This document shows, in pieces, positions 1-61,701 of a stretch of DNA of 61,701 nucleotides; the stretch's first letter is position 1, and every line of letters begins with the position of its first letter. Both the position numbers and the translations under genes were made by a program. Location: NCBI GenBank assembly GCA_018693105.1, contig JABHLN010000006.1, positions 1 through 61,701 on the forward strand. The letters are read 5' to 3'. This stretch comes from Desulfobacterales bacterium (GTDB lineage: Bacteria > Desulfobacterota > Desulfobacteria > Desulfobacterales > SURF-7). Under the pieces are notes generated by a model. It searched no databases. It was not told the origin of the DNA and saw only the letters and a program-made list of their open reading frames with translations.

Positions 1-76
1 AAGGCATACATGTAGTATGTCGAACTTCTGATCAAACGCTATAACGCAGTAGATGGAGACTTTTTACGACGCCATC
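1..76 (+). mobile_element. MITE-A copy 1 (left part cut off by window edge)
   Basis: Near-identical to the 3' half of 40071-40221; ends in ...GGAGACTTTTTACGACGCCATC. Confidence 0.9.
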
Positions 77-94
77 AGTAGTTTATTTTCATTA

Positions 95-1312
95 TTATTC
101 TACTTTAATTATTGCAGCATCTGCCTGGGCTAAACCTCCGCAGATACTTCCCATTGCATATCCCCCTCCGCGACGCCTTAATTCATACATAAGGTTCATC
201 ATCACTCTTGCTCCGCTTGAAGTATTAGGATGACCAATGGCAATTGCACTACCGTTAATATTTGTTTTCTTTCTTATGGCTTCAACTTTTGCCTTGTCTT
301 TATCACCAAGCAGGTATGTACTTACCAGCGTAACTGCTGCAAAAGCCTCATTTACTTCCATAACATCAATATCATCAAGGCCAAGGCCTGCAAGTTCAAG
401 CGCTTTCTGCATCGCAAAGGCCGGTCCTTCAGGAAGATTGTTTGGTTTTGTAGCAATGGATGTCATGGATACTATCGATGCAAGGGGTTCAAGACCAAGC
501 TCATCAGCTTTTTTACGAGTCATGAAAAGTATTGCTGTAGCACCGTCATTCAGGCCCGGAGCATTACCTGCAGTGATACCTTTTGAACCGTATATCGGTT
601 TCAGCCTGCCAAGCATTTCCATGCTCATATTTTCGCGATATTGTTCATCCTTTTCCATTGTGAAAGGGTCCTGCCTTGAAATCTTTACCTCTATGGGAAA
701 TATTTCTTCCTTGAACTTGCCGGCATCATATGCTGCCCCATAATTCTGATGACTTCTTAGTGCCCATTCATCCATTTCCTCTCTTTCAATTCCATGGGAA
801 TAAGCTACATCATCACTGTCGACTGATACAGGGTTATAATCCTTGTAACCAAGAGCGAGCAAAGGGTCTTCCATATTCACATTACCCATACGGAAGCCCT
901 GATATCTGAGGTTTCTCACGATAAGAGGTTCCTGGCTGAAAGATGTAGCTCCGCCACCGATTGCAACATCGATCTCACCCAGTTTCATTGCCATACATCC
1001 GAGTTTTACTGCAGACATGGCTGAAACACACGCCTTATCAAGTGAAATAGATGGGGTTTCAGGCGGCAATCCCGCTTTAAGCAAAGTCTGACGAGCAGCA
1101 ACGGGAGTAAAAACATCCTTACATACAGAAGTATCTCCAACACCCCAGAAAACCTCATCAACAACGCTAGGATCAAGGTTAACCCTGTTAAGAACTTCAC
1201 GCATGGGAATAGCTCCAAGATCAAAATAATCCATCTCCTTGAGCGAACCACAATACCGCCCAAAAGGAGTTCGAAGCGCACTTACTATTACAATATCATT
1301 TTCATTGCTCAT
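95..1312 (-). CDS. Thiolase (acetyl-CoA C-acyltransferase)
   Basis: DKACVSA catalytic Cys, NEAFA, GHP, CGG motifs; start moved to MSNEND behind GGAGG RBS. Confidence 0.92.
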   Translation of the reverse strand: MSNENDIVIVSALRTPFGRYCGSLKEMDYFDLGAIPMREVLNRVNLDPSVVDEVFWGVGDTSVCKDVFTPVAARQTLLKAGLPPETPSISLDKACVSAMSAVKLGCMAMKLGEIDVAIGGGATSFSQEPLIVRNLRYQGFRMGNVNMEDPLLALGYKDYNPVSVDSDDVAYSHGIEREEMDEWALRSHQNYGAAYDAGKFKEEIFPIEVKISRQDPFTMEKDEQYRENMSMEMLGRLKPIYGSKGITAGNAPGLNDGATAILFMTRKKADELGLEPLASIVSMTSIATKPNNLPEGPAFAMQKALELAGLGLDDIDVMEVNEAFAAVTLVSTYLLGDKDKAKVEAIRKKTNINGSAIAIGHPNTSSGARVMMNLMYELRRRGGGYAMGSICGGLAQADAAIIKVE

Positions 1313-1463
1313 AATTTTACTTCCTCCCGACATTTATTAATCTAACCAATACCTTCATAAAATCAGAGTTATTAACTCTAATAAGGCATCAATAGTATTT
1401 ATACATATTACAAATTATTGTTTTGTCTGCCTTAACCACATCCTAAAAACTTTTCAATTTTCA

Positions 1464-2414
1464 TTACCTTGATTTCCTGATCATTTCTACAACCTGCTCT
1501 GAGGCTGTATAGGGATCAAGTTCAAGATCACCAATCATTTTTACCCATTTCTGCAAAGAGTGATCATTTTTTAATGTCTCAAGGAATTCAGTTCTTATCT
1601 GTAGTGTAAGTATATCAAGAAACTGTGTAGTTCGCCTTTCCCGGTTCTTGATGCCTATAGCACTGCGTTGTTTGTAATAATCGTAGTGATTCACAGTTTC
1701 CTGTGCAAGCTCATCAACACCTTCTTTTGATAGTGCCTGGGTCTTTACTATTGGAACTTTCCAGTGGTCTCCTTCAACATCACATTTGTAATTTTGAACA
1801 CTTGAAAGCTCTGCTACAGTCTGATCAGCACCGGGCTTATCAGATTTATTTACTACCATGATATCGGCGATTTCCATTATACCCGCCTTCATAGCCTGAA
1901 GCGTATCACCATATCCGGGCATCAAGGCAAGAATTACGGTGTGGGCAAGCCTTGCTATCTCGATTTCACCCTGACCAACGCCAACTGTTTCAATAAGTAC
2001 AATATCCTTCCCTGATACGTCCATAATATCGGCAGCATCATTTACAGCAGAAGAAAGTCCTCCATGAGCACCTCTTGAAGCAAGAGAACGTATAAATACG
2101 TCCCTGTCACCAGTCAGGTCAATCATCCTTGCCCTGTCACCGAGAAGGGCTCCACCGGAAAAAGGACTGGAAGGATCAACTGCAAGAACACCTACAGACT
2201 TTCCCATTTTCCGAAAACTACCTACAAGAGCCGAAACAAGACAGCTTTTCCCGACACCAGGCGGGCCGGTTATACCTATAATATGAGCCTTACCACATTG
2301 GGAATAAATCTCCTTTATTACTGCAACAGCCTCAGGCTCACGTCTTTCCACCATTGAAATCAGACGGGCGGTAGATCTGACATCCCCGGCCTTAATTTTT
2401 TCAACCAAATCCAT
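1464..2414 (-). CDS. meaB: MeaB/ArgK GTPase chaperone of B12 mutases
   Basis: GITGPPGVGKS P-loop, VDPSSPFSGGALLGDR, ETVGVGQ, NKSD; adjacent to mutase genes. Confidence 0.95.
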   Translation of the reverse strand: MDLVEKIKAGDVRSTARLISMVERREPEAVAVIKEIYSQCGKAHIIGITGPPGVGKSCLVSALVGSFRKMGKSVGVLAVDPSSPFSGGALLGDRARMIDLTGDRDVFIRSLASRGAHGGLSSAVNDAADIMDVSGKDIVLIETVGVGQGEIEIARLAHTVILALMPGYGDTLQAMKAGIMEIADIMVVNKSDKPGADQTVAELSSVQNYKCDVEGDHWKVPIVKTQALSKEGVDELAQETVNHYDYYKQRSAIGIKNRERRTTQFLDILTLQIRTEFLETLKNDHSLQKWVKMIGDLELDPYTASEQVVEMIRKSR

Positions 2415-2833
2415 TATTTAATCATCCCTTTATCACCGGCCATACCCAGTTTTTTAATGCATTCAACAGCATTTTCAACCGGGCTGCCCGCGGGGAATAC
2501 TTCCTTAATACCCATTTCTTTAAGCTTTGGAATATCGTCAGGGTGCAGTACACCGCCCAAAACTACGGGAATGTCCTCGGCATCACTCTTCTTCAGTTCA
2601 TCCATCAAAATAGGTACAACTACAAGGTGGGCACCTGACAATATACTGATGCCGATCACATCAACGTCTTCCTGCAGAGCAATTTCCGCTACAGTTTCGG
2701 GAACGTTCTTAAGGCCGGTATAAATAACTTCCATTCCGGCTTCCTTCAATGCCTGTACAATTATCAGGGCACCGCGGTCATGCCCGTCAAGACCGATTTT
2801 TGCCATTAATACTCTGATGGTTTTTTCTTCCAT
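2414..2833 (-). CDS. Acyl-CoA mutase small (cobalamin-binding) subunit
   Basis: KIGLDGHDRG (DxHxxG), SILSGAH, GG motif. Confidence 0.95.
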   Translation of the reverse strand: MEEKTIRVLMAKIGLDGHDRGALIIVQALKEAGMEVIYTGLKNVPETVAEIALQEDVDVIGISILSGAHLVVVPILMDELKKSDAEDIPVVLGGVLHPDDIPKLKEMGIKEVFPAGSPVENAVECIKKLGMAGDKGMIK

Positions 2834-2858
2834 TATTTCTCACTCCCAATCCGTATCG

Positions 2859-4517
2859 TTAAATACCGGTTATATGTGTTTTTTCATCAAAACTGCCGTA
2901 CCTTTCCTTATATACATCCCAGATTTCTCTTAAGGTAGCGTATGATTTTACTGCTTCCATAGTAGTCTCCATGAGATTTTCATCCTTGAAAGCAGCTTCT
3001 CTAACCATGTCCAGCGATTTTTCAACAGCGGAATTATCTCTTTTAGTTTTCAGGTCTTCAATTTTTTCAAGCATAGTTTTTTCAAAACCTTCATCTATCT
3101 CAAGAAGATCGAGGTTCATGTCCTCATTACCCTCAGTATAATTATTGACACCTACAATGGTCTCTTCGCCTTTTTCAACTTTTAACTGATATTCATAGGC
3201 AGCCTGAGCAGTTTTCTTCTGGATATAACCCGTCTCAACAGCTTCTACAGCACCGCCGATATCATCAATTTTCTTGATGATCGCAAGTGCCTCTTCTTCA
3301 ATATCATTTGTAAGTGATTCCACATAATAACTTCCGGCCATGGGATCAACTGTATTTGCGACACCTGTTTCTTCTGCAAGTATCTGCTGAGTACGAACAG
3401 CGACCCTTACAGATTCTTCCGTAGGAAGTGCCATTGCTTCATCCATTGAGTCTGTATGAAGCGACTGTGTTCCGCCAAGAACTGCCGCAAGCCCCTGAAC
3501 AGCAACTCTTGCAACATTATTTACCGGCTGCTCTGCCGTGAGTGAAACACCTGAAGTCTGTGTATGAAAACGAAGCTGCATGGATCTCGGATTCTTTGCA
3601 CCGAATCTTTCTTTCATTATCCTTGCCCAGATTCTTCTGGCAGCACGATATTTTGCAATCTCTTCAAAGAAATCGTTATGAGCATTCCACATGAAAGAAA
3701 GTCTAGGCCCGAAATCATCAACATCCAGGCCCCTCTTTATAAAGGAGTTAACAAACTCAACCCCGTCGGCAAGAGTAAAACCTACTTCCTGGGCCGCAGT
3801 ACATCCTTTTTCCCTGATCTGGTAACCGACTATACTTATCGGGTACCACAGCGGCATATGTTTTGTTGAATATTCAACAACATCGGTAGTAAGCTTTAAT
3901 TCAGCACGTCTTGGCACAACGCGAACATTAGCAGCGACATCACGGCAAATACTGTCGTTCTGATAAGTTCCGCGAAGCTGTGCAGGCTTGAAACCCTGTT
4001 GTTCGGCAACTGCCATATACATGCAGGGGATAGGAGGGTAAGCTATAACGAGCGAAGTACTTACCTCGCCTAACGGTATACCGTCAAAAAGAGCTTCCAT
4101 GTCCTGGAGTGAATTTACAGGAACACCGTCACGCCCGATCTCGCCACGCGAAAGCGGATGATCTGAACCGACTCCGTTAATAGTAGGCAGGTCAAATGCA
4201 ACATTCAATCCGGGAGCACCTGACTTCATCAAATATTTCAGCCTTTCATTACTCTTACTCGGATCGCCGAAACCCATAAACTGTCTTACCGTCCAGGTAC
4301 GCGCCCTGTACATGGTGGGATGAATACCCCTAGTGTACGGGTACTCTCCGGGGAAAGAGATATCATTCAAATAATCAATGCCACGTTCTTCCATATCCAC
4401 AGGTGTATAAAGACGTTCAACATCAATACCTCCCAAAGTGGTAAATCGTTCTTTTCTTTCCCGTGAATCCTTGTTTTTCTCTTCCCAGTCTTTTTGTGCT
4501 TTTTTTATTTCATCCAA
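2859..4517 (-). CDS. Acyl-CoA mutase large subunit (MCM/ICM family, atypical specificity residues)
   Basis: PGEYPYTRGIHPTMYR, AFDLPT, FFEEIAKYRAARR, RFHTQTSG, GGTQSLHT; TTG start inferred from GAGGGTG RBS. Confidence 0.93.
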   Translation of the reverse strand: MDEIKKAQKDWEEKNKDSRERKERFTTLGGIDVERLYTPVDMEERGIDYLNDISFPGEYPYTRGIHPTMYRARTWTVRQFMGFGDPSKSNERLKYLMKSGAPGLNVAFDLPTINGVGSDHPLSRGEIGRDGVPVNSLQDMEALFDGIPLGEVSTSLVIAYPPIPCMYMAVAEQQGFKPAQLRGTYQNDSICRDVAANVRVVPRRAELKLTTDVVEYSTKHMPLWYPISIVGYQIREKGCTAAQEVGFTLADGVEFVNSFIKRGLDVDDFGPRLSFMWNAHNDFFEEIAKYRAARRIWARIMKERFGAKNPRSMQLRFHTQTSGVSLTAEQPVNNVARVAVQGLAAVLGGTQSLHTDSMDEAMALPTEESVRVAVRTQQILAEETGVANTVDPMAGSYYVESLTNDIEEEALAIIKKIDDIGGAVEAVETGYIQKKTAQAAYEYQLKVEKGEETIVGVNNYTEGNEDMNLDLLEIDEGFEKTMLEKIEDLKTKRDNSAVEKSLDMVREAAFKDENLMETTMEAVKSYATLREIWDVYKERYGSFDEKTHITGI

Positions 4518-4622
4518 TTTTATCACCCTCATTATTAGAGATTGATTAATCAATAATATTTAGGAAAACATTTCATTAAAATTAATGAAGCGACATAAGA
4601 GACGCCCCGTTAATAAATATAA

Positions 4623-5837
4623 TTACCTCTCAAACACCATTGCCATACCCTGTCCGCCACCTACACAAAGGCTTACAAGTCCGCGACCTGCATCTCTTCT
4701 TTCCATTTCGTTCATCATGCTTACAATCAGACGAACACCGGAATTTGCAAGTGCATGTCCAAGCGCTATAGCACCGCCGTTGACATTTACTTTTTCCATG
4801 TCCTTTTCTGTAAAATTAAGCTCTTTTACGACTCCAAGGGATTGTGCGGCAAAAGCTTCATTGAGCTCAACCAGATCGATGTCGTCCATTTTCAGTCCGG
4901 TTTTTTCAAAAAGCATATTAATTGCCGGAACGGGGCCTAATCCCATGTATGCAGGGTGAAGACCGGCAGAGGTATATGTTCCCACTTTAAGTCTTGGTTT
5001 AAGGCCAAGTTCTTTGGCTTTTTCTTCTGCCATCATTAGCACGCAGCTTGCACCGTCGTTAAGAGGAGAAGAATTTCCCGCAGTTACTGTTCCATCCTTA
5101 ACAAATGCTGCTGGCAGCTTACCAAGGGCATCTATTTTCATTCCAAAACGCACACCCTCATCAGTATCGAATATAAGCGGATCTTTTTTTCTCTGGGGAA
5201 CTTCAATTGGAACAATCTCATTCTTGAATTTTCCGCCGGTTATTGCCTGTTCGGCTCTGTTGTGGCTTGCAAGTGCAAACGCATCCTGTTCTTCACGTGT
5301 CAGGTTATGTTTCCGGGCAACATTTTCAGCCGTAACCCCCATACTTAATGGTTGACCGAGGTATTCACCCCATTGTGAAACATCACCACAAGTACGCATA
5401 CTTCCTTCAAAGAATCCATCATAAGCAGCCTTGTTGCCGGCCCTGTAACCCCAACGGGCACCTTCAAGAAAATAAGGAATGCAGCTCATTGCTTCAGCAC
5501 CGGCGGCAAGTACAACCTCGGCGTTGCCATTTTGCATCATATCTGCTGCGGTTGCAACTGCAAGCAGGCCGGAAGCACATTGGCGTTCAACAGTCTGTGC
5601 GGGTATTTTATCCGGTAGGCCGGCTTTGAAAAGACTCAGCCTGCCGACACCCGGGTAACCGTTGTAATGGCAGTTTCCCACGACTACTTCATCAATAAGT
5701 TCAGGATCTATCCCTGATTTTTCAACAACAGCCTTCATTACCGTACCGCCAAGATCCTGTGCTCTAAAATCTTTTATGGTTCCGCCAAATCTTCCGACAG
5801 CTGTTCTAAGCCCCTCAACTATTACTATATTCTTCAT
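4623..5837 (-). CDS. Thiolase (acetyl-CoA C-acyltransferase)
   Basis: RQCASG, NEAFAAQ, GGAIALGH, LCVGGGQG. Confidence 0.95.
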   Translation of the reverse strand: MKNIVIVEGLRTAVGRFGGTIKDFRAQDLGGTVMKAVVEKSGIDPELIDEVVVGNCHYNGYPGVGRLSLFKAGLPDKIPAQTVERQCASGLLAVATAADMMQNGNAEVVLAAGAEAMSCIPYFLEGARWGYRAGNKAAYDGFFEGSMRTCGDVSQWGEYLGQPLSMGVTAENVARKHNLTREEQDAFALASHNRAEQAITGGKFKNEIVPIEVPQRKKDPLIFDTDEGVRFGMKIDALGKLPAAFVKDGTVTAGNSSPLNDGASCVLMMAEEKAKELGLKPRLKVGTYTSAGLHPAYMGLGPVPAINMLFEKTGLKMDDIDLVELNEAFAAQSLGVVKELNFTEKDMEKVNVNGGAIALGHALANSGVRLIVSMMNEMERRDAGRGLVSLCVGGGQGMAMVFER

Positions 5838-5855
5838 ATCAACTCTCCTTTTCTA

Positions 5856-7046
5856 TCAATCTCTCGGACCAACAACTGCAACAGATGCCTGGAATCCGCC
5901 AGTGGGGTTTCCTCCCTGACAGTGCGCAACACCAAGGTCAACATTCTTAAGCTGCCTCTTACCGGCCTTGCCCTGAATCTGCTGGTAAATTTCATATACC
6001 ATTCTGAGTCCGCTTGCCCCGACAGGGTGTCCGAATGCTTTCAGGCCACCATCCGTATTAACCGGAAGACCACCGTCAAGCTCAAAGAAGCCTGATTCCA
6101 CGTCCTCTTTTGCCTTTCCTATCGGACTGAATCCAAGAGATTCGTAGTTGATAAGTTCTGTTATTGTAAAACAGTCATGGACACTTGCGATCGTAACCTG
6201 GTCTCTTGGATCGGTAATTCCGGCCTGATCGTATGCCTGTTTGGATGCCGCTACAGTTTCATTCCATATTGTATAATCACTGTCATCTCTGTCTTTTATT
6301 CTTCCGGAGTAAACATCTCTTCTTCCCACGGCAAGCCCCATACCTTTTACAAGGATATAATCATCACGGAACTTCGAAGCCAGATCAGCTCTACACAGGA
6401 TAGCTGCTGACGCGCCATCTGTTGTGGGGCAGCAATCGAAGAGACCCAGGGGCCATGAAATGATAGGAGCCTTCATAACCGTTTCTTCAGTTATTGCTTT
6501 TTTGAAATGCGCTTTCGGAGCAAGAGTACCGTTATAATGGTTCTTTACAGCAATCTTGGCCATCAGTCGTTTTCCTTCTTCCACATCAATTCCGTATTTC
6601 TCAAAATAACGGAGAGCAGCAGCAGCATACGCCGCAGGTGCCTGCATATAACCGTATGAAGGATGGTACCCGTAAGGGAATGTCAGAGAACCTGTTCCGG
6701 TATCCTTACATTTTTCAGCACCGACAACTACTACTATGTCATAGGCACCGCAAGCAACTGCAAAAAGACCGTTTCGAAGGGCTTCGAGAGCTGAAGCACA
6801 ATTGTTTTCAACTCTTGTTACAGGAAGGTTATCCCACTGCATTGCTTCTGTTAAAACACCACCTGTGATGCCGCCCATAAGGGTACCAAACCATGCTGCA
6901 TTGATGTCTTTTGATTCGACCTTGGCATCTTCCATTGCTTCGCTGACAGCATCAATAATTAGGCTGCTTATCGGTTGAGAAAAATTCTCTCCGAATTTTG
7001 TACAACCCATGCCTATAATAGCGACTTTATCTTTTATACTTTCCAT
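5856..7046 (-). CDS. SCP2/BbsB-type thiolase-like protein
   Basis: VENNCASA, HDCFT and GHPVGASG motifs; paired with OB-fold protein. Confidence 0.88.
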   Translation of the reverse strand: MESIKDKVAIIGMGCTKFGENFSQPISSLIIDAVSEAMEDAKVESKDINAAWFGTLMGGITGGVLTEAMQWDNLPVTRVENNCASALEALRNGLFAVACGAYDIVVVVGAEKCKDTGTGSLTFPYGYHPSYGYMQAPAAYAAAALRYFEKYGIDVEEGKRLMAKIAVKNHYNGTLAPKAHFKKAITEETVMKAPIISWPLGLFDCCPTTDGASAAILCRADLASKFRDDYILVKGMGLAVGRRDVYSGRIKDRDDSDYTIWNETVAASKQAYDQAGITDPRDQVTIASVHDCFTITELINYESLGFSPIGKAKEDVESGFFELDGGLPVNTDGGLKAFGHPVGASGLRMVYEIYQQIQGKAGKRQLKNVDLGVAHCQGGNPTGGFQASVAVVGPRD

Positions 7047-7058
7047 TTCATTATCTCC

Positions 7059-8468
7059 TTACCTTACAAGTCTGGATTTCCACCCGTATACCGGGATATC
7101 ATTATCGCTTGGAAATTTCCTAAAGGTCATCTCTAAAGAGTCTCCGATTTTCACTTCCGTCAAATCAGCATCGGCAATTTGCAGTCTTGCACGAACTTCT
7201 TCAAAGTCGGCAATCGCCCAGAAAGGACTAGCTCCACCGCCATAACCGAGATTATCAACTGTGCAGCTGAATACTTTTGCATTCAAGTCTGATAACCTTA
7301 CCTCAGTACTTTCATCCTTGCTGAAACATTCTGAACATATCCTGTGAACAGGATACTGAACATGTCCGCATTTATTGCATTTTGAACCTTTAAATCCAAG
7401 GATGGAGTTCTGATCACGCCAGCTTATGGTCGCAGGCGGACGAATCGGAGGCATTCTCTCAACAGAATCCGGGAGAAGCTTTTTAAATGTCAGATACTGG
7501 TTGTAGTTTGAAATCATTTTCTTCGATTCCAGATAGGTTGAAACCCCTTTGCCGCCTTTTGCTTCAGCGATTTTATCCGTTACTTCCAAAAGGAAAACAT
7601 CACATCCGCTGCCATAGCTTGCAAAAAGGATTTTATCTCCGGCCTTTGCTTCTTCCAGACATGCAACAAGCTGAAGCATACCGAAAGATGCGCCTGTGTT
7701 GCCCACTGTTGAAAAAAGCGGCATTTGAACCTGAGTCTCATAATCAAAGCCGAGCTTTCCTGCTGCCTGCCAGTAAACTCTTTCATTGGGTGCATAGGAA
7801 ACAAACTTTGCAATATCTTTTGCTTCAACACCGAAAGATTTCATTGCACCGCTACAAGCTTCGATCATAACTCTCATGTAGCCTTCAGTAATAATAAAAC
7901 GCTCTTCCCATGAGTGAACAAACTGATCATCAACTTCTCTCCAGTTGTCCATTATTTCATCAGATATGGAATATATACCTTCAATATTTGCAGCAACGTC
8001 AGTATCTGAAATCATAATAGCCGCTGCTCCATCACCCAGAGCACGCTCCGCAGGAGAACCCGGGACACCCATTCTGCAGTCAGCTGCGGTTACAACAACA
8101 TTTTTATTTGATCCGCTCTTAACAGAATCAAAAGCTGCTTTTAAAGCATTGCTTCCTGCTCTAAGTGATCCGGAAAAATCCATTGAGCTGATATTTCTGT
8201 TTAAATCAGCAGCAACACCTATTGTGGCTGACATCTGTTTTTCCATAAAGGGTGAGGTGGTTGAGGCAAAGAAAAGCCCATCAATATCCCCCCTATCATT
8301 ATTGCCGATACAGTCAACAGCAGCATCAACCGCCATCGTCAAACTATCTTCATCCGGACCGACAGTGGCTTTTTCACCTTTTCCGCCTGAATTCCATGCC
8401 TTACCAATTTCCTTTTGGGCTATTCTATGCAGCGGTATGTATGCCCCGAAAGATTTTATCCCTGCCAT
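7059..8468 (-). CDS. HMG-CoA synthase-like domain fused to Zn-ribbon/OB-fold (DUF35)
   Basis: EDSLTMA, GDGAAA, VGNTG, SYGSG; C-terminal CxxC..CxxC and OB-fold. Confidence 0.85.
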   Translation of the reverse strand: MAGIKSFGAYIPLHRIAQKEIGKAWNSGGKGEKATVGPDEDSLTMAVDAAVDCIGNNDRGDIDGLFFASTTSPFMEKQMSATIGVAADLNRNISSMDFSGSLRAGSNALKAAFDSVKSGSNKNVVVTAADCRMGVPGSPAERALGDGAAAIMISDTDVAANIEGIYSISDEIMDNWREVDDQFVHSWEERFIITEGYMRVMIEACSGAMKSFGVEAKDIAKFVSYAPNERVYWQAAGKLGFDYETQVQMPLFSTVGNTGASFGMLQLVACLEEAKAGDKILFASYGSGCDVFLLEVTDKIAEAKGGKGVSTYLESKKMISNYNQYLTFKKLLPDSVERMPPIRPPATISWRDQNSILGFKGSKCNKCGHVQYPVHRICSECFSKDESTEVRLSDLNAKVFSCTVDNLGYGGGASPFWAIADFEEVRARLQIADADLTEVKIGDSLEMTFRKFPSDNDIPVYGWKSRLVR

Positions 8469-8583
8469 TTTTTATCTCCTTAACTTCAGCTTACCTGACT
8501 ATAGTTCATATAGATTAGGAAGTTAATAAAATTGCAAGTATCAAAAGGCCCGATTTTAAAGAGCCCGTCCAATACCGGCATAA

Positions 8584-10440
8584 CTAAATTCCAAATGATT
8601 TATCAAGGGTTTCCCACGTAGAAAGGTCACCCCATTTTATTGCAGAAATCCTGCCATCTGTTATGGGCAGAATATTTCCAATAAAAAACTTAACACTTTG
8701 AATCTTTCCAGCAAGATGTGCAATATCTGCTTTTTTCATCAACTTGGCCTGTTTTTCAGGATCATCTGTTGCACCCTTCTTGGCATAAATTCCATCAAGC
8801 TTTTCTTGTGCAACCACAGCTCCCCAAAGAAGAAACCATGCTACCATCACATCTCCAACAGCTTCTAACAATGGAGTGGCCTGCAGAAATGAGTATACGG
8901 ACTCACCATTACCGGCATGATCTGCAAAAACAGAAGGGACTTCTGCAAGGGCTGCCTTTGTTTTCATAAACTGATCGGTATATTTTTCAAGCGCTGGAAT
9001 CTCTTTTGCTTTCTCAGCAATTTCATCCATTCCGGAAAGGAAATCCGCAAAGACTTTTCCTTTACCCATTCCAATCTTTCTCAAGGCAAGGTCCATACCC
9101 TGAATTCCTGTAGTTCCTTCAAATATGCAGGCCACCTTGGAATCTCGCAGAAACTGCTCAACAGGATATTCCTGTGTATATCCGTAACCGCCATATATCT
9201 GGATAGCATGTAATGCAAACTCTACACTCTTTTCCGTAGGGTAAGCCTTGCATACAGGAATAAGGAGGCTCACTATCTTGCTCCAGTTTTTCCTTTCCTC
9301 TTCCGTTTCAGCTATTACTTCCTGGTCCATTGCGTAGCTGCAGTAATAAAGCATTGCCCTCATACCTTCGGTATAAGACTTCATCATGAGAAGTGTTCTG
9401 CGAATGTCAGGATGTTTTGTAATAGATACCTGTGTTGCAGGATCTGGGTTTTCAAGGCTTTGTCCCTGAAGCCTGTCTTTTGAATAGTTCAATGCATGCA
9501 GGTAAGAAGCACTGCTTATTCCCTGTCCCCATATACCTACTTCCAGGCGAGAGGAATTCATCATATGGAACATAATTCTGATACCTTCCTGCTCTTTTCC
9601 AAGTAGGTAACCGATACATTCCCCTTTGTCGCCAAACGAAAGGCTGGTCGTTGGAGATCCATGAAGTCCCATTTTATGTTCAATACCGGTGCAGGTAACA
9701 TTATTTGAGTCACCGGTGGAACCATCATCATTCACACAATACTTGGGAACTATAAAAGTAGACAAACCTTTGGTTCCGGGAGCATCACCTTCAATTCTTG
9801 CAAGCACGATATGAATAATATTATCTCCCACATCCTGTTCGCCGTTGGTGATAAATATCTTTGAACCTTCAATTGCAAATGTTCCGTCATCTTTTCTTAC
9901 AGCTTTTGTGGTGAGAGCACCTACATCTGAACCCGCCTGTGGTTCTGTCAGGCACATGGTACCGGTCCATTCACCGCCGTACATCTTTTCCATATACAGT
10001 TTTTTCTGGGCTTCATTACCGAAAAGCTCAATCAGCTTTGCTGCATCATGGGTCAGATTTACATAACACATAAAAGGAAAATTAGCGGCCATAAACATTT
10101 CATGTGTTGCCGCCATAATAACATGTGGCAGACCCTGTCCACCTAACTCCTCTTCCTCGCATGGGGTCAGCCATCCACCTTCTACAAAATCCTCATAAGC
10201 CTTTTTTGTGCCGGGGATGGAAAATACTTTCCCGTTCTCAAATTTTATTCCATCCTTGTCCCCATCAATATTTAATGGGAACAAAACCTTTTCACTGAAC
10301 TTCTGAGCTTCCGAAAGAAGCATTTCCAGAACCTTTTGGGACCACTCGGAATATTTTTCTACTTCGCATAATTTCTGAACGCCAAGCTGGTCAAATAAAA
10401 CAAATTTTATATCACGATCATCAAATAAAAGATTTGCCAT
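8584..10440 (-). CDS. Acyl-CoA dehydrogenase (long form with C-terminal extension)
   Basis: GTMCLTEPQAGSDVG, GSKIFIT, EHKMG, QIYGGYGY, IFEGT. Confidence 0.95.
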   Translation of the reverse strand: MANLLFDDRDIKFVLFDQLGVQKLCEVEKYSEWSQKVLEMLLSEAQKFSEKVLFPLNIDGDKDGIKFENGKVFSIPGTKKAYEDFVEGGWLTPCEEEELGGQGLPHVIMAATHEMFMAANFPFMCYVNLTHDAAKLIELFGNEAQKKLYMEKMYGGEWTGTMCLTEPQAGSDVGALTTKAVRKDDGTFAIEGSKIFITNGEQDVGDNIIHIVLARIEGDAPGTKGLSTFIVPKYCVNDDGSTGDSNNVTCTGIEHKMGLHGSPTTSLSFGDKGECIGYLLGKEQEGIRIMFHMMNSSRLEVGIWGQGISSASYLHALNYSKDRLQGQSLENPDPATQVSITKHPDIRRTLLMMKSYTEGMRAMLYYCSYAMDQEVIAETEEERKNWSKIVSLLIPVCKAYPTEKSVEFALHAIQIYGGYGYTQEYPVEQFLRDSKVACIFEGTTGIQGMDLALRKIGMGKGKVFADFLSGMDEIAEKAKEIPALEKYTDQFMKTKAALAEVPSVFADHAGNGESVYSFLQATPLLEAVGDVMVAWFLLWGAVVAQEKLDGIYAKKGATDDPEKQAKLMKKADIAHLAGKIQSVKFFIGNILPITDGRISAIKWGDLSTWETLDKSFGI

Positions 10441-10506
10441 AACTACTTCCTCATCAACTTCATTTTAGATTGATCCAAATATTTTCAGATCGATATTTTC
10501 CCGGTT

Positions 10507-11295
10507 TTACTTTCCCTTGAACTCTGCTTTTCTCTTTTCCAGAAATGCTTTTGTTCCTTCTGTTGCATCTTCTGAAAGAAGAATTTCACAAAATTTCTTC
10601 CGTTCATACTCAAGCCCTTCTCTAATAGGCATATTACCACCCTTATATGTAACTTTCTTACATATTTCGATCCCTATAGGCGGTCTTTCCGCGAGTTTTG
10701 CAGCAAAAGCCTCTACTTCTTCCATAAGTTTGTCCTGAGGAGTAATTTTGTTAATCAAACCTATCCTGTATGCTTCCTGAGCGTCAATAGGATCACCTAT
10801 AGTAATCATTTCAAGTGCTTTTGTAGCCCCTACAAGATTCATCAGCCTCTGGCTTCCACCGGCACCAGGAATAATACCTATCTTGATTTCAGGCTGGCCA
10901 AATTTTGCTTTTTCACTTGCGATTCTGAAATCGCAGGCCATGGCAATCTCGCAGCCCATGCCGAATGCAAGGCCGTTTATTGCAGCAATAACCGGTTTGG
11001 GACAATCTTCAAAAAGGTTTGGATTCAACATTTCATCAAGTGCAGCATTTACCTTGGTCACATCATCAAGTTCAGACCATCCTGTAACCATATTAATATC
11101 CGCACCGGCCATAAAAGCTTTTCCTTCACCGGTTAAGACAATAACCTTAACGGAATCGTCTGCTGCAAGTTCATTGAAACCCTTTCCTATCTCATCTGAA
11201 AGGGTTTTGTTATAAGCATTCAAAACCTTGGGCCTGCTAAATATCAGCTTTCCGATATCACCACTTTTTTCCAGTATAATTGATTCATATGACAT
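10507..11295 (-). CDS. Enoyl-CoA hydratase (crotonase)
   Basis: AFMAGADI, GMGCE, FGQPEIKIGIIPGAGG. Confidence 0.95.
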   Translation of the reverse strand: MSYESIILEKSGDIGKLIFSRPKVLNAYNKTLSDEIGKGFNELAADDSVKVIVLTGEGKAFMAGADINMVTGWSELDDVTKVNAALDEMLNPNLFEDCPKPVIAAINGLAFGMGCEIAMACDFRIASEKAKFGQPEIKIGIIPGAGGSQRLMNLVGATKALEMITIGDPIDAQEAYRIGLINKITPQDKLMEEVEAFAAKLAERPPIGIEICKKVTYKGGNMPIREGLEYERKKFCEILLSEDATEGTKAFLEKRKAEFKGK

Positions 11296-11384
11296 AGATT
11301 ACCGCCCCCTCTAATTTGGTTAAAATATCTTTTATAAATTATATTCAGAAAACTACCAAAGCAATTTGAAATCATTTACATATT

Positions 11385-11999
11385 TCATACTGACAGTTTG
11401 CTTTCTGATTTTTGTTTAAGAAATGCCTCGGAAATACCGCAAGTCAAAATCTGGTAAAACTGCCGGGCAATACCATCCATGTCCAGTTCTCCCTCTTTCT
11501 CATACCAGAGCACCGACCAGTTACACATTCCCTGTATAGCATTTGCCACAACTTTGGGATTCAACCCTTTAAAAATTGTATTCTCTTCATCCTGTATCTG
11601 AACCACAATCCCACGAACAAGTCGGGCATAAACTCTCTGACTTTCCTCGTATATCTGCCGGTTTTTATCACCAAAGTACCTGGATTCCCTTAAGTTCAGA
11701 TTAATTATATCCCCCTGGGCACCAACAAGTTTCATATGGTGTAAAATAAACCGCTTAAGCTTTTCAACACCTGATAAAGAAGAATCGTTTACTATTTTTT
11801 TGAGTCCTTCAGTTGCAGAGGGAACATATTCGTCAAGAATAGATAAAAGTATTGTTTCCTTGTTTTTGAAATGATGAAATACAGTGCTTTTTGTAATACC
11901 GACATTGTCGGCAATCATTTGGATAGATGTACCGTGATAACCATTGTTACACATGAGCTCTATTGTAGCTTTCAAGATTTTATCGTAATTGGTTTCCAA
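11385..11999 (-). CDS. TetR-family regulator (KstR2-like)
   Basis: GYHGTSIQMIADNVGITKSTVFHHFKNKE HTH; GMCNWSVLWY; TTG start after GAGGGG. Confidence 0.9.
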   Translation of the reverse strand: METNYDKILKATIELMCNNGYHGTSIQMIADNVGITKSTVFHHFKNKETILLSILDEYVPSATEGLKKIVNDSSLSGVEKLKRFILHHMKLVGAQGDIINLNLRESRYFGDKNRQIYEESQRVYARLVRGIVVQIQDEENTIFKGLNPKVVANAIQGMCNWSVLWYEKEGELDMDGIARQFYQILTCGISEAFLKQKSESKLSV

Positions 12000-12232
12000 A
12001 CCAATACCCCTCAGTTTCAAAATACAAAAGTTAAAAGTAAAAACCAAACATTGTCTATCAGTAAAGTAATGATTAAAATTCGGACAGGATGCTAAGTTTT
12101 CAGGCCCATTATGATCAGGCAGAAACAGCAAAATGAGGTCAGAAAATATACTTAACAGATAAAAAAGCAACGATTCGGAACAGGATTCAATAAATTGATT
12201 ACTGGAGGAAATCCTTGCAAAAAATCACACTG

Positions 12233-12246
12233 ACCGAATGGTTGGT
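12233..12246. promoter_or_regulatory. Possible TetR operator ACCGAATGGTTGGT
   Basis: Imperfect palindrome upstream of the TetR gene; similar ACCGACC/GGTCGGT halves at 40961-41003. Confidence 0.4.
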
Positions 12247-12393
12247 ATAATATGAAAGAGGTACAGGTGTCAAGATAAAAAATTATCATCGTCGGTAGAT
12301 TCAGGGGAATATTTCAGGAGTCAAAACAAATGATTTTTTTCTAAATTTAAGTTGCAATTATTACATGGACAAAGGAAAATATCAAAAGTAAAA

Positions 12394-12517
12394 TTCATGA
12401 ACTATTTAAAAAATATAACCGGCGACTATATACAAATTGCCACATACAACTCATAGTGGTTTATCAGTATTGAAGGCGTACATGTAGTATTTCCAAATTC
12501 TCATAAAATCTATAACC
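12394..12517 (+). mobile_element. MITE-A copy 2, heavily decayed
   Basis: Retains TATAACC..CATACAA..CATAGTGGTTTATCAG..TGAAGGCGTACATGTAGTAT..CTATAAC in the right order and spacing. Confidence 0.7.
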
Positions 12518-12572
12518 AGATTAACAGCGCAATCACTTCCATTAGCTTAAACAATCAATTCAGGAGAAAATC

Positions 12573-13583
12573 TTGTCTCAAAGAGAAAAAACTACAATAT
12601 CACCGAAACTCCATGAAGATACTAAGTCGATAAGCACCCATCGTGCATTTGTATATTCCATTATAATGCCGGGTTGGGGAGAATGGTATGCAGGGTCACG
12701 CATGAGATCTTTTTTTACCGGAATTATGCTCTTAGTTTCTCTGGTATTGTTTACATTCATAATGTTCGATTTGACTGTGGCCATTACTGATATGATTATG
12801 GATATCATTGATGGAGATATGAATGCAAAAATGCCTGCAATACCTTTTAATTATCTGGGTCTTTCCATTGCCGGACTTTGCTTCACCTGGTTGTGGGGTA
12901 TAATTTCTTCGATTGACATTGCAGTGAAAAAGCAAAAACAAGACAATGAGCTGCCGGAAAACAATCCTATATGGGGCGTTGTGTTTTCATGGGTATGTCC
13001 AGGTTCCGGCCATGTATACTCAGGCTACCCACTTTTTGGATATATCCTTTTTACCGGCTACCTAATGGGAATTCTGCTCCTTTTTCCTGTTTATAAGCAT
13101 CTCGGGAATGAAATCTTCGAGATGATGTATAATGGCACTCTTTCAGCAACAAACCGTTTTGAAATCATTTCACTTTTCAGGGAATATACAACAAGACTTC
13201 ATTTCAGTTTTGCACCATTATTTCTTAAAATCTTAAAATATGTTGCAATAGCCGGTACTATTGATTCTTTAAATGAAATAATCGCAAAGAGGGCAGACAA
13301 TAGTTTTGAATGGATGAAGAATCCCTGGATAAGAGGTCTGGTTCATTTGCTATTCGGCTGGTTGTGCCCTGGAGCAGGACAGCTGTTAGAGAAACGTAAT
13401 ATTTCAGGATGGGGGATAATCGTCATTAATGCCGCATGTCTTCTAATTGTAGGATTCCTCTTGACATCAGGCAGTATTACACCATCCACTGCATACAAAT
13501 ATAATATATTGATAAGCGGGCTGCAATGGATTGCCATAATCGAAGCGCCGGCATATATGATGTTCAAGCTAAAAAAGGTATGA
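12573..13583 (+). CDS. Polytopic membrane protein with three PG(W/S/A)G repeats
   Basis: 336 aa, TTG start after AGGAG; repeats MPGWGEWY, CPGSGHVY, CPGAGQLL. Confidence 0.8.
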   Translation: MSQREKTTISPKLHEDTKSISTHRAFVYSIIMPGWGEWYAGSRMRSFFTGIMLLVSLVLFTFIMFDLTVAITDMIMDIIDGDMNAKMPAIPFNYLGLSIAGLCFTWLWGIISSIDIAVKKQKQDNELPENNPIWGVVFSWVCPGSGHVYSGYPLFGYILFTGYLMGILLLFPVYKHLGNEIFEMMYNGTLSATNRFEIISLFREYTTRLHFSFAPLFLKILKYVAIAGTIDSLNEIIAKRADNSFEWMKNPWIRGLVHLLFGWLCPGAGQLLEKRNISGWGIIVINAACLLIVGFLLTSGSITPSTAYKYNILISGLQWIAIIEAPAYMMFKLKKV

Positions 13584-13585
13584 GA

Positions 13586-14086
13586 TTAATTCCCGCAACA
13601 TTTCTTATATTTTTTCCCACTTCCGCATGGACAGGGATCATTTCTGCCAACCTTGGGGCCTTTACGGATAACCTGTTTTGGTGTTGGAGCCTGTCCGTCG
13701 TAAAAAAACCACTCGCCATCTGTCTTTTTGAAAGAGGCCAGTTCATGGTGTTTTTCTTTTTTATCATTTAATATATAATCGGCAATAAATTCTACACTGC
13801 CTTCATTGTCATCCTGGCCTCCGGCTGTTGTTTCAAGTATTTCAAGGCCGAGCCATTCAGAATTTTCAGCCCATTCCCTAACTGAGTTTTCTTCATGCTC
13901 TTTCCGTTTATCCGGATGCATTGTATTACCGATATAGTCAACTTCAACTTTTGTATAGGCGGTGTAACGTGACCGCATTAATTCTTCAACTGTTAGTGCC
14001 TTACGGGAACCGCTGATTAAAGGCTCACAGCATTCAGAATATGATTTCTCCGAGCCGCAGGGGCATTGTTCCATGTTATTTTCCAT
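13586..14086 (-). CDS. ychJ: YchJ / SEC-C motif protein
   Basis: [38 protein letters not shown]; start approximate. Confidence 0.9.
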
Positions 14087-14281
14087 TAATATTTGTCTTC
14101 CTGATCTATTCTCTCTCTCACATGGCAACTGACAAGAAATATAAGATCAATGTTTTGATATATATGTTGATTTTGAAACCAGCAAAAATTTTATATATTA
14201 TTCCAAAATCCTTTTTACCTAAAAGAAGCATAAGAGATCTTTTGAAAAAAGAACAGTTTTTTGTATGATGATAATATCACC

Positions 14282-14710
14282 TTAAATATCTTGTTTTTTT
14301 GAATATTTAAGCATTACCGGTAAAGAAATAATTATAAAAAATGAACCGCCCGGGCCGCTTAACATTACGGCAAACCACGAAAGGTAACTGAGAATGCCGG
14401 GGCCCTTAAAAATCATGGAAGTGACTGAAAGAGGGTATATTATAAAAAATATCAGATCGATAATTGATAAAATTGTAACTCCCCAGGCAGCCCATTTCCT
14501 CATATTCCAGACACCGATACCGAAAACAAAAAAAGGGATTGAGCATAAAAGGTTTTTATATCCGAATATCTGGTTGCAAATTGATGACTCAATAACAAGC
14601 CACAAAAACAACTTAAAAAATGCTATCCACCCTATGGCCCAAAGTTGCCATGGGTAACTTTCATTCATTCTTTCCGGGGGAAACATTCTTGTCCACAGGT
14701 TTTCTTTCAT
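14282..14710 (-). CDS. Hypothetical membrane protein
   Basis: About four hydrophobic helices; GGAG RBS before MKENLW. Confidence 0.7.
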   Translation of the reverse strand: MKENLWTRMFPPERMNESYPWQLWAIGWIAFFKLFLWLVIESSICNQIFGYKNLLCSIPFFVFGIGVWNMRKWAAWGVTILSIIDLIFFIIYPLSVTSMIFKGPGILSYLSWFAVMLSGPGGSFFIIISLPVMLKYSKKQDI

Positions 14711-14862
14711 TTCTTCTCCGAAAAATTTAATCAATTAAAATACATCTAAAAAAAATATTTCTTAAGACTTGAAAACATAGACTAAAAGGCCTTTTGTGTC
14801 AAATTTGCTGCTCATATAAATATTTGCCACCGTCAGCTTAATATTCAACACACCTTAATATT

Positions 14863-15014
14863 GATGAATTCGTAAAAAGCATAACCGATGGCTAAGTAAA
14901 AATCTTCATATACAAGGCATAGTGGTTGGCCAGGCACGAAGACATACAATTAGTATGTCGAGCGTCTGGCCAAACGCTATAACGCAGTAAATGGTGACTT
15001 TTTACGACGCCATC
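14863..15014 (+). mobile_element. MITE-A copy 3 (intact, 152 bp)
   Basis: GATGAATTCGTAAAAAG...CTTTTTACGACGCCATC; perfect 6-bp TSD AATATT (14857-62, 15015-20). Confidence 0.93.
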
Positions 15015-15079
15015 AATATTCAACACACAATGATTAAGCCTGGTGCTCAACGAAGAACCTGTTTAAGACCTTGGAAGTG

Positions 15080-16666
15080 CTAATTTAGTTCCCGGGTTTT
15101 ATGGAATTCAATATCCGGCCACTCCTCCATACAGAAACCTAACTGCCATTCGCTGGTAGTAAGATATGTCTTAAAACCTTCAGAATCCAGAGCAAGATTA
15201 CCCTGGTTCTTCTTTTCAAATGCCTGAAGCATTTTGCTGTCACTGCAATGAATCCATCTAGCAACATTCAAATTAACCGGTTCATACACAGCATCTACGC
15301 CATACTCATCTTTAAGGCGGGCCATGGTTATTTCAAATTGCAATATGCCCACGGCGCCAAGTATATAATCACTTCCGGAAACGGGTCTGAAAAACTGAAC
15401 CGCACCTTCCTCGGCAAGCTGAGTCAAGCCTTTTTGAAGGTGCTTGATTTTCAAAGGATTCCTAAGCAAAACACGCCGAAAATATTCCGGAGCAAAATTT
15501 GGAATCCCGGTAAACTTAAGTTGCTCCTTTTCGGTAAATGTGTCTCCGATTTTAATAGTCCCGTGGTTATGAATCCCGATAACATCCCCGGGGTAGGCTT
15601 CCTCAACATTTGCACGATCCTGTGCCATAAAGATTGTTGCTTTGGAAAGCATTACATCTTTCCCGATTCTGTGATGGCGAACCTTCATTCCTCTGGTAAA
15701 TTTTCCGGAGCATATTCTGAAAAAAGCGATCCTGTCACGGTGGGCAGGATTCATGTTTGCCTGAATTTTAAATGTAAATCCTGAAAAAGTCTCTTCATCC
15801 GGCGAAACATCTCTGGAAAGTGAAGCCCTTGGACCTGGAGCTGGAGCCATTTCAACAAAACAGTCCAGAAGCTCCTTCACACCAAAGTTGTTTATTGCAC
15901 TTCCGAAAAAAACCGGGGTCTGGCTTCCTTTAAGAAAATCTTCCTTGTCAAAAGGATTGGCAGCACCCTCGATAAGTTCTATATCCTCACGCAGTTCATC
16001 TGCCTGACTTCCAAGAATCTCATCAAGTTTACTATCGGACAGATCGGTTATGATAATCCCTTCCTGATCCCTTGTCTCCTTTCCCGGTGTGAAAAGACGT
16101 AGATCTTTTTCAAACAGGTTATAAACCCCCTTGAATCGTTTGCCCATACCGATCGGCCATGAAAGGGGGGCACATTCTATCTGTAGTTTGTCCTCAATCT
16201 CCGAAAGGATATCCAGGGGCAACATCCCTTCCCTGTCAAGTTTGTTTATAAATGTTATAATAGGAGTATTGCGCATCCGACAGACTTCCATCAATTTTTC
16301 AGTCTGAGGTTCAACTCCTTTGGCGCTGTCAATTACCATAAGTGCACTGTCAACAGCTGTAAGCACTCGATAGGTATCTTCTGAGAAATCCGCATGCCCC
16401 GGAGTATCGAGAAGGTTGACTTCATAATCATTATAATTAAACTTCATAACAGATGTTGTAACCGAAATACCGCGTTCTCTTTCAACAGCCATCCAGTCGC
16501 TTATAGCATGGCGGGAAGCTTTTCGTGCCTTTACAGCACCGGCCTGTTGAATAGCTCCTCCAAACAAAAGGAGTTTTTCCGTGAGAGTCGTTTTACCCGC
16601 ATCAGGGTGGCTGATAATTCCAAATGTTCGTCGCCGGGCGACCTCTTTTTTATGCTGCTTGCTCAT
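15080..16666 (-). CDS. prfC: Peptide chain release factor 3
   Basis: [44 protein letters not shown]. Confidence 0.98.
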
Positions 16667-16809
16667 TTTAATATATAACCTATTCTATTTACTAATAAAT
16701 CATGAAGCCTATTATTAAAATTCCTGAATTCAAAATGAGGGGGCAAACTATCAATATAAAACGAGTTTGTAAAGAAAGAATTTATTCCGGGGTTGGTTTT
16801 ATATTCCGC

Positions 16810-17292
16810 CTATTCATCCACTTTAATAAAATTAGTATCAAAAGAGCCCCCTGAAATTGTTATAATTGCAATGGTATGGGGGAAACCGTGTCGACACTGC
16901 CCGGCGCTTCCAGGATTCAAATATTGAACGCCATCACGTTTCTCTGAAAGAGGACGGTGTGTATGGCCGAATATGACAACATCGCAGTCAGAAGGAACAT
17001 TTTCTATACCATGCTTGTATAGGTCATGAACCACAAATATAAAGAAATCACCGGCTTTAACCTTTTCCGACTCAAGGAAATCCCCAGTCTGATTGCCGTG
17101 GTCCATATTACCCCTGACAGCAACAACCGGAGCTATCGTCTTTAGTTTTTTTATTATACCGGAATCACAAATATCTCCGGCATGTACTATGAGATTAGCA
17201 TCTTTTAATGCATCAACAACTCCCGGAAACAGTACTCCATGAGTATCCGAAAGTACACCTACGATAATTTTTTCTTCTATTTTATTAGTCAT
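16810..17292 (-). CDS. YfcE/MJ0936-family metallophosphoesterase
   Basis: SDTH, HAGD, GNMD, GHTH, NPGS. Confidence 0.92.
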   Translation of the reverse strand: MTNKIEEKIIVGVLSDTHGVLFPGVVDALKDANLIVHAGDICDSGIIKKLKTIAPVVAVRGNMDHGNQTGDFLESEKVKAGDFFIFVVHDLYKHGIENVPSDCDVVIFGHTHRPLSEKRDGVQYLNPGSAGQCRHGFPHTIAIITISGGSFDTNFIKVDE

Positions 17293-17341
17293 TTACACAC
17301 TTAACAGCCTGCTTCATTAACTAAAATATTTAATAAGATTT

Positions 17342-17493
17342 GACAAACTCATGAAAAAAATAATTGATGGTTAAATAAAGATCTTCATATACAAGTAATA
17401 GTGTTTGGACAGGAGTGAAGGCATATATGAAATATGTCAAAATTCTGATCAACAGCTATAACACAATAGAGGGAGACTTTTTACAACACCATC
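17342..17493 (+). mobile_element. MITE-A copy 4 (diverged); overlaps stop codon of the lipoprotein gene
   Basis: Collinear with other copies over 152 bp; ends GGAGACTTTTTACAACACCATC. Confidence 0.87.
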
Positions 17494-17728
17494 ATTCTTC
17501 CATAGTATCTTCTATCTGCTCGGCATTTTGATCATGCATATCCTGAACAGACCGCGCTTTGTTAAGAGGATCATTTATTTTATCAAGAGCATCGGCGGCA
17601 ACCTGATCTGTCATTTTTTCTATCGCACCTTTTTCCTTTTTGACTTCCTCTTCCTTCTTGGAACAACTTAAAAAAAGTATACAAAAAAAAGACAATCCTA
17701 TTACCATATATATAAAAGCTTTTTTCAC
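17492..17728 (-). CDS. Small putative lipoprotein
   Basis: Basic N-terminus, hydrophobic stretch, LSC lipobox, charged tail; GTG start after GGGGGA. Confidence 0.7.
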   Translation of the reverse strand: MKKAFIYMVIGLSFFCILFLSCSKKEEEVKKEKGAIEKMTDQVAADALDKINDPLNKARSVQDMHDQNAEQIEDTMEE

Positions 17729-18357
17729 AAGTCCCCCCCATCCCGGACAAAACCGGATCATTTACATTGCTCAGAAAAAACCATTTATCCCAAATAACAA
17801 AGAATTCTGACCGGATTCAAGAAGTATCAAATTTCACAAATTAAAATGTAATAGTTGATGTACTCCTAAAAAGCCTGTCCAAAAAAACAAAAATCGGGAT
17901 AAATCTTTTCCCACAGCCTGTTAAATTATCAAACGACGAATTATTCATTTTTTTTGATGAAATATAATATTAATGAATAATATCTGCAACATTAAACAAT
18001 TATTTTCAACTGTTTCATCATATTATGAAATCGCCTTTATCATGAACACACAAACAATGGTCTTATAAAAATATTTTTCCCCGCCAGAATGATTTCCTCT
18101 ATAAAGAATCATTACACATCATTCAGGTGTTTTTACATTTAAATTAAAATATGTTTCATAAACTATAAAAAGCTGATTTCTGCTACTTTAAGCACATATC
18201 TGTAAAAACGACATGTAAATCGCATTTCACATTAGAATAAGTTATTAACAGGTATAACATATATTTATGTTAAGGCATCCATCAAATGCGTTATCTTGTG
18301 GGAAAGATTTTAACATTGTCATGATTATACTTTTTACAGAAACATCATATAAATCTA

Positions 18358-18417
18358 TTGACAAAATCAATATAAACTTTATATTTACTTAACAATAAAG
18401 TGTGTAGTCCACTACAC
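18358..18417 (+). promoter_or_regulatory. Sigma70-like promoter and palindromic operator GTGTAGT-CC-ACTACAC
   Basis: TTGACA at 18358, TATATT downstream; perfect 7-2-7 inverted repeat at 18402-18417 upstream of the fadH-like gene. Confidence 0.55.
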
Positions 18418-18669
18418 GCAATCTGGTTAGAAGATTAAATTTACTGATTTGAGAAAGGTATCAACATTATTAAAATAAATGAGAATGTCGCAAGGCCATT
18501 TATAAAAGCTTTGTGTAAAAAGTCCTTTTCACAAGTCTTTATTAAGCATACATAAGCCTTGACTATTAATAATAATGACTATAAATTTTATAATCGAAAT
18601 ACTTATTAGATGTATTTAATTGTCTTTATGAAAGATACTTTATAATTTTAAATTATTTAGGAGAAAGAT

Positions 18670-20670
18670 ATGTACGAGAACCTTTTCAGCCCCATCACAA
18701 TCAACAAATGTGAAATCAGAAACAGAACAGCCTACCCCGCAATCGGCCTGCTTTACTCCGATGACAGTTTGCTGAATGACAGATACAACAATTTCTGGGA
18801 AACAATTGCCAAAGGCGGTGTCGGCATATTAACAGTCGGTCCTCTTGGTGTTGACTTTCTTGGCTCAGGAAATACAGGGCTTACATTAAGACGTGACGAT
18901 GTAATTCCTTCATACCAGAAACTAAACCGGTTGATTCATGATGCAGGTGCAAAGTCGTGGGTTCAGCTAATGCATGTAGGAGGTTATGCGCATCCATTCA
19001 TGATTGATGGTCAACAGCCGATAGCCCCCTCGTCAATATATTCAAGTTATTCACATACTACTCCTCGTGAAATGACCATAGATGAAATTAAAGAGGTCCA
19101 AAAATCTTTTGTTGAAGCAGCGGTCCGTGCCAAAAAATCAGATTTTGACGGCGTTGAACTCATAGGTTCTGCAGGATACCTTCTCACACAATTTCTTTCA
19201 CCTTTAAAGAACAATAGAACAGATGAATACGGCGGAAGCTTTGAGAACAGAACAAGGTTCCCCAGAGAAATTATAGAGATGGTTCGTGAAGCTGTTGGCC
19301 CTGACTATGCTATAACAATACGCATGGCAGGAAGCGACTTTGTTGTTGGAAGCAATACAGACCATGATACTCCGGAGTTTGCAAAAGTATATGAAAAGGC
19401 CGGTATCGATGCAATAAATGTAACAGGTGGATGGCATGAGTCGAAGATCCCTCAAATACCCATGGATCTTCCCAGAAGCGGATATGCGTTTTTAGCCGGA
19501 AACATAAAAAAAGCTGTTTCAATTCCTGTTATGGCTTCAAACCGTATAACAACTCCGGATGAAGCGGAAAAAATTATTAGAGACGGTCATGCCGATATGG
19601 TAAACCTTGGACGTGTTCTCATCGCAGACCCGGAATGGCCGAACAAGGCAAAGGCGGGGCATCCGGAAGAAATCCGACCTTGTATTGCATGTTCCCAGGG
19701 ATGCATGGACATGGTTATGAGCCAAAAACCGGTCTTTTGTATTGCAAATGCATGCGCAGGAATGGAAGGCGATAGAAAAATAGTCCAAACAAAATCGTCC
19801 AAAAAAGTAATGGTAATAGGTGCAGGGCCAGGGGGGCTTGAGGCGGCTATTGTTGCTAAAGAGGCTGGACATAATGTTGAGCTGTACGAAAAAGCCGACG
19901 ATATCGGAGGTCAAATCTGGATTGCGGCAAAACCACCACATAAGAGTGAGCTCCTTGAGTTTATTCGGTACTACAGGGCAATGCTAATTAAATATGACAT
20001 ACCGCTTCACCTGAATACCGAGGTTGATGTTGACCTTATTAAAAAAATTAATCCCGACCACATTATTATCGGTGAAGGTGCTGTACCCATTGTACCACCG
20101 ATAAATGGCGCGGATGATCCGAGTGTGATGGATTCCTGGGATGTGTTAAAGAATGATCCCGGCCTTGGTAAAAATGTTGCTGTTATAGGAGGGGGAGCCG
20201 TAGGTCTTGAAACGGCAATGTTTGTTTCATTAAAAGGCACAATTTCTCCAGATGTCCTTCATTTCCTTTTTAGCTATGATGCCGTTAGCATAGAAAGACT
20301 TAAAGAACTTGTTTTCAATGGTAGTTCAAATGTTACGGTTTTTGAAATGCTTCCAAAAGCAGGCCAGGGTGTCGGCCGGTCAACAAAATGGATACTTATG
20401 GGAAATATTAAAAAACACGGAATTACACTTCATACCAATGCAAAGGTTACATCAATCAAGGATGGCCTGATTACCTTTGAGAAAGATGACAAAGAAGAGC
20501 AAATGCAGTTTGATAATGTAATAATGGCGGCAGGTTCCAAATCTGTTACAAAGCTGTCTGATGAAGTGAAAAATCTCGGTATACCTTTTGATAGGGTTGG
20601 TGACTGTGTAAACCCGGAAAAGCTGGATAATGCAATTCACGGAGGTTTTCTTGCTGCAGTGAAAATATAG
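18670..20670 (+). CDS. fadH: 2,4-dienoyl-CoA reductase-like OYE/4Fe-4S/FAD oxidoreductase
   Basis: NNRTDEYGGSFENR, CIACSQGC..C cluster motif, two GxGxxG sites. Confidence 0.85.
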   Translation: MYENLFSPITINKCEIRNRTAYPAIGLLYSDDSLLNDRYNNFWETIAKGGVGILTVGPLGVDFLGSGNTGLTLRRDDVIPSYQKLNRLIHDAGAKSWVQLMHVGGYAHPFMIDGQQPIAPSSIYSSYSHTTPREMTIDEIKEVQKSFVEAAVRAKKSDFDGVELIGSAGYLLTQFLSPLKNNRTDEYGGSFENRTRFPREIIEMVREAVGPDYAITIRMAGSDFVVGSNTDHDTPEFAKVYEKAGIDAINVTGGWHESKIPQIPMDLPRSGYAFLAGNIKKAVSIPVMASNRITTPDEAEKIIRDGHADMVNLGRVLIADPEWPNKAKAGHPEEIRPCIACSQGCMDMVMSQKPVFCIANACAGMEGDRKIVQTKSSKKVMVIGAGPGGLEAAIVAKEAGHNVELYEKADDIGGQIWIAAKPPHKSELLEFIRYYRAMLIKYDIPLHLNTEVDVDLIKKINPDHIIIGEGAVPIVPPINGADDPSVMDSWDVLKNDPGLGKNVAVIGGGAVGLETAMFVSLKGTISPDVLHFLFSYDAVSIERLKELVFNGSSNVTVFEMLPKAGQGVGRSTKWILMGNIKKHGITLHTNAKVTSIKDGLITFEKDDKEEQMQFDNVIMAAGSKSVTKLSDEVKNLGIPFDRVGDCVNPEKLDNAIHGGFLAAVKI

Positions 20671-20721
20671 GCTCATTTACATTTAACAGCCTGTAATTTA
20701 AATATATTTAACTCATAATTC

Positions 20722-20772
20722 AAGCCCGGTCTTTTTCGTATATTTCGAAATTGCACCGGGCTTTTCTTTTTT
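20722..20772 (+). terminator. Intrinsic terminator after fadH-like gene
   Basis: AAGCCCGGT..ACCGGGCTT stem followed by T-tract. Confidence 0.75.
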
Positions 20773-20858
20773 TATAGTTGCCAAAAACCACCAAGTATGA
20801 ATATTTTAGTATTTACTTTTAAACAGTATTTCTTGAAAAAAATTATGATTTAAACTTT

Positions 20859-21010
20859 GATGAACTCGTAATAAGTATAACCGATGGCTAAGTAAGAATC
20901 TTCATACCCGAGGCATATTGATTGGCAAGGTGCGAAAACATACAGTTAGTATGTAGAGCACCTGACCAAAAGCTATAACACAGTAGATGGAGACTTTTTT
21001 CAACGCCATC
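20859..21010 (+). mobile_element. MITE-A copy 5 (152 bp)
   Basis: GATGAACTCGTAATAAG...TTTTTCAACGCCATC; flanks AACTTT/AAATTT (5 of 6 match). Confidence 0.9.
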
Positions 21011-21049
21011 AAATTTTCATACGGCAGGATTCTTAAGGGGGGTGTTATT

Positions 21050-22624
21050 ATGGGTCAAACTTATGACGCAATTATTATAGGCGCTGGTATGGGCGGCCTT
21101 ATGTGCGGTAATTTTCTTGCAAGAAAAGGCTGGAATGTAATTATTCTTGAGCACAACCATCAGCCCGGCGGATTAATGACAGGTATTAAACGAAAAGGTT
21201 TTTACTTCGACACCGGCGACCAGTCGATGGAAGACTCAGGTATAATATTTCCTCTGCTAAAACTTCTTGACCTCTATGATGAGAATGAATGGGACAACTG
21301 TACCGTTCGCTACATTATAAAAGACAGGCTTGATTATGTATTGGATAACTATGAGAATATGGCGGAAAAATTCTGCGAAGCCTTTCCAAAAGATAAAAAA
21401 GGTATCACAAACCATTTCAAAAAAATATCTGATTTCAGTGACCTGTTAAATGAAATTAGGCTCAAAGCCCTTATGCCGAACACATCGGAAGGTATTAAAA
21501 GAATAGTAAATTTTATCAGATTTATGGCGCTTAATATAAAAAATTTTAAGAAAGCAAAAGAGCTGTTTGCCGGCAAGTTCGACGATATGATAAAAAAAGA
21601 TATTTCTGATCCTGAGGCTGTTGAATTCCTTGTTTCTATGGGATACCCGGAACAGAGTATGTTTATGGGAGTAGGTGCATTGAACTGCCATGTTAACGAT
21701 TACTGGTATCCAAAAAACGGCATCCAGGGAATAATAAACAAGCTGGCTGATAATTTCAAAGCATTGGGTGGTGAGATCAAATACAAGACTCTTGTTGATG
21801 AAATTCTGCTTGATGGAAAACGGGTAAAAGGTGTTAAAACTAATAATGGGGATGAATTTACATCAAAAAAGGTTGTAAGCTGTGGTGATATGGTCAGATT
21901 GTTTACCGAGATGCTGCCCCAAAATATCGCCAAACCCGAATACATAAAAAAGATTACTGAAGCGCCTGTTACAGAACCGTTTGCAAGTGTATATATCGGT
22001 CTTGACATTCCCCAGGAGGATCTAACAAAAATACTAAAAGCTCACCACACATTCTATTTCACTCAATTACACAGAAATGATATTTCTAAAGTTGATGATC
22101 CGGATCTTCACAGCAGGGGATGGATTGAAATTAATGCTCCCGGAGTGAGTTGCCCGGAGCTGATGCCCGAAGGCAAGTCAGCAATAACCGTCCAGATATT
22201 AACCAACTACAAATGGATGGACAATTGGGGAACAGGGGGTGATGATACTGCTCGGCCTGAAAAATATAGAGAACTTAAAAACAAAGTGGCAGATGATGTT
22301 CTTGATATGGTCGAGAATGTAATTCCCGATATCAGGGAAAAAATCGAATTTCTTGATGTCAGTACCCCTCTGTCAACAATCAGGTTCACTTTAAACAAGG
22401 ACGGTGCTTCATGCGCATTTACAGTTGATCCTGATAAGTCTCCATTTGCGGAAGGGCCTTATCCATTCAGAACACCTGTAAGGGGTTTGTATCAGGCAGG
22501 GCACTGGACATACTGGCCGGGAGGTGTAATTGGTGCAGCCATGTCAGGCAAAATGGTTGCCTCAAAAATGATTTCGGGTAGGTTTTCTGATTTGACTGAT
22601 AGAATATATCAGATATTTCATTAG
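21050..22624 (+). CDS. Phytoene desaturase/retinol saturase-like FAD oxidoreductase (COG1233)
   Basis: YDAIIIGAGMGGL, EHNHQPGG, STPLS, GLYQAGHW..PGGGV-like C-terminus; true start MGQTYD behind GGGGGTG (track start lies inside the MITE). Confidence 0.88.
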   Translation: MGQTYDAIIIGAGMGGLMCGNFLARKGWNVIILEHNHQPGGLMTGIKRKGFYFDTGDQSMEDSGIIFPLLKLLDLYDENEWDNCTVRYIIKDRLDYVLDNYENMAEKFCEAFPKDKKGITNHFKKISDFSDLLNEIRLKALMPNTSEGIKRIVNFIRFMALNIKNFKKAKELFAGKFDDMIKKDISDPEAVEFLVSMGYPEQSMFMGVGALNCHVNDYWYPKNGIQGIINKLADNFKALGGEIKYKTLVDEILLDGKRVKGVKTNNGDEFTSKKVVSCGDMVRLFTEMLPQNIAKPEYIKKITEAPVTEPFASVYIGLDIPQEDLTKILKAHHTFYFTQLHRNDISKVDDPDLHSRGWIEINAPGVSCPELMPEGKSAITVQILTNYKWMDNWGTGGDDTARPEKYRELKNKVADDVLDMVENVIPDIREKIEFLDVSTPLSTIRFTLNKDGASCAFTVDPDKSPFAEGPYPFRTPVRGLYQAGHWTYWPGGVIGAAMSGKMVASKMISGRFSDLTDRIYQIFH

Positions 22625-22630
22625 TAATTA

Positions 22631-23254
22631 TTATTTTAATACCCCGTTAAAAATCACATCATATAACTCATCGGCAAGAAGATCTGTATTAATCTCACTT
22701 CCCCGAAGAATACCAGGCAGACACAGGTTCTCTATACCCCCAAGAAGTATGTTTCTTATTCGTGAAGCTGAAAGATCCTCACGTATTTGGCCCTCCTCAA
22801 CACCTTCAATAATAATATCCAAAACCAGTTTGTTATATATTTTTGTCAACTCATAATGTTCGGTTTCAAAATACTCTGGAAAATTCCTTACTTCCAGGAG
22901 AAGTATTTTAGCAAAAACGCGATTATTATCATGCTGATTGATATGACTCCAAATAAGCTTTCGAATTTTGTTGGATGCACCCTTAATTCCCTTCAAATCA
23001 GCAACAATCTTTACTAAAAACTCTTGAAAAAACTCAGTAAGCACATGATATAAAAGGCCTCTTTTGCTCTTGAAATATCTAAATATCAATGCTTCATTTA
23101 CACCGGCATTTTTTGCAATCTCTGCTGTTGTGATTGAGTCAAACTTTTTTTCTTCAAGAAGCTTTCGAAACTCTTTATCAATTTTTATACGACTTTCAGG
23201 GTATGGCTTATTTTTTTTAATAAGGGAATTAGGTTTCTCTTCGTCTTTTCTCAT
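22631..23254 (-). CDS. TetR-family regulator (FadR/YsiA-like)
   Basis: ITTAEIAKNAGVNEALIFRYFKSK HTH. Confidence 0.92.
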   Translation of the reverse strand: MRKDEEKPNSLIKKNKPYPESRIKIDKEFRKLLEEKKFDSITTAEIAKNAGVNEALIFRYFKSKRGLLYHVLTEFFQEFLVKIVADLKGIKGASNKIRKLIWSHINQHDNNRVFAKILLLEVRNFPEYFETEHYELTKIYNKLVLDIIIEGVEEGQIREDLSASRIRNILLGGIENLCLPGILRGSEINTDLLADELYDVIFNGVLK

Positions 23255-23623
23255 ATTTTTTTGCCTTTTAGTATTAAACCGCGTTTATCCGGTAAAACAG
23301 AAAGTGCCGCTTACTTTTTTTTACAAATCACTTGACTTTACTAAAAACACAGTGTAAGTAACACATACATTATATATTAAATTTGTCAATATTTATATAA
23401 TATATAATAATATAAATTATATTACAAATACATGTTCCTGTTTACTTGAAGGGGCCGATTAAGCCGGTTTTTTTAAATCGGCATTATTTAATTTAATATT
23501 AGCTGTATATTTATCCGGTTGTGTTTAAAACCAGTTCATAATAATATATATTAATTCGACCTTAAACATCTTTAACAGAAAAAAACATAAACTGGGAAAA
23601 ATAATTATCAGGAGGGCAATATA

Positions 23624-24703
23624 ATGTCAAAGGTAGTAGTAAAAAACTCGGACTTCGATAATTTACCAGAAGCTATATCCGGTATTTTCGAAGAGTTAAA
23701 TATCGATTTAAAGGGCAAAAGCGTTTTGATCAAACCTAATTTTGCAGCTTCTGTAGGACCTGTAAAATCAGCTATTACAGACCCAAGGGTTGTAAAAGCC
23801 GTACTTGATGAATGTCTGAAACAGACAGATAATGTTGTGATCGGTGAAAACCCGGGTAATATGGACACAGGAGCGATGCACTGCATTGAGGCATCAGGAA
23901 TGCTTGAACTTGCAAGCGATTATTATGAAAATATCAGTAAAGAAGCTGAATTTGTTGATATCGGATCAAAAATTATTCCAAACGCATTCCTTTCAAAGAA
24001 GATCTCTTCGGTTGACTATGTAATCAACATTCCTAAAATGAAAACGCATGTCCTTACCGGAGTTTCATGTTGTGTTAAAAACCTCTTCGGTTATGTCGTC
24101 GGCGCAATTAAATCAAGATACCATCTTGAATCAAAAAGCGCTAAAGGTCTTACCCAGTTTTTTATAGACCTGTATAAATATAAGACACCTTATCTCAACA
24201 TTATTGATGCCATATATGCAATGGAGGGCGGTGGACCTACACACGGTGACACACGTCATGTTGGTAAAATCATCGGCTGCACAAACGGTGTGGAGGGTGA
24301 TGCTGTAATAACCAAAATGATGGATTGGGAGCCCCGCCATATACATGGACTTGTAATGGCCCACGACCAGGGGCTTGGTGAAATAGACATTGATAAAATT
24401 GATGTTGTAGGAGATTTTGAAGTTCTACCTGAATTTAAAAGGCCTCCAACATTTGATAAAATTCACACTGAATTTAATCCATATGAAGAAATCACAAAGA
24501 TTACACCTACAATTGATGAATCCAAATGCACCGTATGTCAGCTCTGCGCAGAAGAATCCTGTCCTGCCGATGCTATCGATTTTGAACCTGGATATGCTAA
24601 CATTAATACTGACAAATGTATCTCCTGTTATTGTTGTGTGGAATTCTGTCCTGAAGCAGCTTTATCTGTTGAATACCAAAAGGATTTCTACGAAATTGCA
24701 TAA
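23624..24703 (+). CDS. DUF362 Fe-S protein with C-terminal 2x[4Fe-4S] ferredoxin domain
   Basis: LIKPN, PKMKTH, KNLFG, EGGGP; CTVCQLC..CP and CISCYCCVEFCP. Confidence 0.9.
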   Translation: MSKVVVKNSDFDNLPEAISGIFEELNIDLKGKSVLIKPNFAASVGPVKSAITDPRVVKAVLDECLKQTDNVVIGENPGNMDTGAMHCIEASGMLELASDYYENISKEAEFVDIGSKIIPNAFLSKKISSVDYVINIPKMKTHVLTGVSCCVKNLFGYVVGAIKSRYHLESKSAKGLTQFFIDLYKYKTPYLNIIDAIYAMEGGGPTHGDTRHVGKIIGCTNGVEGDAVITKMMDWEPRHIHGLVMAHDQGLGEIDIDKIDVVGDFEVLPEFKRPPTFDKIHTEFNPYEEITKITPTIDESKCTVCQLCAEESCPADAIDFEPGYANINTDKCISCYCCVEFCPEAALSVEYQKDFYEIA

Positions 24704-24745
24704 ACCGGTTTCTCTGCAAGTTGGTTTATATCAAGGAGGTAAGTA

Positions 24746-26062
24746 ATGAAAACAAGTAAGGCGAATGTTCTTATTATCGGTTCAGGGGTCGGCGGAATCT
24801 GCTCTGCAGCGCGCCTTATAAAAAAAGGGCTCAAGGTTACTATTGTTGAACAGCTTCCGTATCTTGGAGGACGTTGTTCAACCCGTGAATATAAAGGTCA
24901 TAAAACTACAACAGGCGGTATTATTCTCCCTCTTGGAGGGGGCAGCACGTTCCAGGAAGCCTTTGACATGCTTGGAGCAGAATTTAATATGAGGCCTATT
25001 GGCGGGAAGGACAAAGGAGGAACTCTTTACAGACTTCCGGACAGAACTTATGAGATGACACCAAAGAACGGATTGAGAGGATTGTTACAGTTCTGCCTCA
25101 ATGATGATGAAGCAGGAAATGAACTATACAGCCATTTCAAACGAGCCCTTCACTGGTCCGAGCCTCTATATAATATAACTTTTTCAGAATGGCTTTCTCA
25201 ATATTCCCATAATACGGATCTTCATGAAATTTTTCAGGGACATGTCGGCGGATTTGTTGGTGTAAATATAGATGAATGCCCTGCCGGTGAATTCTTCCGT
25301 AACCTCAAATTGTCTGCCAGAACTTACGGATTTGGTACGGCGGTTAACGGGAATATTGACCTGATGAATTCTCTTGCCGCAGCGATAAAAAACAAAGGCG
25401 GAAGAATCAGCACGGAAACTTCCTGCAAGCAGATTTTAGTGGAAAACGGCATTGTTAAAGGTGCAATTGTTGAAAAAGATGGAGAAGAAGAAACTATTAA
25501 TGCCGATTTTGTAATCAGCAATGCAGGGCCGGACTTGACTGTTGAACTTGCGGGAACAGAAAATTTTGAAAAAAGCTATATGACTCTTCTTACCGAACAC
25601 AATTTTAAAACACCGGTTGTACATATATCAATGAGCACTGATGAGCCTATCGAAGATTTTCCAGGTATAGTCACTTTTGGTCACACAAGAAGACTGGTAT
25701 TCCTTGAAACACCTTCGGTTACCTGCCCTGAACTTGTACCTGAAGGAAAACATATTACAACAACATATAGTGTCCCAAAACTTTCTGCCGGTCCTCTTAA
25801 ACTTCCGGAAACAATTGAAATGGTAATGCTGGATCTGCGGGATTTTTACCCGAATTTCCAGGAAGCGGAGCTTTTCCACATTGCTACTCATCACAGTGGC
25901 TGGCCCGCCATGCGCAGGTGGCCGGGCTACCCGATGCCCACAAGAACTCCGGTTGTAAACCTTTATAATGTCGGGGACGGATGCCAGCCCCTTGGGTATG
26001 TCGGAATTGAGGCCTGTGCTATAACTGCCAGGGATGTTTCTAATGAAATAGCTCCGGATTAA
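24746..26062 (+). CDS. Phytoene dehydrogenase-like FAD oxidoreductase, paralog 1
   Basis: IIGSGVGG, LGGR, NLYNVGDG. Confidence 0.85.
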   Translation: MKTSKANVLIIGSGVGGICSAARLIKKGLKVTIVEQLPYLGGRCSTREYKGHKTTTGGIILPLGGGSTFQEAFDMLGAEFNMRPIGGKDKGGTLYRLPDRTYEMTPKNGLRGLLQFCLNDDEAGNELYSHFKRALHWSEPLYNITFSEWLSQYSHNTDLHEIFQGHVGGFVGVNIDECPAGEFFRNLKLSARTYGFGTAVNGNIDLMNSLAAAIKNKGGRISTETSCKQILVENGIVKGAIVEKDGEEETINADFVISNAGPDLTVELAGTENFEKSYMTLLTEHNFKTPVVHISMSTDEPIEDFPGIVTFGHTRRLVFLETPSVTCPELVPEGKHITTTYSVPKLSAGPLKLPETIEMVMLDLRDFYPNFQEAELFHIATHHSGWPAMRRWPGYPMPTRTPVVNLYNVGDGCQPLGYVGIEACAITARDVSNEIAPD

Positions 26063-26271
26063 TTCCGGTAATCCTAAAAACAAACAATTTGAGGCAAAGT
26101 TGGTATCAGTAATTGAATCTTCAAAATATTATTTTACAGGCTTTGTCCTGTTTCATGCCCAAAAGAGTCAATTGAAGCGAAAAGCATTGCAGTTGTTATT
26201 GAGGATACTCGTTCTTACTGTTTTGATTACACATCCAACTGCCCTGTTGATACTATCGAGGAGGCAATATA

Positions 26272-27579
26272 ATGAAGGAAAGTAAAACTGATGTTTTAAT
26301 TATAGGAGCAGGGGTCGGTGGCCTTTGTGCTGCAGCAAAGCTCATAACAAAAGGTATTAAGGTCATAGTTGCTGAAAGTCTTCCTTATGTCGGAGGCCGG
26401 TTTTCATCAAGAGATTGCAACGGTTTTCAGGTAACCACAGGGGCTATTATGGTTCCTTACGGTGAAACCAGTATATTTAATGAATCGTTTGATGACGTCG
26501 GTGTAAAGATGCGGGTTCGTGAAGCAAAAGGAGGTTTTCAGTACAAGCTTCAAAAGGGTACTTATACTGTTCCTGATAAGGGTGGTCTTTTCGGTATGAT
26601 AAATTTCGCACTGGAAGATGAAGAAAAAGCAAAGGAAATTGCAAACCTTTTCAAACATGCAATGACCTGGATGATGCCGTCCGACGCAATTTCCTTTAAG
26701 GAATGGCTCATGCAATACACAGACAATCAGGACCTGCACGACCTGTTTCAGGGATATATAGGCGCATTTATCGGTGTCAACGCATATGAATGCCCTACAG
26801 CCGAACTTTTTCGTTTTCTAAGAGACGGCATGACAAGATTTAAATTTGGTGTCTCAATACATGGTAATGCCGACCTTATGGATTCTCTTGCAGAAGGTGT
26901 TACTAATAAAGGTGTCAGGTTAAGTACTGAAACCTACTGCAAAAAAATAATCGTGGAAAACTACAGGGCCATAGGTGCGATCATAGAGAAAAACGGTGTA
27001 GAAGAAACCGTATATGCAGATCATATCATAAGTAATGTCGGGCCCAACATGACTGTCGAACTTTCAGGAGAGGAACACTTCGAACGAAGCTATATGACCT
27101 TGTTAAAAGAACGGCAGTCGGTTACCCCGGTTATACATCTTGCAATTTGTGCAAGGGAACCATTACACGATTTCCCCGGAATTATCTGCACAGGAGGAAC
27201 AAGGCGTCTTGTTTTTATGGAAAGTCCCACAATGACATGTCCTGAACTGGCTCCTGAAGGATGGCACCTTTCAAACACATTCAGTGTACCGGCAAACACT
27301 ACAGGTCCTTTAAGACTTGAAGAGACAATTGAATTTGTTAAACAGGATATTCTTGACTTCTTCCCAAAATTTAAAGAAGCGGAAGTACTTCTTCAGGCCA
27401 CTCACCACAGGGAATGGCCTGCAATGCGTAGATGGCCTGGTTTTCCCATGCCGACAAAAACACCGGTCGAAAACCTGTATAATGTAGGCGACGGCTGTAT
27501 GCCCCGGGGTTTTGTGGGGATTGAAGCTGCTGCAATGTCAAGCAAAGATGTTGTGGAAGATATATTAATCCGAGGATAA
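26272..27579 (+). CDS. Phytoene dehydrogenase-like FAD oxidoreductase, paralog 2
   Basis: IIGAGVGG, VGGR, NLYNVGDG; shares WPAMRRWPG and RRLVF.E.P..TCPEL.PEG with paralog 1. Confidence 0.85.
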   Translation: MKESKTDVLIIGAGVGGLCAAAKLITKGIKVIVAESLPYVGGRFSSRDCNGFQVTTGAIMVPYGETSIFNESFDDVGVKMRVREAKGGFQYKLQKGTYTVPDKGGLFGMINFALEDEEKAKEIANLFKHAMTWMMPSDAISFKEWLMQYTDNQDLHDLFQGYIGAFIGVNAYECPTAELFRFLRDGMTRFKFGVSIHGNADLMDSLAEGVTNKGVRLSTETYCKKIIVENYRAIGAIIEKNGVEETVYADHIISNVGPNMTVELSGEEHFERSYMTLLKERQSVTPVIHLAICAREPLHDFPGIICTGGTRRLVFMESPTMTCPELAPEGWHLSNTFSVPANTTGPLRLEETIEFVKQDILDFFPKFKEAEVLLQATHHREWPAMRRWPGFPMPTKTPVENLYNVGDGCMPRGFVGIEAAAMSSKDVVEDILIRG

Positions 27580-27599
27580 GCTTTTCTATTGGAAACAAC

Positions 27600-27632
27600 C
27601 GTTGTCTGAAGGCTCATTGTCTTCAGGCAACG
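27600..27632. terminator. Hairpin between convergent genes
   Basis: CGTTGTCTGAAGG / TCTTCAGGCAACG 13-bp stem. Confidence 0.6.
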
Positions 27633-27685
27633 ATTCTCTTAACTTCATACTATTAGTTCGAAGTTCCGTGTTAAACCGATTCCGG

Positions 27686-29248
27686 TTATAAATGTAGTTT
27701 TCGTAATTCTTTCTTTAGTAATTTGCCACTTGGATTTTTTGGTATTTCATCCATAAAAATAATTTTCTTTGGTACTTTATAAGCAGCCATATTTTGTTTC
27801 GCCCAGCTTATAATCTCCTTTTCCTCAGCTTCCGTATCGGGCTTCAATGTAATAACTGCAGTAATCGCTTCTCCCCAGACATCATCAGGCAGACCTATGA
27901 CCGCTACTTCTAATATTTTTGGATGTTCAAATAATGTTGCTTCCACATCGGCAGATGCAACGTTTTCACCACCTGTTTTAATCATATCTTTTAACCGGTC
28001 AATAAAATACAAATAACCCTTTTCATCAAATTTTCCCAGATCACCCGTGTGATGCCAGCCGCCCCTCAGGGTTTGCGATGTTTTTTCATCTTCTTTGAAA
28101 TAACCGGTCATAACCGACTTGCCCCTCAAGACAATTTCTCCTACTTCACCCGACGGAAGCTCTTTGTCATCCATATCGAAAATTTTTATCTCAATTCCTG
28201 TCATAGGTTTGCCAACAGATTCGGGGTTATTTTCAAACTCCTTACCTATATTCATAGCTCCCATAGCATTTACTTCCGTCTGCCCCCATCCGTGAGTATA
28301 GATAATACCCGGTGAAATCTTTTTCCACATTTTAAGAAGGGCTGGTGGTACAAGAGCACCCCAGACCGCGCAAACCCGGAGAGAGGTCAGATCATAGTTT
28401 TCAAAACCGGGCACATTCGGAAGGTTCATATATACGGTTGTGGGCCATGACCAGTGGGTGATTCTCTCTTCATCTGTTAATTCGAGAACCTCTTTCATAT
28501 CAGGTATATATTCAAGTACTAAAAGATTGCCCATGGCAATTTGTGCAAAAGAAAGGTAGGTTGCTGCTATATGAAAAAGCGGGGCCCCAAGAAGCATAAT
28601 ATCTCCCGGCACTATCTGCAAATCAAGAGGGGCTGCAGCATAGGTAGAAAAATATCCCCCGTGTGAAAGAATAACACCTTTTGGAGCAGCTTCAGTTCCT
28701 GATGTATATAAAAGAATAGCCGGGTCACCGTCATATAATATCGCCTCAGGTTCATCATCAGGATTTTCTTCAGAGCATAAATCCGTAAAGTTTAACCAGT
28801 TACCTGGAACATCAATATCTGACAGTTTTATATATCCGAAATTCTTTACACCTTTAAGGTCATCTTTAATTTTCATAACCTCGGGCACCAGAATATCTTC
28901 AACAAGAAAAAATACAGATTCGGAATGTATTACAATATCTTTTATTTCCCTATCTTTTAGCATCCAGTTAATAGGTGTCATTACCGCACCAATTTTGAGG
29001 AGTGCCCATGAATAGAAAAGATAGTAATCACAATTATGAGAAAGGATTGCGGCCTTGTCTCCCTTTTTGATTCCAAGTGAAGACAACCCGTAGGCGCATC
29101 GATTCACAATATTATTGAATTCTCTGTATGTGTAATTTTTATCCCTGAACCTGAGAATTCTATTGTTTGGATTCCTTGCTGTAGACTTTACAAGTAAGTC
29201 ACCCACAACACTTCTTCTAAGTATATTTTGTCCAAGAGTTGCCACCAT
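27686..29248 (-). CDS. Acyl-CoA synthetase, duplicate 1
   Basis: YTSGTEAAPKG, WGQTE, HTGDLG, KTGGENV, PKNPSGK. Confidence 0.95.
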   Translation of the reverse strand: MVATLGQNILRRSVVGDLLVKSTARNPNNRILRFRDKNYTYREFNNIVNRCAYGLSSLGIKKGDKAAILSHNCDYYLFYSWALLKIGAVMTPINWMLKDREIKDIVIHSESVFFLVEDILVPEVMKIKDDLKGVKNFGYIKLSDIDVPGNWLNFTDLCSEENPDDEPEAILYDGDPAILLYTSGTEAAPKGVILSHGGYFSTYAAAPLDLQIVPGDIMLLGAPLFHIAATYLSFAQIAMGNLLVLEYIPDMKEVLELTDEERITHWSWPTTVYMNLPNVPGFENYDLTSLRVCAVWGALVPPALLKMWKKISPGIIYTHGWGQTEVNAMGAMNIGKEFENNPESVGKPMTGIEIKIFDMDDKELPSGEVGEIVLRGKSVMTGYFKEDEKTSQTLRGGWHHTGDLGKFDEKGYLYFIDRLKDMIKTGGENVASADVEATLFEHPKILEVAVIGLPDDVWGEAITAVITLKPDTEAEEKEIISWAKQNMAAYKVPKKIIFMDEIPKNPSGKLLKKELRKLHL

Positions 29249-29342
29249 AGTCCCCCCATTTTATCCGCTTTCAGGTTACTAAAATCGAAACTTCAGCAAA
29301 AGGCATAATGACTGATCAGGGTTAGCGGTATTTACTGCACAA

Positions 29343-30902
29343 TCAATACTGTTTACGCAATTCCTTTTTTAGTATTTTCCCGCTTGGGTTTTTTGGTATA
29401 TCATCCATAAAAATAATTTTCTTTGGTACTTTATAGGCAGCCATATTTTGTTTAGCCCAGGTTATAATCTCCTTTTCACCAGCTTCCGCATCTGGTTTCA
29501 ATGTAATATATGCAGTAATCGCTTCACCCCATGTATCATCAGGTAAACCAATGACCGCTACCTCCAATATTTTAGGATGTTCAAAAAGTGTCGCTTCAAC
29601 ATCTGCAGATGCAACATTTTCACCACCTGTCTTAATCATATCCTTTAACCGGTCAACGAAATAAAGATAGCCGTCTTCATCATATTTCCCCAGGTCACCT
29701 GTATGATGCCAGCCGCCCCTTAAGGTTTGTGAAGTTTTTTCCTTTTCCTTGTAGTAGCCGGTCATAACCGCTTTGCTCCTCAAGACAATTTCTCCTACTT
29801 CACCTACCGGCAGCTCATTGTCATCCGGGCCAAAAATTTTTAACTCCACTCCTGTCATAGGCTTACCGACAGATTCAGGATTCTTTTCAAACTCCTTACC
29901 TATATTCATTGTTCCCATTGCATTTACTTCTGTCTGGCCCCATCCGTGAAGATAAGTAATACCAGGGGAAATCTTTTTCCACATCTTCAGAAGGGCCGGA
30001 GGAACAAGAGCCCCCCAGACTGCACAAACCTTAAGAGAGGTCAGGTCATAGTTTTCAAAACCGGGCACATTCGGAAGGTTCATATATACGGTTGTAGGCC
30101 ATGACCAGTGGGTGATCCTTTCTTCATGTGTTAATTCCAGCACCTCTTTCATATCAGGAATATATTCAAGTACCAGAAGATTCCCCATGGCAAATTGTGC
30201 AAAAGAAAGATAGGTTGCGGCTATATGAAAAAGCGGGGCCCCAAGAAGCATAATATCTCCCGGCGTTATCTTCAATTCAAGAGGGGCTGCGGCATAGGTA
30301 GAAAAATACCCCCCGTGTGAAAGAATAACCCCTTTTGGAGCAGCTTCAGTTCCTGATGTATATAAAAGAATAGCAGGATCACTGTCATCTAATATCAACT
30401 CCGGTTCTTCCGCAGGATATTTTTCAGAGCATAAATCCGCAAAATTTAACCAGTCCTCGGGAACATCAGCATCTGACAGCTTTATATATCCGAAATTCTT
30501 TACATCTTTAAGATCATCTTTAATTTTCATGACCTCTGGTATGAGAATATCTTCAACAAGAAAAAAAACAGATTCGGAATGTACTACAATATCTTTTATT
30601 TCCCTATCTTTAAGCATCCAGTTAATAGGTGTCATTACTGCACCAATTTTGAGGAGAGCCCATGAGTAGAAGAGATAATAATCACAATTATGAGAAAGGA
30701 TAGCGGCCTTATCTCCCTTTTTGATTCCAAGTGAAGACAACCCGGAAGCACATCGATTCACTATATTATTGAATTCTCTGTATGTGTAATTTTTATCCCT
30801 GAACCTCAGAATTCTATTGTTTGGGTTCCTTTCCACAGACTTTACAAGTAAATCACCTACAACACTTCTTCGTAGTAAATTTTGTTCAAGAGTTGCCGCC
30901 AT
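29343..30902 (-). CDS. Acyl-CoA synthetase, duplicate 2
   Basis: Same motifs; near-identical to 27686-29248. Confidence 0.95.
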   Translation of the reverse strand: MAATLEQNLLRRSVVGDLLVKSVERNPNNRILRFRDKNYTYREFNNIVNRCASGLSSLGIKKGDKAAILSHNCDYYLFYSWALLKIGAVMTPINWMLKDREIKDIVVHSESVFFLVEDILIPEVMKIKDDLKDVKNFGYIKLSDADVPEDWLNFADLCSEKYPAEEPELILDDSDPAILLYTSGTEAAPKGVILSHGGYFSTYAAAPLELKITPGDIMLLGAPLFHIAATYLSFAQFAMGNLLVLEYIPDMKEVLELTHEERITHWSWPTTVYMNLPNVPGFENYDLTSLKVCAVWGALVPPALLKMWKKISPGITYLHGWGQTEVNAMGTMNIGKEFEKNPESVGKPMTGVELKIFGPDDNELPVGEVGEIVLRSKAVMTGYYKEKEKTSQTLRGGWHHTGDLGKYDEDGYLYFVDRLKDMIKTGGENVASADVEATLFEHPKILEVAVIGLPDDTWGEAITAYITLKPDAEAGEKEIITWAKQNMAAYKVPKKIIFMDDIPKNPSGKILKKELRKQY

Positions 30903-31235
30903 AATCCCCCCATTCTAATATTTGGTAAATCTATATAAAAAGACACAACCTTATAATCTGTCTAATTTCCAACCTTCTACTGCCGTGTTTATTTCTATTA
31001 AATATTATCAATACCTGAAAGTTCAGCTGTGTTTTCTTGTAGTGTATGAACGACTATTTTTTTCTGTTGAACATCGTATTATAAATATTCTTAAATGACA
31101 TGAAAAACAATAAATTATATTGAACAGAAATAAGTGTTATTAAATTCATGAATAAAATCTATGATTTAATATGATAGATAGAACCTATGGTAAGATTTTA
31201 ATGGTTCTTGATTTAAAATTTTTACTTTTATTACT

Positions 31236-31274
31236 AAAAAAGGCTCACCGGAGATTTCCCGGCAAGCCCTTTTT
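31236..31274 (-). terminator. Intrinsic terminator after the MMPL gene
   Basis: AAAAAAGGCT.CCGG..CCGG.AGCCCTTTTT hairpin with A/T tracts on both sides. Confidence 0.6.
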
Positions 31275-31324
31275 AAATTTACCCGATATTCAGCTATAAA
31301 CCGTATATCGTTTATTTATATTTA

Positions 31325-33751
31325 TTATGCAGCCTGCTCTCCAAACCCCTGTCCCATGTTTAATACAAAGTTAGGTTTAAGAATTGAAGACAGTGCAGGA
31401 ATGAATACCAATGCTCCGATCATGTTAAATGTCATGAGAAGCAGAATCAACAGTCCCATTTCAGCCTGGAATTTAAGGGTTGAAAAGAGCCAGAACATTG
31501 TTCCGGTAGCTGTTGTCAACGCAGTAAAAATAATAATTTTACCGGTTGTTGCAAGAGCAATAAGTTTTGCTTTTTCAAAATCTTCAGTTAAAGCACATTC
31601 CTCTTTCAAACGACTGAGCAGGTAAATACCATAGTCAATACCAACACCTACTCCAATAGCCGCAACCGGGAGTGAGTCGATATTCAGGTCGATATGCAGA
31701 TACATCATAACCAGCTCACAAAGCACCTGAGATGCATAAAGAGGCAGGATAAGGATAAGTGCAGCTTTAAATGAACGATATGTAATTAGACACAACAAGA
31801 AAGTTACAGAAAAGATTACTATAAGAATTGCCCAGTATGACCATTCAACCTCTTCATTTACAGCCGCCATTATGCCGAGTATACCACCTGCAAGTTTAAT
31901 TCTAACCTTTGAATCAGGATCAGAGTTAATCGGTTTAGCAAAATCTTTGACGTCTTGTATAGCATCTTTAATAATTTTGTGATTATAATTTCTCAAGAAT
32001 GCGGTAACATTTGAATTCTGATAATTTGGAAGACTGACAAACCTGTCAAACTCTCCCGGAGACATTCCCGAAGAAAGAAGGAAGAACATCTGACCGATCA
32101 TCCGCTTCTTGCTTGGAATAGTACCCCATTTGGGACACCCGTCATGATACATCATGTTTATTCCCCGGACAGTGTCGGTCATGCTCAAAGTACCCCCGAC
32201 GGTATCAATTTTTTCCGTCATGAATGTACCGAGTTTTTCCATTACCTGCAGAACACTCTGGGTTTTTATTGCAGCTTTCTCTTTTCCTTCAACAATAATT
32301 ATAAGACGGGACTCGCCTACAAAGTCTCTGTTAAGGATTCTGCTTCCCTCGTTAAAAGGATGATCAGGATATAATATTGCACCTCCCGCACTTGAGTCAC
32401 CGATTTTAAGATGTGTTCCGGTAAAAATACCTCCGGGAATAACCAGTATGAGAATAAATGCAAATACTAACCATTTAAAACCCGGGCCGGATGCTCTTTG
32501 AATGATCCCGGTAAACTGTTCATATACTTTCTGCAATAATGCACCCATGCCGGATTTTTGGTCATCACTTGAATCAAGATCACCAAGATTTGGCTGGGGC
32601 AGAAATGGTATGAGAATCGGATTTAATATGGAAACCGAAACAAAAATACTTATGATCCAGAATGACGAGACATAAGCAAGTTTCTGCATAAGTGGAATTG
32701 TGGCGATGCAGATTGTAAGAACACCCAGACCGTCGGTTATAATTGCCAGCATTGCAGGAGGATAAAGCGAAGAGTATGCCTTTACTATAGACTCTTTCAT
32801 TTGACCGCCGGAAACCATATATTCCTGATTATAACGTTCCAGACACTGGCAGGAATGTGAAAGCGCCCTTGCAGATAGTAATACAGGTACAACCAGGAGA
32901 AGCGGATCAACATTAAATCCCATTACTGCTGCAAAACCAAGTCCCCATATGGCGCTGAGGGTTCCTGAAATAACAGGAATCAATATGCCGCGTATAGTTC
33001 TGAAATAAACTATCAACAACAAAACCATGGCGCTGAGGGTTGAAAGAAGAACTATCATTATCTCCATTTTATAAAAGTCAAGCCATGCATACAGCATGGG
33101 ATAACCGGTAACAATGGTTTCATGAGTATCATCATTAACCGAATCACAAAGTTCATTGACCATTCTGAAAAGTCTTCCGAAATTAAGACCTTCTTCCCAG
33201 AAACCTGCATTAACAACTGCAGATTTATCATCTAAAGAAATTAGGATACCTTTAACAGCGGCAGCTTTGTATGCTGAGTCCTTAAAAGTCTGGCAGAGTT
33301 CCGGAGTTTTGGGATACCCGACAGACGGCCAGGCAAGAGGAAACACGCCTATACCACTCGGATTTAACCGGATTTGCTTTGTTTTTGGATGAGTTGCGGA
33401 GACAACCTGAAGGGGGTTAATCCCCGGAACCATTAATACACCACGTGTCAGGGTATCCAGCTTTTTTAATGTATCAGTATGGTATACATCCTTTCCATCG
33501 GTTCTTCTCAAAATGATAGTAAGAACATTTGCAGAACCAAACATCTTTCTATATTCTTTATAAAGCTTTATATATTCATGTTTTGGAGGGTAAAGTTCGA
33601 AAAAGTTTGTTACGATTTGCAGCCTGGTGCTTATGGCATATATCGAAAGTGCCGTAATAACTGCGAGAATAAGCATAATCAAGTTTTTAAATTTTAGCTG
33701 ATTCTCAACAAGAGAAATCCAAAATTTGTGGACCGGTGCCTTTGTTTCCAT
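31325..33751 (-). CDS. RND/MMPL-family transporter (COG1033)
   Basis: 808 aa, two-fold TM repeat, ARALSHS and GVGIDYGIY motifs. Confidence 0.92.
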   Translation of the reverse strand: METKAPVHKFWISLVENQLKFKNLIMLILAVITALSIYAISTRLQIVTNFFELYPPKHEYIKLYKEYRKMFGSANVLTIILRRTDGKDVYHTDTLKKLDTLTRGVLMVPGINPLQVVSATHPKTKQIRLNPSGIGVFPLAWPSVGYPKTPELCQTFKDSAYKAAAVKGILISLDDKSAVVNAGFWEEGLNFGRLFRMVNELCDSVNDDTHETIVTGYPMLYAWLDFYKMEIMIVLLSTLSAMVLLLIVYFRTIRGILIPVISGTLSAIWGLGFAAVMGFNVDPLLLVVPVLLSARALSHSCQCLERYNQEYMVSGGQMKESIVKAYSSLYPPAMLAIITDGLGVLTICIATIPLMQKLAYVSSFWIISIFVSVSILNPILIPFLPQPNLGDLDSSDDQKSGMGALLQKVYEQFTGIIQRASGPGFKWLVFAFILILVIPGGIFTGTHLKIGDSSAGGAILYPDHPFNEGSRILNRDFVGESRLIIIVEGKEKAAIKTQSVLQVMEKLGTFMTEKIDTVGGTLSMTDTVRGINMMYHDGCPKWGTIPSKKRMIGQMFFLLSSGMSPGEFDRFVSLPNYQNSNVTAFLRNYNHKIIKDAIQDVKDFAKPINSDPDSKVRIKLAGGILGIMAAVNEEVEWSYWAILIVIFSVTFLLCLITYRSFKAALILILPLYASQVLCELVMMYLHIDLNIDSLPVAAIGVGVGIDYGIYLLSRLKEECALTEDFEKAKLIALATTGKIIIFTALTTATGTMFWLFSTLKFQAEMGLLILLLMTFNMIGALVFIPALSSILKPNFVLNMGQGFGEQAA

Positions 33752-33820
33752 CCTTATATATCCTTTCTATTAATAATCGTTTATGTTTCAATAATTAATA
33801 TAAGCAAATAATAGTTATTA

Positions 33821-34801
33821 TTACTTTTTCTGAATAATTTCAAAGTTATCAAAGAAAAGTATAGAACCTCTCGTTCCTGCAACTATATAACTGTTATCTT
33901 CAAGACTTGACAGGCATTGAAACCAGGCAGCCCTTAAATATGGAGGAGGTGGAAGTTTTGTCCATTTGTCACCGTTCTCTTCAATTTTGTAAAATCCCCC
34001 GTTATTCCCTACGGCAAAACCTATACCATTATCGTTTAGTTTAAGATTAAATACGGAGTCCTCTGAAACAGTTTGTTTGGTCCATGTTTTTCCTGAATCA
34101 TGGGTTACAAAAACCATCCCCTGAAGACCTCCACAGATACCATGTTGTCCGTCACTGGTAAATGATATTGCAAACATTGTCGGTCCGTAAAAATCATCTT
34201 CAAGCACAATTCGATCCCAGCTCTTACCACCATCAATAGAGTGATAAAGCTTTCCCAGTTCCCCGGCAATCCATAGCTCCTTTTCGGAAATGTACTTCAC
34301 ATCATATAAAACCACATCCTCTGTAAGTGAAATATCAACCCAGGTTTTACCACCATCTTTTGTACTTATTATTTTTCCCCAGTCACCAACAACAATACCA
34401 TTGTTTCTGTCAATAAAGGCAACCTTCATCCAGGATTTATTCTCGGGTGCTGTTTGAGTTGTCCAGTTTTCCCCGCCATTATCGGTAGTTAATATCATTC
34501 CATCCTGTCCAACTGCCCAGCCCTTCTTTTTGTCCACAAAAGACATGCTGAAGATAGAATCATATGTATTTGTTTCCTGTTTTTCCCAGGTCAATCCTCC
34601 ATTTATTGTATGGAAAAGATTCCCGCCTATTCCACAAACCCACCCGTAACTTGCATCGACAAATTCAGTATGATAAACGCTCTTACGCATTAAACGATAA
34701 GTGATCTCATCAGCGTCGGCGTTACCAATTACCGGATTGCTTTGCGGTATTAAAAAAAATGCAGCAATTAATAACAATAAATAAACTAATCTTTTAAACA
34801 T
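33821..34801 (-). CDS. YCF48/BNR-repeat beta-propeller periplasmic protein
   Basis: Signal peptide; repeated (S/T)xDGGxxW Asp-boxes. Confidence 0.9.
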   Translation of the reverse strand: MFKRLVYLLLLIAAFFLIPQSNPVIGNADADEITYRLMRKSVYHTEFVDASYGWVCGIGGNLFHTINGGLTWEKQETNTYDSIFSMSFVDKKKGWAVGQDGMILTTDNGGENWTTQTAPENKSWMKVAFIDRNNGIVVGDWGKIISTKDGGKTWVDISLTEDVVLYDVKYISEKELWIAGELGKLYHSIDGGKSWDRIVLEDDFYGPTMFAISFTSDGQHGICGGLQGMVFVTHDSGKTWTKQTVSEDSVFNLKLNDNGIGFAVGNNGGFYKIEENGDKWTKLPPPPYLRAAWFQCLSSLEDNSYIVAGTRGSILFFDNFEIIQKK

Positions 34802-35177
34802 TTATTCCTCCTTCAGTATTCAAAGAAACAAAAAGAAAAAACAGAAACGGCTTTAATATTAAATAAAATTCCAAAATCTTAGTCTTTACTTTTCAACGTT
34901 TTTGCCTCTTGAACAGTCCATAAAACCGGTCAAAAAGCTATGATTTTTGCTTTTCTTTAGAAGAATTTAAAATGGTCTTGGCCAAAAAAGCAGTTGAGTA
35001 ACTAATAAAAAGAAAACAAGAACACTAAAATTCAAGGCTTAATAATAAAACTCTATAATTTAAAGCCCTTATGCCTAAAACAGGTGGGTCAAAAACCCAA
35101 TTTATATCTCCCGCATATTAACAAAAACCTTTACGCTGTCAAGGGAAATATTAACATTTATGAATATAATTAAATCT

Positions 35178-35314
35178 AATTGTTCCGGAAAAAGTATCCG
35201 GTATTGTAATAATTAGGTTTAATCATAAATCCAAAATACTACATGTATGCCATCAGACCTGACTGTACACTATAAATTGTATATAATGATCCGTGAAGAG
35301 CTTACGCAACCATC
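35178..35314 (-). mobile_element. MITE-A decayed copy, the only one on the minus strand
   Basis: Reverse complement reads ATCATTATATACAATTTATAGTGTACAGTCAGGTCTGATGGCATACATGTAGTAT, collinear with the family core. Confidence 0.7.
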
Positions 35315-35438
35315 ATTTATAATTTTTTATGCATCCTTACAATTTTAAAAAAAATATAAGCAACAGAGTTCTTTATGGAACATTTTTCAAGACTACAGAT
35401 CAGGTTTTAAATACTTCTGATTTTACCCATTTAAACAG

Positions 35439-36242
35439 CTATCTGCCTTTATATTCCGGTTCACGCTTTTCTTTAAAAGCTTTAGGACCTTCCTGTGCAT
35501 CTTCAGTCATAAAAACCGGAGTGGCAAGCGCTTTTTCCTTTTCCAGACCCTCGGCAATAGTAAGCCCCGTGCATTGAATAACAGACTTTTTTATTGCAGT
35601 TACAGCAAGCGGGCCGTTTTTAGCTATTATGCCTGCAAACCTTTCAGCTTCCTCTAAAACATTTTCACGGGGAACCACACGATTAACAAAACCCAGTTGA
35701 TATGCTTCCTCCGCATCAATCAATTCACCTGTCAACAAAATCTCCATTGCCCTTGCATATGGAATCTGACGGGGAAGCTTTACACTTGATCCACCCGCAG
35801 GAAAAATAGCCCATTTTGCCTCCTGAAGACCGAACTTTGCTCCTTCAGCAGCAATCCTTATATCTGTTGAATAAAGGATCTCCATTCCACCGGCAATTGC
35901 ATGCCCTGTGACTGCTGCAATAACCGGTTTGTATAGCTCAAAGCTTTTTAATAGAGCAACATCTGCAGCATCAGGGTTTGCCAGGAATCTCTTTTCATAA
36001 TCGTTTCTTGGTGCAATGGCACCGGTTATGATGGGTATTAATGATCCGAGATCTGCACCGGCACAAAAAGACTTGTCCCCGGCACCTGTTAATATTGCAC
36101 AACGAAGACTATCATCATCACGATACTCTTCCCATGCATCGCACAAAGCCATCATAAGTTCAGGATTAAGAGCATTATGGGCCTCAGGCCTGTTCAAAGT
36201 CAAATAAGCAATTCCATTTTTCTTTTCAAAAATAAGAGCCAT
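35439..36242 (-). CDS. Enoyl-CoA hydratase (EchA19/CaiD-like)
   Basis: FCAGADL, AGGME, FGLQEAKW. Confidence 0.92.
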   Translation of the reverse strand: MALIFEKKNGIAYLTLNRPEAHNALNPELMMALCDAWEEYRDDDSLRCAILTGAGDKSFCAGADLGSLIPIITGAIAPRNDYEKRFLANPDAADVALLKSFELYKPVIAAVTGHAIAGGMEILYSTDIRIAAEGAKFGLQEAKWAIFPAGGSSVKLPRQIPYARAMEILLTGELIDAEEAYQLGFVNRVVPRENVLEEAERFAGIIAKNGPLAVTAIKKSVIQCTGLTIAEGLEKEKALATPVFMTEDAQEGPKAFKEKREPEYKGR

Positions 36243-36413
36243 ACTTTAACCTCCAAATTAATTATATTATTATTATTTTCTTTACAGAAGCTTCATAATC
36301 AATTTCTGATAAGATACCGGCAACAGTCGTGTTATAATATCGAAAAAGTATGCATCACTTCCAATAAGAATTCTTTTCCTGTTTTTCATGATAACTTCCC
36401 CAAAAATAAACGC

Positions 36414-38069
36414 CTAAGACAGAAGTTTCCTCAGGTCTTTTCTTAATATTTTTCCCACTGTCGTTTTAGGTAGATCCGGCATGAATTCTATCTGTGTTGG
36501 AAGCTTGTATTTTGCTACCTTGTCAGCACAGAAATTTATCATTTCTTCTTCAGTTGCAGTTTCTCCCTCTTTTAGCGCAACAAACACCTTTATCTGCTCA
36601 CCTCTTGTTGGATGCGGTATACCAACAGCACATGCCTCCTTAACTTTTGGATTCTCGAAAAACACTTCATCTATTTCTCGTGGAAAAACATTGTAGCCCC
36701 CTGAGATTATCATATCCTTCTTACGGTCAACAACATAGAAGTAGCCGTCCTCATCCATTTTCACGATATCTCCTGAATAAAACCATCCATCACGAAGTGC
36801 ATTTTCCGTTTCACCGGGCATATTCAGATAGCCTTTCATCACCTGCGGCCCTTTAATAACAAGTTCACCCTCTTCTCCAACAGGAACTTCCTTTTCACTG
36901 TCTTCGATATCAACAACACGGCATAAAGTATCAGGAAAGGGAATTCCTACGCTTCCTATACGCCCTTTTCCCCTTTTAAAAGGATTTGCTGTAACAGCAG
37001 GGGAACACTCGGTCATACCAAGCGCCTCTACAATAAACGCTCCTGTTTTACTCTCAAATTCCTTAATAACTTCTACAGGAAGTGGAGATGCACCACAGGT
37101 GCATCCTTTCAGACATGAAAAATCAATATTGTCAAAATCCGGATGATTCAGGATACCGATATACATTGTAGGGGCCATTGGTACATAATTCGGCTTATAT
37201 TTTCTTATTGAATCCAGAAGGACATCAGGCTGTGGTTTTGTTACAAATATGCTTCTGCCTTCCATGTAAACTACCATGCTCATAAGTGTTAACCCGAACA
37301 CATGGAATATCGGCATGGCAGCAAGGGCCTTGAAATCTTCATCTTTTAAATCCTGAAACCAAACAGCTACCTGTTGTGTTTGTGTACTCATATTTCCGTG
37401 AGTAAGTATGGCCCCCTTGGAAACACCGGTAGTCCCGCCCGTATACTGATAAATAGCAGTATCTTCAAAAGACATTTTAACCTCAGGTGGCTCCGGCGGA
37501 TATTTTTCCAATATATCATTCCATTTAAAAACATCATCCGCATCTGCAACATCAACAAAAAGCTCTTTTTCCGGGGATGGATGATAATCCCCCATTGAAG
37601 TATAAATAATCTGTTTGATTCCTGTTTCAGACCGCAGGTCAACCATACGATTAACAAGAGCATCAAATGTTATTAGAACCTTTGATCCGGAACCGCTTAA
37701 CTGGTGCTTAAGTTCCCGGTCAGATGAAAGGGGATTGTTCATTACAACAATTCCACCGACTTTAAGTATTGCGAAAAGCCCAACAGCAACAGGGATAAGG
37801 TTTGGAAGAAGAATAGCAACACTGTCGCCTTTTTTTACTCCAAAATCCGCAAGGCAGGTAGCCATCCGGTTTACATAATCATAAAACTCCCGATAGGTGA
37901 TTTCATAACCTTCATATTCAAATGCAACCCGTTCAGGACAATTTGCAACAGTCCTTTCTAAAAAGTCAGAAAGAGTCTTTTCTTCATAATCTATGTATTC
38001 AGGTATTCCTTCAGCATAATGAGCCAGCCAAGGTTTATCCTCATATCTAACTTTTTCTCCCATATCCAT
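36414..38069 (-). CDS. fadD: Long-chain fatty acid-CoA ligase
   Basis: YQYTGGTTGVSKG, GMTE, GPQVMKGY, SGGYNVFPRE, VGKILR. Confidence 0.9.
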   Translation of the reverse strand: MDMGEKVRYEDKPWLAHYAEGIPEYIDYEEKTLSDFLERTVANCPERVAFEYEGYEITYREFYDYVNRMATCLADFGVKKGDSVAILLPNLIPVAVGLFAILKVGGIVVMNNPLSSDRELKHQLSGSGSKVLITFDALVNRMVDLRSETGIKQIIYTSMGDYHPSPEKELFVDVADADDVFKWNDILEKYPPEPPEVKMSFEDTAIYQYTGGTTGVSKGAILTHGNMSTQTQQVAVWFQDLKDEDFKALAAMPIFHVFGLTLMSMVVYMEGRSIFVTKPQPDVLLDSIRKYKPNYVPMAPTMYIGILNHPDFDNIDFSCLKGCTCGASPLPVEVIKEFESKTGAFIVEALGMTECSPAVTANPFKRGKGRIGSVGIPFPDTLCRVVDIEDSEKEVPVGEEGELVIKGPQVMKGYLNMPGETENALRDGWFYSGDIVKMDEDGYFYVVDRKKDMIISGGYNVFPREIDEVFFENPKVKEACAVGIPHPTRGEQIKVFVALKEGETATEEEMINFCADKVAKYKLPTQIEFMPDLPKTTVGKILRKDLRKLLS

Positions 38070-38285
38070 CTCCTTTTGCTTTATAACTTTTCCATGTTTT
38101 TCCTTAAGAAATATTCAACCCGTAAAGCCGTATCACATATTAAATTCATCGGCAATCAAAGATACTGCAGTATGTATAATTATCCCCGAGACAACTTGAG
38201 ACCTTTGCAGAATGCTCATTATTGTTCAAGTTCAAGGAAGATGAAAATTTTATACCGGGATGACTTTGAACTAGGAGGAAAAGAA

Positions 38286-38323
38286 AAAGACCTTTGAAAA
38301 AAGTAAATTCTCCAAAGGTCTTT
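38286..38323. terminator. Hairpin downstream of the 38418 ligase
   Basis: AAAGACCTTTG / CAAAGGTCTTT perfect 11-bp inverted repeat. Confidence 0.55.
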
Positions 38324-38417
38324 GTAAATGCACCACATAGCAAAGGGAATGAAAAAGTAAGCAACGGATTGCTGCTTACTGAAACATGATTTCGGTTACA
38401 GGTCGATCATAATAATA

Positions 38418-40031
38418 TCATTTCATACAATCAGGATATTTAAATACATTCGAAGCATCCTTGCTGAAATCATCCTTTAACAGCCGACCAAGGTTTTTCT
38501 CAGATGCTGTCTTTGGAATTTCATCAACAACCTGAAGGTATGTGGGAATAAAACTCTTTTCAAGGTCTGAATTCAAGAGTGCTTCAAAGATATTTTTAGG
38601 TATTATTTCCTGGCCGGGAACAGCATTTAATGCAGCAACTATATCGCTTTCTCCAGGTGCTCCTGACTCTGCAGGAACTCCGTATACACATACATCGGAA
38701 ACTTCCGATAACTCAGCCATTGCCTTCTCAATAGATTCCGGAATTACAAAATCACCCTGACGCCTTAGCCCGCCACCCATACGAAAATCAAAAAACAACC
38801 AGCCATCTTCATCCTTGTGGACCATATCCCCTGTCCTGAGCCATCCTCCGCGGGTTTTTTCCTCTGAAGCTTTTTTGTTACCAATATACTCAACCTCGGT
38901 TTTTCCCTGTGGTAATCTCCCGATCAGTTCACCTATTTCACCGGGGTCAGTTTCAGTATCATCTTCTCTAACAACCTTCATCTCCCACATTCCTTCAAGG
39001 GGCTTTCCAAAAGATCCTATGGGACCGGCACCCACCGGATTATGTGCGAAGCCACCTTCAACAGTTCCGTACCATTCATGAATTTTTAAATTGAACCGTT
39101 TTTCAAAATTTTCCCAGATGGTTCTAGGTGTACCGGCACTGAGTACTTTTATGACCGGATTATCACCATCATTTGGTTTAACAGGTTCTGAATAAATTCC
39201 CATCATCATTCCACCAAGAAGAGAAAAAGTGGTGCATCCATATTTCCTGCACACATCCCAAATTCGGCTTTTTGTGAATTTGCGACTTATTACGCCTGGA
39301 ATAGAAAGAGTCAGAGCCGGAAGCATTGTAACGGCATTTGCATTTCCATGGGAAAGAGAAAGCCCGGTATAAAGTATATCATTCTCATCATACTGCCAGA
39401 CAAGCTTTGAAACAGCTTCTATACCCAGAAACCTATCGGCTTTACTTGTAACACCTTTGGGATTTCCTGTAGTCCCTGATGTATAAACTATCATAAAAGG
39501 ATCATTCAGAGAGTGCTGATCGGGAACTAAGCCGGGGGCCTCCGGACCTTCGAGTATTTCCTCCATACCTTGATATTTTGATGTGTCTACACCTTCAAAA
39601 TAATCACGGTTCATTACACTGACAAAATTCAGGTCAGGAATTGCCGGCAGCACTTTTTCCATATTCCCCATGAACTCACCGGCAAAGATAACACCTTTTG
39701 AGTTTGAATCTTTTATCTGGTATATCAGTTTATCACCTTTAGTGCGGGGATCTACAGGAACTATTACGGCTCCAAGGGCTGAAGCGGCATATTGGGCAAT
39801 AATTACTTCAGGGTGATTGCGAAGCAGGATTGTAAATACATCACCACGTCCTATGCCTTTCTTTTTTAATGCCTGAGCCAGTTTATTCCCCTTAAGAACA
39901 AGGTCAGAATAGGTTAGCACCTCATCAGAATATGGATGACATTCAAATGTCAAAACCTTGAAATCAGGTTTTTCCTCGGCTTTTGCCATCATTTCAAAAG
40001 CCATAATCCCGGGTAATTTACTTTCAGCCAT
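38418..40031 (-). CDS. CaiC/FadD17-like acyl-CoA ligase
   Basis: YTSGTTGNPKG, HGNA, YGTVEG, RTGD, PKTASEK. Confidence 0.9.
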   Translation of the reverse strand: MAESKLPGIMAFEMMAKAEEKPDFKVLTFECHPYSDEVLTYSDLVLKGNKLAQALKKKGIGRGDVFTILLRNHPEVIIAQYAASALGAVIVPVDPRTKGDKLIYQIKDSNSKGVIFAGEFMGNMEKVLPAIPDLNFVSVMNRDYFEGVDTSKYQGMEEILEGPEAPGLVPDQHSLNDPFMIVYTSGTTGNPKGVTSKADRFLGIEAVSKLVWQYDENDILYTGLSLSHGNANAVTMLPALTLSIPGVISRKFTKSRIWDVCRKYGCTTFSLLGGMMMGIYSEPVKPNDGDNPVIKVLSAGTPRTIWENFEKRFNLKIHEWYGTVEGGFAHNPVGAGPIGSFGKPLEGMWEMKVVREDDTETDPGEIGELIGRLPQGKTEVEYIGNKKASEEKTRGGWLRTGDMVHKDEDGWLFFDFRMGGGLRRQGDFVIPESIEKAMAELSEVSDVCVYGVPAESGAPGESDIVAALNAVPGQEIIPKNIFEALLNSDLEKSFIPTYLQVVDEIPKTASEKNLGRLLKDDFSKDASNVFKYPDCMK

Positions 40032-40070
40032 AACTTATCTCCTATTATTATATGTTTTTTTCGCAAGTTT

Positions 40071-40221
40071 GATGAACTCGTAAAAAGTATAACCGATGGC
40101 TAAGTAAAAATCTTCATATACAAGGCATAGTGGTTGATCAGGAGTGAAGGCATACATGCAGTACGTCGAACTTCTGATCAACCGCTATAACGCAGTAGAT
40201 GGAGACTTTTACGACGCCATC
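40071..40221 (+). mobile_element. MITE-A copy 6 (best preserved, 151 bp)
   Basis: GATGAACTCGTAAAAAGT...ACTTTTACGACGCCATC; perfect TSD AAGTTT (40065-70, 40222-27); fully paired 19-bp inner stem. Confidence 0.95.
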
Positions 40222-40313
40222 AAGTTTTATTCCAAAATAATTACTGATAATATCATAAAAGCCTTCCATCTGCATGGTTATTGAAAATTAAACTTTTTAC
40301 AAAAGCATTATTT

Positions 40314-40919
40314 TTAATCATTATCCGGAATAAGAAAACCTTTGATTGCCCTTACAAAAGATGCCTTTGCCCAGGCTGTAGTATGAGATTCCGGATCAAG
40401 AAACCACCGTGTAGCTATTCCTTGAGAAAAAGAACAAATAGCCCTTGCTGTGCTGTCAGGGTCAACACCAGTAAAGGTTTCGTTGCTAAGCCCGTCCTCA
40501 ATAACACCCTTCACTAGTTCTACCCAGCTTTCCACCCAATCATGGTATATAGTACGATATTCTTCGTCATGTATTGCCATGGACATACAGTCAATAAGGA
40601 TAGTAAACCCTATATTGCTATCAGAATCCCTCCGGTCATAAAGTGTCTGGAATGATAAAAGTTTTTCCAGGGGTTCGCCGTATTTTTCCATATTTTCTTC
40701 ACTTCTTTCGAGAATACGGCTGAAAAATTCATTAAAAACTGCTATGAAAAGTTCTTTCTTGGAATGAAAATAATGTGCAAGGCCGCCCTTGGAAAAGCCG
40801 GCAGCTTTTGCAATATCTGCCATTGTCACATTAGCATAACCCGAAGATGAAATTATCTTCATCCCGGCATTTAATATCTGGGTTTTTCTTATTGTTTCCA
40901 GCTCAGGTATATGAGGCAT
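40314..40919 (-). CDS. TetR-family regulator (BetI-like)
   Basis: VTMADIAKAAGFSKGGLAHYFHSK; start MPHIPE after AGGAG. Confidence 0.92.
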   Translation of the reverse strand: MPHIPELETIRKTQILNAGMKIISSSGYANVTMADIAKAAGFSKGGLAHYFHSKKELFIAVFNEFFSRILERSEENMEKYGEPLEKLLSFQTLYDRRDSDSNIGFTILIDCMSMAIHDEEYRTIYHDWVESWVELVKGVIEDGLSNETFTGVDPDSTARAICSFSQGIATRWFLDPESHTTAWAKASFVRAIKGFLIPDND

Positions 40920-40960
40920 AAATAAACTCCTGTGAACCCATAAAATCATATATTTCTACA

Positions 40961-41003
40961 ACCGACCGACTAACTGGACTGTTGACAGGTCAGCTGGTCG
41001 GTC
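40961..41003. promoter_or_regulatory. Possible TetR operator halves ACCGACC...GGTCGGT
   Basis: Inverted 7-mers just upstream of the TetR start. Confidence 0.4.
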
Positions 41004-41308
41004 ACTGAACCGTGTTAAAAAATCCTCCCATTAAAGTCAAGTCCTTTTTATTAATTTCCAATCTAAAAAAATATAATAATTACAAATTCAACAAAGACTT
41101 TACCTGTATGGCAGGGTTATCATAACAATGTATTGAAAATTATTAACGGTGAAAAACATGTCCCTTTATTGACCGTATTTATTATCGCTGATAGAAATAT
41201 GAAAAACCCACACAAGCCATATTTCTTGAACTTTTTTATTTTTATGTTAGTTATATCAATTCAATTTAATCATTAATAAAAGAAAGTTATTATCAGGAGA
41301 AACCATTC

Positions 41309-42544
41309 ATGACTAAAAAAAACAATGACAGGCAAAGCAAACCCGGCCCGCTTGATGGAATAAAAGTTGTCGAATATGGTGTGTTTCATGCTGGTCCGGG
41401 AGCAAATGCCATTCTGGGCGATCTTGGCGCAGAAGTTATTAAAATAGAGGCGGCTTCGGGAGACCCTTTACGATTATGGACAAAATCAGGTGAAAGAAAT
41501 TTTTCATTACCTAACGGCGAAGGCCTCCTTTTTGAAGTTTCAAACCGTAATAAGCAGGGAATCTGCCTCGATATAAAGAATGAAAAAGGATATGAAATTT
41601 TTCTTGATATGATTAAAGATGCTGATATTTTTCTCACAAACCTGAGGAAAAGTACAAAGAAAAAATTGGCTATTGATTATGATACACTATCTAAAACCAA
41701 CCCTAAACTTATACATGCAAATGTTTCAGGATACGGACCTGAAGGCCCCCTGAATAATATGGGTGCATTTGATCCCATGTGCCAGGGACGTTCAGGAATG
41801 ATGTATATTACCGGTTCGGAGAACCCAGTGCTTATCCAGTATGCTGTTCTTGATCAAGCCACAGCCATTGCAGCCAGTCAGGCGATAATGACTGCACTTT
41901 TTATAAGAGAACGGCAGGGGATTGGCCAGGAAATTCATATTTCCCTTTACAGCACAGCCATATGGCTTCTTCATTTCAATATGTTAATGACCAGCATGCT
42001 TTCAGAAAATCCGAATGTTCCCTGGATCCGTTCCTCAAACTCTCCCCTGCGCAACAACTTTCAATGCAAGGACGGGAAATGGATCATAGGAGTCCATCAC
42101 CCCGAAGAAAAATACTGGAAACCTTTTTGCAAGGCTACAAACAGAGAATCACTCATAGAGGATCCTCGTTTTATAGACCTTGAACATCGAATCAAAAATT
42201 GCAAGGAGTTGATAGCAATATTTGATGAGGTTTTTGAGACAAAAACACGGGATGAATGGATGGAAATACTGCCTGGTTACGGCCTTATGTTCACATCAGT
42301 TCAAGACATTTCAGAAGTATTAGATGACCCGCAGGCATTGGAAAACGATTATGTCGTTGATTTTGATTATGATGAATTCGGATCCTTCAAAATACCGGGC
42401 TATCCTGTACACTTCAGCACATTTCAGGCAGGCACAAAGACAGGAGCACCCAAAATAGGCGAGCATACCGATTTAATTATGGGGAAAATGGGGTACACCG
42501 CCGAGCAGATTGATGAACTTAGAAAAGAAGGTATAATAAATTGA
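41309..42544 (+). CDS. CaiB/BaiF family III CoA-transferase
   Basis: GPLDGIKVVE, LGDLGAEVIKIE, NRNK, GAFD, PKIGEHT. Confidence 0.95.
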   Translation: MTKKNNDRQSKPGPLDGIKVVEYGVFHAGPGANAILGDLGAEVIKIEAASGDPLRLWTKSGERNFSLPNGEGLLFEVSNRNKQGICLDIKNEKGYEIFLDMIKDADIFLTNLRKSTKKKLAIDYDTLSKTNPKLIHANVSGYGPEGPLNNMGAFDPMCQGRSGMMYITGSENPVLIQYAVLDQATAIAASQAIMTALFIRERQGIGQEIHISLYSTAIWLLHFNMLMTSMLSENPNVPWIRSSNSPLRNNFQCKDGKWIIGVHHPEEKYWKPFCKATNRESLIEDPRFIDLEHRIKNCKELIAIFDEVFETKTRDEWMEILPGYGLMFTSVQDISEVLDDPQALENDYVVDFDYDEFGSFKIPGYPVHFSTFQAGTKTGAPKIGEHTDLIMGKMGYTAEQIDELRKEGIIN

Positions 42545-42589
42545 AAGGGATCTATAAATTTGCTCTGAATCCCGCCTTTTTATGATATT

Positions 42590-43138
42590 TTATTTATCTA
42601 TCTTTAAATTCTTAAGTGCAGCAAATTGTGGATTTATATACTCATTTTCACAGTCACATTTCATATCATTCAGATTTGCACCGCAATTAGAACAAAGGCC
42701 TTTACATGATTCCCGACAAAGGGGTTTTACAGGAAAAGCCAATATCAGCTGTTCCTGAACAGAATCCTTAAGTTCAATCATCCCTCCTGAAAAATTAACT
42801 ACCTGCATATCATCTGTGCTTAGCTCAATTTCATCATCCAACAATCCATCAGGATCTTCTCCTTCTTCAGGCACAAAGGTCAATGAAAACGCTGGTCCAA
42901 TAAACGTTTCGTACTTCTCAACGCATCTACCGCATTGAATTCGTGCTTTAGTTTCAATATTTCCCGTCACCTCAATTACATTTATATTTCTTTTTACATT
43001 CAGCTTTATATCTATAGGAGAAATAAAATCACATTCACCGGCATTAACCATCTCTTCAAGAACAGGAAAATCATTAAACGTTTTTGAGTAACTCCGTGAA
43101 AGAACCGATTCTTTGATATCATCAATATCTATAAACAT
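42590..43138 (-). CDS. yceD: YceD/DUF177 protein
   Basis: CGRC, PLCRESCKGLCSNCGANLN..CDC, PQFAALK. Confidence 0.92.
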   Translation of the reverse strand: MFIDIDDIKESVLSRSYSKTFNDFPVLEEMVNAGECDFISPIDIKLNVKRNINVIEVTGNIETKARIQCGRCVEKYETFIGPAFSLTFVPEEGEDPDGLLDDEIELSTDDMQVVNFSGGMIELKDSVQEQLILAFPVKPLCRESCKGLCSNCGANLNDMKCDCENEYINPQFAALKNLKIDK

Positions 43139-43477
43139 GGTGGAAACTCCTTATAAACTAATTGCAATTAATAATGTGAAATAAATTATAAATTATTAAA
43201 GGTGTCAAATCAATGTGATAAATTTGTAGATAAATCCATATTAAGTTAATCGAGCATTCGGGAAGTTTTTCCAGTTAAGCGGCTCTAAGGATAATTATCG
43301 ATTCCGCTCTTTGTAAAACTTTGAACAAAAAACTCCCTCACCCTTGAGTTAATTTTATTTTTTCATTTCCATTGACATATATTAAATCAAAAACTTAAAT
43401 AAGTGATGGCTCAAATGGAGAAAGCCTGAAAGTGACACACAAAATAAATTATAAATAAAAACCATAGGAGAAATAAA

Positions 43478-43900
43478 ATGACTGGTAATGATATTCAAAC
43501 AGACCTGAATAAGCTTATAGAAGAATGGATCGACACACCGGAACAAACAAAAAAAGCGTTTCTTCGATTAAAAAAACACCTTGAGTCACAAAGCGAAGTT
43601 AAATTTGATTTCAATGCACGACCGGGAATAAGCTATTCACTTCGTGCAACACATAATAAACAAAAAAGGCAATTGTATGTTATGTTAGATATTATTGACG
43701 ACGATCCTGAAAACCGATGGCTTTCTATATGTTTTTATGGTGAAATGATTACAGATCCTGATGAAGTTGGAGATCTTGTACCCGAAGGTCTTCTTGGAGA
43801 AGACGGCCATTGTTTTGATGTTGACGACTGGGATGAAAACAACCTGAAATATCTTGAGGCAAGGCTTGATGAAGCACATCAAAACGCATCAGAAGAGTAA
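43478..43900 (+). CDS. Hypothetical acidic protein
   Basis: AGGAG RBS; motif-like RPGISYSLRA, DDDPENRWLSICFY, VPEGLLGEDGHCFD. Confidence 0.85.
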   Translation: MTGNDIQTDLNKLIEEWIDTPEQTKKAFLRLKKHLESQSEVKFDFNARPGISYSLRATHNKQKRQLYVMLDIIDDDPENRWLSICFYGEMITDPDEVGDLVPEGLLGEDGHCFDVDDWDENNLKYLEARLDEAHQNASEE

Positions 43901-43998
43901 AATAGAATATTTTGTTAATTCATCATCAGGTCCTGCTATCAAAAATAACAAAACCTTGAGGCGGAAAAGCCGAACACATAAAATCATGCTTCTCAATT

Positions 43999-44520
43999 TT
44001 AATAATATGGCTTTCCGCTAAATGCAGGATTAATCCACTTTGAATCCCGGTTGAGTTGTCTTCGAAGGAGATCATCTACCAACACCTTAAATCTATTATA
44101 AAGCTGAACATTAATGTCATCCCTGAGATTTTCAACACATTTAATAGCTTTGGAAAACAGTCCTTTCAATAAAGTGTTTTCCTCGTGAAGAACCGAAATG
44201 GCAGGAACACCTTCTTTCTTTTTCGACTGATCGTTTAAGACTATTTCAAGCTCTGATTTAAATTGCCGGATCTCATTATTGCTATTCTGAAGATTACCTT
44301 CATTGAGTAATTCATTGAATTTAAAAAGTGATTCTTTCAAGTCACGATTGTCTTTATCCAAAACAGAACCTTCAACATCCACCCTTAAAAGAATATGGTC
44401 AAGCAATAATCCCATGCAGCGTACGGAACTCTGAGCACGGGGATCGTCAATTAAAGGGTAAATATCTGTTTCAAGGCTCGACTTCATTCCCAAAACGATT
44501 TCTGAAATTGAAGGTCGCAT
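43999..44520 (-). CDS. Hypothetical helical protein (likely partner of the phosphotransferase)
   Basis: 173-aa ORF, AGGAGG RBS, co-oriented with upstream gene. Confidence 0.75.
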   Translation of the reverse strand: MRPSISEIVLGMKSSLETDIYPLIDDPRAQSSVRCMGLLLDHILLRVDVEGSVLDKDNRDLKESLFKFNELLNEGNLQNSNNEIRQFKSELEIVLNDQSKKKEGVPAISVLHEENTLLKGLFSKAIKCVENLRDDINVQLYNRFKVLVDDLLRRQLNRDSKWINPAFSGKPYY

Positions 44521-44540
44521 AATAATTCCTCCTAATATTA

Positions 44541-44594
44541 GATGAACTCGTATAAAGTATTAACGATGGTTAAGTAGAAATCTTCATAGCCATC
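44541..44594 (+). mobile_element. MITE-A copy 7, internally deleted (54 bp)
   Basis: Both left-end boxes joined directly to terminal GCCATC; hairpin core missing. Confidence 0.85.
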
Positions 44595-44598
44595 AAAT

Positions 44599-45597
44599 TT
44601 ATATACCTATATAATCTGCAAGCTTATAAATTATTTGACGACTCCAAAGCGCCATATTTGGAAGCTGCATACGATAGTCTTTTCCTGAATTAAAAAGATT
44701 AAGTCCCATTTGGAGACTTACGAATGTCTTCAAATCCCGAAATGTCTTGAAATATTCAATGTCCTGCAGTGATGGATTTATCCCGCTCACTTCCTTATAA
44801 TGATCAATCAACATCGGCATTAGGCGAGGATCATCTCTAAAAAACTGACACCAGGCAAAATCTTCGGGCGGATCTCCAAGGTGAGCATATTCCCAGTCAC
44901 ACATTGCAACAATTTTCTCTCCCTGCCAGATCTCTTCTCCAATACCATTGTTTCCTTTCAGCAAAGCGATAGCAGAAGATTCACCCGGCTGGTTTTCCCT
45001 TAGCCAGATCATAATACGATCCACCAGCGGGCTTGGTTCAGTAACATATTTTTCTATACGTTTCTGCCAAAAATCCAGATCGAGCCGCACACAATCGTTC
45101 TTGCTTTCAGGCACCTGCATTATTTCGTCAAAACCCAGAGCTTTCCAGTCGCATGTGTGTAACAAGGCAAGCTTTTCAGCCATTTCCCTGGTCATTTTCT
45201 CTCGAAGAGAATCATATTTGGGATCAGGGTCTTTTAGTTCAGGAATAAGAACCCTTCCTTCAACCGTTTCACGCACAAAAAACTCCCTCCCGTCAATCAG
45301 CCACTCGGGGTCGTTTTCGAACCATAAAGTTACCGGTAAAGGGATCTTACTGTTTTGAAGTTTATTATATACGGAATACTCAAAGAAAAGAGGAATATGG
45401 CAAACACTTCCTCCGGGTGTATCCATGCGAAAAACATATCCCTTCTCAATTAATCCCCCTTTCAGCTTCATGACAGTATTTACAAACCATGTTTCACGTG
45501 ACAGGCCCGGAAAAGACTGTTTAAATGAAATAACTTTTAAATCAATAGTTTCCGGTAGACGATACTTCAGATAATTTTCAAAAACCGATGCATTCAT
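44599..45597 (-). CDS. APH/choline kinase-like phosphotransferase-family protein
   Basis: GLSRET, DWEYAHLGDPPEDFAW; HGD catalytic loop altered. Confidence 0.85.
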   Translation of the reverse strand: MNASVFENYLKYRLPETIDLKVISFKQSFPGLSRETWFVNTVMKLKGGLIEKGYVFRMDTPGGSVCHIPLFFEYSVYNKLQNSKIPLPVTLWFENDPEWLIDGREFFVRETVEGRVLIPELKDPDPKYDSLREKMTREMAEKLALLHTCDWKALGFDEIMQVPESKNDCVRLDLDFWQKRIEKYVTEPSPLVDRIMIWLRENQPGESSAIALLKGNNGIGEEIWQGEKIVAMCDWEYAHLGDPPEDFAWCQFFRDDPRLMPMLIDHYKEVSGINPSLQDIEYFKTFRDLKTFVSLQMGLNLFNSGKDYRMQLPNMALWSRQIIYKLADYIGI

Positions 45598-45796
45598 AAT
45601 TCTGCCCCCTGATAGAAAATTAAATATAATACCAAGTGAAAAAGATTATAATTGAATTTCCCCATACTTGCTCAATAATATAATAAATAGTATTATTTCA
45701 ATAGTGTTCTTAAAATTGATAAAAACAAATTCAATATTAAAGCCTTTTTTTCTTGCTGCTCAATTTATTAAAGATAATAAATCCTGAAAAATATTT

Positions 45797-47056
45797 ATGA
45801 AATTTATTGCAGATTTACATGTACATTCAAAGTATTCCATGGCCACTTCCAGAAGTCTTGACCTTGAAAATATTTATATCTGGGCCCAAATCAAAGGAAT
45901 AACCGTCGTCGGCACCGGTGACTTTACTCATCCTGCATGGTTCTCTGAAATTAAAGAAAAACTTGTCCCGGCAGAAAACGGTCTTTTCAAGCTGAAAAAT
46001 GAATTGGAAATTATATGCAGCGAGAAGGTTCCTCCTTCATGTCGCCGCAAGGTACGTTTTATACTATCAACTGAAATCAGCAGTATTTATAAAAAAAAAG
46101 GTAAAACAAGGAAGAATCATAACCTTGTATTTGTACCCGATCTAAAAACCGCATCAGAATTCAACTCAAAACTTGATGCTATAGGAAATATAAAATCGGA
46201 CGGCAGGCCAATACTTGGCCTTGATGCAAGGAATCTTTTTGAAATACTTCTCGAAACATCCGATATGTCTTACCTGATACCAGCCCATATATGGACCCCG
46301 TGGTTTTCAATGCTAGGGTCAAAGTCCGGTTTTAATTCTATAAAAGAATGTTTTGAAGACCTTACGCAATATATTTTTGCAGTTGAAACAGGCCTTTCAT
46401 CAGACCCATCCATGAACTGGTGTATTTCAGAACTCGACGATGTGACACTTATATCAAACTCGGATGCCCATTCACCTTCAAAGCTCGGAAGGGAAGCAAA
46501 CATATTAAATACAGAATTAGATTATTTCTCAATAAGAAAAACCCTGAAGTCCGGTGATCCGGCTCATTTTATAGGTACATATGAATTTTTCCCCGAAGAG
46601 GGCAAATATTATATGGATGGCCATAAAAAGTGTAATATACGCCTATCCCCCTTTGAAAGCATGAAAATGAACGGTATGTGCCCCAGGTGCGGAAAGCCAT
46701 TAACACTCGGCGTGTTGAACAGAGTGGAAGAACTGTCCGACAAGCCCAAAGGTAAAAAGCTTAAAAGGCATCATCCTTTTAACAGTATGATACCTCTTGA
46801 AGAAATCCTTTCTGAAATTCTAAAAGTAGGCCCAAAATCCAAAAAGGTTCAAAATAGTTACTTTTCTGCCATAAATACTTTCGGGCCGGAACTTGAAATA
46901 CTTAATACCTTACCTGAAGATGTTTTAAAAAAATCAGAAATCCCGCTTTTAGGTGAAGCCATAAAAAGAATGCGAAACAGAAAAATCAAAATTTCCCCGG
47001 GATATGACGGAGAGTTCGGAAAGATCAGGCTTTTCAATAAAGGAGAAATAGATTAA
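45797..47056 (+). CDS. PHP-domain endonuclease Q-family protein
   Basis: ADLHVHSKYS, GTGDFTHP, PAHIWTPWFS, ETGLSSD, NSDAHS, PEEGKY, CPRCG, PGYDGEFG. Confidence 0.9.
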   Translation: MKFIADLHVHSKYSMATSRSLDLENIYIWAQIKGITVVGTGDFTHPAWFSEIKEKLVPAENGLFKLKNELEIICSEKVPPSCRRKVRFILSTEISSIYKKKGKTRKNHNLVFVPDLKTASEFNSKLDAIGNIKSDGRPILGLDARNLFEILLETSDMSYLIPAHIWTPWFSMLGSKSGFNSIKECFEDLTQYIFAVETGLSSDPSMNWCISELDDVTLISNSDAHSPSKLGREANILNTELDYFSIRKTLKSGDPAHFIGTYEFFPEEGKYYMDGHKKCNIRLSPFESMKMNGMCPRCGKPLTLGVLNRVEELSDKPKGKKLKRHHPFNSMIPLEEILSEILKVGPKSKKVQNSYFSAINTFGPELEILNTLPEDVLKKSEIPLLGEAIKRMRNRKIKISPGYDGEFGKIRLFNKGEID

Positions 47057-47218
47057 AAGCTGCTTATATAAAAAACAGTTTATAGTAACAAAAAAAATCT
47101 CATACAGCCTGAAATATTTTGAAAAGGGCAAACATATTATCTTTTTTTAGGCAGGATATTTTAACTTATATTATAGATAATCAATAAACACTAATCTTTA
47201 TGAAAGCCGGGAGTGATT

Positions 47219-47752
47219 ATGAGACTTTCAAAACCCAGAGTAACCCCTATGGATATTTCAGAACTTGATGAGGAGCAACTTGAACTAATTAATCGTGCTT
47301 CAATGGATAGACCCCCCAATATTATTCTCACACTGGCTCGCCACAAAAAGCTGCTTAAACGCTGGCAGGTATTTCTAGGGCATATTCTTAACAAATCAAC
47401 TCTTCCACCACGTGAACGGGAAATTGTAATTTTACGCATCGGCCATCTCTGTCGATCAGGCTATGAGTGGTCACAGCATGTAGAAATCGGTAAAAAAGCC
47501 GGCCTTAAGGATGAGGAGATAGAAAGGATAAAGCTGGGACCTGATGCAAAAGGCTGGTCGCCAATAGACAGTACAATAATTCGCGCTACCGATGAGCTTC
47601 ATTCAGATTCATTTGTTTCTGATACTACATGGAATGAACTGAAACAGACATATAATGACAATCAGTTGATGGACCTTATATTCACTGTGGGAAATTATAC
47701 AATGGTATCCATGGCCCTTAATACATTAGGTGTCCAGCTGGAATCTGAATAA
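47219..47752 (+). CDS. Carboxymuconolactone decarboxylase/AhpD-like protein
   Basis: LPPREREIVILR, YEWSQH, FTVGNY. Confidence 0.88.
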   Translation: MRLSKPRVTPMDISELDEEQLELINRASMDRPPNIILTLARHKKLLKRWQVFLGHILNKSTLPPREREIVILRIGHLCRSGYEWSQHVEIGKKAGLKDEEIERIKLGPDAKGWSPIDSTIIRATDELHSDSFVSDTTWNELKQTYNDNQLMDLIFTVGNYTMVSMALNTLGVQLESE

Positions 47753-47953
47753 TGAACCTTAAGTTACAGAATTTATTATAAAGGTCTGTGCTTTCCAATG
47801 GCTTTTTGGGGAAATAATGTATGTCGATTCAAAATCGTAAAATTAGCACCCAACCATAAACTTATACATTCCCACTATGAGTAAACCGGTTTCAATTCAC
47901 TCCCGTTTAGGGGTGCCATAAATCCAAGGAATAAAGAACCTAATTATTATTGG

Positions 47954-47995
47954 GCCTTGACTATAACAGAAGTTCATCTCTGATATAGTCAAGGC
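47954..47995. terminator. Hairpin at 3' end of the porin gene
   Basis: GCCTTGACTATA / TATAGTCAAGGC perfect 12-bp stem. Confidence 0.7.
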
Positions 47996-48004
47996 TCTTA
48001 TTAT

Positions 48005-49255
48005 TTAATACTCAAAGGCCAGTTTAACAAACAACTCATTTGAATTATCGTCAGCAGTGCTTCCTGCAGCTTTTTCAAACAGGCTTCTTCGATATTCTGC
48101 CATAAGGCTTGTTACAAAATCATCCTTCTCAAAAAGTGTCCATGTAAACCCCATGCCGTACCTGTTATCCGGATGACCGTCCTGGTCCCCAGAAATATCA
48201 TCATTAAATCCCTCGTACCGGAAAGCGATATCAAGCCATTCCGTGGCTTTATATGCAACTGCCGCAAACCATGCAGATTCTTTGTTTTCAATGGCATTCA
48301 TTGAGTTCTTTTCTCTTTGGACAGCCCCGATATATTCTATATCCATAACCAGTTTGCCTTTCTCATAATTTACCATACCACCTAGGGTATTATTTCGCTG
48401 GTCACCACCGGGTTCTGAATTATAAAAAACAGCCATGGTCATGCAGTTTAAAGGTTTTGCAGTTATGTTTGCAATAAATGATGAAACATCATCAGTCTCA
48501 CTATAGGACATATTCATACCCCCTGCCCGCCACGCTGCAGGAACACCTGATGAGTCGATATATGTCCTGTCAAGCTCATAAGCGCCTTCAAGCATCCTGG
48601 ACATAAGCGCTTCGCCTTTATAAAAAGTTATGGAAAAATCCAGATCGTGGCTATCTGCCGCATAACCCATTGTAACACCTGTTTCAGCTATTTCATAAAG
48701 TTCCTGTGTTATGGGATCATTAATCAAATTGTTCTGAAAACATCCAAAAGGCTGCCCTCTCTTACCGCCTGTAAAATAAAAAGGGATCCCTTCTTTTTGA
48801 ATACTAACAATTGCCTCATCCCAGAAAACCCGGTCATTATCATCAAGATCTTCACCCTTTAATACAAGGTTTCCGGTAACAAACTCATGGAAACCGATTT
48901 CAACACCCAGTTCCACGGTACCGATATTCATATTTGAAGTTGAATTATTTACCAGGTTACTACCTGTATCACCGTCATCAGCATAACTGAAATCCAGCTC
49001 AATGCCCCCGGTAACATTAACCCTATTTGCCCAGAAATAAACTCCGCCTTCAGAAACGACCTGACCGCTTTCAGACTTTATATTTTTGATCTTTTCATTC
49101 TTTTCTATAAGCTTTGCCTCAAGCATGCTTACCCTCTCCTTTAATACAACAAGCTCTTTGAGTATAGCTTCGCTGGAAAGATTCCCGCATAAACCATCGG
49201 ATGCTGATGCTACTATGATTACTAAAACAAAAACAAACATAGACCTGTTAAACAT
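48005..49255 (-). CDS. LbtU-like outer-membrane porin
   Basis: Signal peptide, coiled coil, PFG.F....I.DP.T motif, terminal aromatic (LAFEY); start MFNRS after GGGGGC. Confidence 0.8.
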   Translation of the reverse strand: MFNRSMFVFVLVIIVASASDGLCGNLSSEAILKELVVLKERVSMLEAKLIEKNEKIKNIKSESGQVVSEGGVYFWANRVNVTGGIELDFSYADDGDTGSNLVNNSTSNMNIGTVELGVEIGFHEFVTGNLVLKGEDLDDNDRVFWDEAIVSIQKEGIPFYFTGGKRGQPFGCFQNNLINDPITQELYEIAETGVTMGYAADSHDLDFSITFYKGEALMSRMLEGAYELDRTYIDSSGVPAAWRAGGMNMSYSETDDVSSFIANITAKPLNCMTMAVFYNSEPGGDQRNNTLGGMVNYEKGKLVMDIEYIGAVQREKNSMNAIENKESAWFAAVAYKATEWLDIAFRYEGFNDDISGDQDGHPDNRYGMGFTWTLFEKDDFVTSLMAEYRRSLFEKAAGSTADDNSNELFVKLAFEY

Positions 49256-49271
49256 ATTTTGCCCCCATTTC

Positions 49272-49420
49272 AATGATATTTCAAAAAATAACATATGGCT
49301 AAATAAAATTCTTTATATACAAGACATATCGGTTGGTCATAAGTGAAGGCATATATCTAGTATGTCTAACTTCTAACCAATCCCTATAACACAGTAGATG
49401 GAGATTTTTACAACGCCATC
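49272..49420 (+). mobile_element. MITE-A copy 8 (diverged); overlaps DUF4198 stop codon
   Basis: Collinear core; ends AGATGGAGATTTTTACAACGCCATC. Confidence 0.85.
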
Positions 49421-50198
49421 ACTTCTGCTGCCATTCCACAAACTCCACCCATATCACAGCTCCCAGCTCAACATCTTTATCTTCACCCTTATATTTCATC
49501 TTTTTATCGGAACCGTTGAGTGCCGCAAAACCCCACCAACCTGACTTTGAAACAGCATAAGTAAAAACACCATTCATATCGGCTTTAACTGTCTGGGTAA
49601 CCATATAGTCAGTAGGAGCCATAGCTTTTCCATCCTGGTTAAAATATTCTACTTCAACAATAGAACCCGGCACCGGTTTACCATCAAGCATAACAACACC
49701 CTGAAATACATTTCCTGCGTAAAGACCGAATGGTCTTGTCAGAGGAACAATTTCTGTTTTCAAACCCAGTGGCTCATCCCATCCGTCTTCATATCCAAAT
49801 GAGGCAATTACAGTTTTTGTATAATGAATAATAAAACAATCTTCCGCCGGTTCCCAATATGGTTCAGGTTCCATAAAGAAGGCATAAACACCCGGTCGTT
49901 TAACCTTGTAATTTATAGTCCATGCGGTATTTTCAAACACCTTCGTCTCTTTCAATGCCCCAAGAAGATTTTGGACTTTCCCATCGCTTACAACCGAAAA
50001 TTTAGCCGGCTTAACCATGATCATGCCGATACCTTCAAAAGGATGAGAAAAAGAAATATTTAGAGAAACCTTTTGTTTATCTCCCTGCATAACCATACTA
50101 TCAGATGGAACAAGCATGCCGAAATGAGCAAGTGCATTACCTGTCATCATTAATAAAAAAACTCCTGCCGTAAATAAAACTTTTGTTTTTTTTCTCAT
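49419..50198 (-). CDS. DUF4198 periplasmic Co/Ni-uptake protein (NikK/NikM-associated)
   Basis: ALA|HF signal cleavage leaving an N-terminal His; FSHPFEG, PYWEPAED, EIVPLTRPFGL, GWWGFAAL. Confidence 0.88.
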   Translation of the reverse strand: MRKKTKVLFTAGVFLLMMTGNALAHFGMLVPSDSMVMQGDKQKVSLNISFSHPFEGIGMIMVKPAKFSVVSDGKVQNLLGALKETKVFENTAWTINYKVKRPGVYAFFMEPEPYWEPAEDCFIIHYTKTVIASFGYEDGWDEPLGLKTEIVPLTRPFGLYAGNVFQGVVMLDGKPVPGSIVEVEYFNQDGKAMAPTDYMVTQTVKADMNGVFTYAVSKSGWWGFAALNGSDKKMKYKGEDKDVELGAVIWVEFVEWQQK

Positions 50199-50214
50199 TT
50201 TCATCTCCTTATAT

Positions 50215-50356
50215 TAATAAATATAACTGATGGTTAAGTATAAATCTTCATATATTAGGCATATTGGTTAATTAGTGAAGAAGACATACATGTAGTATGT
50301 CGAATTTCTGATAAACGAATATAACGCAGTATATGGAGACTTTTTACGACACCATC
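50215..50356 (+). mobile_element. MITE-A copy 9 (left end eroded)
   Basis: TATAACTGATGGTTAAGTA...GGAGACTTTTTACGACACCATC. Confidence 0.87.
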
Positions 50357-50363
50357 TAAAAAT

Positions 50364-50467
50364 AAAAAAAGCCGCAAAGGTAATACAGGTATCCGATACC
50401 TGAAACCGCCTTCATGGCTTGATGATTATCTTGTAATATGACCGGCTCTTCCGACTTCAATCGGAAT
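50364..50467 (-). ncRNA. Candidate cis-regulatory leader, copy 1 (UGAAG hairpin plus AGCCAYGAAGG terminator hairpin)
   Basis: TTCCGA-TTGAAG-TCGGAA, 29 nt, AGCCATGAAGG..CCTTTGCGGCT + T-tract; upstream of DUF4198. Confidence 0.55.
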
Positions 50468-50597
50468 TTTTCATCAATCTTGTCCGGTTTTTTTCAGGTA
50501 AATATTATTCCCGTACCGAAGAGTATAATTTTACCTTGATTCAAAGATGCAAAACGATAGTCAACTGATAAAGAATTTTTCCATAATTTATATTATT

Positions 50598-50749
50598 TAT
50601 ATACTCGTAAAAAGCACAACAGATTGCTAAGTAAAAATCTTCATATACAAGGCATAATGTTTGGTCAGTCGTGAAGGCATACATGTAGTATGTCAAACGT
50701 CTGGCCAAACATTATAACGCAGTAGATGGTGACTTTTTACGACGCAATC
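50598..50749 (+). mobile_element. MITE-A copy 10 (152 bp)
   Basis: ACTCGTAAAAAG...GACTTTTTACGACGCAATC; flanks ATTATT/ACTATT (5 of 6 match). Confidence 0.9.
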
Positions 50750-50750
50750 A

Positions 50751-51368
50751 CTATTTTTCTTTGCTTTTAAAATAAAGAGCAATCCCAACAAGTCCTAATA
50801 TGTAGCCAAAACCACCCATTATATCGGTAAAATCGGGCCCCTTTTCTTCCCGGATTTTTGCAATAGTCCTTGAAACAGGCTTCAACCTTGAATCAACAAC
50901 CTCTTCCACAACCTTTCTTATCTGTTCAATATCAACTGAAACTTTAGTGGATGCTACCTTTACGTCTTCTTCTTCTTTATTAATGAGAGTCGATGTTAAA
51001 GTAGCGTTATCCTCCTGAAGTTCATCTGCTTTTAATAGATATTCAGCTTTATGTCCCATACTGGATTCCATAACAATTCGAAGATCTGATTTGACCGGAA
51101 TCTTGAACGAAAATGCACCTTTTCTATTTGTTACCCCTTCCAATAATTTTTTGCCTGACATGTCAAAAACTTCAACATGCCCTCCAATTACTTTCTTTTT
51201 TCCACTGAAATAACTGTCAACATAAACGGTATCACCTTCACCCCATGCAAAAAGATAAACCTTGTGAGCATAAACCGATGAGGTAAAACTTAATAAGAAG
51301 AATAAGATTGTCATGGTTAAAAAAAATCGACCGAGTAAGATAAACGAAAAATATTTTTTCCCCTTCAT
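50751..51368 (-). CDS. CbiL/NikL-like Co/Ni transport component
   Basis: VYA|HKV N-terminal His, MGH motif, C-terminal TM DIMGGFGYILGL. Confidence 0.78.
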   Translation of the reverse strand: MKGKKYFSFILLGRFFLTMTILFFLLSFTSSVYAHKVYLFAWGEGDTVYVDSYFSGKKKVIGGHVEVFDMSGKKLLEGVTNRKGAFSFKIPVKSDLRIVMESSMGHKAEYLLKADELQEDNATLTSTLINKEEEDVKVASTKVSVDIEQIRKVVEEVVDSRLKPVSRTIAKIREEKGPDFTDIMGGFGYILGLVGIALYFKSKEK

Positions 51369-51388
51369 AATATATTCCTCATCATGTC

Positions 51389-51489
51389 AAAAAAAAAGCC
51401 ACAAACTTTGAGGGACTTTTAATTCCATCTCAAACCTTCGTGGCTGTTTTAATAATTTAAAATTTTTTGCCTATCGGGCTTCATACCCG
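51389..51489 (-). ncRNA. Candidate cis-regulatory leader, copy 2
   Basis: CGGG-TATGAAG-CCCG, 29 nt, AGCCACGAAGG..TTTGTGGCT + T-tract, ending about 20 nt before the ATG. Confidence 0.55.
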
Positions 51490-51497
51490 TTAAAAAA

Positions 51498-51526
51498 AAA
51501 CTATTATAATCAATCAATTTTGTCAA
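51498..51526 (-). promoter_or_regulatory. Sigma70-like promoter of the CbiL-like gene
   Basis: TTGACA-17 nt-TAGTTT immediately 5' of leader copy 2. Confidence 0.55.
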
Positions 51527-51553
51527 TATCTATTTTCTTAAACACTCACCTTT

Positions 51554-51711
51554 GATTAACTCGTAAAAAGTCAACTCGGGATGGCAAAGTAAAAAGTTCA
51601 AGATCAGGGCGGCGCAAAATTCGAGGAATGAGGTGTACTTAAAGTACGACGCAGTGATCCCGCCATGGCGGGACAGCGTAACGCAGACATTGAACTTTTT
51701 ACGAAGCCATC
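51554..51711 (+). mobile_element. MITE-A sister-subfamily copy (158 bp) with 16-bp palindrome
   Basis: Same doubled left end and CTTTTTACGAAGCCATC right end, different core; flanks ACCTTT/ACCTTA. Confidence 0.85.
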
Positions 51712-51828
51712 ACCTTAATACCGGTACTTTTATATATCAGGCCTTCAACTCCTAACTTTAAAATGTGTCGCTACAATCTTTTATGGTTTCAGAAATTTTA
51801 TTATAAATATCCATTTCTTGATTTATCC

Positions 51829-51859
51829 TTGACAGGAAATTATGTGTTGTCTATATAAT
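51829..51859 (+). promoter_or_regulatory. Probable promoter of dsrTMKJOP
   Basis: TTGACA at 51829 and TATATAAT 17 nt later. Confidence 0.5.
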
Positions 51860-51959
51860 CTTTTGGTCAGAATTCCGGTGAAATATCGGATTTATTTGAA
51901 TATGGGTGATTTCTTCAGGTCTCTAATTGAGACATGAAATATTGGAGTTACATTTAATA

Positions 51960-52502
51960 ATGTTACTGAATAAGCTCCTTGAGCATAAAAAAAAAGAGAT
52001 TGTTAAAAAATGGTTTGAAATAATTGCTTCAACCTATCCTAACGATACTGCCGGATTTTTAAAAAAGGAAAAAGACAGTTTTGCAAATCCGGTTGGAAGC
52101 ACAAACATACAGGGCCTTGGTGCTGTTCTTGATGAATTAATCAACGGTCCTGACCGGGAAACAATTACATCTTTTCTTGATCCCATTATCAGGATAAGAG
52201 CTGTTCAGAAATTCACTCCTTCAGAAGCTGTCTCGTTTACAATAAGTTTAAAGAAAATTATACGAGACACTCTTGCCAGGGAAATCGTTGAACAAAACCT
52301 GGAAAAAGACATACTTGAATTTGAATCAAAAATTGACGATCTTTGTCTGATCGCTTTTGACATATTCATGGGGTGCCGGGAACAGATATATAAATACAAG
52401 GCAAACCATGTAAAAGATAGAACCCTTAAATTATTGCAGAAGGCGGATTTGTTGTGTGAAGTTCCGGATATGGACTCGGATATCACACCGCGTAATTTTT
52501 AA
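51960..52502 (+). CDS. dsrT: DsrT (RsbRD N-terminal domain)
   Basis: FANPVG, IIRIRAVQ.FTPSEAV, AFDIFMGCREQIY; directly before dsrM. Confidence 0.92.
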   Translation: MLLNKLLEHKKKEIVKKWFEIIASTYPNDTAGFLKKEKDSFANPVGSTNIQGLGAVLDELINGPDRETITSFLDPIIRIRAVQKFTPSEAVSFTISLKKIIRDTLAREIVEQNLEKDILEFESKIDDLCLIAFDIFMGCREQIYKYKANHVKDRTLKLLQKADLLCEVPDMDSDITPRNF

Positions 52503-52623
52503 TATACCACGGCTGAAACAATTTATGTTTACCGGGTCATAAGCACTAAGCAGTAGCCGGTATTGAAAAATATGAATCAACATATATAAATTGTTAGAAA
52601 GCCATAAAGTGAGGTAAATGTAA

Positions 52624-53673
52624 ATGAATGGAAATTATATATTTTCCCTCATAACTGTTGTTGTCCTCGGCTTACTTGCCTTTTTTGGTACGACAGTCTT
52701 CGGGCTTCAATACTTATTCGGGGTTATTGTACCCTATGCATGCGTCATATGGTTTGTTTTCGGGATTTTAAAACGTATGCTTGGTTGGGCAAACTCTCCT
52801 GTTCCATTTCGCATAACGACAACATGCGGCCAGCAAAAATCCCTGCCATGGATCAAGCAAAACAGGATTGACAACCCTTCCACAGGTATCGAGACAATAA
52901 TCAGAATGATCCTGGAGATCGTACTCTTTCGCTCATTATTTAGAAATACAAAAAGCGATATCACGGCATCAGGAAAAGTTACTTATATTTGGGAAAAGTG
53001 GCTTTGGGTTGGCGCCCTTGCTTTTCACTACTCCTTTCTGGTTGTAATCGTAAGGCATATGCGTTTTTTTACCGACCCTGTTCCATACCTGATAAGCATG
53101 TTGGAATACTTCGACAGTCTATTTAAGATTGAGTTTGTCGGTGAGGTTGTGGGTACATCCCTGCAGATCGGTTTACCGGGATTTTTTATATCCGGCCTGG
53201 TTCTTCTTGCAGCAATACTTTTTTTGTTCTCTAGAAGAGTCCTTATCTCACAGGTCAGGTACATTTCACTGCCCGCTGATTTTTTCCCGCTTTTCCTGTT
53301 AATGGGTATCGCCGGTACAGGTATATTTATGAGATATTTTTCAAAGGTTGATATCATAAGTATAAAAGAACTCACCATGGGACTGGCTACTTTTTGTATA
53401 CCCGATGGTGCTGTTTTAGCAGGTTTGAGTTCGGTTTTTTATATTCACCTGTTCCTTGTTTGTATTTTGCTGGCTTATTTCCCTTTCAGCAAGCTTATGC
53501 ACATGGGTGGAGTCTTTTTAAGCCCCACAAGAAACCTCCCAAACAACAGCCGTGCACGTAGACACATTAATCCATGGAATTATCCTGTAAAAGTTCATAC
53601 ATATGATGAGTATGAAGATGAATTCAGGGAGAAAATGATAGAAGCTGGGCTTCCAGTTGAAAAGGAGTCATAA
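52624..53673 (+). CDS. dsrM: DsrM cytochrome b subunit
   Basis: PFRITTTCGQQ, FHY..RHMR, YFPFSKLMH, SPTRN. Confidence 0.97.
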   Translation: MNGNYIFSLITVVVLGLLAFFGTTVFGLQYLFGVIVPYACVIWFVFGILKRMLGWANSPVPFRITTTCGQQKSLPWIKQNRIDNPSTGIETIIRMILEIVLFRSLFRNTKSDITASGKVTYIWEKWLWVGALAFHYSFLVVIVRHMRFFTDPVPYLISMLEYFDSLFKIEFVGEVVGTSLQIGLPGFFISGLVLLAAILFLFSRRVLISQVRYISLPADFFPLFLLMGIAGTGIFMRYFSKVDIISIKELTMGLATFCIPDGAVLAGLSSVFYIHLFLVCILLAYFPFSKLMHMGGVFLSPTRNLPNNSRARRHINPWNYPVKVHTYDEYEDEFREKMIEAGLPVEKES

Positions 53674-55307
53674 TGGTAGATGTTCCAAAACCCGAAGAAT
53701 TAATAAAAGTTGATAATAAGCCTCCGGCAAAAGGATGGATGGATGTTCCACCTGATATCTCTGCCGGGAAATACCCGTACCCTGCGCAACCCAAATCATT
53801 GAAATACCTCGATCTTCCCAATCCAAGGGACTGGTCTCCTCTTGATGACGACTGGCAGCTGCCGGAAAACTGGAAAGAGATTGTACATGAGGGCTTGAAA
53901 GAACGTCTTGATAAATACAGATCGTTAAAAGTCTTCATGGATACCTGTGTAAGATGCGGCGCATGTGCTGACAAATGCCACTTCTATATAGGTTCCGGTG
54001 ATCCTAAAAACATGCCGGTACTAAGAGCCGAACTATTAAGATCAATTTACAGAAATGATTTTACTGCAGCCGGGAAAATAATGAGTTTATTCCCGGGCGG
54101 CAAACGACTTGCAGGTGCACGGACTCTTACAAAAGACATAATCAAGGAATGGTTTTCCTATTTTTATCAATGTTCTGAATGCCGCAGATGTTCTGTGTTC
54201 TGTCCTTACGGCATCGATACTGCGGAAATCACTATGATGGGAAGAGAGCTTCTCAATCTTCTCGGGATAAATATCCACTGGATCAAGGATCCGGTATCCA
54301 ACTGCTTCAGAACAGGAAACCATCTTGGAATTCAGCCGCAGAACTTCAAGGAAATAGTTGAATTCTTCTGCGAAGATATTGAAGAGATAACAGGGGTTAC
54401 GATCAATCCATCCTTTAACAGGAAGGGGGCTGAAATACTCTTTATCACCCCGTCCGGAGACGCATTTGCAGATCCGGGAACATATACATTCATGGGTTAC
54501 CTGCTTCTTTTCGAACACATCGGGCTTGATTACACATTCAGTACATATGCATCCGAAGGCGGAAACTTCGGTCTGTTTACATCAGCCGAAATGATGAAAC
54601 GCTTGAATTCAAAGATGTATGCAGAAGCCAGCAGACTTGGTGTAAAATGGATACTGGGTGGAGAGTGCGGTCATATGTGGCGGGTCATTAATCAGTATAT
54701 GGATACAATGAACGGACCCGCAGATTTTCTTGAAATGCCGGTTTCACCGATTACCGGGACAAAATTTGAAAATGCGGCTTCAACAAAAATGGTTCATATT
54801 GCTGAATTTACAGCTGATCTTATAAGACATAATAAGCTTAAGCTTGATCCGAGCAGAAATGATCACCTGGTTGTTACCTATCACGACTCGTGCAACCCGG
54901 CTAGGGCTATGGGGCTGTTTGAAGAGCCTCGATACGTTATAAATAATGTATGCAACAACTTTTATGAAATGCCTGAAAGCACTATCAAAGAAAACACATT
55001 CTGCTGCGGAAGCGGATCAGGTTTGAACACTGAAGAAATTATGGAAACCAGACTGCAAGGCGGTCTGCCTAGAGCAAATGCCGTAAAACATGTTCACGAC
55101 AAAAACGGAGTCAACATGCTTTCCTGCGTTTGTGCCATTGACAGGGCTGTTTTCCCTCCCCTTATGGATTACTGGGTTCCGGGTGTTGATGTTACCGGAG
55201 TTCATGAACTCGTTGGTAACGCTCTTGTAATGGAAGGTGAAATTGAGAGAACAACCAACTTGCGATTCGAACCCTTAGGAGATACGGAGGGTGATTCTGA
55301 TGAATGA
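53673..55307 (+). CDS. dsrK: DsrK Fe-S/CCG catalytic subunit
   Basis: CVRCGACADKC, CSECRRCSVFCP, GECGH, HDSC, CCG. Confidence 0.97.
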   Translation: MVDVPKPEELIKVDNKPPAKGWMDVPPDISAGKYPYPAQPKSLKYLDLPNPRDWSPLDDDWQLPENWKEIVHEGLKERLDKYRSLKVFMDTCVRCGACADKCHFYIGSGDPKNMPVLRAELLRSIYRNDFTAAGKIMSLFPGGKRLAGARTLTKDIIKEWFSYFYQCSECRRCSVFCPYGIDTAEITMMGRELLNLLGINIHWIKDPVSNCFRTGNHLGIQPQNFKEIVEFFCEDIEEITGVTINPSFNRKGAEILFITPSGDAFADPGTYTFMGYLLLFEHIGLDYTFSTYASEGGNFGLFTSAEMMKRLNSKMYAEASRLGVKWILGGECGHMWRVINQYMDTMNGPADFLEMPVSPITGTKFENAASTKMVHIAEFTADLIRHNKLKLDPSRNDHLVVTYHDSCNPARAMGLFEEPRYVINNVCNNFYEMPESTIKENTFCCGSGSGLNTEEIMETRLQGGLPRANAVKHVHDKNGVNMLSCVCAIDRAVFPPLMDYWVPGVDVTGVHELVGNALVMEGEIERTTNLRFEPLGDTEGDSDE

Positions 55308-55689
55308 TAAATTAAAGGTTATAGCAGGGCTGATAGTCTTTTTTGCTATTTTCTCTTATCCGTTTTGGAATAATATTTTTAACAAGGAAAATCCTGAGCA
55401 TAAACCGGTTTTATCAGCAGAAGCGGAAAAAGCGAAAGAATGTGTGAGATCAAAAGATTATATGACCAAAGAGCATATGCAACTTCTTGATATCTGGAGA
55501 GACAAAGTTGTGCGTAGCGGAGAAAGAGTATACAAATATGGAAATGGCAAAGAATATAACATGAGCCTTTCAAATACCTGTCTTGGCTGTCATACAAGCA
55601 AGGCGGAGTTTTGTGACAGATGTCACGATTATGCTTCGGTAAAACCCTATTGTTGGGATTGTCATATAGATCCAAAGGAGAATAAGTGA
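55300..55689 (+). CDS. dsrJ: DsrJ triheme cytochrome c
   Basis: Three CxxCH motifs; HMQLL..WRD. Confidence 0.97.
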   Translation: MNDKLKVIAGLIVFFAIFSYPFWNNIFNKENPEHKPVLSAEAEKAKECVRSKDYMTKEHMQLLDIWRDKVVRSGERVYKYGNGKEYNMSLSNTCLGCHTSKAEFCDRCHDYASVKPYCWDCHIDPKENK

Positions 55690-56486
55690 TGAAAAACAGC
55701 CGGAGAAGCTTCTTAAAAATTGCTGGAATATCAGCCATCGGGTTCAGTATGACACCTGTTGTAAATGTCTTTGCAAGTAGCGGACAGGAAGGAAATAAAC
55801 CTGAGCCCTCTTATTCTGTAAATAAAAAAGCTCTTAAGGCAAAAAGGTGGGGTCTTGTTATTGATACCCGCAAACTGTCTGAAGAAATTGTAGAAGAACT
55901 TGGAAAAACTTGCAGTAAGATACACAATATTCCGGAAATAAAAAATAAAGACCATGAAATTAAATGGATATGGGGAGAGGAATTTAAACATGCATTTCCC
56001 GGTAAGGAAAATGAATTTCTTGATGAAAGAATGAAACATTTATCCATGCCTGTTCTTTGCAATCATTGCAAAGATGCTCCATGTGTAAGAGTTTGCCCAA
56101 CTAAAGCTACATTTAAAAGGCCTGACGGAATTGTACTGATGGACTTCCACAGATGTATTGGTTGTCGTTTCTGTATGGCTGCATGTCCATATGGATCACG
56201 GAGCTTCAATTTTATTGATCCTCGAACAGTGCTCCCCAAGGACAGGAAAGAATGGAATCTGGAATTCCCTACAAGAATGAAAGGTGTTGTGGAAAAGTGC
56301 AACTTTTGTGCAGAACGCCTTGCTGTTGGAAAAACACCGGCATGTGTTGAAGCATCACATGGTGCGCTTGCATTCGGAGACCTTGAAGATCCAAAGTCAG
56401 AAGTCAGAAAGTTATTGAAATCAAATTACACCATTAGACGTAAACCGAGTCTTGGAACAGGACCGTCGGTTTACTATATAGTATGA
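55689..56486 (+). CDS. dsrO: DsrO periplasmic Fe-S protein
   Basis: Tat signal SRRSFLK; CNHC..CVRVCP, CIGCRFCMAACP, KCNFC. Confidence 0.97.
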   Translation: MKNSRRSFLKIAGISAIGFSMTPVVNVFASSGQEGNKPEPSYSVNKKALKAKRWGLVIDTRKLSEEIVEELGKTCSKIHNIPEIKNKDHEIKWIWGEEFKHAFPGKENEFLDERMKHLSMPVLCNHCKDAPCVRVCPTKATFKRPDGIVLMDFHRCIGCRFCMAACPYGSRSFNFIDPRTVLPKDRKEWNLEFPTRMKGVVEKCNFCAERLAVGKTPACVEASHGALAFGDLEDPKSEVRKLLKSNYTIRRKPSLGTGPSVYYIV

Positions 56487-56493
56487 GGTGGTT

Positions 56494-57651
56494 ATGCTTG
56501 AAAAAGCCTTAAAAGGAAGCAATAAGTACTGGATATGGATATTTTGTTTGCTTGGAGTCATCGGAATAGGTGCTCTTACTTATATTAACCAGTATCGTGT
56601 GGGGCTGGGAATAACCGGCATGAGCAGGGATGTATCCTGGGGGTTTTATATTTCCCAGTTTACCTATCTTGTTGGTGTCGCAGCCGGAGGTGTTATGCTT
56701 GTATTGCCATATTACCTGCATGACTATAAGAAATTCGGTAAAATCACCATACTTGGTGAATTCCTTGCTGTTTCAGCGCTAATCATGTGCCTGCTGTTTA
56801 TTGCAGCAGATATGGGGCAACCGGTCAGGGCCTTTAACATGCTTATGCACCCGACACCGGGCTCAGTACTTTTCTGGGATGCATCAGTTTTAAACGGTTA
56901 TCTTTTTCTAAATATTATAATCGGCTGGAATGTTCTTGAAGCCGAGCGTAATGGAGTACCTACAGCAGGATGGGTAAAACCGCTTATTTATCTTTCAATC
57001 CCATTCGCATTTGGAATTCATACTGTTACAGCTTTTCTTTACTGCGGACTTCCGGGTAGAGGATTCTGGCTTACAGCAATACTTGCACCAAGATTCCTTG
57101 CTTCAGCCTTTGCAGCAGGACCTGCTTTTATTATCATTCTGTCATTTATAATTAAAAAAGTAACTAATTTTGATGCCGGTAAAGAAGCTATTCAGACAAT
57201 TTCTAAAATAGTCACATATGCATTAATTGCTAATGTATTCTTTTTACTCTGTGAAGTTTTTGTTGCATTCTACAGCAAGATTCCGGAACATACAGCGCAT
57301 CTTAAGTATCTGTTTGTAGGACTTCACGGCCATGGTGTTCTTGCCCCATGGATGTGGACTTCAATTGCTCTTATGCTTATAGCCATTCTACTTCTCCTTA
57401 TCCCGGCTACAAGAAGTAATGAGTTCGTTCTCGGCATTACATGCGTTTTCGTTTTAATAGGAACATGGATTGATAAGGGCCTTGGCCTGATTGCAGGTGG
57501 TTTTGTACCTTCCCCCCTCCATCATGTAAATGAGTATATCCCCACGATAAAGGAAATTTTTATTGGCCTGGGCATATACGGCATCGGATTTTTAATTCTT
57601 ACCGTGCTTTTTAAAATTGCAATTACAATCAGGGAAGAGGTTGACGCATAA
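56494..57651 (+). CDS. dsrP: DsrP NrfD-family membrane subunit
   Basis: TGMSRDVSWG, IHTVTAF, APRFLASAF. Confidence 0.97.
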   Translation: MLEKALKGSNKYWIWIFCLLGVIGIGALTYINQYRVGLGITGMSRDVSWGFYISQFTYLVGVAAGGVMLVLPYYLHDYKKFGKITILGEFLAVSALIMCLLFIAADMGQPVRAFNMLMHPTPGSVLFWDASVLNGYLFLNIIIGWNVLEAERNGVPTAGWVKPLIYLSIPFAFGIHTVTAFLYCGLPGRGFWLTAILAPRFLASAFAAGPAFIIILSFIIKKVTNFDAGKEAIQTISKIVTYALIANVFFLLCEVFVAFYSKIPEHTAHLKYLFVGLHGHGVLAPWMWTSIALMLIAILLLLIPATRSNEFVLGITCVFVLIGTWIDKGLGLIAGGFVPSPLHHVNEYIPTIKEIFIGLGIYGIGFLILTVLFKIAITIREEVDA

Positions 57652-57678
57652 AAAACGCTTACATTTAATTAAATTTTC

Positions 57679-57720
57679 AACAAGGGGGATCATTATCGAA
57701 ATGACCCCCTTGTTTTTTTT
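57679..57720 (+). terminator. Intrinsic terminator of the dsr operon
   Basis: CAAGGGGG.TCATT..AATGACCCCCTTG followed by T8. Confidence 0.85.
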
Positions 57721-57818
57721 ATGAGATATGAAATAATTTGGGATATAATTTATCTTTAATCGTCCTTAACCGAAACAAGGAAAATGAGCACCTATAAATA
57801 ATCTTTTTAAAGTTATAT

Positions 57819-59123
57819 ATGAATTCGAAAAACAAAAATACCAATCTTGTCAACGCACTAGTATCCAACACTGAGGGTGAAATCTTTGACCTTGAGGGAT
57901 ATGCTGCTGTGGGCATGGCCGGACAACAGCTTGTACCTCTCACATGTGAAAATACAATCAAAATGCCATTCGGGGGAGAGCTTATGTTCCTTCCTGATAG
58001 AATACCCTTGTTGTATAACATGAATGAAGAACGAATAGAGTTAATCGATACAAACCCTTATTTTCCTGAAGAACCAATTTTTCCTGTAGCTGCTTTCAAC
58101 TCACCTGGTTATGTCAATTCTTATGCATGTGCTTACGAAGAAGATGATGACGCTGATTTTCTTCCCCTTTTTTCATATGGCGCTGTGGGCTGGCATGATG
58201 AAAGCTTCAGATCATCTGTTATCCTTGTTGACAGTGAAAGGCGCCAGGATCTGAGACTCATGAAACCTGAAAAGGTTAAATCAGGCGTAAAAGAAATCAG
58301 AAAAAAAATGCCCTCAAACCGTCTTGAAAAGCACCTTGAAAAATGCGCTCTTGAATATGGTTGTCCTGCTGCAAAGAACTTCTTTTTAGGAAGGTACGAA
58401 GCGCCCCTGCCCACTTCAGTCTCCTGCAATGCAAACTGCCTTGGATGTATATCACTTCAAAAAGAGAAAAGGGTGTCGGTTTGTCAGGAAAGAATATCTT
58501 TTACTCCCAAACCGGAAGAAATAGCTGAAATAGCACTGGAACATATAAGTAAAGTAAAAAATTCAGTGGTGAGCTTCGGACAGGGGTGTGAAGGTGACCC
58601 GATATTTGCCGCACATGTTATTGAACCTGCAATAAAAATCATTCGATCTCAAACACCTGACGGCACCATAAATATGAACACAAATGCCAGCAAACCTGAT
58701 GTAATTGAAACCTTGTTCAATGCAGGACTTGACACCATCAGGGTAAGTATAAACAGTGTAAGAGAAGAATGCTATGAAGCATATTTCAGACCAAACGGCT
58801 ATACCATTTCAGATGTGAAAAAAACCATTGATACTGCAAACAGGATGGGCAGGTTAGTTTCAATAAACTATCTTAATTGTCCGGGATTTACCGACTCGCC
58901 TGAAGAAATTGACGCTCTTTTTAATTTCCTGGAAAACCATACGATTAGTCTTATACAGTGGCGAAATCTAAATTTTGATCCCGCCAGATATTATAAGATA
59001 ATGTGCGATGTTTCCGCCAACACCACACCAATTGGATTAAAAAAGGTTCTTGAACTTATCAGAAAATCATTTCCGGATGTAAAACATGGATACTTCAACC
59101 CCCCTAAAGAAAAAATGATTTGA
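57819..59123 (+). CDS. Radical SAM protein
   Basis: CNANCLGC, SFGQGCEGDP, NTNAS. Confidence 0.9.
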   Translation: MNSKNKNTNLVNALVSNTEGEIFDLEGYAAVGMAGQQLVPLTCENTIKMPFGGELMFLPDRIPLLYNMNEERIELIDTNPYFPEEPIFPVAAFNSPGYVNSYACAYEEDDDADFLPLFSYGAVGWHDESFRSSVILVDSERRQDLRLMKPEKVKSGVKEIRKKMPSNRLEKHLEKCALEYGCPAAKNFFLGRYEAPLPTSVSCNANCLGCISLQKEKRVSVCQERISFTPKPEEIAEIALEHISKVKNSVVSFGQGCEGDPIFAAHVIEPAIKIIRSQTPDGTINMNTNASKPDVIETLFNAGLDTIRVSINSVREECYEAYFRPNGYTISDVKKTIDTANRMGRLVSINYLNCPGFTDSPEEIDALFNFLENHTISLIQWRNLNFDPARYYKIMCDVSANTTPIGLKKVLELIRKSFPDVKHGYFNPPKEKMI

Positions 59124-59124
59124 T

Positions 59125-60063
59125 ATGAACTGGATTGAAATAAAAGTTATATACCATAGTGACGACAATCTGGATATATCTGATATAATATCAAATATTT
59201 TCTATGAATTCGGACTGTCAGGGGTTGTTATTGAAGAGCCCGGTATCGAACCTGAAGAAGGCTGGGGCGACGATGCAATAAAACCTTCTGGCAATTATTC
59301 AGTTGCGGGGTATTTTCCTAACAACAACCTTTACGAAAAAAGACGTCTTGCACTTGAAGAAAAACTCATCATCCTCAAGACTGAAAACCATATTGATACC
59401 GTTATAAAATACACCGAACTTGACGAGGAAGACTGGTCTGAATCATGGAAGGAATATTTCTGGCCTGAGAAAATAAGCGATAGAATTGTCGTTAGGCCCA
59501 CCTGGCGTGATTACACCCCAGAAAAAGATGAAATTATTATTGATATTGATCCGGGAATGGCATTTGGCACCGGAACACATCCAACAACATCTCTTTGCAT
59601 AAATACTTTAGAAAAATATCTAAAACCAGGCGGTTCAGTTTTAGATGTAGGAACAGGATCTGGCATTTTACTGATAGCCGCAGGTAAACTCGGCGCAAGC
59701 AAATTATGCGGGATTGATAATGATGAAGTGGCTGCCGAGATCGCGAAAAACAATCTTTTGTTAAATGGTTTTGATACATCAGATTTTGAAATAATTACAG
59801 GAGATCTAATAAAAAAGATTGAAGTTAAGTTTGATATTGTTGTAGCCAACATTCTTTCAGGGGTTATTATTAATCTGCTTGATAATATTAAAAGCGTTAT
59901 ACATGAGAATAGTATTTTGATCTTTTCAGGAATAATTGAAGACAATAAAGATTCGGTATTAAAGAAGATGAAAGAAACAGGATTGGAGATAGTTGAAGTT
60001 ATTTCAAAAGAGACCTGGGTATCAATAACAGGAAGACCAATTCCAGAAGATTTACTATCTTAA
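59125..60063 (+). CDS. prmA: Ribosomal protein L11 methyltransferase
   Basis: DPGMAFGTGTHPTT, LDVGTGSGIL, VANI, SGI. Confidence 0.97.
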   Translation: MNWIEIKVIYHSDDNLDISDIISNIFYEFGLSGVVIEEPGIEPEEGWGDDAIKPSGNYSVAGYFPNNNLYEKRRLALEEKLIILKTENHIDTVIKYTELDEEDWSESWKEYFWPEKISDRIVVRPTWRDYTPEKDEIIIDIDPGMAFGTGTHPTTSLCINTLEKYLKPGGSVLDVGTGSGILLIAAGKLGASKLCGIDNDEVAAEIAKNNLLLNGFDTSDFEIITGDLIKKIEVKFDIVVANILSGVIINLLDNIKSVIHENSILIFSGIIEDNKDSVLKKMKETGLEIVEVISKETWVSITGRPIPEDLLS

Positions 60064-60352
60064 AAAATTAAGCCAATTTAAAAATCTCAGTTTCCAAAAA
60101 ATATTCTCATAATCTTACCCCAGAGCAAGCTCATTTGATACCAATTTTCTATTTCATAAAACTATCAAAATACATTAGTCAAAACAGCTTAAGTCCCAAG
60201 AGATTTTTTATAGTTAAATATTCAGACTCCCAGATATATTTGAATTGACAAAATTGAGAAATGAGTCTCACTATGTTTTTTTCAGTAAGTTGTTTCTTGA
60301 TAACCCAAAAAACACAACCTTAATATTTTCACAAAGCATACAGATATCATGC

Positions 60353-60460
60353 GAGACTGTCGAAAAAGCCCCAAAATGGCAATTTTAACAATTTTGCATG
60401 TAATAAAATCAACAGGTTACGAACATCAAAATCACAGAATTAGGGTTTTTCGACAGTCTC
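60353..60460 (+). mobile_element. MITE-B copy 1 (108 bp)
   Basis: Perfect 15-bp terminal inverted repeats GAGACTGTCGAAAAA / TTTTTCGACAGTCTC; TGC on both flanks. Confidence 0.88.
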
Positions 60461-60994
60461 TGCAGATATCTGCAATAAGTAATAATCGAGGATCTGTCAG
60501 ATATATCAAAGGTTTTTAAATGAGTTGAAATATTGACATATTCTATAGATATCACAACATTTCGCATTCACATTCTTATATTGCCATCCTTTCCTATAAC
60601 ATCTATGTAACGTTTCAAAGGAAAGTGAATCGATTTAAGACCCGTTAAATAAGCCCCCCATTTTTTTACATGTATTGTGAGTATCCATACTCATTCATAA
60701 GTTGGTAAGATATTGAATACGTTAACATTACACTACTACCCCTCCTGCAATGACAGTTTTGCACTGAAAAAAAATCGGCTAATTTTTGGTATTCCCTTTT
60801 TACCGGAATCAAGGTATGGAATACTTTGAATTTATTTTTTATTATCTATTCTAAGGCAGTTAGTTTTCCTATACGATTGGGACTATATGCAGCCAACTGG
60901 TGTTGTTTCTCATATCCATTATGATGTATATTAATTTATAACATTTAATCTAATCAGTGAACTGATAATTAATTACCATAGCCGAAAATGTTCG

Positions 60995-61013
60995 ACCTAA
61001 TTCTATGTTAGAT
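60995..61013 (+). other. Putative integron attI site
   Basis: ACCTAATTCTATGTTAGAT resembles the attI simple site (CCTAA-N6-GTTRRRY); the core is complementary to the cassette attC R''. Confidence 0.6.
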
Positions 61014-61027
61014 GAAAGAATACTAAA

Positions 61028-61531
61028 ATGGAAACATTTAAAACTATACAACTAATAATTTTATGCTTTATCAATATCGTGACCATTCCTGTACTAGCTG
61101 AAACAAAAGAACCAACAAAAATTATTGGTATACATAATGATATCAAAATAACATTAGCTGATACCTTTATATGGAGAGATTGGCAACCTATCGTTTCAAG
61201 ACCAGGCAAAGACGACGGATCACCTTTAATGATTGTGTCTTCTTTTATTTTTGATAATTCAAAGGGAGGTCCAAAAGAAATACATTGGGAAGCTTTTTTG
61301 CTGCTATCAGGGACTGAAAATATTTATCCAGTTGAAATATGGGATGCTGACTCAATATTACCTTGGGGAGGCAACCTGCAAGCAAACGAGACAAAAAGCG
61401 TAAGGCTACGAACTAGCAGTGGCCCCTACTTGAAAGTAGGTGATAGGTTAACATTGGTTGTTCGTTTTATTATCAATGGAGAAGAACTTGTAATGAAATC
61501 GAAACCGACTGAAATAATGAGAACCGACTGA
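61028..61531 (+). CDS. Integron cassette gene, secreted hypothetical protein
   Basis: Signal peptide; starts 21 nt after GTTAGAT and ends 25 nt before attC. Confidence 0.82.
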   Translation: METFKTIQLIILCFINIVTIPVLAETKEPTKIIGIHNDIKITLADTFIWRDWQPIVSRPGKDDGSPLMIVSSFIFDNSKGGPKEIHWEAFLLLSGTENIYPVEIWDADSILPWGGNLQANETKSVRLRTSSGPYLKVGDRLTLVVRFIINGEELVMKSKPTEIMRTD

Positions 61532-61556
61532 CATTAACTAATGAAAACAAAATTAC

Positions 61557-61631
61557 ATCTAACAATGCACTCCAGCTGATCCCGAATCGCGCCTTCGGCA
61601 CTCTCGGGACATCTGAGTTTGAACGTTAAGT
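61557..61631 (+). mobile_element. Integron attC site (75 bp)
   Basis: R'' ATCTAAC, L'' ACTC(C)AG with bulged base, TCCCGA/TCGGGA stem, L' CTGAGT, R' GTTAAGT. Confidence 0.88.
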
Positions 61632-61644
61632 ACAGATATCTTGC

Positions 61645-61701
61645 GAGACTGTCGAAAAAGCCCCAAAATGGCAATTTTAACAATTTTGCATGTAATAAAA
61701 T
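61645..61701 (+). mobile_element. MITE-B copy 2 (cut by window end)
   Basis: Identical to 60353-60409 over the visible 57 bp. Confidence 0.88.

Follow-up and report, generated by a model that had tools for sequence, protein, structure and literature searches.

A 152-bp MITE family in a Desulfobacterales genome: probable IS1182-like partner and one-sided placement at stop codons

The window (the whole 61,701-nt stretch of Desulfobacterales contig JABHLN010000006.1 that was analysed) carries twelve copies of a short repeat, and 11 of the 12 lie on one strand (Table 1). Grouping of the repeats in the window places these copies in families D1, D2, D3, and D5. An earlier note on this DNA had listed twelve copies. 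All of them are present at or near the positions listed there; a profile of the repeat finds eleven, and the twelfth belongs to a second subfamily. The coordinates hold overall, except that the minus-strand copy had been drawn too short (35178-35314). Its profile match reaches 35326, position 35314 being an inner end-like repeat at about profile position 25, and the outer limit of 35338 is extrapolated beyond the match. All copies had also been described as intergenic. Most of them are, but the TGA stop codons of 49419-50204(-) and 17492-17761(-) straddle the right junction of a copy.

Table 1. Copies of the repeat in the window, with their matches, flanks, and neighbouring genes
Copy	Position	Strand	Match and flanks	Neighbouring gene
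Subfamily-1 right half	1..76	+	profile positions 77-152, E 8.6e-22; cut by contig start; right flank AGTAGT	ORF 95-1333(-) stops 19 nt off
Decayed copy without right end	12394..12517	+	profile positions 3-121 at 12398-12516, E 5.7e-12; positions 122-152 missing; flanks agree 2/6	
Full copy, perfect duplication AATATT	14863..15014	+	nhmmer E 2.3e-46; flanks 6/6	
Full diverged copy	17342..17493	+	nhmmer E 3.1e-37; flanks 3/6	TGA of 89-codon ORF 17492-17761(-) straddles right junction
Full copy, 5-of-6 duplication	20859..21010	+	nhmmer E 8.6e-43	
Old decayed copy	35178..35338 (outer limit extrapolated)	-	profile positions 13-144 at 35326-35186(-), E 5.1e-8	
Best-preserved copy	40071..40221	+	nhmmer E 1.2e-46; flanks 6/6; perfect duplication AAGTTT at 40065-40070 and 40222-40227	
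54-bp internally deleted copy	44541..44594	+	profile positions 1-51, E 8.3e-6; flanks 4/6; left end and final bases GCCATC retained	
Copy inside an operon, tightly between two genes	49272..49420	+	nhmmer E 1.2e-35	TGA stop of DUF4198 gene (Pfam) 49419-50204(-) is last TC of the copy plus flanking A
Copy without first 10 bases	50215..50356	+	profile positions 11-152, E 4.9e-36	left end ~10 nt before ribosome-binding site of gene 49419-50204(-)
Full copy, 5-of-6 duplication	50598..50749	+	nhmmer E 3.1e-44	right end 2 nt from stop of ORF 50751-51368(-)
Subfamily-2 copy, 158 bp	51554..51711	+	same outer and inner ends, different core; duplication ACCTTT/ACCTTA, 5 of 6	

A genome-wide profile search, as the earlier note had suggested, was done with an nhmmer profile made from seven window copies over the whole assembly (3.24 Mb, 171 contigs). 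It gives 496 matches at E<=1e-3, of which 443 are non-overlapping and 166 are full length. The family makes up about 1.6% of the genome. The previous estimate of one copy per ~5 kb is close: subfamily 1 alone has one per 7.3 kb, and subfamily 2 contributes 69 further core-bearing matches (BLAST). The length is exactly 152 bp in 95 of the 166 full-length copies, and 149-154 bp is common. The element is non-coding and too small to encode a transposase. Subfamily 2 (158 bp) has the same outer and inner ends as subfamily 1 and a different, GC-richer core, and its copy in the window is invisible to the subfamily-1 nhmmer profile. Overlooked in the earlier note were this second subfamily, the inner end nested on the left, and the bias in orientation next to stop codons (see below). 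Identity to the consensus ranges over 63-97% in full-length copies, with a median of 91%, which supports the long period of activity proposed before, and by appearance the family is probably an old, immobile population. As many as 55 profile matches touch contig ends, affecting 52 of the 171 contigs. Contigs break at its copies, and anyone assembling or annotating such genomes runs into this family. Covariance models of Rfam give no match at gathering scores over the window and none even at E<=1 on 40040-40260. The literature searched gives the family no name, although supplementary tables could still hold one.

The left end and the reverse-complemented right end agree at 14 of 17 positions, so that the imperfect inverted ends noted before are real. 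The left end is nested: its outer end takes up positions 1-17, and an inner copy resembling an end follows at positions 25-41 (24 nt in). Perfect 6-bp duplications flank 61 of the 166 full-length copies, while 1000 shuffled pairings average 2.6 and never exceed 10. They are found in one register (61 at offset 0, 21 at +1, and <=2 at any other offset), and other duplication lengths or registers give far fewer matches in the 166 copies. The window duplications reported earlier also stand: AATATT and AAGTTT are perfect, and the copies at 20859, 50598, and 51554 agree at 5 of 6 positions. Genome-wide, the target logo is T-Y-[AANNTT]-R-A, AT-rich and close to palindromic.

Folded, the MITE consensus gives a long hairpin with 47 base pairs, bordered by a run of A and a run of T. 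The consensus sequence was folded because an RNAalifold prediction from the 166 copies together was poor (-5.7 and 0.0). Paired changes are found between the subfamilies (e.g., TGATCA vs TGGCCA in both arms), with 186 double changes. Folds of the forward strand are on average 10 kcal/mol more stable, and in 139 of 157 copies the less stable fold is that of the strand that would be transcribed along with the upstream gene. Deviations of the G-U and A-C kinds (240 vs 148) also favour the forward strand. Since much of this signal is inherited within subfamilies, it is given little weight.

The transposase absent from the window is absent from the whole assembly as well: tblastn with the candidate partner transposase described here finds nothing at E<=0.01. 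Related genomes, searched for a transposase with matching ends, do have one. Fifteen full insertion sequences of 1879-1916 bp were delimited at 15 loci in genomes of the same order. All 15 carry GATGnnnnCGTAAAAAG ends, as does the MITE, and ten of them have perfect AANNTT-type 6-bp duplications. Their single ORF (536-595 aa) matches Pfam DUF772, DDE_Tnp_1_6, and DDE_Tnp_1 above the cut-offs (P0001, P0002); the pair of DUF772 and DDE_Tnp_1_6 marks the IS1182 family. The best NCBIfam match is IS1182 family NF033551, at 169 and 152 bits and thus below its curated cut-off of 270 bits, and the partner transposase is only 25-26% identical to plasmid-borne transposases annotated as IS1182. Thirteen intact transposase ORFs have 120 invariant columns in common, including Y480, R483, and E487. 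The transposase is found at E<=1e-20 in 47 of 301 genomes of the order. In the closed or nearly closed genomes that bear the insertion sequence, there are 56, 32, 3, 2, and 0 MITE-sized end pairs; a reversed control pattern gives 0 in the same genomes. The 18-base right end is also present in bins labelled Desulfobacteraceae, Desulfobulbaceae, Desulfocapsaceae, Desulfoarculaceae, Desulforapulum, and others. Such ends shared across sulfate reducers suggest that one insertion-sequence lineage seeded several miniature families.

Some other candidates were set aside. The only DDE_Tnp_1_6 remnant in this assembly (C24:23340-23501, 86 codons) and the DDE_Tnp_1_6 matches in two related genomes (G035 and G036) have no such ends nearby and represent other elements. 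Matches to positions 1-40 in G005, taken at first for insertion-sequence ends, are a 155-bp miniature family with the same left end. The partner transposase is missing from five other MITE-rich draft genomes too; we assume that assembly or binning may have dropped multi-copy insertion sequences from the drafts. Since the transposase is absent from the drafts, the claim of mobilisation rests on ends, duplications, target, and co-occurrence in closed genomes. With this evidence, the repeat is very probably a MITE whose partner is the 1.9-kb IS1182-like insertion sequence. The DDE transposase of the latter most likely moved the MITE in trans, as the earlier note had supposed of a DDE transposase.

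The transposase would bind the GATGnnnnCGTAAAAAG ends and then excise or copy the element, and insertion would take place at the palindromic AT-rich T-Y-AANNTT-R-A through a 6-bp staggered cut. As the element starts with GA and finishes with TC, T|GA is recreated at each junction. A stop codon within the target would therefore be rebuilt and the protein left unchanged, which explains how copies can reside in tight operon junctions without harm to the protein. Empty orthologous sites, which the earlier note had named as a check, are in agreement. Three genes with junction stops have the same end residue in 4, 7, and 5 of 7 element-free relatives. Orthologues of the DUF4198 gene in four relatives finish at the same lysine without the element, and one relative has the exact 6-mer ATGATT in a single copy followed by GA. 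The C113 gene has a TGA stop here and TAA in two relatives (G001 and G009) with the same last five residues, which is what the rebuilt-stop model predicts. A search with the C68 gene found only paralogues (34-36% identity) and was dropped. On 34000-52500, the empty allele was not seen in contigs of four other metagenome DNA runs of the same strain; these contigs break at repeats, their joints link different copies and none of them excises a copy, and they have no bearing on mobility either way.

The placement of the copies relative to genes is strongly one-sided. Of the 143 gene-end contacts of the right end, 95 are <=10 nt from a stop codon; for the left end the figure is 4 of 85. Stop codons straddle the junction in 34 cases at the right end and in none at the left. 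Subfamily 2 is biased in the same direction (26/33 right vs 7/36 left), and beyond 10 nt from the stop codon the bias is gone (35 vs 38). The bias goes with copy age. In G036, where copies are young (median pairwise identity 98.7%), stop-adjacent placement is 2/20 vs 1/20, while in G035, where copies are old (79.8%), it is 14/20 vs 0/20. In this genome, stop-adjacent copies make up 17 of 75 in the youngest third and 78 of 151 in the older two thirds. A mixed sample of other species has a weak bias (15/50 vs 7/43, p=0.15). The idea that replication strand explains why one strand prevails in the window was given up, since antisense copies genome-wide occur on both contig strands (56 on plus, 42 on minus).

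The absence of bias with young copies and its strength with old ones make filtering after insertion likely. Copies may be sorted once inserted, and survivors would be those whose right end abuts a stop codon, so placed that the transcript of the upstream gene would enter the hairpin on its reverse strand. The favoured cause of the bias is that the hairpin, once transcribed, acts on upstream mRNA according to its orientation, as is described for ERIC in Yersinia. This is much less certain than the MITE reading; the less stable fold of the transcribed strand and the weak bias in the mixed sample of other species speak against it. It is also conceivable that the bias is set at insertion, by a complex with two unlike ends that reads a directional feature of gene ends and places the right end first. 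The left end is indeed structurally unlike the right, and copies with perfect duplications are already 17 vs 1 here. This is nevertheless quite improbable: the target logo is nearly palindromic, the young copies of G036 are unbiased, the stop-adjacent share climbs with copy age, the right ends of the 15 full insertion sequences are never <=10 nt from a gene stop, and left-end junction stops do exist in other species (3/43).

Filtering of copies has also to be weighed against positive selection, under which copies at gene ends would have been domesticated, their hairpins serving in 3' untranslated regions to stop transcription or shield the mRNA. The doubling of the stop-adjacent share from young to old copies would fit, as would the consensus hairpin with its paired changes between subfamilies and its adjoining A and T runs. 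Stop-adjacent copies, however, are more diverged on average (identity 0.872 vs 0.893), and their divergence-corrected hairpin energy is no different from that of other copies (p=0.54). Their hairpins are not better kept, and hence there is no sign of positive maintenance. A simple scan of 49100-51800 gives 2 terminator-like sites vs 1.4 expected and 11 promoter-like sites vs 9.4 expected, with no excess of terminators over shuffles and none of either kind tellingly inside an element. With the lack of an Rfam match added, domestication seems doubtful. Far more improbable is that the repeat derives from no cut-and-paste transposon and is instead a small-RNA gene family or a REP- or PATE-like palindrome moved by a single-strand transposase (Y1, IS200/IS605 type), which the long hairpin, its more stable forward strand, and the one-strand pattern in the window might suggest. 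Target duplications and terminal inverted repeats are not expected of IS200/IS605-type elements, whose ends are hairpins, and here both 6-bp duplications and 17-bp terminal inverted repeats are present. The one-strand pattern tracks gene direction, as the genome-wide antisense counts on both strands indicate, and the Rfam search of 40040-40260 is empty even at E<=1.

A MITE mobilised by the IS1182-like partner and filtered after insertion thus remains the preferred reading. Unbiased where young and almost wholly biased where old, such families amount to a natural experiment in the sorting of transposon insertions by selection. It is tempting, though unlikely, to regard the MITE as a self-spreading 3'-end module, which enters a stop codon, rebuilds it out of its terminal bases, and in one orientation adds a hairpin tail that the cell keeps. 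If this were true, one transposon family would have rewritten the mRNA ends of hundreds of genes in several sulfate-reducer lineages.

MITEs with an IS1182-type partner are known. The printed entries for ISMac2-derived MITEs of Methanosarcina acetivorans give 160-169 bp, 7-14 copies, direct repeats of 4 and 0 bp, inverted repeats of 25-26 bp, and an IS1182-type partner (PMC3852290). For ISPse1 of Paracoccus seriniphilus, an IS1182-family element, the printed entry gives 1653 bp, 16/16 inverted repeats, and 4-bp repeats (PMC3281130). The 4-bp direct repeats of these printed IS1182-family entries differ from the 6 bp of the partner found here (PMC3852290, PMC3281130). As far as the entries go, the present family is like the ISMac2-derived MITEs in being small, non-coding, and multicopy with ends common to an IS1182-type insertion sequence, but it has a 6-bp duplication, 17-bp inverted repeats, a nested left end, and hundreds of copies. 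Judged by the same entries, the partner resembles ISPse1 as a single-ORF insertion sequence of the family its transposase resembles most, and differs from it in its length (1879-1916 bp), 17-bp ends, and 6-bp duplications.

The primary paper on the ERIC repeats of Yersinia is De Gregorio et al. 2005. A review describes orientation as crucial for the effect of ERIC on upstream transcript stability, and its table gives 7-bp inverted repeats with TA at the termini (PMC2229807). The MITE is like ERIC, so far as described there, in forming a hairpin, in its similar size, and in adjoining genes (PMC2229807). It shares no sequence with ERIC, and the orientation effect, seen in ERIC on transcripts, is here deduced from the survival of copies. 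Chunjie of Geobacter uraniireducens is listed in a review with 178-235 bp, 21-bp inverted repeats, and 9-bp direct repeats. On the details in that review, both are AT-rich, strongly folding MITEs of related anaerobes with some copies overlapping genes, but the 152 bp, 17-bp inverted repeats, and 6-bp duplications found here indicate a different family. By mechanism the family is an ordinary MITE, but its old copies lie nearly exclusively at gene stop codons and in one orientation.

The repeat family reported in the earlier note, a dense set of MITE-like elements of about 152 bp, is real: a nhmmer profile built from seven window copies matches 11 of the 12 places where copies had been listed, and a repeat finder sorts the window copies into families 59-175 nt long. 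The twelfth shares the outer end GATTAACTCGTAAAAAG, an inner end-like repeat and the right end with subfamily 1 (the 152-bp type), while its core differs and is GC-richer. Since this copy has 69 core-bearing BLAST matches in the genome, it represents a second subfamily. The inverted repeat of the ends holds at 14 of 17 positions, and the duplications are as described, with AATATT and AAGTTT perfect and another three pairs at 5/6. The minus-strand copy exists, but the start given for it is the inner repeat and the element extends further. Two other listed copies are incomplete, one having no right end and one being a 54-bp deletion derivative.

Features located in the window and elsewhere in the genome
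Position	Strand	Feature
Window 27686-29248	minus	ORF of ~520 codons, repeat family D4
Window 29343-30902	minus	Adjacent ORF of ~520 codons, repeat family D4
Window, to ~35338	minus	Extrapolated outer limit of the minus-strand copy
Window 49272-51711	plus	Four copies within a 2.4-kb span
Window 51554-51711	plus	Copy of the second subfamily
Window 60339-60476		Third miniature repeat, first copy
Window 61631-61701		Third miniature repeat, at contig end
Contig C1, near 9335		Tandem of copies
Contig C24, 23340-23501	minus	86-codon DDE_Tnp_1_6 remnant

The four clustered copies lie within and around one operon. Every insertion remakes a target-like sequence at either junction (TC+AANNTT, AANNTT+GA), and this may promote such clusters and tandem copies; one tandem is present among the first 40 copies listed. 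The window also carries a third, unrelated miniature repeat, of which a 71-nt stretch recurs 1292 bp away at 99% identity. Its first copy closes with its own beginning in inverted form (CAGATATC..GAGACTGTCGAAAAA), and it looks like another MITE of ~138 bp. A 167-codon ORF between the two copies has no Pfam match. The two adjacent ORFs of family D4, with a common 300-nt stretch at 87% identity, are probably a tandem gene duplication.

In the genome under study (171 contigs, 3.24 Mb, 38% G+C), the profile has 496 matches, 443 without overlaps and 166 of full length, occupying 51,666 bases or 1.6% of the genome. As many as 55 matches fall at contig ends, spread over 52 contigs, indicating that the repeat breaks assembly; the window's own start falls inside a copy. 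Identity to the consensus ranges from 63 to 97% among the full-length copies, with a median of 91%, and no pair of them in this genome is more than 98% alike. Perfect 6-bp duplications surround 61 of the 166 full copies, compared with a mean of 2.6 and a maximum of 10 in shuffled pairings. In registers other than offset 0 there are 21 duplications at +1, which are taken to be alignment slips, and at most 2 elsewhere. The target logo, T-Y-[A-A-N-N-T-T]-R-A, is nearly palindromic. At its second and fifth positions the 6-mer covaries on the two sides of the element, which makes this a true 6-bp duplication and not one of 2 bp beside element bases.

The consensus folds into a long hairpin of 47 pairs from positions 25-152, leaving the first 24 nt unpaired, with an energy of -55.8 kcal/mol on the forward strand and -36.4 on the reverse. 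Positions 25-41 are an inner second copy of the end, and 127-nt forms beginning at this inner end are found here and in relatives. The columns that vary most fall at paired stem positions, and the two main haplotypes have TGATCA or TGGCCA, each in both arms. Such variation shows that the hairpin was retained while source copies evolved; as a pattern in sequence, it would fit RNA or DNA alike. No Rfam family matches the element.

DUF772 and DDE_Tnp_1 have no match anywhere in this assembly. The only DDE_Tnp_1_6 match is the remnant on C24, with no MITE-type ends nearby and no tblastn similarity to the transposase of the candidate partner. This partner was traced from end-only matches in relatives: the related genome G027 carries a 1900-bp element with a single long ORF, whose left end is perfect and whose right end also matches, and G019 carries a second such element. 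Both proteins contain DUF772, DDE_Tnp_1_6 and DDE_Tnp_1. Their top NCBIfam model is IS1182, although the scores of 169 and 152 bits fall short of its cut-off of 270, and the closest annotated plasmid genes are called 'IS1182 family transposase' at 25-26% identity. In this genome, tblastn with both proteins finds nothing at E<=0.01.

The transposase is present in 47 of 301 genomes of the order (E<=1e-20). Among the matches listed, element limits can be defined in 15 of 16 loci; in the sixteenth, L035, the left end alone is clear. All 15 delimited elements are 1879-1916 bp long with GATGnnnnCGTAAAAAG ends, and 10 are surrounded by perfect AANNTT-type 6-bp duplications. The 13 intact ORFs (536-595 aa) have 120 invariant columns in common. 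In those closed or nearly closed genomes that carry the insertion sequence, MITE-sized end pairs give 56, 32, 3, 2, and 0 matches and a reversed control pattern gives none. MITE cores are unlike from genome to genome in this set, and several unrelated miniature families have apparently been spawned by one insertion-sequence lineage. G170 and G229, two such genomes of the same order, have identical 17-bp ends around very different cores (e.g., loci L235 and L238), with 56 and 32 pattern matches. The transposase is absent from five MITE-rich draft genomes, from which multi-copy insertion sequences may have been lost.

The right end of the element is often found at stop codons. The counts below rest on crude gene calls (2682 ORFs, 82% of the genome).

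Gene stops at the two ends of the element
Set	Criterion	Right end	Left end	Remark
Subfamily 1	End facing a gene's 3' end	143 cases	85 cases	
Subfamily 1	<=10 nt from stop	95	4	Fisher p 2e-22
Subfamily 1	TGA stop straddling junction	34	0	
Subfamily 2	<=10 nt from stop	26/33	7/36	
G036	<=10 nt from stop	2/20	1/20	Median pairwise identity 98.7%, near-perfect duplications
G035	<=10 nt from stop	14/20	0/20	Median pairwise identity 79.8%
Youngest third of copies in this genome, ranked by profile score	<=10 nt from stop	17/75		
Older two thirds of copies in this genome, ranked by profile score	<=10 nt from stop	78/151		p 3e-5
Mixed sample, named genome bins	<=10 nt from stop	15/50	7/43	

Beyond 10 nt from the stop, the orientations are equal (35 and 38). 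The bias is kept in convergent gene pairs (30 vs 2), thus it is not explicable by the downstream gene, and it is present on both contig strands, thus not by replication direction. It could arise from guided insertion or from sorting after insertion. Right ends lie near stops more often among older copies, both within this genome and between the related genomes G036 and G035, and none of 15 full insertion sequences has its right end 10 nt or less from a gene stop. In the mixed sample, left-end junction stops do exist. The comparison, between genomes that differ in base composition and subfamily, favours sorting over guided insertion but is not proof. After divergence is allowed for, stop-adjacent copies have kept the fold no better than others (p=0.54), therefore there is no sign of positive maintenance. 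The preferred reading of the sorting is that the reverse orientation, once transcribed, would harm the upstream gene. For ERIC repeats in Yersinia, a review (PMC2229807) describes orientation as crucial to whether the upstream transcript is destabilised, which happens through an RNase E site exposed by ribosomes.

Three genes with a stop at the right junction were compared with element-free relatives from other genera. The DUF4198 gene of the window ends ...QQK-TGA, and its orthologues in four relatives have the same final lysine. In two of the four, the next gene begins 2-4 nt later, implying that the window element occupies a tight operon junction. The 598-aa gene on contig C79 has the same terminal aspartate in seven relatives, and in one of them the exact 6-mer ATGATT occurs once, followed by GA. 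For the 344-aa gene on C113, the stop position is the same in 5 of 7 relatives, and 2 of 7 extend two residues. Its stop is TGA here and TAA in G001 and G009, two genomes that agree with this one in the last five residues (...GIEL vs ...GVEL). This difference is predicted by the model, because the element would supply GA, and the duplication T, for the restored stop. No within-strain empty allele is seen in contigs of four metagenome runs of the same strain over window positions 34000-52500.

The article texts searched hold no description of the family. In mechanism it is an ordinary MITE. It is reported that MITEs of Methanosarcina are linked to IS1182-type elements (PMC3852290); they have 4-bp or no repeats, whereas the family here makes 6-bp duplications. 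Chunjie of Geobacter is unlike the present family in size, ends, and repeat length.

Follow-up and report, generated by a model that had tools for sequence, protein, structure and literature searches.

A MITE family of Desulfobacterales with IS1182-like ends and a covarying, strand-biased hairpin

The 153-bp repeat at positions 40070-40222 (+ strand) of the window, i.e. the whole 61,701-nucleotide stretch of Desulfobacterales DNA analysed here (contig JABHLN010000006.1), is almost certainly one copy of a MITE, and the pairing constraint that acts on its long hairpin is very probably genuine. This constraint is probably specific for the top strand (5'-L1...R1-3'), on which G-T/G-U pairs are kept and A-C oppositions are not. 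The reading that best explains these observations, to which we give about even chances, is that a single-strand fold is maintained by selection acting on how well the element itself propagates.

Organisation and distribution of the repeat

The copy under study ends in TGATG...CATCA and was delimited by a full-length nhmmer match (score 165.4), by reading of the sequence and by folds. It is bordered by a 4-bp target-site duplication, AGTT, read at 40066-40069 on the left and, as the same four bases, at 40223-40226 beyond the right end. The end motif GATGnnnnnGTAAAAA is present in three copies per element, two on the left (L1 and L2) and one on the right (R1), all on the + strand of this copy. 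The outer left terminal repeat L1, TGATGAACTCGTAAAAAGT (40070-40088), matches one IS end and forms an unpaired 5' tail in the + strand fold; the inner copy L2, GATGGC...GTAAAAA (40095-40113), is strongly conserved between genomes and pairs at the hairpin base with R1, the right terminal repeat GACTTTTACGACGCCATCA (40204-40222), which matches the other IS end. As terminal inverted repeats, TGATGAACTCGTAAAAAGT and TGATGGCGTCGTAAAAAGT, the latter being the right end in reverse complement, agree at 16/19 positions.

The hairpin comprises L2, R1 and the interior. Its variable core stem, recognised by reading, fold and alignment, has ATAGTGGTTGATCAGGAGT as 5' arm (40127-40145, +) and ACTTCTGATCAACCGCTAT as 3' arm (40170-40188, +), on either side of a conserved apical stem-loop which in this copy reads GGCATAC / ATGCA / GTACGTC (40149-40167, +). 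Base and apical stem are conserved in sequence, whereas the 19-bp middle stem is free in sequence, provided that both arms change together. In one lineage, the apical stem is shortened and the spacing of its half-sites altered, with the hairpin kept. Folding of the whole repeat gave -62.7 kcal/mol for the + strand (z = -8.87, 0/200 shuffles as good) and -53.7 for the - strand (z = -6.2).

An earlier, sequence-only reading of this DNA had singled out the hairpin and its compensatory changes. The 19/19 pairing that it reported for the core stem of this copy was found again, ATAGTGGTTGATCAGGAGT and ACTTCTGATCAACCGCTAT forming 17 Watson-Crick and two G-U pairs, as was that of the arms AGGTGC/GCACCT in the copy at 20859 (6/6 paired). 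For the copy at 14863, said to have arms changed on both sides together, the joint alteration is real (GATC to GGCC, and A:T to C:G) but the pairing is imperfect, the 12-nt arms forming ten Watson-Crick pairs, one G-U pair and one A-C mismatch. Similarly, the apical stem does stay paired under a varying loop (helix 4 is 97.5% paired across the alignment, the consensus being GGCATAC-N5-GTATGTC), but the details given for the copy under study were inexact: its loop is ATGCA, not ATGTA, and its 3' apical arm, GTACGTC, leaves one A-C mismatch.

As for coding potential, only 3-codon mini-ORFs were read in this copy. A scan of the region 39950-40400 for consensus promoters and terminators located none within the repeat. 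Rfam 15 gave no match over the whole window at gathering thresholds and, for the repeat at E <= 10, only chance-level miRNA and snoRNA matches (E >= 1), none of them meaningful.

The window holds 12 copies, 11 on the + strand and one on the - strand. Besides the copy under study, those on the + strand comprise five of full length: 14861-15015, with a GGCC-type core stem, and 20857-21011 (both by reading and nhmmer), 17340-17494 (diverged, score 101), 50597-50750, whose R1 tip is abutted by the stop of a - strand ORF (50751-51368), and 51552-51712 (diverged, score 62.5). One copy without most of L1 (49284-49421) has as its terminal TCA the stop codon (TGA on the - strand) of a DUF4198 gene (49419-50204, -), and another (50215-50356) is without the outer part of L1. 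The remaining ones found by nhmmer are a partial copy covering model positions 4-127 (12397-12519), a short derivative made of L1 and L2 plus a right-end stub (44541-44591), the right half of a copy of which the rest is cut off by the contig start (2-77) and the sole - strand copy, also partial (35217-35327). A conserved 19-mer, searched with at most three mismatches, occurs six times in the window vs. 0.02 expected.

The repeat occupies 496 non-overlapping loci, 243 with a full-length copy, in the 3.24 Mb of this marine Desulfobacterales genome, which amounts to 1.9% of the sequence. Sixty-one of the 496 loci reach a contig end, the assembly having 342 such ends in total. Since the family takes up about 2% of this genome and lies at so many contig ends, its recognition should be useful for the assembly and annotation of Desulfobacterales MAGs.

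Target duplications and partner insertion sequences

An exact 4-bp target duplication flanks 78 of 184 copies, vs. a mean of 4.9 and a maximum of 14 in 1000 shuffles, and three or more of the four duplication bases match in 110/184 copies (shuffled mean 33.9). A per-position register test also indicated a 4-bp duplication, and the target site is palindromic (A|ANNT|T).

Related genomes contain 1.9-kb insertion sequences flanked by the same two ends and with the same duplication length as the MITE. They carry a single ORF coding for an IS1182-like DDE transposase of 587-597 aa. The element of genome G043 (L109, 590-2484) has the TIR TGATGCCTTCGTAAAAAG, the duplication AATT and a 592-aa ORF, and two IS copies of genome G042 have the ends TGATGGCGTCGTAAAAAG (identical to R1 of the MITE) and TGATGGACTCGTAAAAAG (L1 type), with the duplications ACTT and AATG. 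Positions 2-22 of the MITE agree with the IS end at locus L117 in 20 of 21 bases, and its positions 139-154 with the second IS end in all 16; the likeness is limited to about 20 bp per end, the MITE interior being unrelated to the IS. In Pfam, the partner transposase passes the cut-offs of DDE_Tnp_1_6 (8.9e-17, 62 bits vs. 25.1) and DDE_Tnp_1 (1.9e-8, 34.7 bits vs. 23). Its best NCBIfam model is IS1182 (NF033551, 2.8e-41) and, since the score of 141.9 bits falls below the curated cut-off of 270, the partner ISs may form a sister group to IS1182. Judging from these sequences, an IS1182-like transposase would move the repeat in trans. The TIR/TSD-bounded MITE nature and the IS1182-like partner were both absent from the earlier reading.

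The G043 transposase, used as query, had no match in the assembly to which the window belongs, in which Pfam DDE_Tnp_1_6 is represented by one 86-aa relic without ends, and IS-sized pairs of ends gave no size class beyond about 236 bp. Because this assembly, 91.8% complete and of a kind in which repeats are frequently left unassembled, shows no transposase of this kind, mobilisation in this genome may be past rather than present. Both flanks could be aligned at two orthologous loci, and both (2/2) are filled in the relative and empty in this genome, a sample too small for a statement on retention. Derivatives devoid of the core have multiplied as well, as 92-bp and 62-bp forms at seven and eight different loci, respectively, and several sister families combine the same ends with different interiors.

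Two other candidates for the partner were rejected: an rve-type transposase, for which there was a single unrelated broken match, and a Y1/RAYT transposase, the one clear Y1_Tnp gene of this genome not being associated with the repeat. A REPIN-like nature of the repeat, with a Y1 (RAYT/IS200-type) enzyme mobilising it in single-stranded form, is a very remote prospect. Its pattern is that of the REPINs as described in PMC3116915, and the genome does have the Y1_Tnp gene (C150:19277-19636), but 4-bp target duplications exist, the ends are identical to those of DDE-type ISs, and the Y1 gene is unflanked by the repeat (its nearest copies being at distances of about 8 kb and 3.5 kb) and has different hairpins of its own.

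Covariation and strand asymmetry of the hairpin

Covariation, which the sequence-only reading had suggested testing on aligned copies, was assessed on 92 copies from 19 genomes over 52 pairs, with 500 shuffles and slid partners as controls, and the signal exceeds both. Paired cells make up 91.2% of the total vs. 83.7% after shuffling, double-change cells number 349 vs. 104 in the shuffles and 45-123 with slid partners, and the covariation score is 0.251 vs. 0.117 (shuffled) and 0.040-0.076 (slid); not one of the 500 shuffles reaches any of these measures. In the core helix, changes on both sides preserve the pairing at 18 of the 19 pairs, so that the interior, as had been claimed, is not neutral filler. 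Within this genome, positions 69-70 and 109-110 read AT/AT in 51 copies and GC/GC in 38, with 2+2 discordant ones, and at least eight different complementary combinations occur at positions 63-65 and 114-116.

Concerning the strand, the fold of the + strand is the more stable one in 86 of the 92 copies, and each of the 19 genome groups shows the same on average, in line with the strand-specific constraint proposed earlier. In this genome, it folds better in 152/184 copies with RNA parameters and in 173/184 with DNA parameters. The ratio of G-U to A-C in the core stem is 181:38 overall, G-U being in excess in 18/19 groups, and still 95:36 once the two consensus G-U columns are removed. Counted as parsimony events, changes from Watson-Crick pairs led to G-U in 198 cases and to A-C in 149, while mutation in unpaired columns leans the opposite way, towards A-C (196 vs. 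221). The same polarity was seen in 15/18 copies of a sister family with a different core (genome G005), five of which were re-oriented after a reversed extraction. In terms of events, the G-U excess is modest (198:149). Moreover, the G-U:A-C ratio is alike on internal (40:30) and terminal (158:119) branches, which is at odds with a model in which selection acts on master lineages alone.

Concerted changes of the two arms could also be produced by mutation itself with no selection on structure, either by template switching during replication or by mismatch correction in an extruded hairpin, a double change then being a single event. Template switching is reported (PMC8794818) to give rise to hairpins and to preserve them, with substitutions that look compensatory. 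Sequence exchange does occur in the family, as seen from chimeric copies whose two arms come from different subfamilies, and the 61 single-branch changes from one Watson-Crick pair to another (all-column tree) are, by a rough estimate, more than independent double hits would produce. Trees built from 184 short and related repeats have poor resolution, and this count varies between 61 and 176 with the choice of columns for the tree. Such upkeep is nevertheless an unlikely explanation. Conversion removes G-T and A-C alike and cannot yield the top-strand bias (181:38 with 18/19 groups, or 95:36), the background leaning to A-C in any case. Single-step intermediates exist (27 G-T and 15 A-C at the switch pairs 69:110 and 70:109), three consensus G-T pairs remain instead of having been "perfected", and the apical stem is conserved while the stem beneath it gets replaced.

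A function of the double-stranded DNA, with the arms as symmetric sites for a dimeric protein or as a cruciform uniting the ends and no single-stranded stage, is more improbable still. L2 and R1 being copies of the end motif, the similarity of protein sites would alone suffice for their pairing; the apical half-sites are conserved around a variable loop, and DNA of 153 bp is stiff for end synapsis, which also counts in favour of this explanation. On the other hand, variation within the element is highest in the middle stem, which is thus not a sequence-specific site, and the lineage with altered half-site spacing has kept a hairpin. Moreover, each G-T in one strand of a cruciform corresponds to an A-C in its complement, and no strand bias would then be expected, yet a bias is seen.

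Neighbouring genes, transcription and decay of the copies

The relation of the family to its neighbouring genes is strongly polar. Of 130 gene stops facing R1, 58 lie inside the tip of the element and 35 within 1-10 nt of it (93/130 in all), vs. three inside and five within 1-10 nt (8/96 in all) for the 96 stops facing L1. The right-end TGA is the stop codon of 41 ORFs, the family hence supplying stop codons for dozens of genes. Among 130 copies with co-directional neighbours, the + strand is sense in 48 and antisense in 82, the bottom strand being the co-transcribed one in the latter.

The simplest account of the polarity at stop codons is that the two orientations affect the upstream mRNA differently, which speaks for the main proposal of the earlier reading, i.e. 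a cis-acting RNA element whose co-transcribed hairpin would work as a 3'-end stabiliser, an RNase III/E site or a terminator-like block, as in REP, ERIC and Correia. The intergenic placement of the family (only 4/243 copies lie inside ORFs) and its long-term tolerance of G-U pairs point in the same direction. So do the pieces of the family that occur, mostly with other flanks, in contigs of two marine-sediment RNA libraries, although these are assembled contigs that reveal neither strand nor transcript ends nor expression, in which a lack of coverage carries no meaning, and which do not by themselves establish transcription.

The RNA-stability/RNase III reading, however, needs the + strand in the mRNA, and this strand is sense in only 48 of the 130 cases; both genes flanking the copy under study are on the - strand. 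The strand that keeps G-U is antisense to the co-directional neighbours in 82/130 and in nearly all stop-docked copies, and in the usual mRNA the G-U pairs therefore become C-A mismatches. The two comparable orthologous loci are empty, the repeat has neither a consensus promoter or terminator nor an Rfam match, and derivatives that had lost the core still multiplied. A cis-acting RNA is thus rather unlikely. What stands of the earlier proposal of a folded RNA or single-stranded DNA is the constrained, strand-specific interior. A structure-recognised mobile single-stranded DNA may still apply; the RNA-stability/RNase III part is not supported by the orientation of the copies.

The breakage of stems argues in the same sense. 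Beside the 198 and 149 changes to G-U and A-C, 281 led from Watson-Crick pairs to other mismatches, and the stem changes are near the spectrum of the unpaired columns, where transitions and transversions number 417:370. Resident copies thus decay almost neutrally. Rates on terminal branches nevertheless differ between regions, with about 7 per column in L2, the apex and R and 13-17 per column in L1, the linker and the loop, for which reason some constraint may also act on resident copies.

As a proxy of replication, GC skew places the top strand on the C-rich strand in 165/243 copies. If the G-rich strand is the leading one, the top strand would mostly be on the leading-strand template and seldom single-stranded, which counts against single-stranded DNA as the folded form. 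Gene orientation and replication direction are hard to separate here, as the strand of the genes goes along with the regional skew (r = 0.79) and the cases of disagreement between the two are split 17 vs. 20.

A possible role of the hairpin in propagation

According to the preferred reading, the hairpin would serve the propagation of the element, as opposed to the host at individual loci. To go on transposing, a lineage would have to retain a foldable top strand, and copies would decay almost neutrally once inserted. The fold would most likely be adopted as single-stranded DNA exposed in replication or transposition, the alternative being a transcript of the top strand; the former is a tentative choice and the latter a somewhat weaker one. 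A second filter could operate at the host level, the survivors being copies with R1 at a gene stop codon and the bottom strand read into mRNA; the opposite orientation beside a stop codon is hardly ever found.

DDE transposases of the IS4/IS5 kind are known to act on double-stranded ends, and a single-strand step has no known precedent among them. It is a long shot that an IS1182-like DDE system should need the folded top strand of its passenger in cis, as single-stranded DNA or RNA, for efficient mobilisation, and equally speculative that the conserved apical stem-loop, the G-T wobble and the spacer stem of free sequence should be the parts of such a device. If true, the element would be a mechanistic hybrid between cut-and-paste MITEs and hairpin-recognising single-stranded DNA elements (IS200/IS605, REPINs, attC), and the opposite bias in chromosomal orientation would reflect the loss, or the activity, of copies with an exposed top strand.

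The conflict between the strand that keeps the wobble pairs and the strand usually transcribed is the sole feature that a specialist of mobile DNA would not predict. With hundreds of copies, sister families and partner transposases, the family offers a natural experiment on why bacterial MITEs keep long hairpins, in which the options (a service to host mRNAs, to the element's own transposition, or a mutational mechanism alone) are testable.

Comparison with known systems

ERIC/IRU of enterobacteria, Correia/NEMIS of Neisseria, and RUP and BOX of pneumococci are MITEs that form long RNA or DNA hairpins. The repeat resembles them in its size class (100-200 bp), its hundreds of intergenic copies, its TIRs and target duplication, its foldback over the whole length and its orientation-dependent relation to neighbouring genes. 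It differs in sequence, host clade (Desulfobacterales) and IS1182-like partner with a 4-bp duplication, in its asymmetric ends (L1 and L2 on the left, a single site on the right), in a wobble bias that favours the strand usually not in mRNA, and in the right-end TGA that serves 41 ORFs as stop codon. A search of the literature, closed supplements and subscription journals aside, retrieved no description of the family, nor of any MITE of the IS1182 type that has a hairpin like this one, which does not prove their absence from print.

As for the IS1182 family, the candidate partners (1.9 kb, one ORF of 587-597 aa) have IS1182 as best model, with a score below the curated cut-off, and the MITE has in common with these IS1182-like elements only about 20 bp at each end. 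The attC sites of integrons are imperfect palindromes in which structure is conserved over sequence and which are used as a folded single strand, asymmetries setting the choice of strand. Structure kept over sequence in an imperfect palindrome is found here as well, but attC sites stand in cassette arrays beside an integrase and have no target duplications, whereas the repeats described here are dispersed and TIR-bounded.

REPINs are described in PMC3116915 as having conserved ends, a spacer for which length and hairpin capacity are what matters, common compensatory changes and a 5' tail with complementarity to the 3' end. Conserved ends, a hairpin-only spacer, compensatory changes, a tail and replication within the genome are thus common to both; REPINs are not known to generate a target duplication and are associated with a Y1 (HUH) transposase acting on single-stranded DNA, whereas the present family has 4-bp duplications and the ends of DDE-type ISs. 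Among these systems, the element is of a known kind, a MITE, with an unusually clear structural constraint.

Copy number, ends and partner insertion sequence

In the genome to which the window belongs as contig C128 (G000; 3.24 Mb, 171 contigs, 38% G+C, 91.8% complete), iterated nhmmer searches recovered 496 non-overlapping repeat loci, which cover 1.9% of the sequence and include 243 full-length copies (135 on the + strand, 108 on the - strand). Sixty-one of the 496 loci touch one of the 342 contig ends. The window holds 12 loci, 11 of them on the + strand. The terminal inverted repeats are TGATGAACTCGTAAAAAGT and, read from the opposite end, TGATGGCGTCGTAAAAAGT (L1 and R1, respectively), and a third, inner copy of the end motif (L2), GATGGCTAAGTAAAAA, is set 25 nt inward from the left end. 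An exact 4-bp duplication outside TGATG/CATCA was found in 78 of the 184 flanked full copies, vs. a mean of 4.9 and a maximum of 14 in shuffles, and a register test returned the same duplication together with a palindromic target consensus, T-x-A-A|NN|T-T-x-A. The 153-bp copy under study (40070-40222, + strand) is flanked by AGTT (40066-40069 and 40223-40226).

No IS-sized pair of ends was present in the G000 assembly (91.8% complete). An end-motif scan of long-contig relatives led to a 1.9-kb element in G043, a related genome, with the TIR TGATGCCTTCGTAAAAAG, an AATT duplication and a 592-aa ORF carrying the Pfam domains DDE_Tnp_1_6 and DDE_Tnp_1; its best NCBIfam model is IS1182, at 141.9 bits and thus under the cut-off of 270. 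Another relative, G042, has about 358 end motifs and two full copies of a protein 48% identical to the G043 transposase. In both G042 elements, flanked by ACTT and AATG duplications, the end upstream of the transposase gene, TGATGGCGTCGTAAAAAG, is exactly the right end of the repeat, the other end, TGATGGACTCGTAAAAAG, being of the left-end type. The window copy matches these IS ends at 20/21 and 16/16 positions and nowhere else in the IS; since the matches are confined to the ends, the repeat is a MITE whose interior is unrelated to its IS. These data establish a MITE with an IS1182-like partner.

Searching the G000 assembly (91.8% complete) with the G043 transposase gave no match, and the only trace of the partner's domain there is an 86-aa open frame (contig C24:23337-23594, - strand), which lacks recognisable ends, matches the C-terminal part of DDE_Tnp_1_6 and is probably the remnant of a partner-type IS. 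G000 also has an intact-looking Y1_Tnp (IS200/RAYT-type) gene (C150:19226-19666, - strand), which bears small hairpins of its own (CCACG...CGTGG) on either flank and has no relation to the MITE. Both G042 IS copies (loci L117, 1259-3476, and L120, 1309-3460) fill exactly the 4-bp gap between two end-to-end MITE copies, and the MITE target consensus, TCAA-NN-TTGA, resembles two abutted element tips; the partner transposase therefore seems to favour insertion beside existing ends. G000, too, has tandem copies spaced 4-6 bp from each other, e.g. C150 5331-5481 and 5488-5639.

Hairpin structure and covariation

The sequence-only reading had described the interior as a strand-specific hairpin with compensatory base changes. 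Its 19-bp core is present as claimed in the copy under study, where all 19 positions of 40127-40145 pair with 40170-40188, two of the pairs being G-U. The + strand of the 155-nt repeat folds at -62.7 kcal/mol (z = -8.87, equalled by 0/200 shuffles) and the - strand at -53.7 kcal/mol (z = -6.2). The copy at 20859 likewise has the reported AGGTGC/GCACCT arms, paired 6/6 and differing from the 40071 copy on both sides; the one at 14863 is altered on both sides too, but its 12-nt arms are imperfect (10 Watson-Crick, 1 G-U, 1 A-C). As for the apical stem-loop (consensus GGCATAC-N5-GTATGTC), conservation of the stem and variability of the loop stood, but the 40071 copy itself has the loop ATGCA, the 3' arm GTACGTC and one A-C mismatch.

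Within G000, the middle stem contains the least conserved columns. At positions 69-70/109-110 of the repeat model, 51 copies are AT/AT, 38 GC/GC and only 2+2 fully discordant, the remainder being single-step intermediates; at pair 75:104, 98 copies have A:T and 43 have C:G, and positions 63-65 and 114-116 show many complementary combinations. A cross-genome alignment was built from 92 copies in 19 genome groups, 59 from other genomes and 33 from G000 (5 window copies and 28 distinct full copies from sampled loci). Paired cells reach 91.2% in this alignment vs. 83.7% in shuffles, and both sides have changed at 30 of 52 pairs, in 349 cells, vs. 19.7 pairs and 104 cells. None of the five covariation measures was reached by shuffles (0/500), and slid-partner controls gave 45-123 double-change cells, so that the compensatory changes exceed both controls. 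Double changes affect 18 of the 19 core pairs, 14 of the 16 pairs that RNAalifold predicts on this alignment carry compensatory changes, and in some genomes the entire stem has been swapped for an unrelated yet complementary sequence. The apical stem, but not its variable loop, is conserved in sequence, and so is the base, made up of L2, R1 and 15 adjoining nt. The pairing constraint is real.

Strand bias

The claimed strand specificity is upheld: the + (top) strand is the more stable in 86 of the 92 aligned copies, on average in each of the 19 groups, and in 152 (RNA parameters) or 173 (DNA parameters) of 184 G000 copies. Core-stem cells hold 181 G-U vs. 38 A-C, G-U outnumbering A-C in 18 of the 19 groups and equalling it in the other; without the two columns of G-U consensus, the counts are 95 and 36. 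Parsimony on a FastTree of 184 copies gave 198 Watson-Crick to G-U events vs. 149 to A-C (binomial p ~0.01), on trees of short repeats that are weakly resolved, Watson-Crick to Watson-Crick counts ranging from 61 to 176 depending on the tree. Unpaired columns lean the opposite way (C>T plus A>G, 196; G>A plus T>C, 221; chi-square ~7.7 for the contrast with stem changes), so mutation bias does not explain the G-U excess. Template switching (PMC8794818) would account for the double changes seen here but leaves this strand bias unexplained, and a duplex or cruciform function predicts no bias at all.

A sister family in the related genome G005, which combines the ends of this MITE with another core, has the same polarity in 15 of 18 copies once five reversed copies are reoriented by their ends; before this correction the count was 12 of 18. 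This family (L102-L107, L127-L139) shares the L1-L2...R1 layout and the 4-bp duplications, its core is unrelated, and its size classes of 153, 185 and 222 bp differ by apex insertions.

Decay, derivatives and selection

Beside the 198 G-U and 149 A-C events, 281 changes from Watson-Crick pairs gave other mismatches, part of which belong to a third subfamily (31 copies, imperfect core) that the alignment handles poorly. The stem-event spectrum is near the unpaired transition:transversion ratio (417:370), and resident copies decay near-neutrally. Two derivatives without the core stem, one of 92 bp (a single identical junction, 7 loci) and one of 62 bp (8 loci), have spread: their flanks differ at all loci, and exact duplications were found in 2/6 scorable copies of each form. 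Both loci at which the two flanks could be aligned to another genome are filled in the relative and empty in G000. Terminal-branch rates in L2, the apex and R are about half those in L1, the linker and the loop, and the GU:AC ratio is equal on internal (40:30) and terminal (158:119) branches; both observations count against selection acting purely on the element.

The third subfamily (31 G000 copies, e.g. C87:4269-4422 and C57:10136-10289) resembles the G005 and CAVSJK-type elements. Its L2 is GATGGCAAAGTAAAAAG, its apical stem GGCGTAC/GTACGCC is perfect and without G-T, and an internal loop interrupts its imperfect middle stem. G000 contains another abundant palindromic repeat, which, with the core AGTCCCGCTATAGCGGGATT (e.g. 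C21:3126-3250, C82:45171-45240 and C106:56991-57060), gave 61 strand-hits at ≤3 mismatches, equivalent to roughly half that number of loci given its palindromic form. Some of its copies sit between the L1/L2 and R1 ends described above, and most are located elsewhere.

Orientation and gene context

Gene contexts were derived from crude ORF-based calls (2620 ORFs, 83% of G000). Only 4 of the 243 full copies fall within ORFs and 12 at contig edges; 130 lie between co-directional genes, 48 between convergent and 49 between divergent ones. In the co-directional class, the + strand is antisense to its neighbours in 82 cases and sense in 48 (p = 0.0036). It is on the C-rich strand in 165/243 copies (orientation vs. 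regional GC skew, r = -0.27, a proxy applied to a fragmented MAG whose replication origin is not placed), and this orientation persists in convergent and divergent contexts (63 vs. 34).

The strongest gene-context effect was an unexpected polarity towards R1. Among 130 gene 3' ends facing R1, the stop codon is inside the element in 58 and 1-10 nt away in 35, vs. 3 and 5 among the 96 facing L1. The terminal TGA supplies 41 of the stops inside the R1 end, and the TAA eleven bases inward supplies 14. An example in the window is the DUF4198 gene at 49419-50204 (- strand), whose TGA stop (49419-49421) consists of the final three bases of the repeat copy 49284-49421. Because the two tips have the same sequence (TGATG) and the local target shows no asymmetry, the source of this polarity must be either selection on the mRNA after the stop codon or a directional cue at insertion. 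Both the top-strand bias beyond mutation and the polar R1/stop-codon association are established. A host-selected mRNA element, as the sequence-only reading had allowed, matches the stop-codon polarity but neither the strand bearing the wobble pairs nor the near-neutral decay.

The longest ORF at 20987-22624 (+ strand) begins at an ATG inside the copy at 20857-21011 (AGATGGAGAC); the gene itself probably starts downstream of this ATG, and genes may therefore be over-extended into repeat copies by automatic annotation. Around the copy under study, window positions 36414-42544 encode two acyl-CoA ligase-like proteins, a TetR-family regulator and a family III CoA-transferase-like protein, a gene set that suggests a cluster for fatty-acid or organic-acid activation. 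Family members with other flanks occur in contigs from two marine-sediment RNA libraries, strand and transcription not being readable from contigs.

Proposed mechanism

We propose that the hairpin is used in propagating the element itself, in the form of a folded single top strand that could be ssDNA or RNA. The conserved apex and the wobble pair would be the specific features of this strand, the middle stem would be a spacer needing only to pair, and the host would then sort insertions by orientation. From the orientation data, the usual mRNA is the bottom strand, and from the skew proxy the top strand is mostly on the usual leading-strand template. In one coherent reading, copies with an exposed top strand would be the active ones and would therefore be depleted.

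Distribution and related systems

Of the 40 relatives searched, 14 gave a match to the repeat, with a patchy spread across several families of the order. Exact matches to a 23-mer from the repeat occur in many MAGs carrying the labels Desulfobacterales, Desulfobacteraceae, Desulfocapsaceae, Desulforhopalus, Desulfobacula or 'Deltaproteobacteria', and in one labelled WOR-3. In a MAG labelled candidate division WOR-3, a 3.8-kb contig (L041, JAMOPK010000065.1) carries two near-consensus copies, which suggests a mis-binned Desulfobacterales contig or horizontal transfer.

No description of this MITE family and its partner was found in the open-access literature. The kind of element is already known, and the family is an added member. 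Of specialist interest are the wobble-pair strand, opposite to the one usually transcribed, and the right-end TGA that serves as the stop codon of dozens of genes. ERIC and Correia elements are bacterial MITEs with whole-length foldbacks, a likeness that this repeat shares. REPINs, as described in PMC3116915, show the same pattern of conserved ends, a spacer needing only a hairpin and compensatory changes; the REPIN/RAYT system itself is excluded here because the 4-bp duplications are present and the partner is DDE-type.

Follow-up and report, generated by a model that had tools for sequence, protein, structure and literature searches.

The question raised by this locus is whether two similar leaders, found on the minus strand of a 61,701-nt stretch of DNA from a Desulfobacterales bacterium (contig JABHLN010000006.1, hereafter the window), are copies of one regulatory RNA, and what such an RNA might respond to. 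Both copies are genuine, and the layout given for them in the initial annotation was upheld by sequence and folding: each consists of a hairpin (H1), a spacer of 29 nt, a terminator with a base common to both copies (AGCCAYGAAGG / UUUGYGGCU) and unrelated upper stems, and a U-tract (Table 1). The same evidence bore out the claim that the H1 stems differ in sequence yet preserve their pairing. The spacer of copy 2 is A/U-rich. Copy 2 sits before nikL and copy 1 before the DUF4198 gene, for which the name nikK is taken from the NikR literature as presented in PMC545781. The product of the former gene had been described as CbiL-like; its assignment to nickel/cobalt uptake stands, while its family is NikL. 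On the same strand the LbtU-family porin gene comes next, and it is probably part of one uptake cluster with nikL and nikK.

Table 1. Features of the two leader copies and their surroundings, with positions counted from the first nucleotide of the window.
Feature	Coordinates	Strand	Basis
Copy 2 promoter-like site: TAGATA, 18-nt spacer, TATAAT	51503..51532	-	Predicted; 10/12 consensus matches (promoter scan)
Copy 2 hairpin H1: 5-bp stem, AUGAA loop, U.G closing pair	51475..51489	-	Sequence and folding
Copy 2 mini-hairpin M: AGCC[ACGAA]GGUU, in terminator 5' arm	51433..51445	-	Sequence; family pairing
Copy 2 intrinsic terminator: stem 51397-51445, U-tract to 51389	51389..51445	-	Folding; R1 47.9 bits; family covariation
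nikL, 205 aa, NikL-family nickel/cobalt ECF transporter subunit	50751..51368	-	NF058648, 171 bits, cut-off 100
Copy 1 hairpin H1: 7-bp stem, UGAA loop, U.G closing pair	50449..50466	-	Sequence and folding
Copy 1 mini-hairpin M: AGCC[AUGAA]GGCG, in terminator 5' arm	50407..50419	-	Sequence; family pairing
Copy 1 intrinsic terminator: stem 50370-50419, U-tract to 50364	50364..50419	-	Folding; R1 46.8 bits; family covariation
Dispersed 142-nt hairpin repeat, MITE-like, outside the leader family	50215..50356	.	Repeat family D1; about 407 genome places
nikK-type DUF4198 periplasmic protein, 261 aa	49419..50204	-	PF10670, E 1.2e-59
LbtU-family siderophore-type porin	48005..49255	-	NF033652, 105.5 bits, cut-off 90

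The terminator of copy 2 is followed by the RBS and then by the nikL ATG at 51368, and the 142-nt repeat separates the terminator of copy 1 from the RBS of nikK. A TTGACA promoter had been proposed for copy 2. A promoter-like site does lie upstream, but the TTGACA at 51521-51526 is merely 12 nt from a perfect TATAAT (51503-51508), and the promoter scanner joins this -10 element to TAGATA at 51527-51532 instead, with a spacer of 18 nt. No promoter-like site was seen by the scan on the minus strand immediately upstream of copy 1, and this copy may therefore attenuate transcription internally, between nikL and nikK. Folding gave -32.7 kcal/mol for copy 1 (z -2.84; 2/200 shuffles equally stable) and -32.2 kcal/mol for copy 2 (z -3.74; 0/200).

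Taken by itself, the conserved 11-mer lacks significance in the window: it gives 2 matches versus 1.41 expected. The two-armed pattern has exactly two matches in the whole 3.24-Mb genome, both of them the window copies, and the reversed-pattern control has none. These copies are also the only matches in the genome for the covariance model R1, which was partly built from them; they match an independent pattern set as well. Since this genome has just two copies, the reading of the conserved arm as a DNA uptake sequence or a dispersed repeat was rejected.

Comparison with Rfam 15 revealed no family that matches the leader, either at gathering score over the window, where there were no matches at all, or at E<=10 over positions 49000-52500, in agreement with the suggestion that the element is new. 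The five matches of the latter search were at chance level (snoRNA, U6atac and rne5 models) and none fell on the leaders. For the NiCo riboswitch (RF02683), neither the E<=10 search of 49000-52500 nor the gathering-score search of the window gave a match; the same model recovers a true NiCo element in locus L103. The cobalamin riboswitch (RF00174) likewise had no match in the window, and its model recovers true cobalamin elements, apart from the leaders, in L009, L010 and L038. No account of the leader was found in the literature searched; supplementary lists of candidate RNA motifs, which lay outside this search, could contain it.

The seed set of the family was gathered by a fixed pattern and R1 was then built on it, which makes for a biased sample. 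The pattern scan of public genomes returned at least 120 loci. Among the matches listed there are 123 non-redundant ones, from Desulfobacterales, Nitrospirae, Clostridia, Negativicutes and NC10; the basal stem closes in 121 of these 123, and 110 have at least eight T in the next 12 nt. Again among the matches listed, the whole element measures 32-62 nt with a freely variable distance between the arms, and the terminator has a stability of -20 to -33 kcal/mol in most copies. R1 matches 79/151 genomes of the window's order, with up to nine sites per genome. Judged from these sequence comparisons, the leader is a widespread RNA family that is absent from Rfam. Both window copies show its features, namely the AGCC-N-N-GAAGG basal stem with a complementary arm and a U-tract, a mini-hairpin M of the form GCC[ANGAA]GGY within the terminator 5' arm, an (A)NGAA-looped H1 lying some 30-50 nt 5' of the terminator, and a position in the 5' leader of metal-import genes (nikL and DUF4198/nikK).

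The leader has two alternative folds, the terminator and M, both of which covary. In copy 2, M lies inside the terminator 5' arm, and the two are mutually exclusive. Covariation was tested on a MAFFT alignment of 87 sequences with 500 shuffles. The terminator base is paired in 94.8% of cells, and 6 of its 12 pairs change on both sides, in 52 cells, a result that none of the 500 shuffles reaches. M is paired in 89.7% of cells with both-side changes in 12 cells, although it has only 3-4 bp and its support comes from few independent changes among related sequences. The M pair G2:Y12 is formed in 87/87 sequences (GC 56, GU 23, AU 8), and in 23/87 Y12 is unpaired with its terminator partner; position 12 is a pyrimidine in 175/178 leaders. 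The M pair 7:17 is also paired family-wide (87/87). Furthermore, GAAGG of the 5' arm is invariant in this alignment while its partners alternate between C and U, which points to a constraint on the 5'-arm sequence beyond base pairing.

The initial annotation had noted YGAAG in both hairpins, and this repetition was not only upheld but sharpened: the M consensus, GCC[ANGAA]GGY, is also that of H1, an (A)NGAA loop closed by C-G on a stem of variable sequence. Counted as an N1-2GAA loop on a stem of 5 bp or more, H1 occurs in 109/179 leaders, as compared with a mean of 7.65 and a maximum of 16 in shuffles, and an H1-type hairpin was found in 13/174 of the downstream 110-nt controls. Its closing pair is C-G in 79/109 cases and U.G, as in the window copies, in 8/109. 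The commonest stem, GCC/GGC, is identical to that of M, and the linker between H1 and the terminator is variable (median 40 nt). By the criteria used here, a GAA-loop hairpin is missing both upstream and internally in 50/179 leaders, and thus the second hairpin is not obligatory. A simple RNA-only antiterminator was rejected, as upstream complements to either terminator arm amounted, by eye, to at most 5-7 weak pairs.

Which genes might the leader control? The first downstream ORFs (n=110) include TonB-receptor Plug (13), CbiM (12, seven with PDGLE), Peripla_BP_2 (11), FmdE (7), methyltransferases (7), SBP_bac_5 (6), DUF4198 (5) and DUF3842 (3), and the next genes along include FecCD (11), ABC ATPase (9), ExbB (8) and CbiQ (8). 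A second tally, of 62 model-derived hits, gave Plug 12, Peripla_BP_2 9, DUF3842 4, FmdE 3 and DUF4198 2. Occurrence irrespective of gene function can be set aside, given that metal-import families dominate the first downstream genes. The genes under putative leader control would mostly be importers: TonB receptors, NikMN/CbiM, BtuF-like and NikA-like binding proteins, DUF4198 and FmdE. Generic TonB and ABC importers form the majority of these putative targets, and nickel is suggested as the signal because of the NikMN, NikL, NikK and NikA members only. Family, gene association and alternative folds together support the central proposal of the initial annotation, a new attenuator before Co/Ni uptake genes, which it took to be either a riboswitch or the site of an antiterminator protein. 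Vitamin B12 was considered as a signal and judged unlikely, because leader operons are in some cases adjoined by separate cobalamin riboswitches, which lie near the leaders yet on separate transcription units in 3/17 loci scanned.

The elements might instead be unregulated: insulators or plain strong terminators, or else small-RNA 3' ends, with a base kept by descent or by horizontal spread along with uptake clusters. Many copies are near-perfect palindromes between A-runs and U-runs that score on both strands, like bidirectional terminators. A pattern search of the other 17 genomes in the window's family did not recover the leader, which fits acquisition together with the cluster, and Hfq-type small RNAs share the order of promoter, 5' hairpin, A/U spacer and terminator. 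However, we consider this explanation improbable. A constitutive terminator between promoter and RBS would silence the importers, and the median distance from leader to next ORF is about 30 nt. In addition, the 5'-arm sequence is kept beyond pairing needs, the like-looped H1 is enriched upstream only, and the link to one functional gene class holds across phyla.

The genes concerned are those of NikR-repressed uptake systems, such as nikMNQO and nikKMLQO, as presented in PMC545781, where nikM, nikL, nikK and NikA-type as well as TonB-dependent importers appear. The delta-proteobacterial NikR operators given there, GTGTTAC-N13/14-GTAACAC, are inverted repeats with a spacer, and the arms of our element could in principle be two half-sites of a NikR-like repressor. 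This is hardly credible, since the distance between the arms varies freely and, among the matches listed, the intervening sequence always pairs and is followed by a U-tract. Furthermore, the compensatory changes are of the RNA type, G.U pairs included. NikR acts on a DNA operator, whereas the signal conserved here is an RNA hairpin or terminator. NikR_C was not found in the window's genome (91.8% complete), and no NikR-type site lies near the leaders: with up to three mismatches, two matches occur elsewhere in the window versus 1.38 expected (N13 spacing only).

We thus favour, with moderate confidence, a reading in which each copy is a transcription attenuator of one widespread family that switches between hairpin and terminator, and in which a factor holding M gives read-through when nickel is scarce. 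By default, the leader RNA would fold into the strong intrinsic terminator and transcription would halt before the uptake gene. Alternatively, the first 12-13 nt of the terminator 5' arm could form the weak mini-hairpin M, (A)GCC[ANGAA]GGY(U). Under shortage of nickel (or cobalt), a trans-acting factor, for which a protein is more probable than a small ligand, may recognise and bind the GAA loops of H1 and M; by holding M it would block pairing of the 3' arm, so that the polymerase could continue through nikL, nikK and the porin gene. Transcription coming from the promoter would be gated at copy 2, with copy 1 as a second checkpoint between nikL and nikK. In this scheme we infer the direction of the switch (bound meaning ON), the nickel signal and the nature of the factor.

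A similar logic is described for ANTAR-target leaders (Ramesh et al. 2012, PMC3369931), in which a pair of small hairpins carry conserved loops, the second of them overlaps the terminator 5' arm, termination is the default, a bound dimeric factor leads to read-through, as proposed here, and several operons per genome are controlled. One ANTAR protein is encoded in the window's genome, and an ANTAR-domain response regulator, comparable to EutV, NasR or AmiR, might be imagined to read both hairpins. It is, however, very improbable that this is the case. The ANTAR target loops are described as hexanucleotides with A1 and G4 (PMC3369931), while the present ones are C-G-closed (A)NGAA loops of 4-5 nt; those of the window (UGAA and AUGAA in H1, AUGAA and ACGAA in M) are not such hexaloops. 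Moreover, the regulon here is one of metal import, some of the leaders have a single hairpin, and no ANTAR gene was found in 2/8 leader-bearing Clostridia (G167 and G264), the base rate being 80/150.

No regulator gene is encoded beside the leader operons, among the first and next downstream genes. The one candidate factor for which there is evidence is the co-occurring DUF3842-CooT gene pair, with a putative RNA-binding role. The leader is almost confined to genomes with this conserved pair. DUF3842 is present in 73/79 leader-bearing genomes of the order versus 47/72 leader-less ones (a raw table comparison), in 8/8 leader-bearing Clostridia versus 53/150 Clostridia overall, and in 15/15 further leader-bearing genomes from several phyla; a CooT-family gene follows it in 15/17 loci. 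CooT is reported to bind nickel at one ion per dimer (Kd 9 nM; PMC6006190). It is conceivable, though rather doubtful, that nickel-free DUF3842-CooT binds the GAA-loop hairpins and antiterminates the importer regulon, in an IRP-like circuit that would replace NikR in Desulfobacterales and their relatives. No DUF3842 hit was obtained in three genomes with true leaders (G057, G059 and G063; 90-95% complete). Furthermore, DUF3842-CooT itself lies beneath the leader in several genomes, and the co-occurrence may thus be explained by a shared nickel regulon, not by recognition. The model of DUF3842 has a generic Rossmann-like fold (best Foldseek E 6.8e-4, TM <=0.52), and as its matches are merely generic Rossmann/FtsZ-N-like ones, no function can be deduced from the fold; a sequence search of solved structures with DUF3842 had no hit below E 0.5. 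The two proteins do not look like RNA binders, DUF3842 being about neutral and the CooT-like proteins acidic (median net charge -5).

A true riboswitch would dispense with such a protein: the RNA itself, through the GAA loops of M and of H1 or an internal hairpin, would bind Ni2+/Co2+, a nickel complex or a metabolite of nickel shortage. Among the matches listed, the core of 11-13 nt is near-identical in phyla as distant as Desulfobacterales, Nitrospirae, Clostridia, Negativicutes and NC10, and such conservation is typical of direct ligand binding. The two small, like-looped, C-G-closed hairpins with their variable linker recall the guanidine-II (mini-ykkC) class, which has two small hairpins with identical short C-G-closed loops and a linker of variable length, and which acts on translation, its ligand switching expression on. 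The loop sequence is different here, and there is no sign of the GAA loops pairing with each other. Locus L173, where one H1 is followed by three terminator units in tandem, resembles tandem riboswitches, and the lack of a regulator gene beside the operons also agrees with this explanation. However, the terminator is very stable unaided, which means that a ligand would be needed for ON and not for OFF, and the imported metal would then switch on its own uptake, the wrong logic for an importer. M, with 3-4 bp and a 5-nt loop, is small for an aptamer, and a free-standing metal aptamer would not predict the near-restriction to DUF3842-bearing genomes. We therefore regard a riboswitch as unlikely, if worth keeping in view.

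The attenuator worked by a trans-acting factor, our preferred reading, would define a regulon for the acquisition of nickel and possibly cobalt. The core metabolism of the carriers relies on nickel enzymes, such as CODH/ACS and hydrogenases. Roughly half of the genomes sampled from the order, where NikR_C occurs in 3/151, carry the leader, as do acetogens and Nitrospirae. The leader may give a single functional label to many unassigned TonB, ABC, FmdE, methyltransferase and DUF genes, and offers a handle on the unstudied DUF3842-CooT pair. The literature searched places the control of nickel import on DNA, through NikR and comparable repressors, and the sole Ni/Co-linked RNA element described there is NiCo, which controls export. 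Antitermination by DUF3842-CooT, if true, would mean that nickel import is controlled at the RNA level and that a CooT-type nickel-binding protein has a regulatory role, each for the first time.

The NiCo (czcD) riboswitch is likewise an RNA element linked to Ni/Co homeostasis in anaerobes; it is described as a four-way-junction aptamer on exporters (PMC11672702), whereas the present leader precedes importers. The two elements meet in L103, where a nikMN operon bearing the leader is closely followed, on its downstream side, by a NiCo riboswitch. Finally, the cultured carriers among the matches listed include Sporomusa ovata DSM 2662, Clostridium algoriphilum DSM 16153, Desulfobacter latus AcRS2 and Desulfotruncus arcticus DSM 17038.

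The element in the window is a member of a widespread RNA leader family that is new to Rfam and to the literature searched (supplementary files were out of reach), neither of which yielded a description of it. Both copies were confirmed on the minus strand, with the architecture claimed in the initial annotation, namely a small upstream hairpin with a GAA loop (H1), a 29-nt spacer, and a terminator with a conserved base and a U-tract. The H1 stems are unlike in sequence and pair in both copies; the terminators have AGCCAYGAAGG and UUUGYGGCU in common at their bases, and their upper stems are unrelated. Both leader regions were more stable than shuffled sequences (z -2.84 and -3.74). Copy 1 sits between the NikL-family gene, which copy 2 precedes, and the DUF4198 gene, a nikK-type partner reported alongside nikL in delta-proteobacteria (PMC545781). 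Between the copy 1 U-tract and the DUF4198 gene lies a 142-nt dispersed repeat (50215-50356), followed by an RBS.

Coordinates of the leader copies and neighboring features, with the DUF3842-CooT gene pair of the same genome
Feature	Position	Strand	Remarks
Copy 2 promoter-like site	51503-51532	minus	TAGATA, 18-nt spacer, TATAAT; upstream of H1
Copy 2 H1	51475-51489	minus	loop AUGAA; then 29-nt A/U-rich spacer
Copy 2 terminator	51397-51445, U-tract to 51389	minus	then RBS and ATG of 205-aa gene
205-aa gene	50751-51368	minus	NikL-family Ni/Co ECF subunit, 171 bits vs cut-off 100
Copy 1 H1	50449-50466	minus	loop UGAA; then 29-nt spacer
Copy 1 terminator	50370-50419, U-tract to 50364	minus	
261-aa gene	49419-50204	minus	DUF4198, E 1.2e-59
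LbtU-type porin			gene after 261-aa DUF4198 gene
MITE-like repeat copies	49280-49421, 50215-50356, 50608-50749, about 51552-51713		
Three genes divergent from leader	51927-52502 and 52624-55307	plus	in order: RsbRD_N-domain protein; NarI-like membrane protein and CCG/4Fe-4S protein (Hme/Dsr-like pair)
DUF3842 gene	L200 (contig C37):191-598		
CooT-family gene	L200 (contig C37):637-828		after DUF3842 gene

The conserved 11-mer alone matched the window twice against 1.41 expected, which is not significant. A fixed pattern of both arms of the terminator base matched exactly twice in the 3.24-Mb genome, at the two window leaders (reversed control: 0), and a covariance model search of the same genome returned these two only. 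The leader had also been said to match neither NiCo nor cobalamin riboswitches, and this was borne out by cmscan against Rfam 15: no match was obtained in the whole window at gathering score, and in 49000-52500 at E<=10 there were five chance-level matches only, all to unrelated models. This is not a tool failure, because the same cmscan detected true riboswitches of the cobalamin and NiCo classes in related loci.

The pattern was present in 5/61 related genomes, the window's own included (reversed control: 1 match), and a prokaryote-wide scan with one genome per species gave at least 120 loci. Among the matches listed are Desulfobacterales, Nitrospirae, Clostridia, Sporomusa ovata, Desulfotruncus, Peptococcaceae and an NC10 bacterium; the basal stem is closed in 121 of these 123 non-redundant matches, at least 8 T fall within the next 12 nt in 110, and about a dozen resemble chance matches. 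A covariance model (R1) of 12 basal pairs only, built on 101 pattern-matched sequences, had matches (E<=0.01) in 79/151 sampled genomes of the order Desulfobacterales, as many as 9 sites occurring in a single genome, and in 8/151 sampled Clostridia; its seed set was chosen by the pattern, its E-values are approximate, and genomes of related organisms do not count as independent.

The family is tied to gene function, and occurrence irrespective of function was not seen in Pfam tallies of downstream ORFs, which were called by a simple script, the counts referring to families and not to curated genes. The first ORFs of the pattern matches (n=110 among the matches listed; 13/123 matches had none) comprised TonB-receptor Plug (13), CbiM (12, of which 7 with PDGLE, the fused NikMN form), Peripla_BP_2 (11), FmdE (7), methyltransferases (7), SBP_bac_5 (6), DUF4198 (5), DUF3842 (3) and Phenol_MetA_deg (3). 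FecCD (11), ABC ATPase (9), ExbB (8), CbiQ (8) and ExbD (6) were found among second and third genes (121 ORFs, again among the matches listed). The R1-derived matches of the order gave 62 first ORFs (11/73 matches had none), including Plug (12), Peripla_BP_2 (9), DUF3450 (4), DUF3842 (4), FmdE (3) and DUF4198 (2), at a median leader-to-ORF distance of about 30 nt. From the NikMN, NikL, NikK and NikA members we infer nickel (or cobalt) as the probable metal, the substrates of the TonB/ABC importers being unassigned. Cobalamin riboswitches occur near 3/17 scanned loci on units separate from the leader, which argues against B12 as its signal. In another locus (L103:6513-6602), a NiCo riboswitch (53.1 bits) lies directly downstream of a nikMN-type operon headed by the leader, and thus two different RNAs, one for import control and one for export control, adjoin there.

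The R1-derived matches are free of the pattern constraint and reveal variable positions; covariation was computed on 87 sequences aligned independently with MAFFT. Pairing in the basal terminator helix reaches 94.8%, with both-side changes in 6/12 pairs (52 cells) and covariation equalled by 0/500 shuffles, while slid registers are at most 55.7% paired. In the 5' arm, position 5 and its partner covary (CG 51, UG 16, GC 10, UA 5). GAAGG in this arm is invariant and its pairing partners switch between C and U, which suggests a second role for the arm. By self-folding, the arm can give a mini-hairpin (M) of the form (A)GCC[ANGAA]GGY(U). Its pair G2:Y12 is formed in 87/87 sequences (GC 56, GU 23, AU 8), in 23 of which Y12 is unpaired with its terminator partner; position 12 is a pyrimidine in 175/178 leaders, and one sequence carries a double change of C3:G11 to U:A.

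H1, defined by at least 5 bp and an N1-2GAA loop, was found in 109/179 leaders (shuffle mean 7.65, maximum 16) and a hairpin of this type in 13/174 downstream flanks taken as control. The commonest stem is GCC/GGC, the closing pair is C-G in 79/109, and the main loops are AGAA (25), AUGAA (20), AAGAA (19), UGAA (15) and ACGAA (9). Judged by these tallies, H1 and M have one consensus in common. M alone is present in 50/179 leaders, including, by eye, Nitrospirae copies with a promoter about 15 nt before AGCC, and 39/179 contain a further GAA-loop hairpin inside the terminator (2.15 in shuffles). One locus (L173, G161:C1:4580145-4582207) has a single promoter and H1 followed by three tandem terminator units about 80 nt apart. 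In one Desulfobacteraceae group (L099, L104, L105, L126, L135), the upstream element is a full second terminator-like hairpin before the main terminator; its base reads GGCCAUGAAGGC and its 3' arm is perfectly complementary. These leaders precede a conserved 307-aa gene of no recognized family.

As far as sequence comparison reaches, the proposal of a transcription attenuator before Co/Ni uptake genes is supported. Because terminator stability is mostly -20 to -33 kcal/mol and M has 3-4 pairs only, the RNA on its own should terminate, and read-through would need some factor holding M. Given the importer genes downstream, this factor would be present under metal scarcity, which makes direct Ni2+ sensing less likely than either a metabolite of starvation or a protein that is active when free of metal. 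The mechanism type, terminator versus antiterminator hairpin, is already known; new here are the motif, the regulon and the presumed effector. The layout parallels that of ANTAR targets; however, the leader lacks the hexaloops with A1 and G4 reported to define them (PMC3369931). ANTAR genes were not found in 2/8 leader-bearing Clostridia.

The DUF3842-CooT gene pair is a candidate reader of the leader, as suggested by co-occurrence. DUF3842 is present in 120/151 genomes of the order, 73/79 with the leader versus 47/72 without; the six leader-bearing genomes lacking it have a completeness of 64-95%, and true leaders were present in at least four. It was likewise found in 8/8 leader-bearing Clostridia (53/150 overall), in 15/15 further leader-bearing genomes from several phyla and in 0/14 control genomes. 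NikR_C occurs in only 3/151 genomes of the order (G044, G059, G088), all without DUF3842, and was not found in the window's genome. A CooT-family gene directly follows DUF3842 in 15/17 loci (Desulfobacterales, Nitrospirae, NC10, Sporomusa; including L201-L215), and the CooT-like protein of the window's genome matches PDB 6FAN (E 1.2e-11). CooT is reported to bind one Ni per dimer via Cys2 with a Kd of 9 nM (PMC6006190). In five loci the pair comes immediately after the leader, and the nikMN leader of C. algoriphilum has DUF3842 as its divergent neighbor. The modeled DUF3842 (pLDDT 92.5) is a generic Rossmann-like fold, and its charge is about neutral and that of CooT-like proteins acidic, both of which count against a direct reading role. 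The two genes could instead accompany the leader as regulon members without binding it. A second DUF3842-CooT copy was often observed behind the leader.

No link was seen between the leader and the divergent RsbRD_N, NarI-like and CCG genes. The intergenic gaps of the nikL/nikK cluster are occupied by the MITE-like dispersed repeat, an imperfect hairpin of about 142 nt that blastn places at about 407 sites of the 3.24-Mb genome, and one copy starts with the TGA triplet (49419-49421) that serves as the stop codon of the DUF4198 gene.
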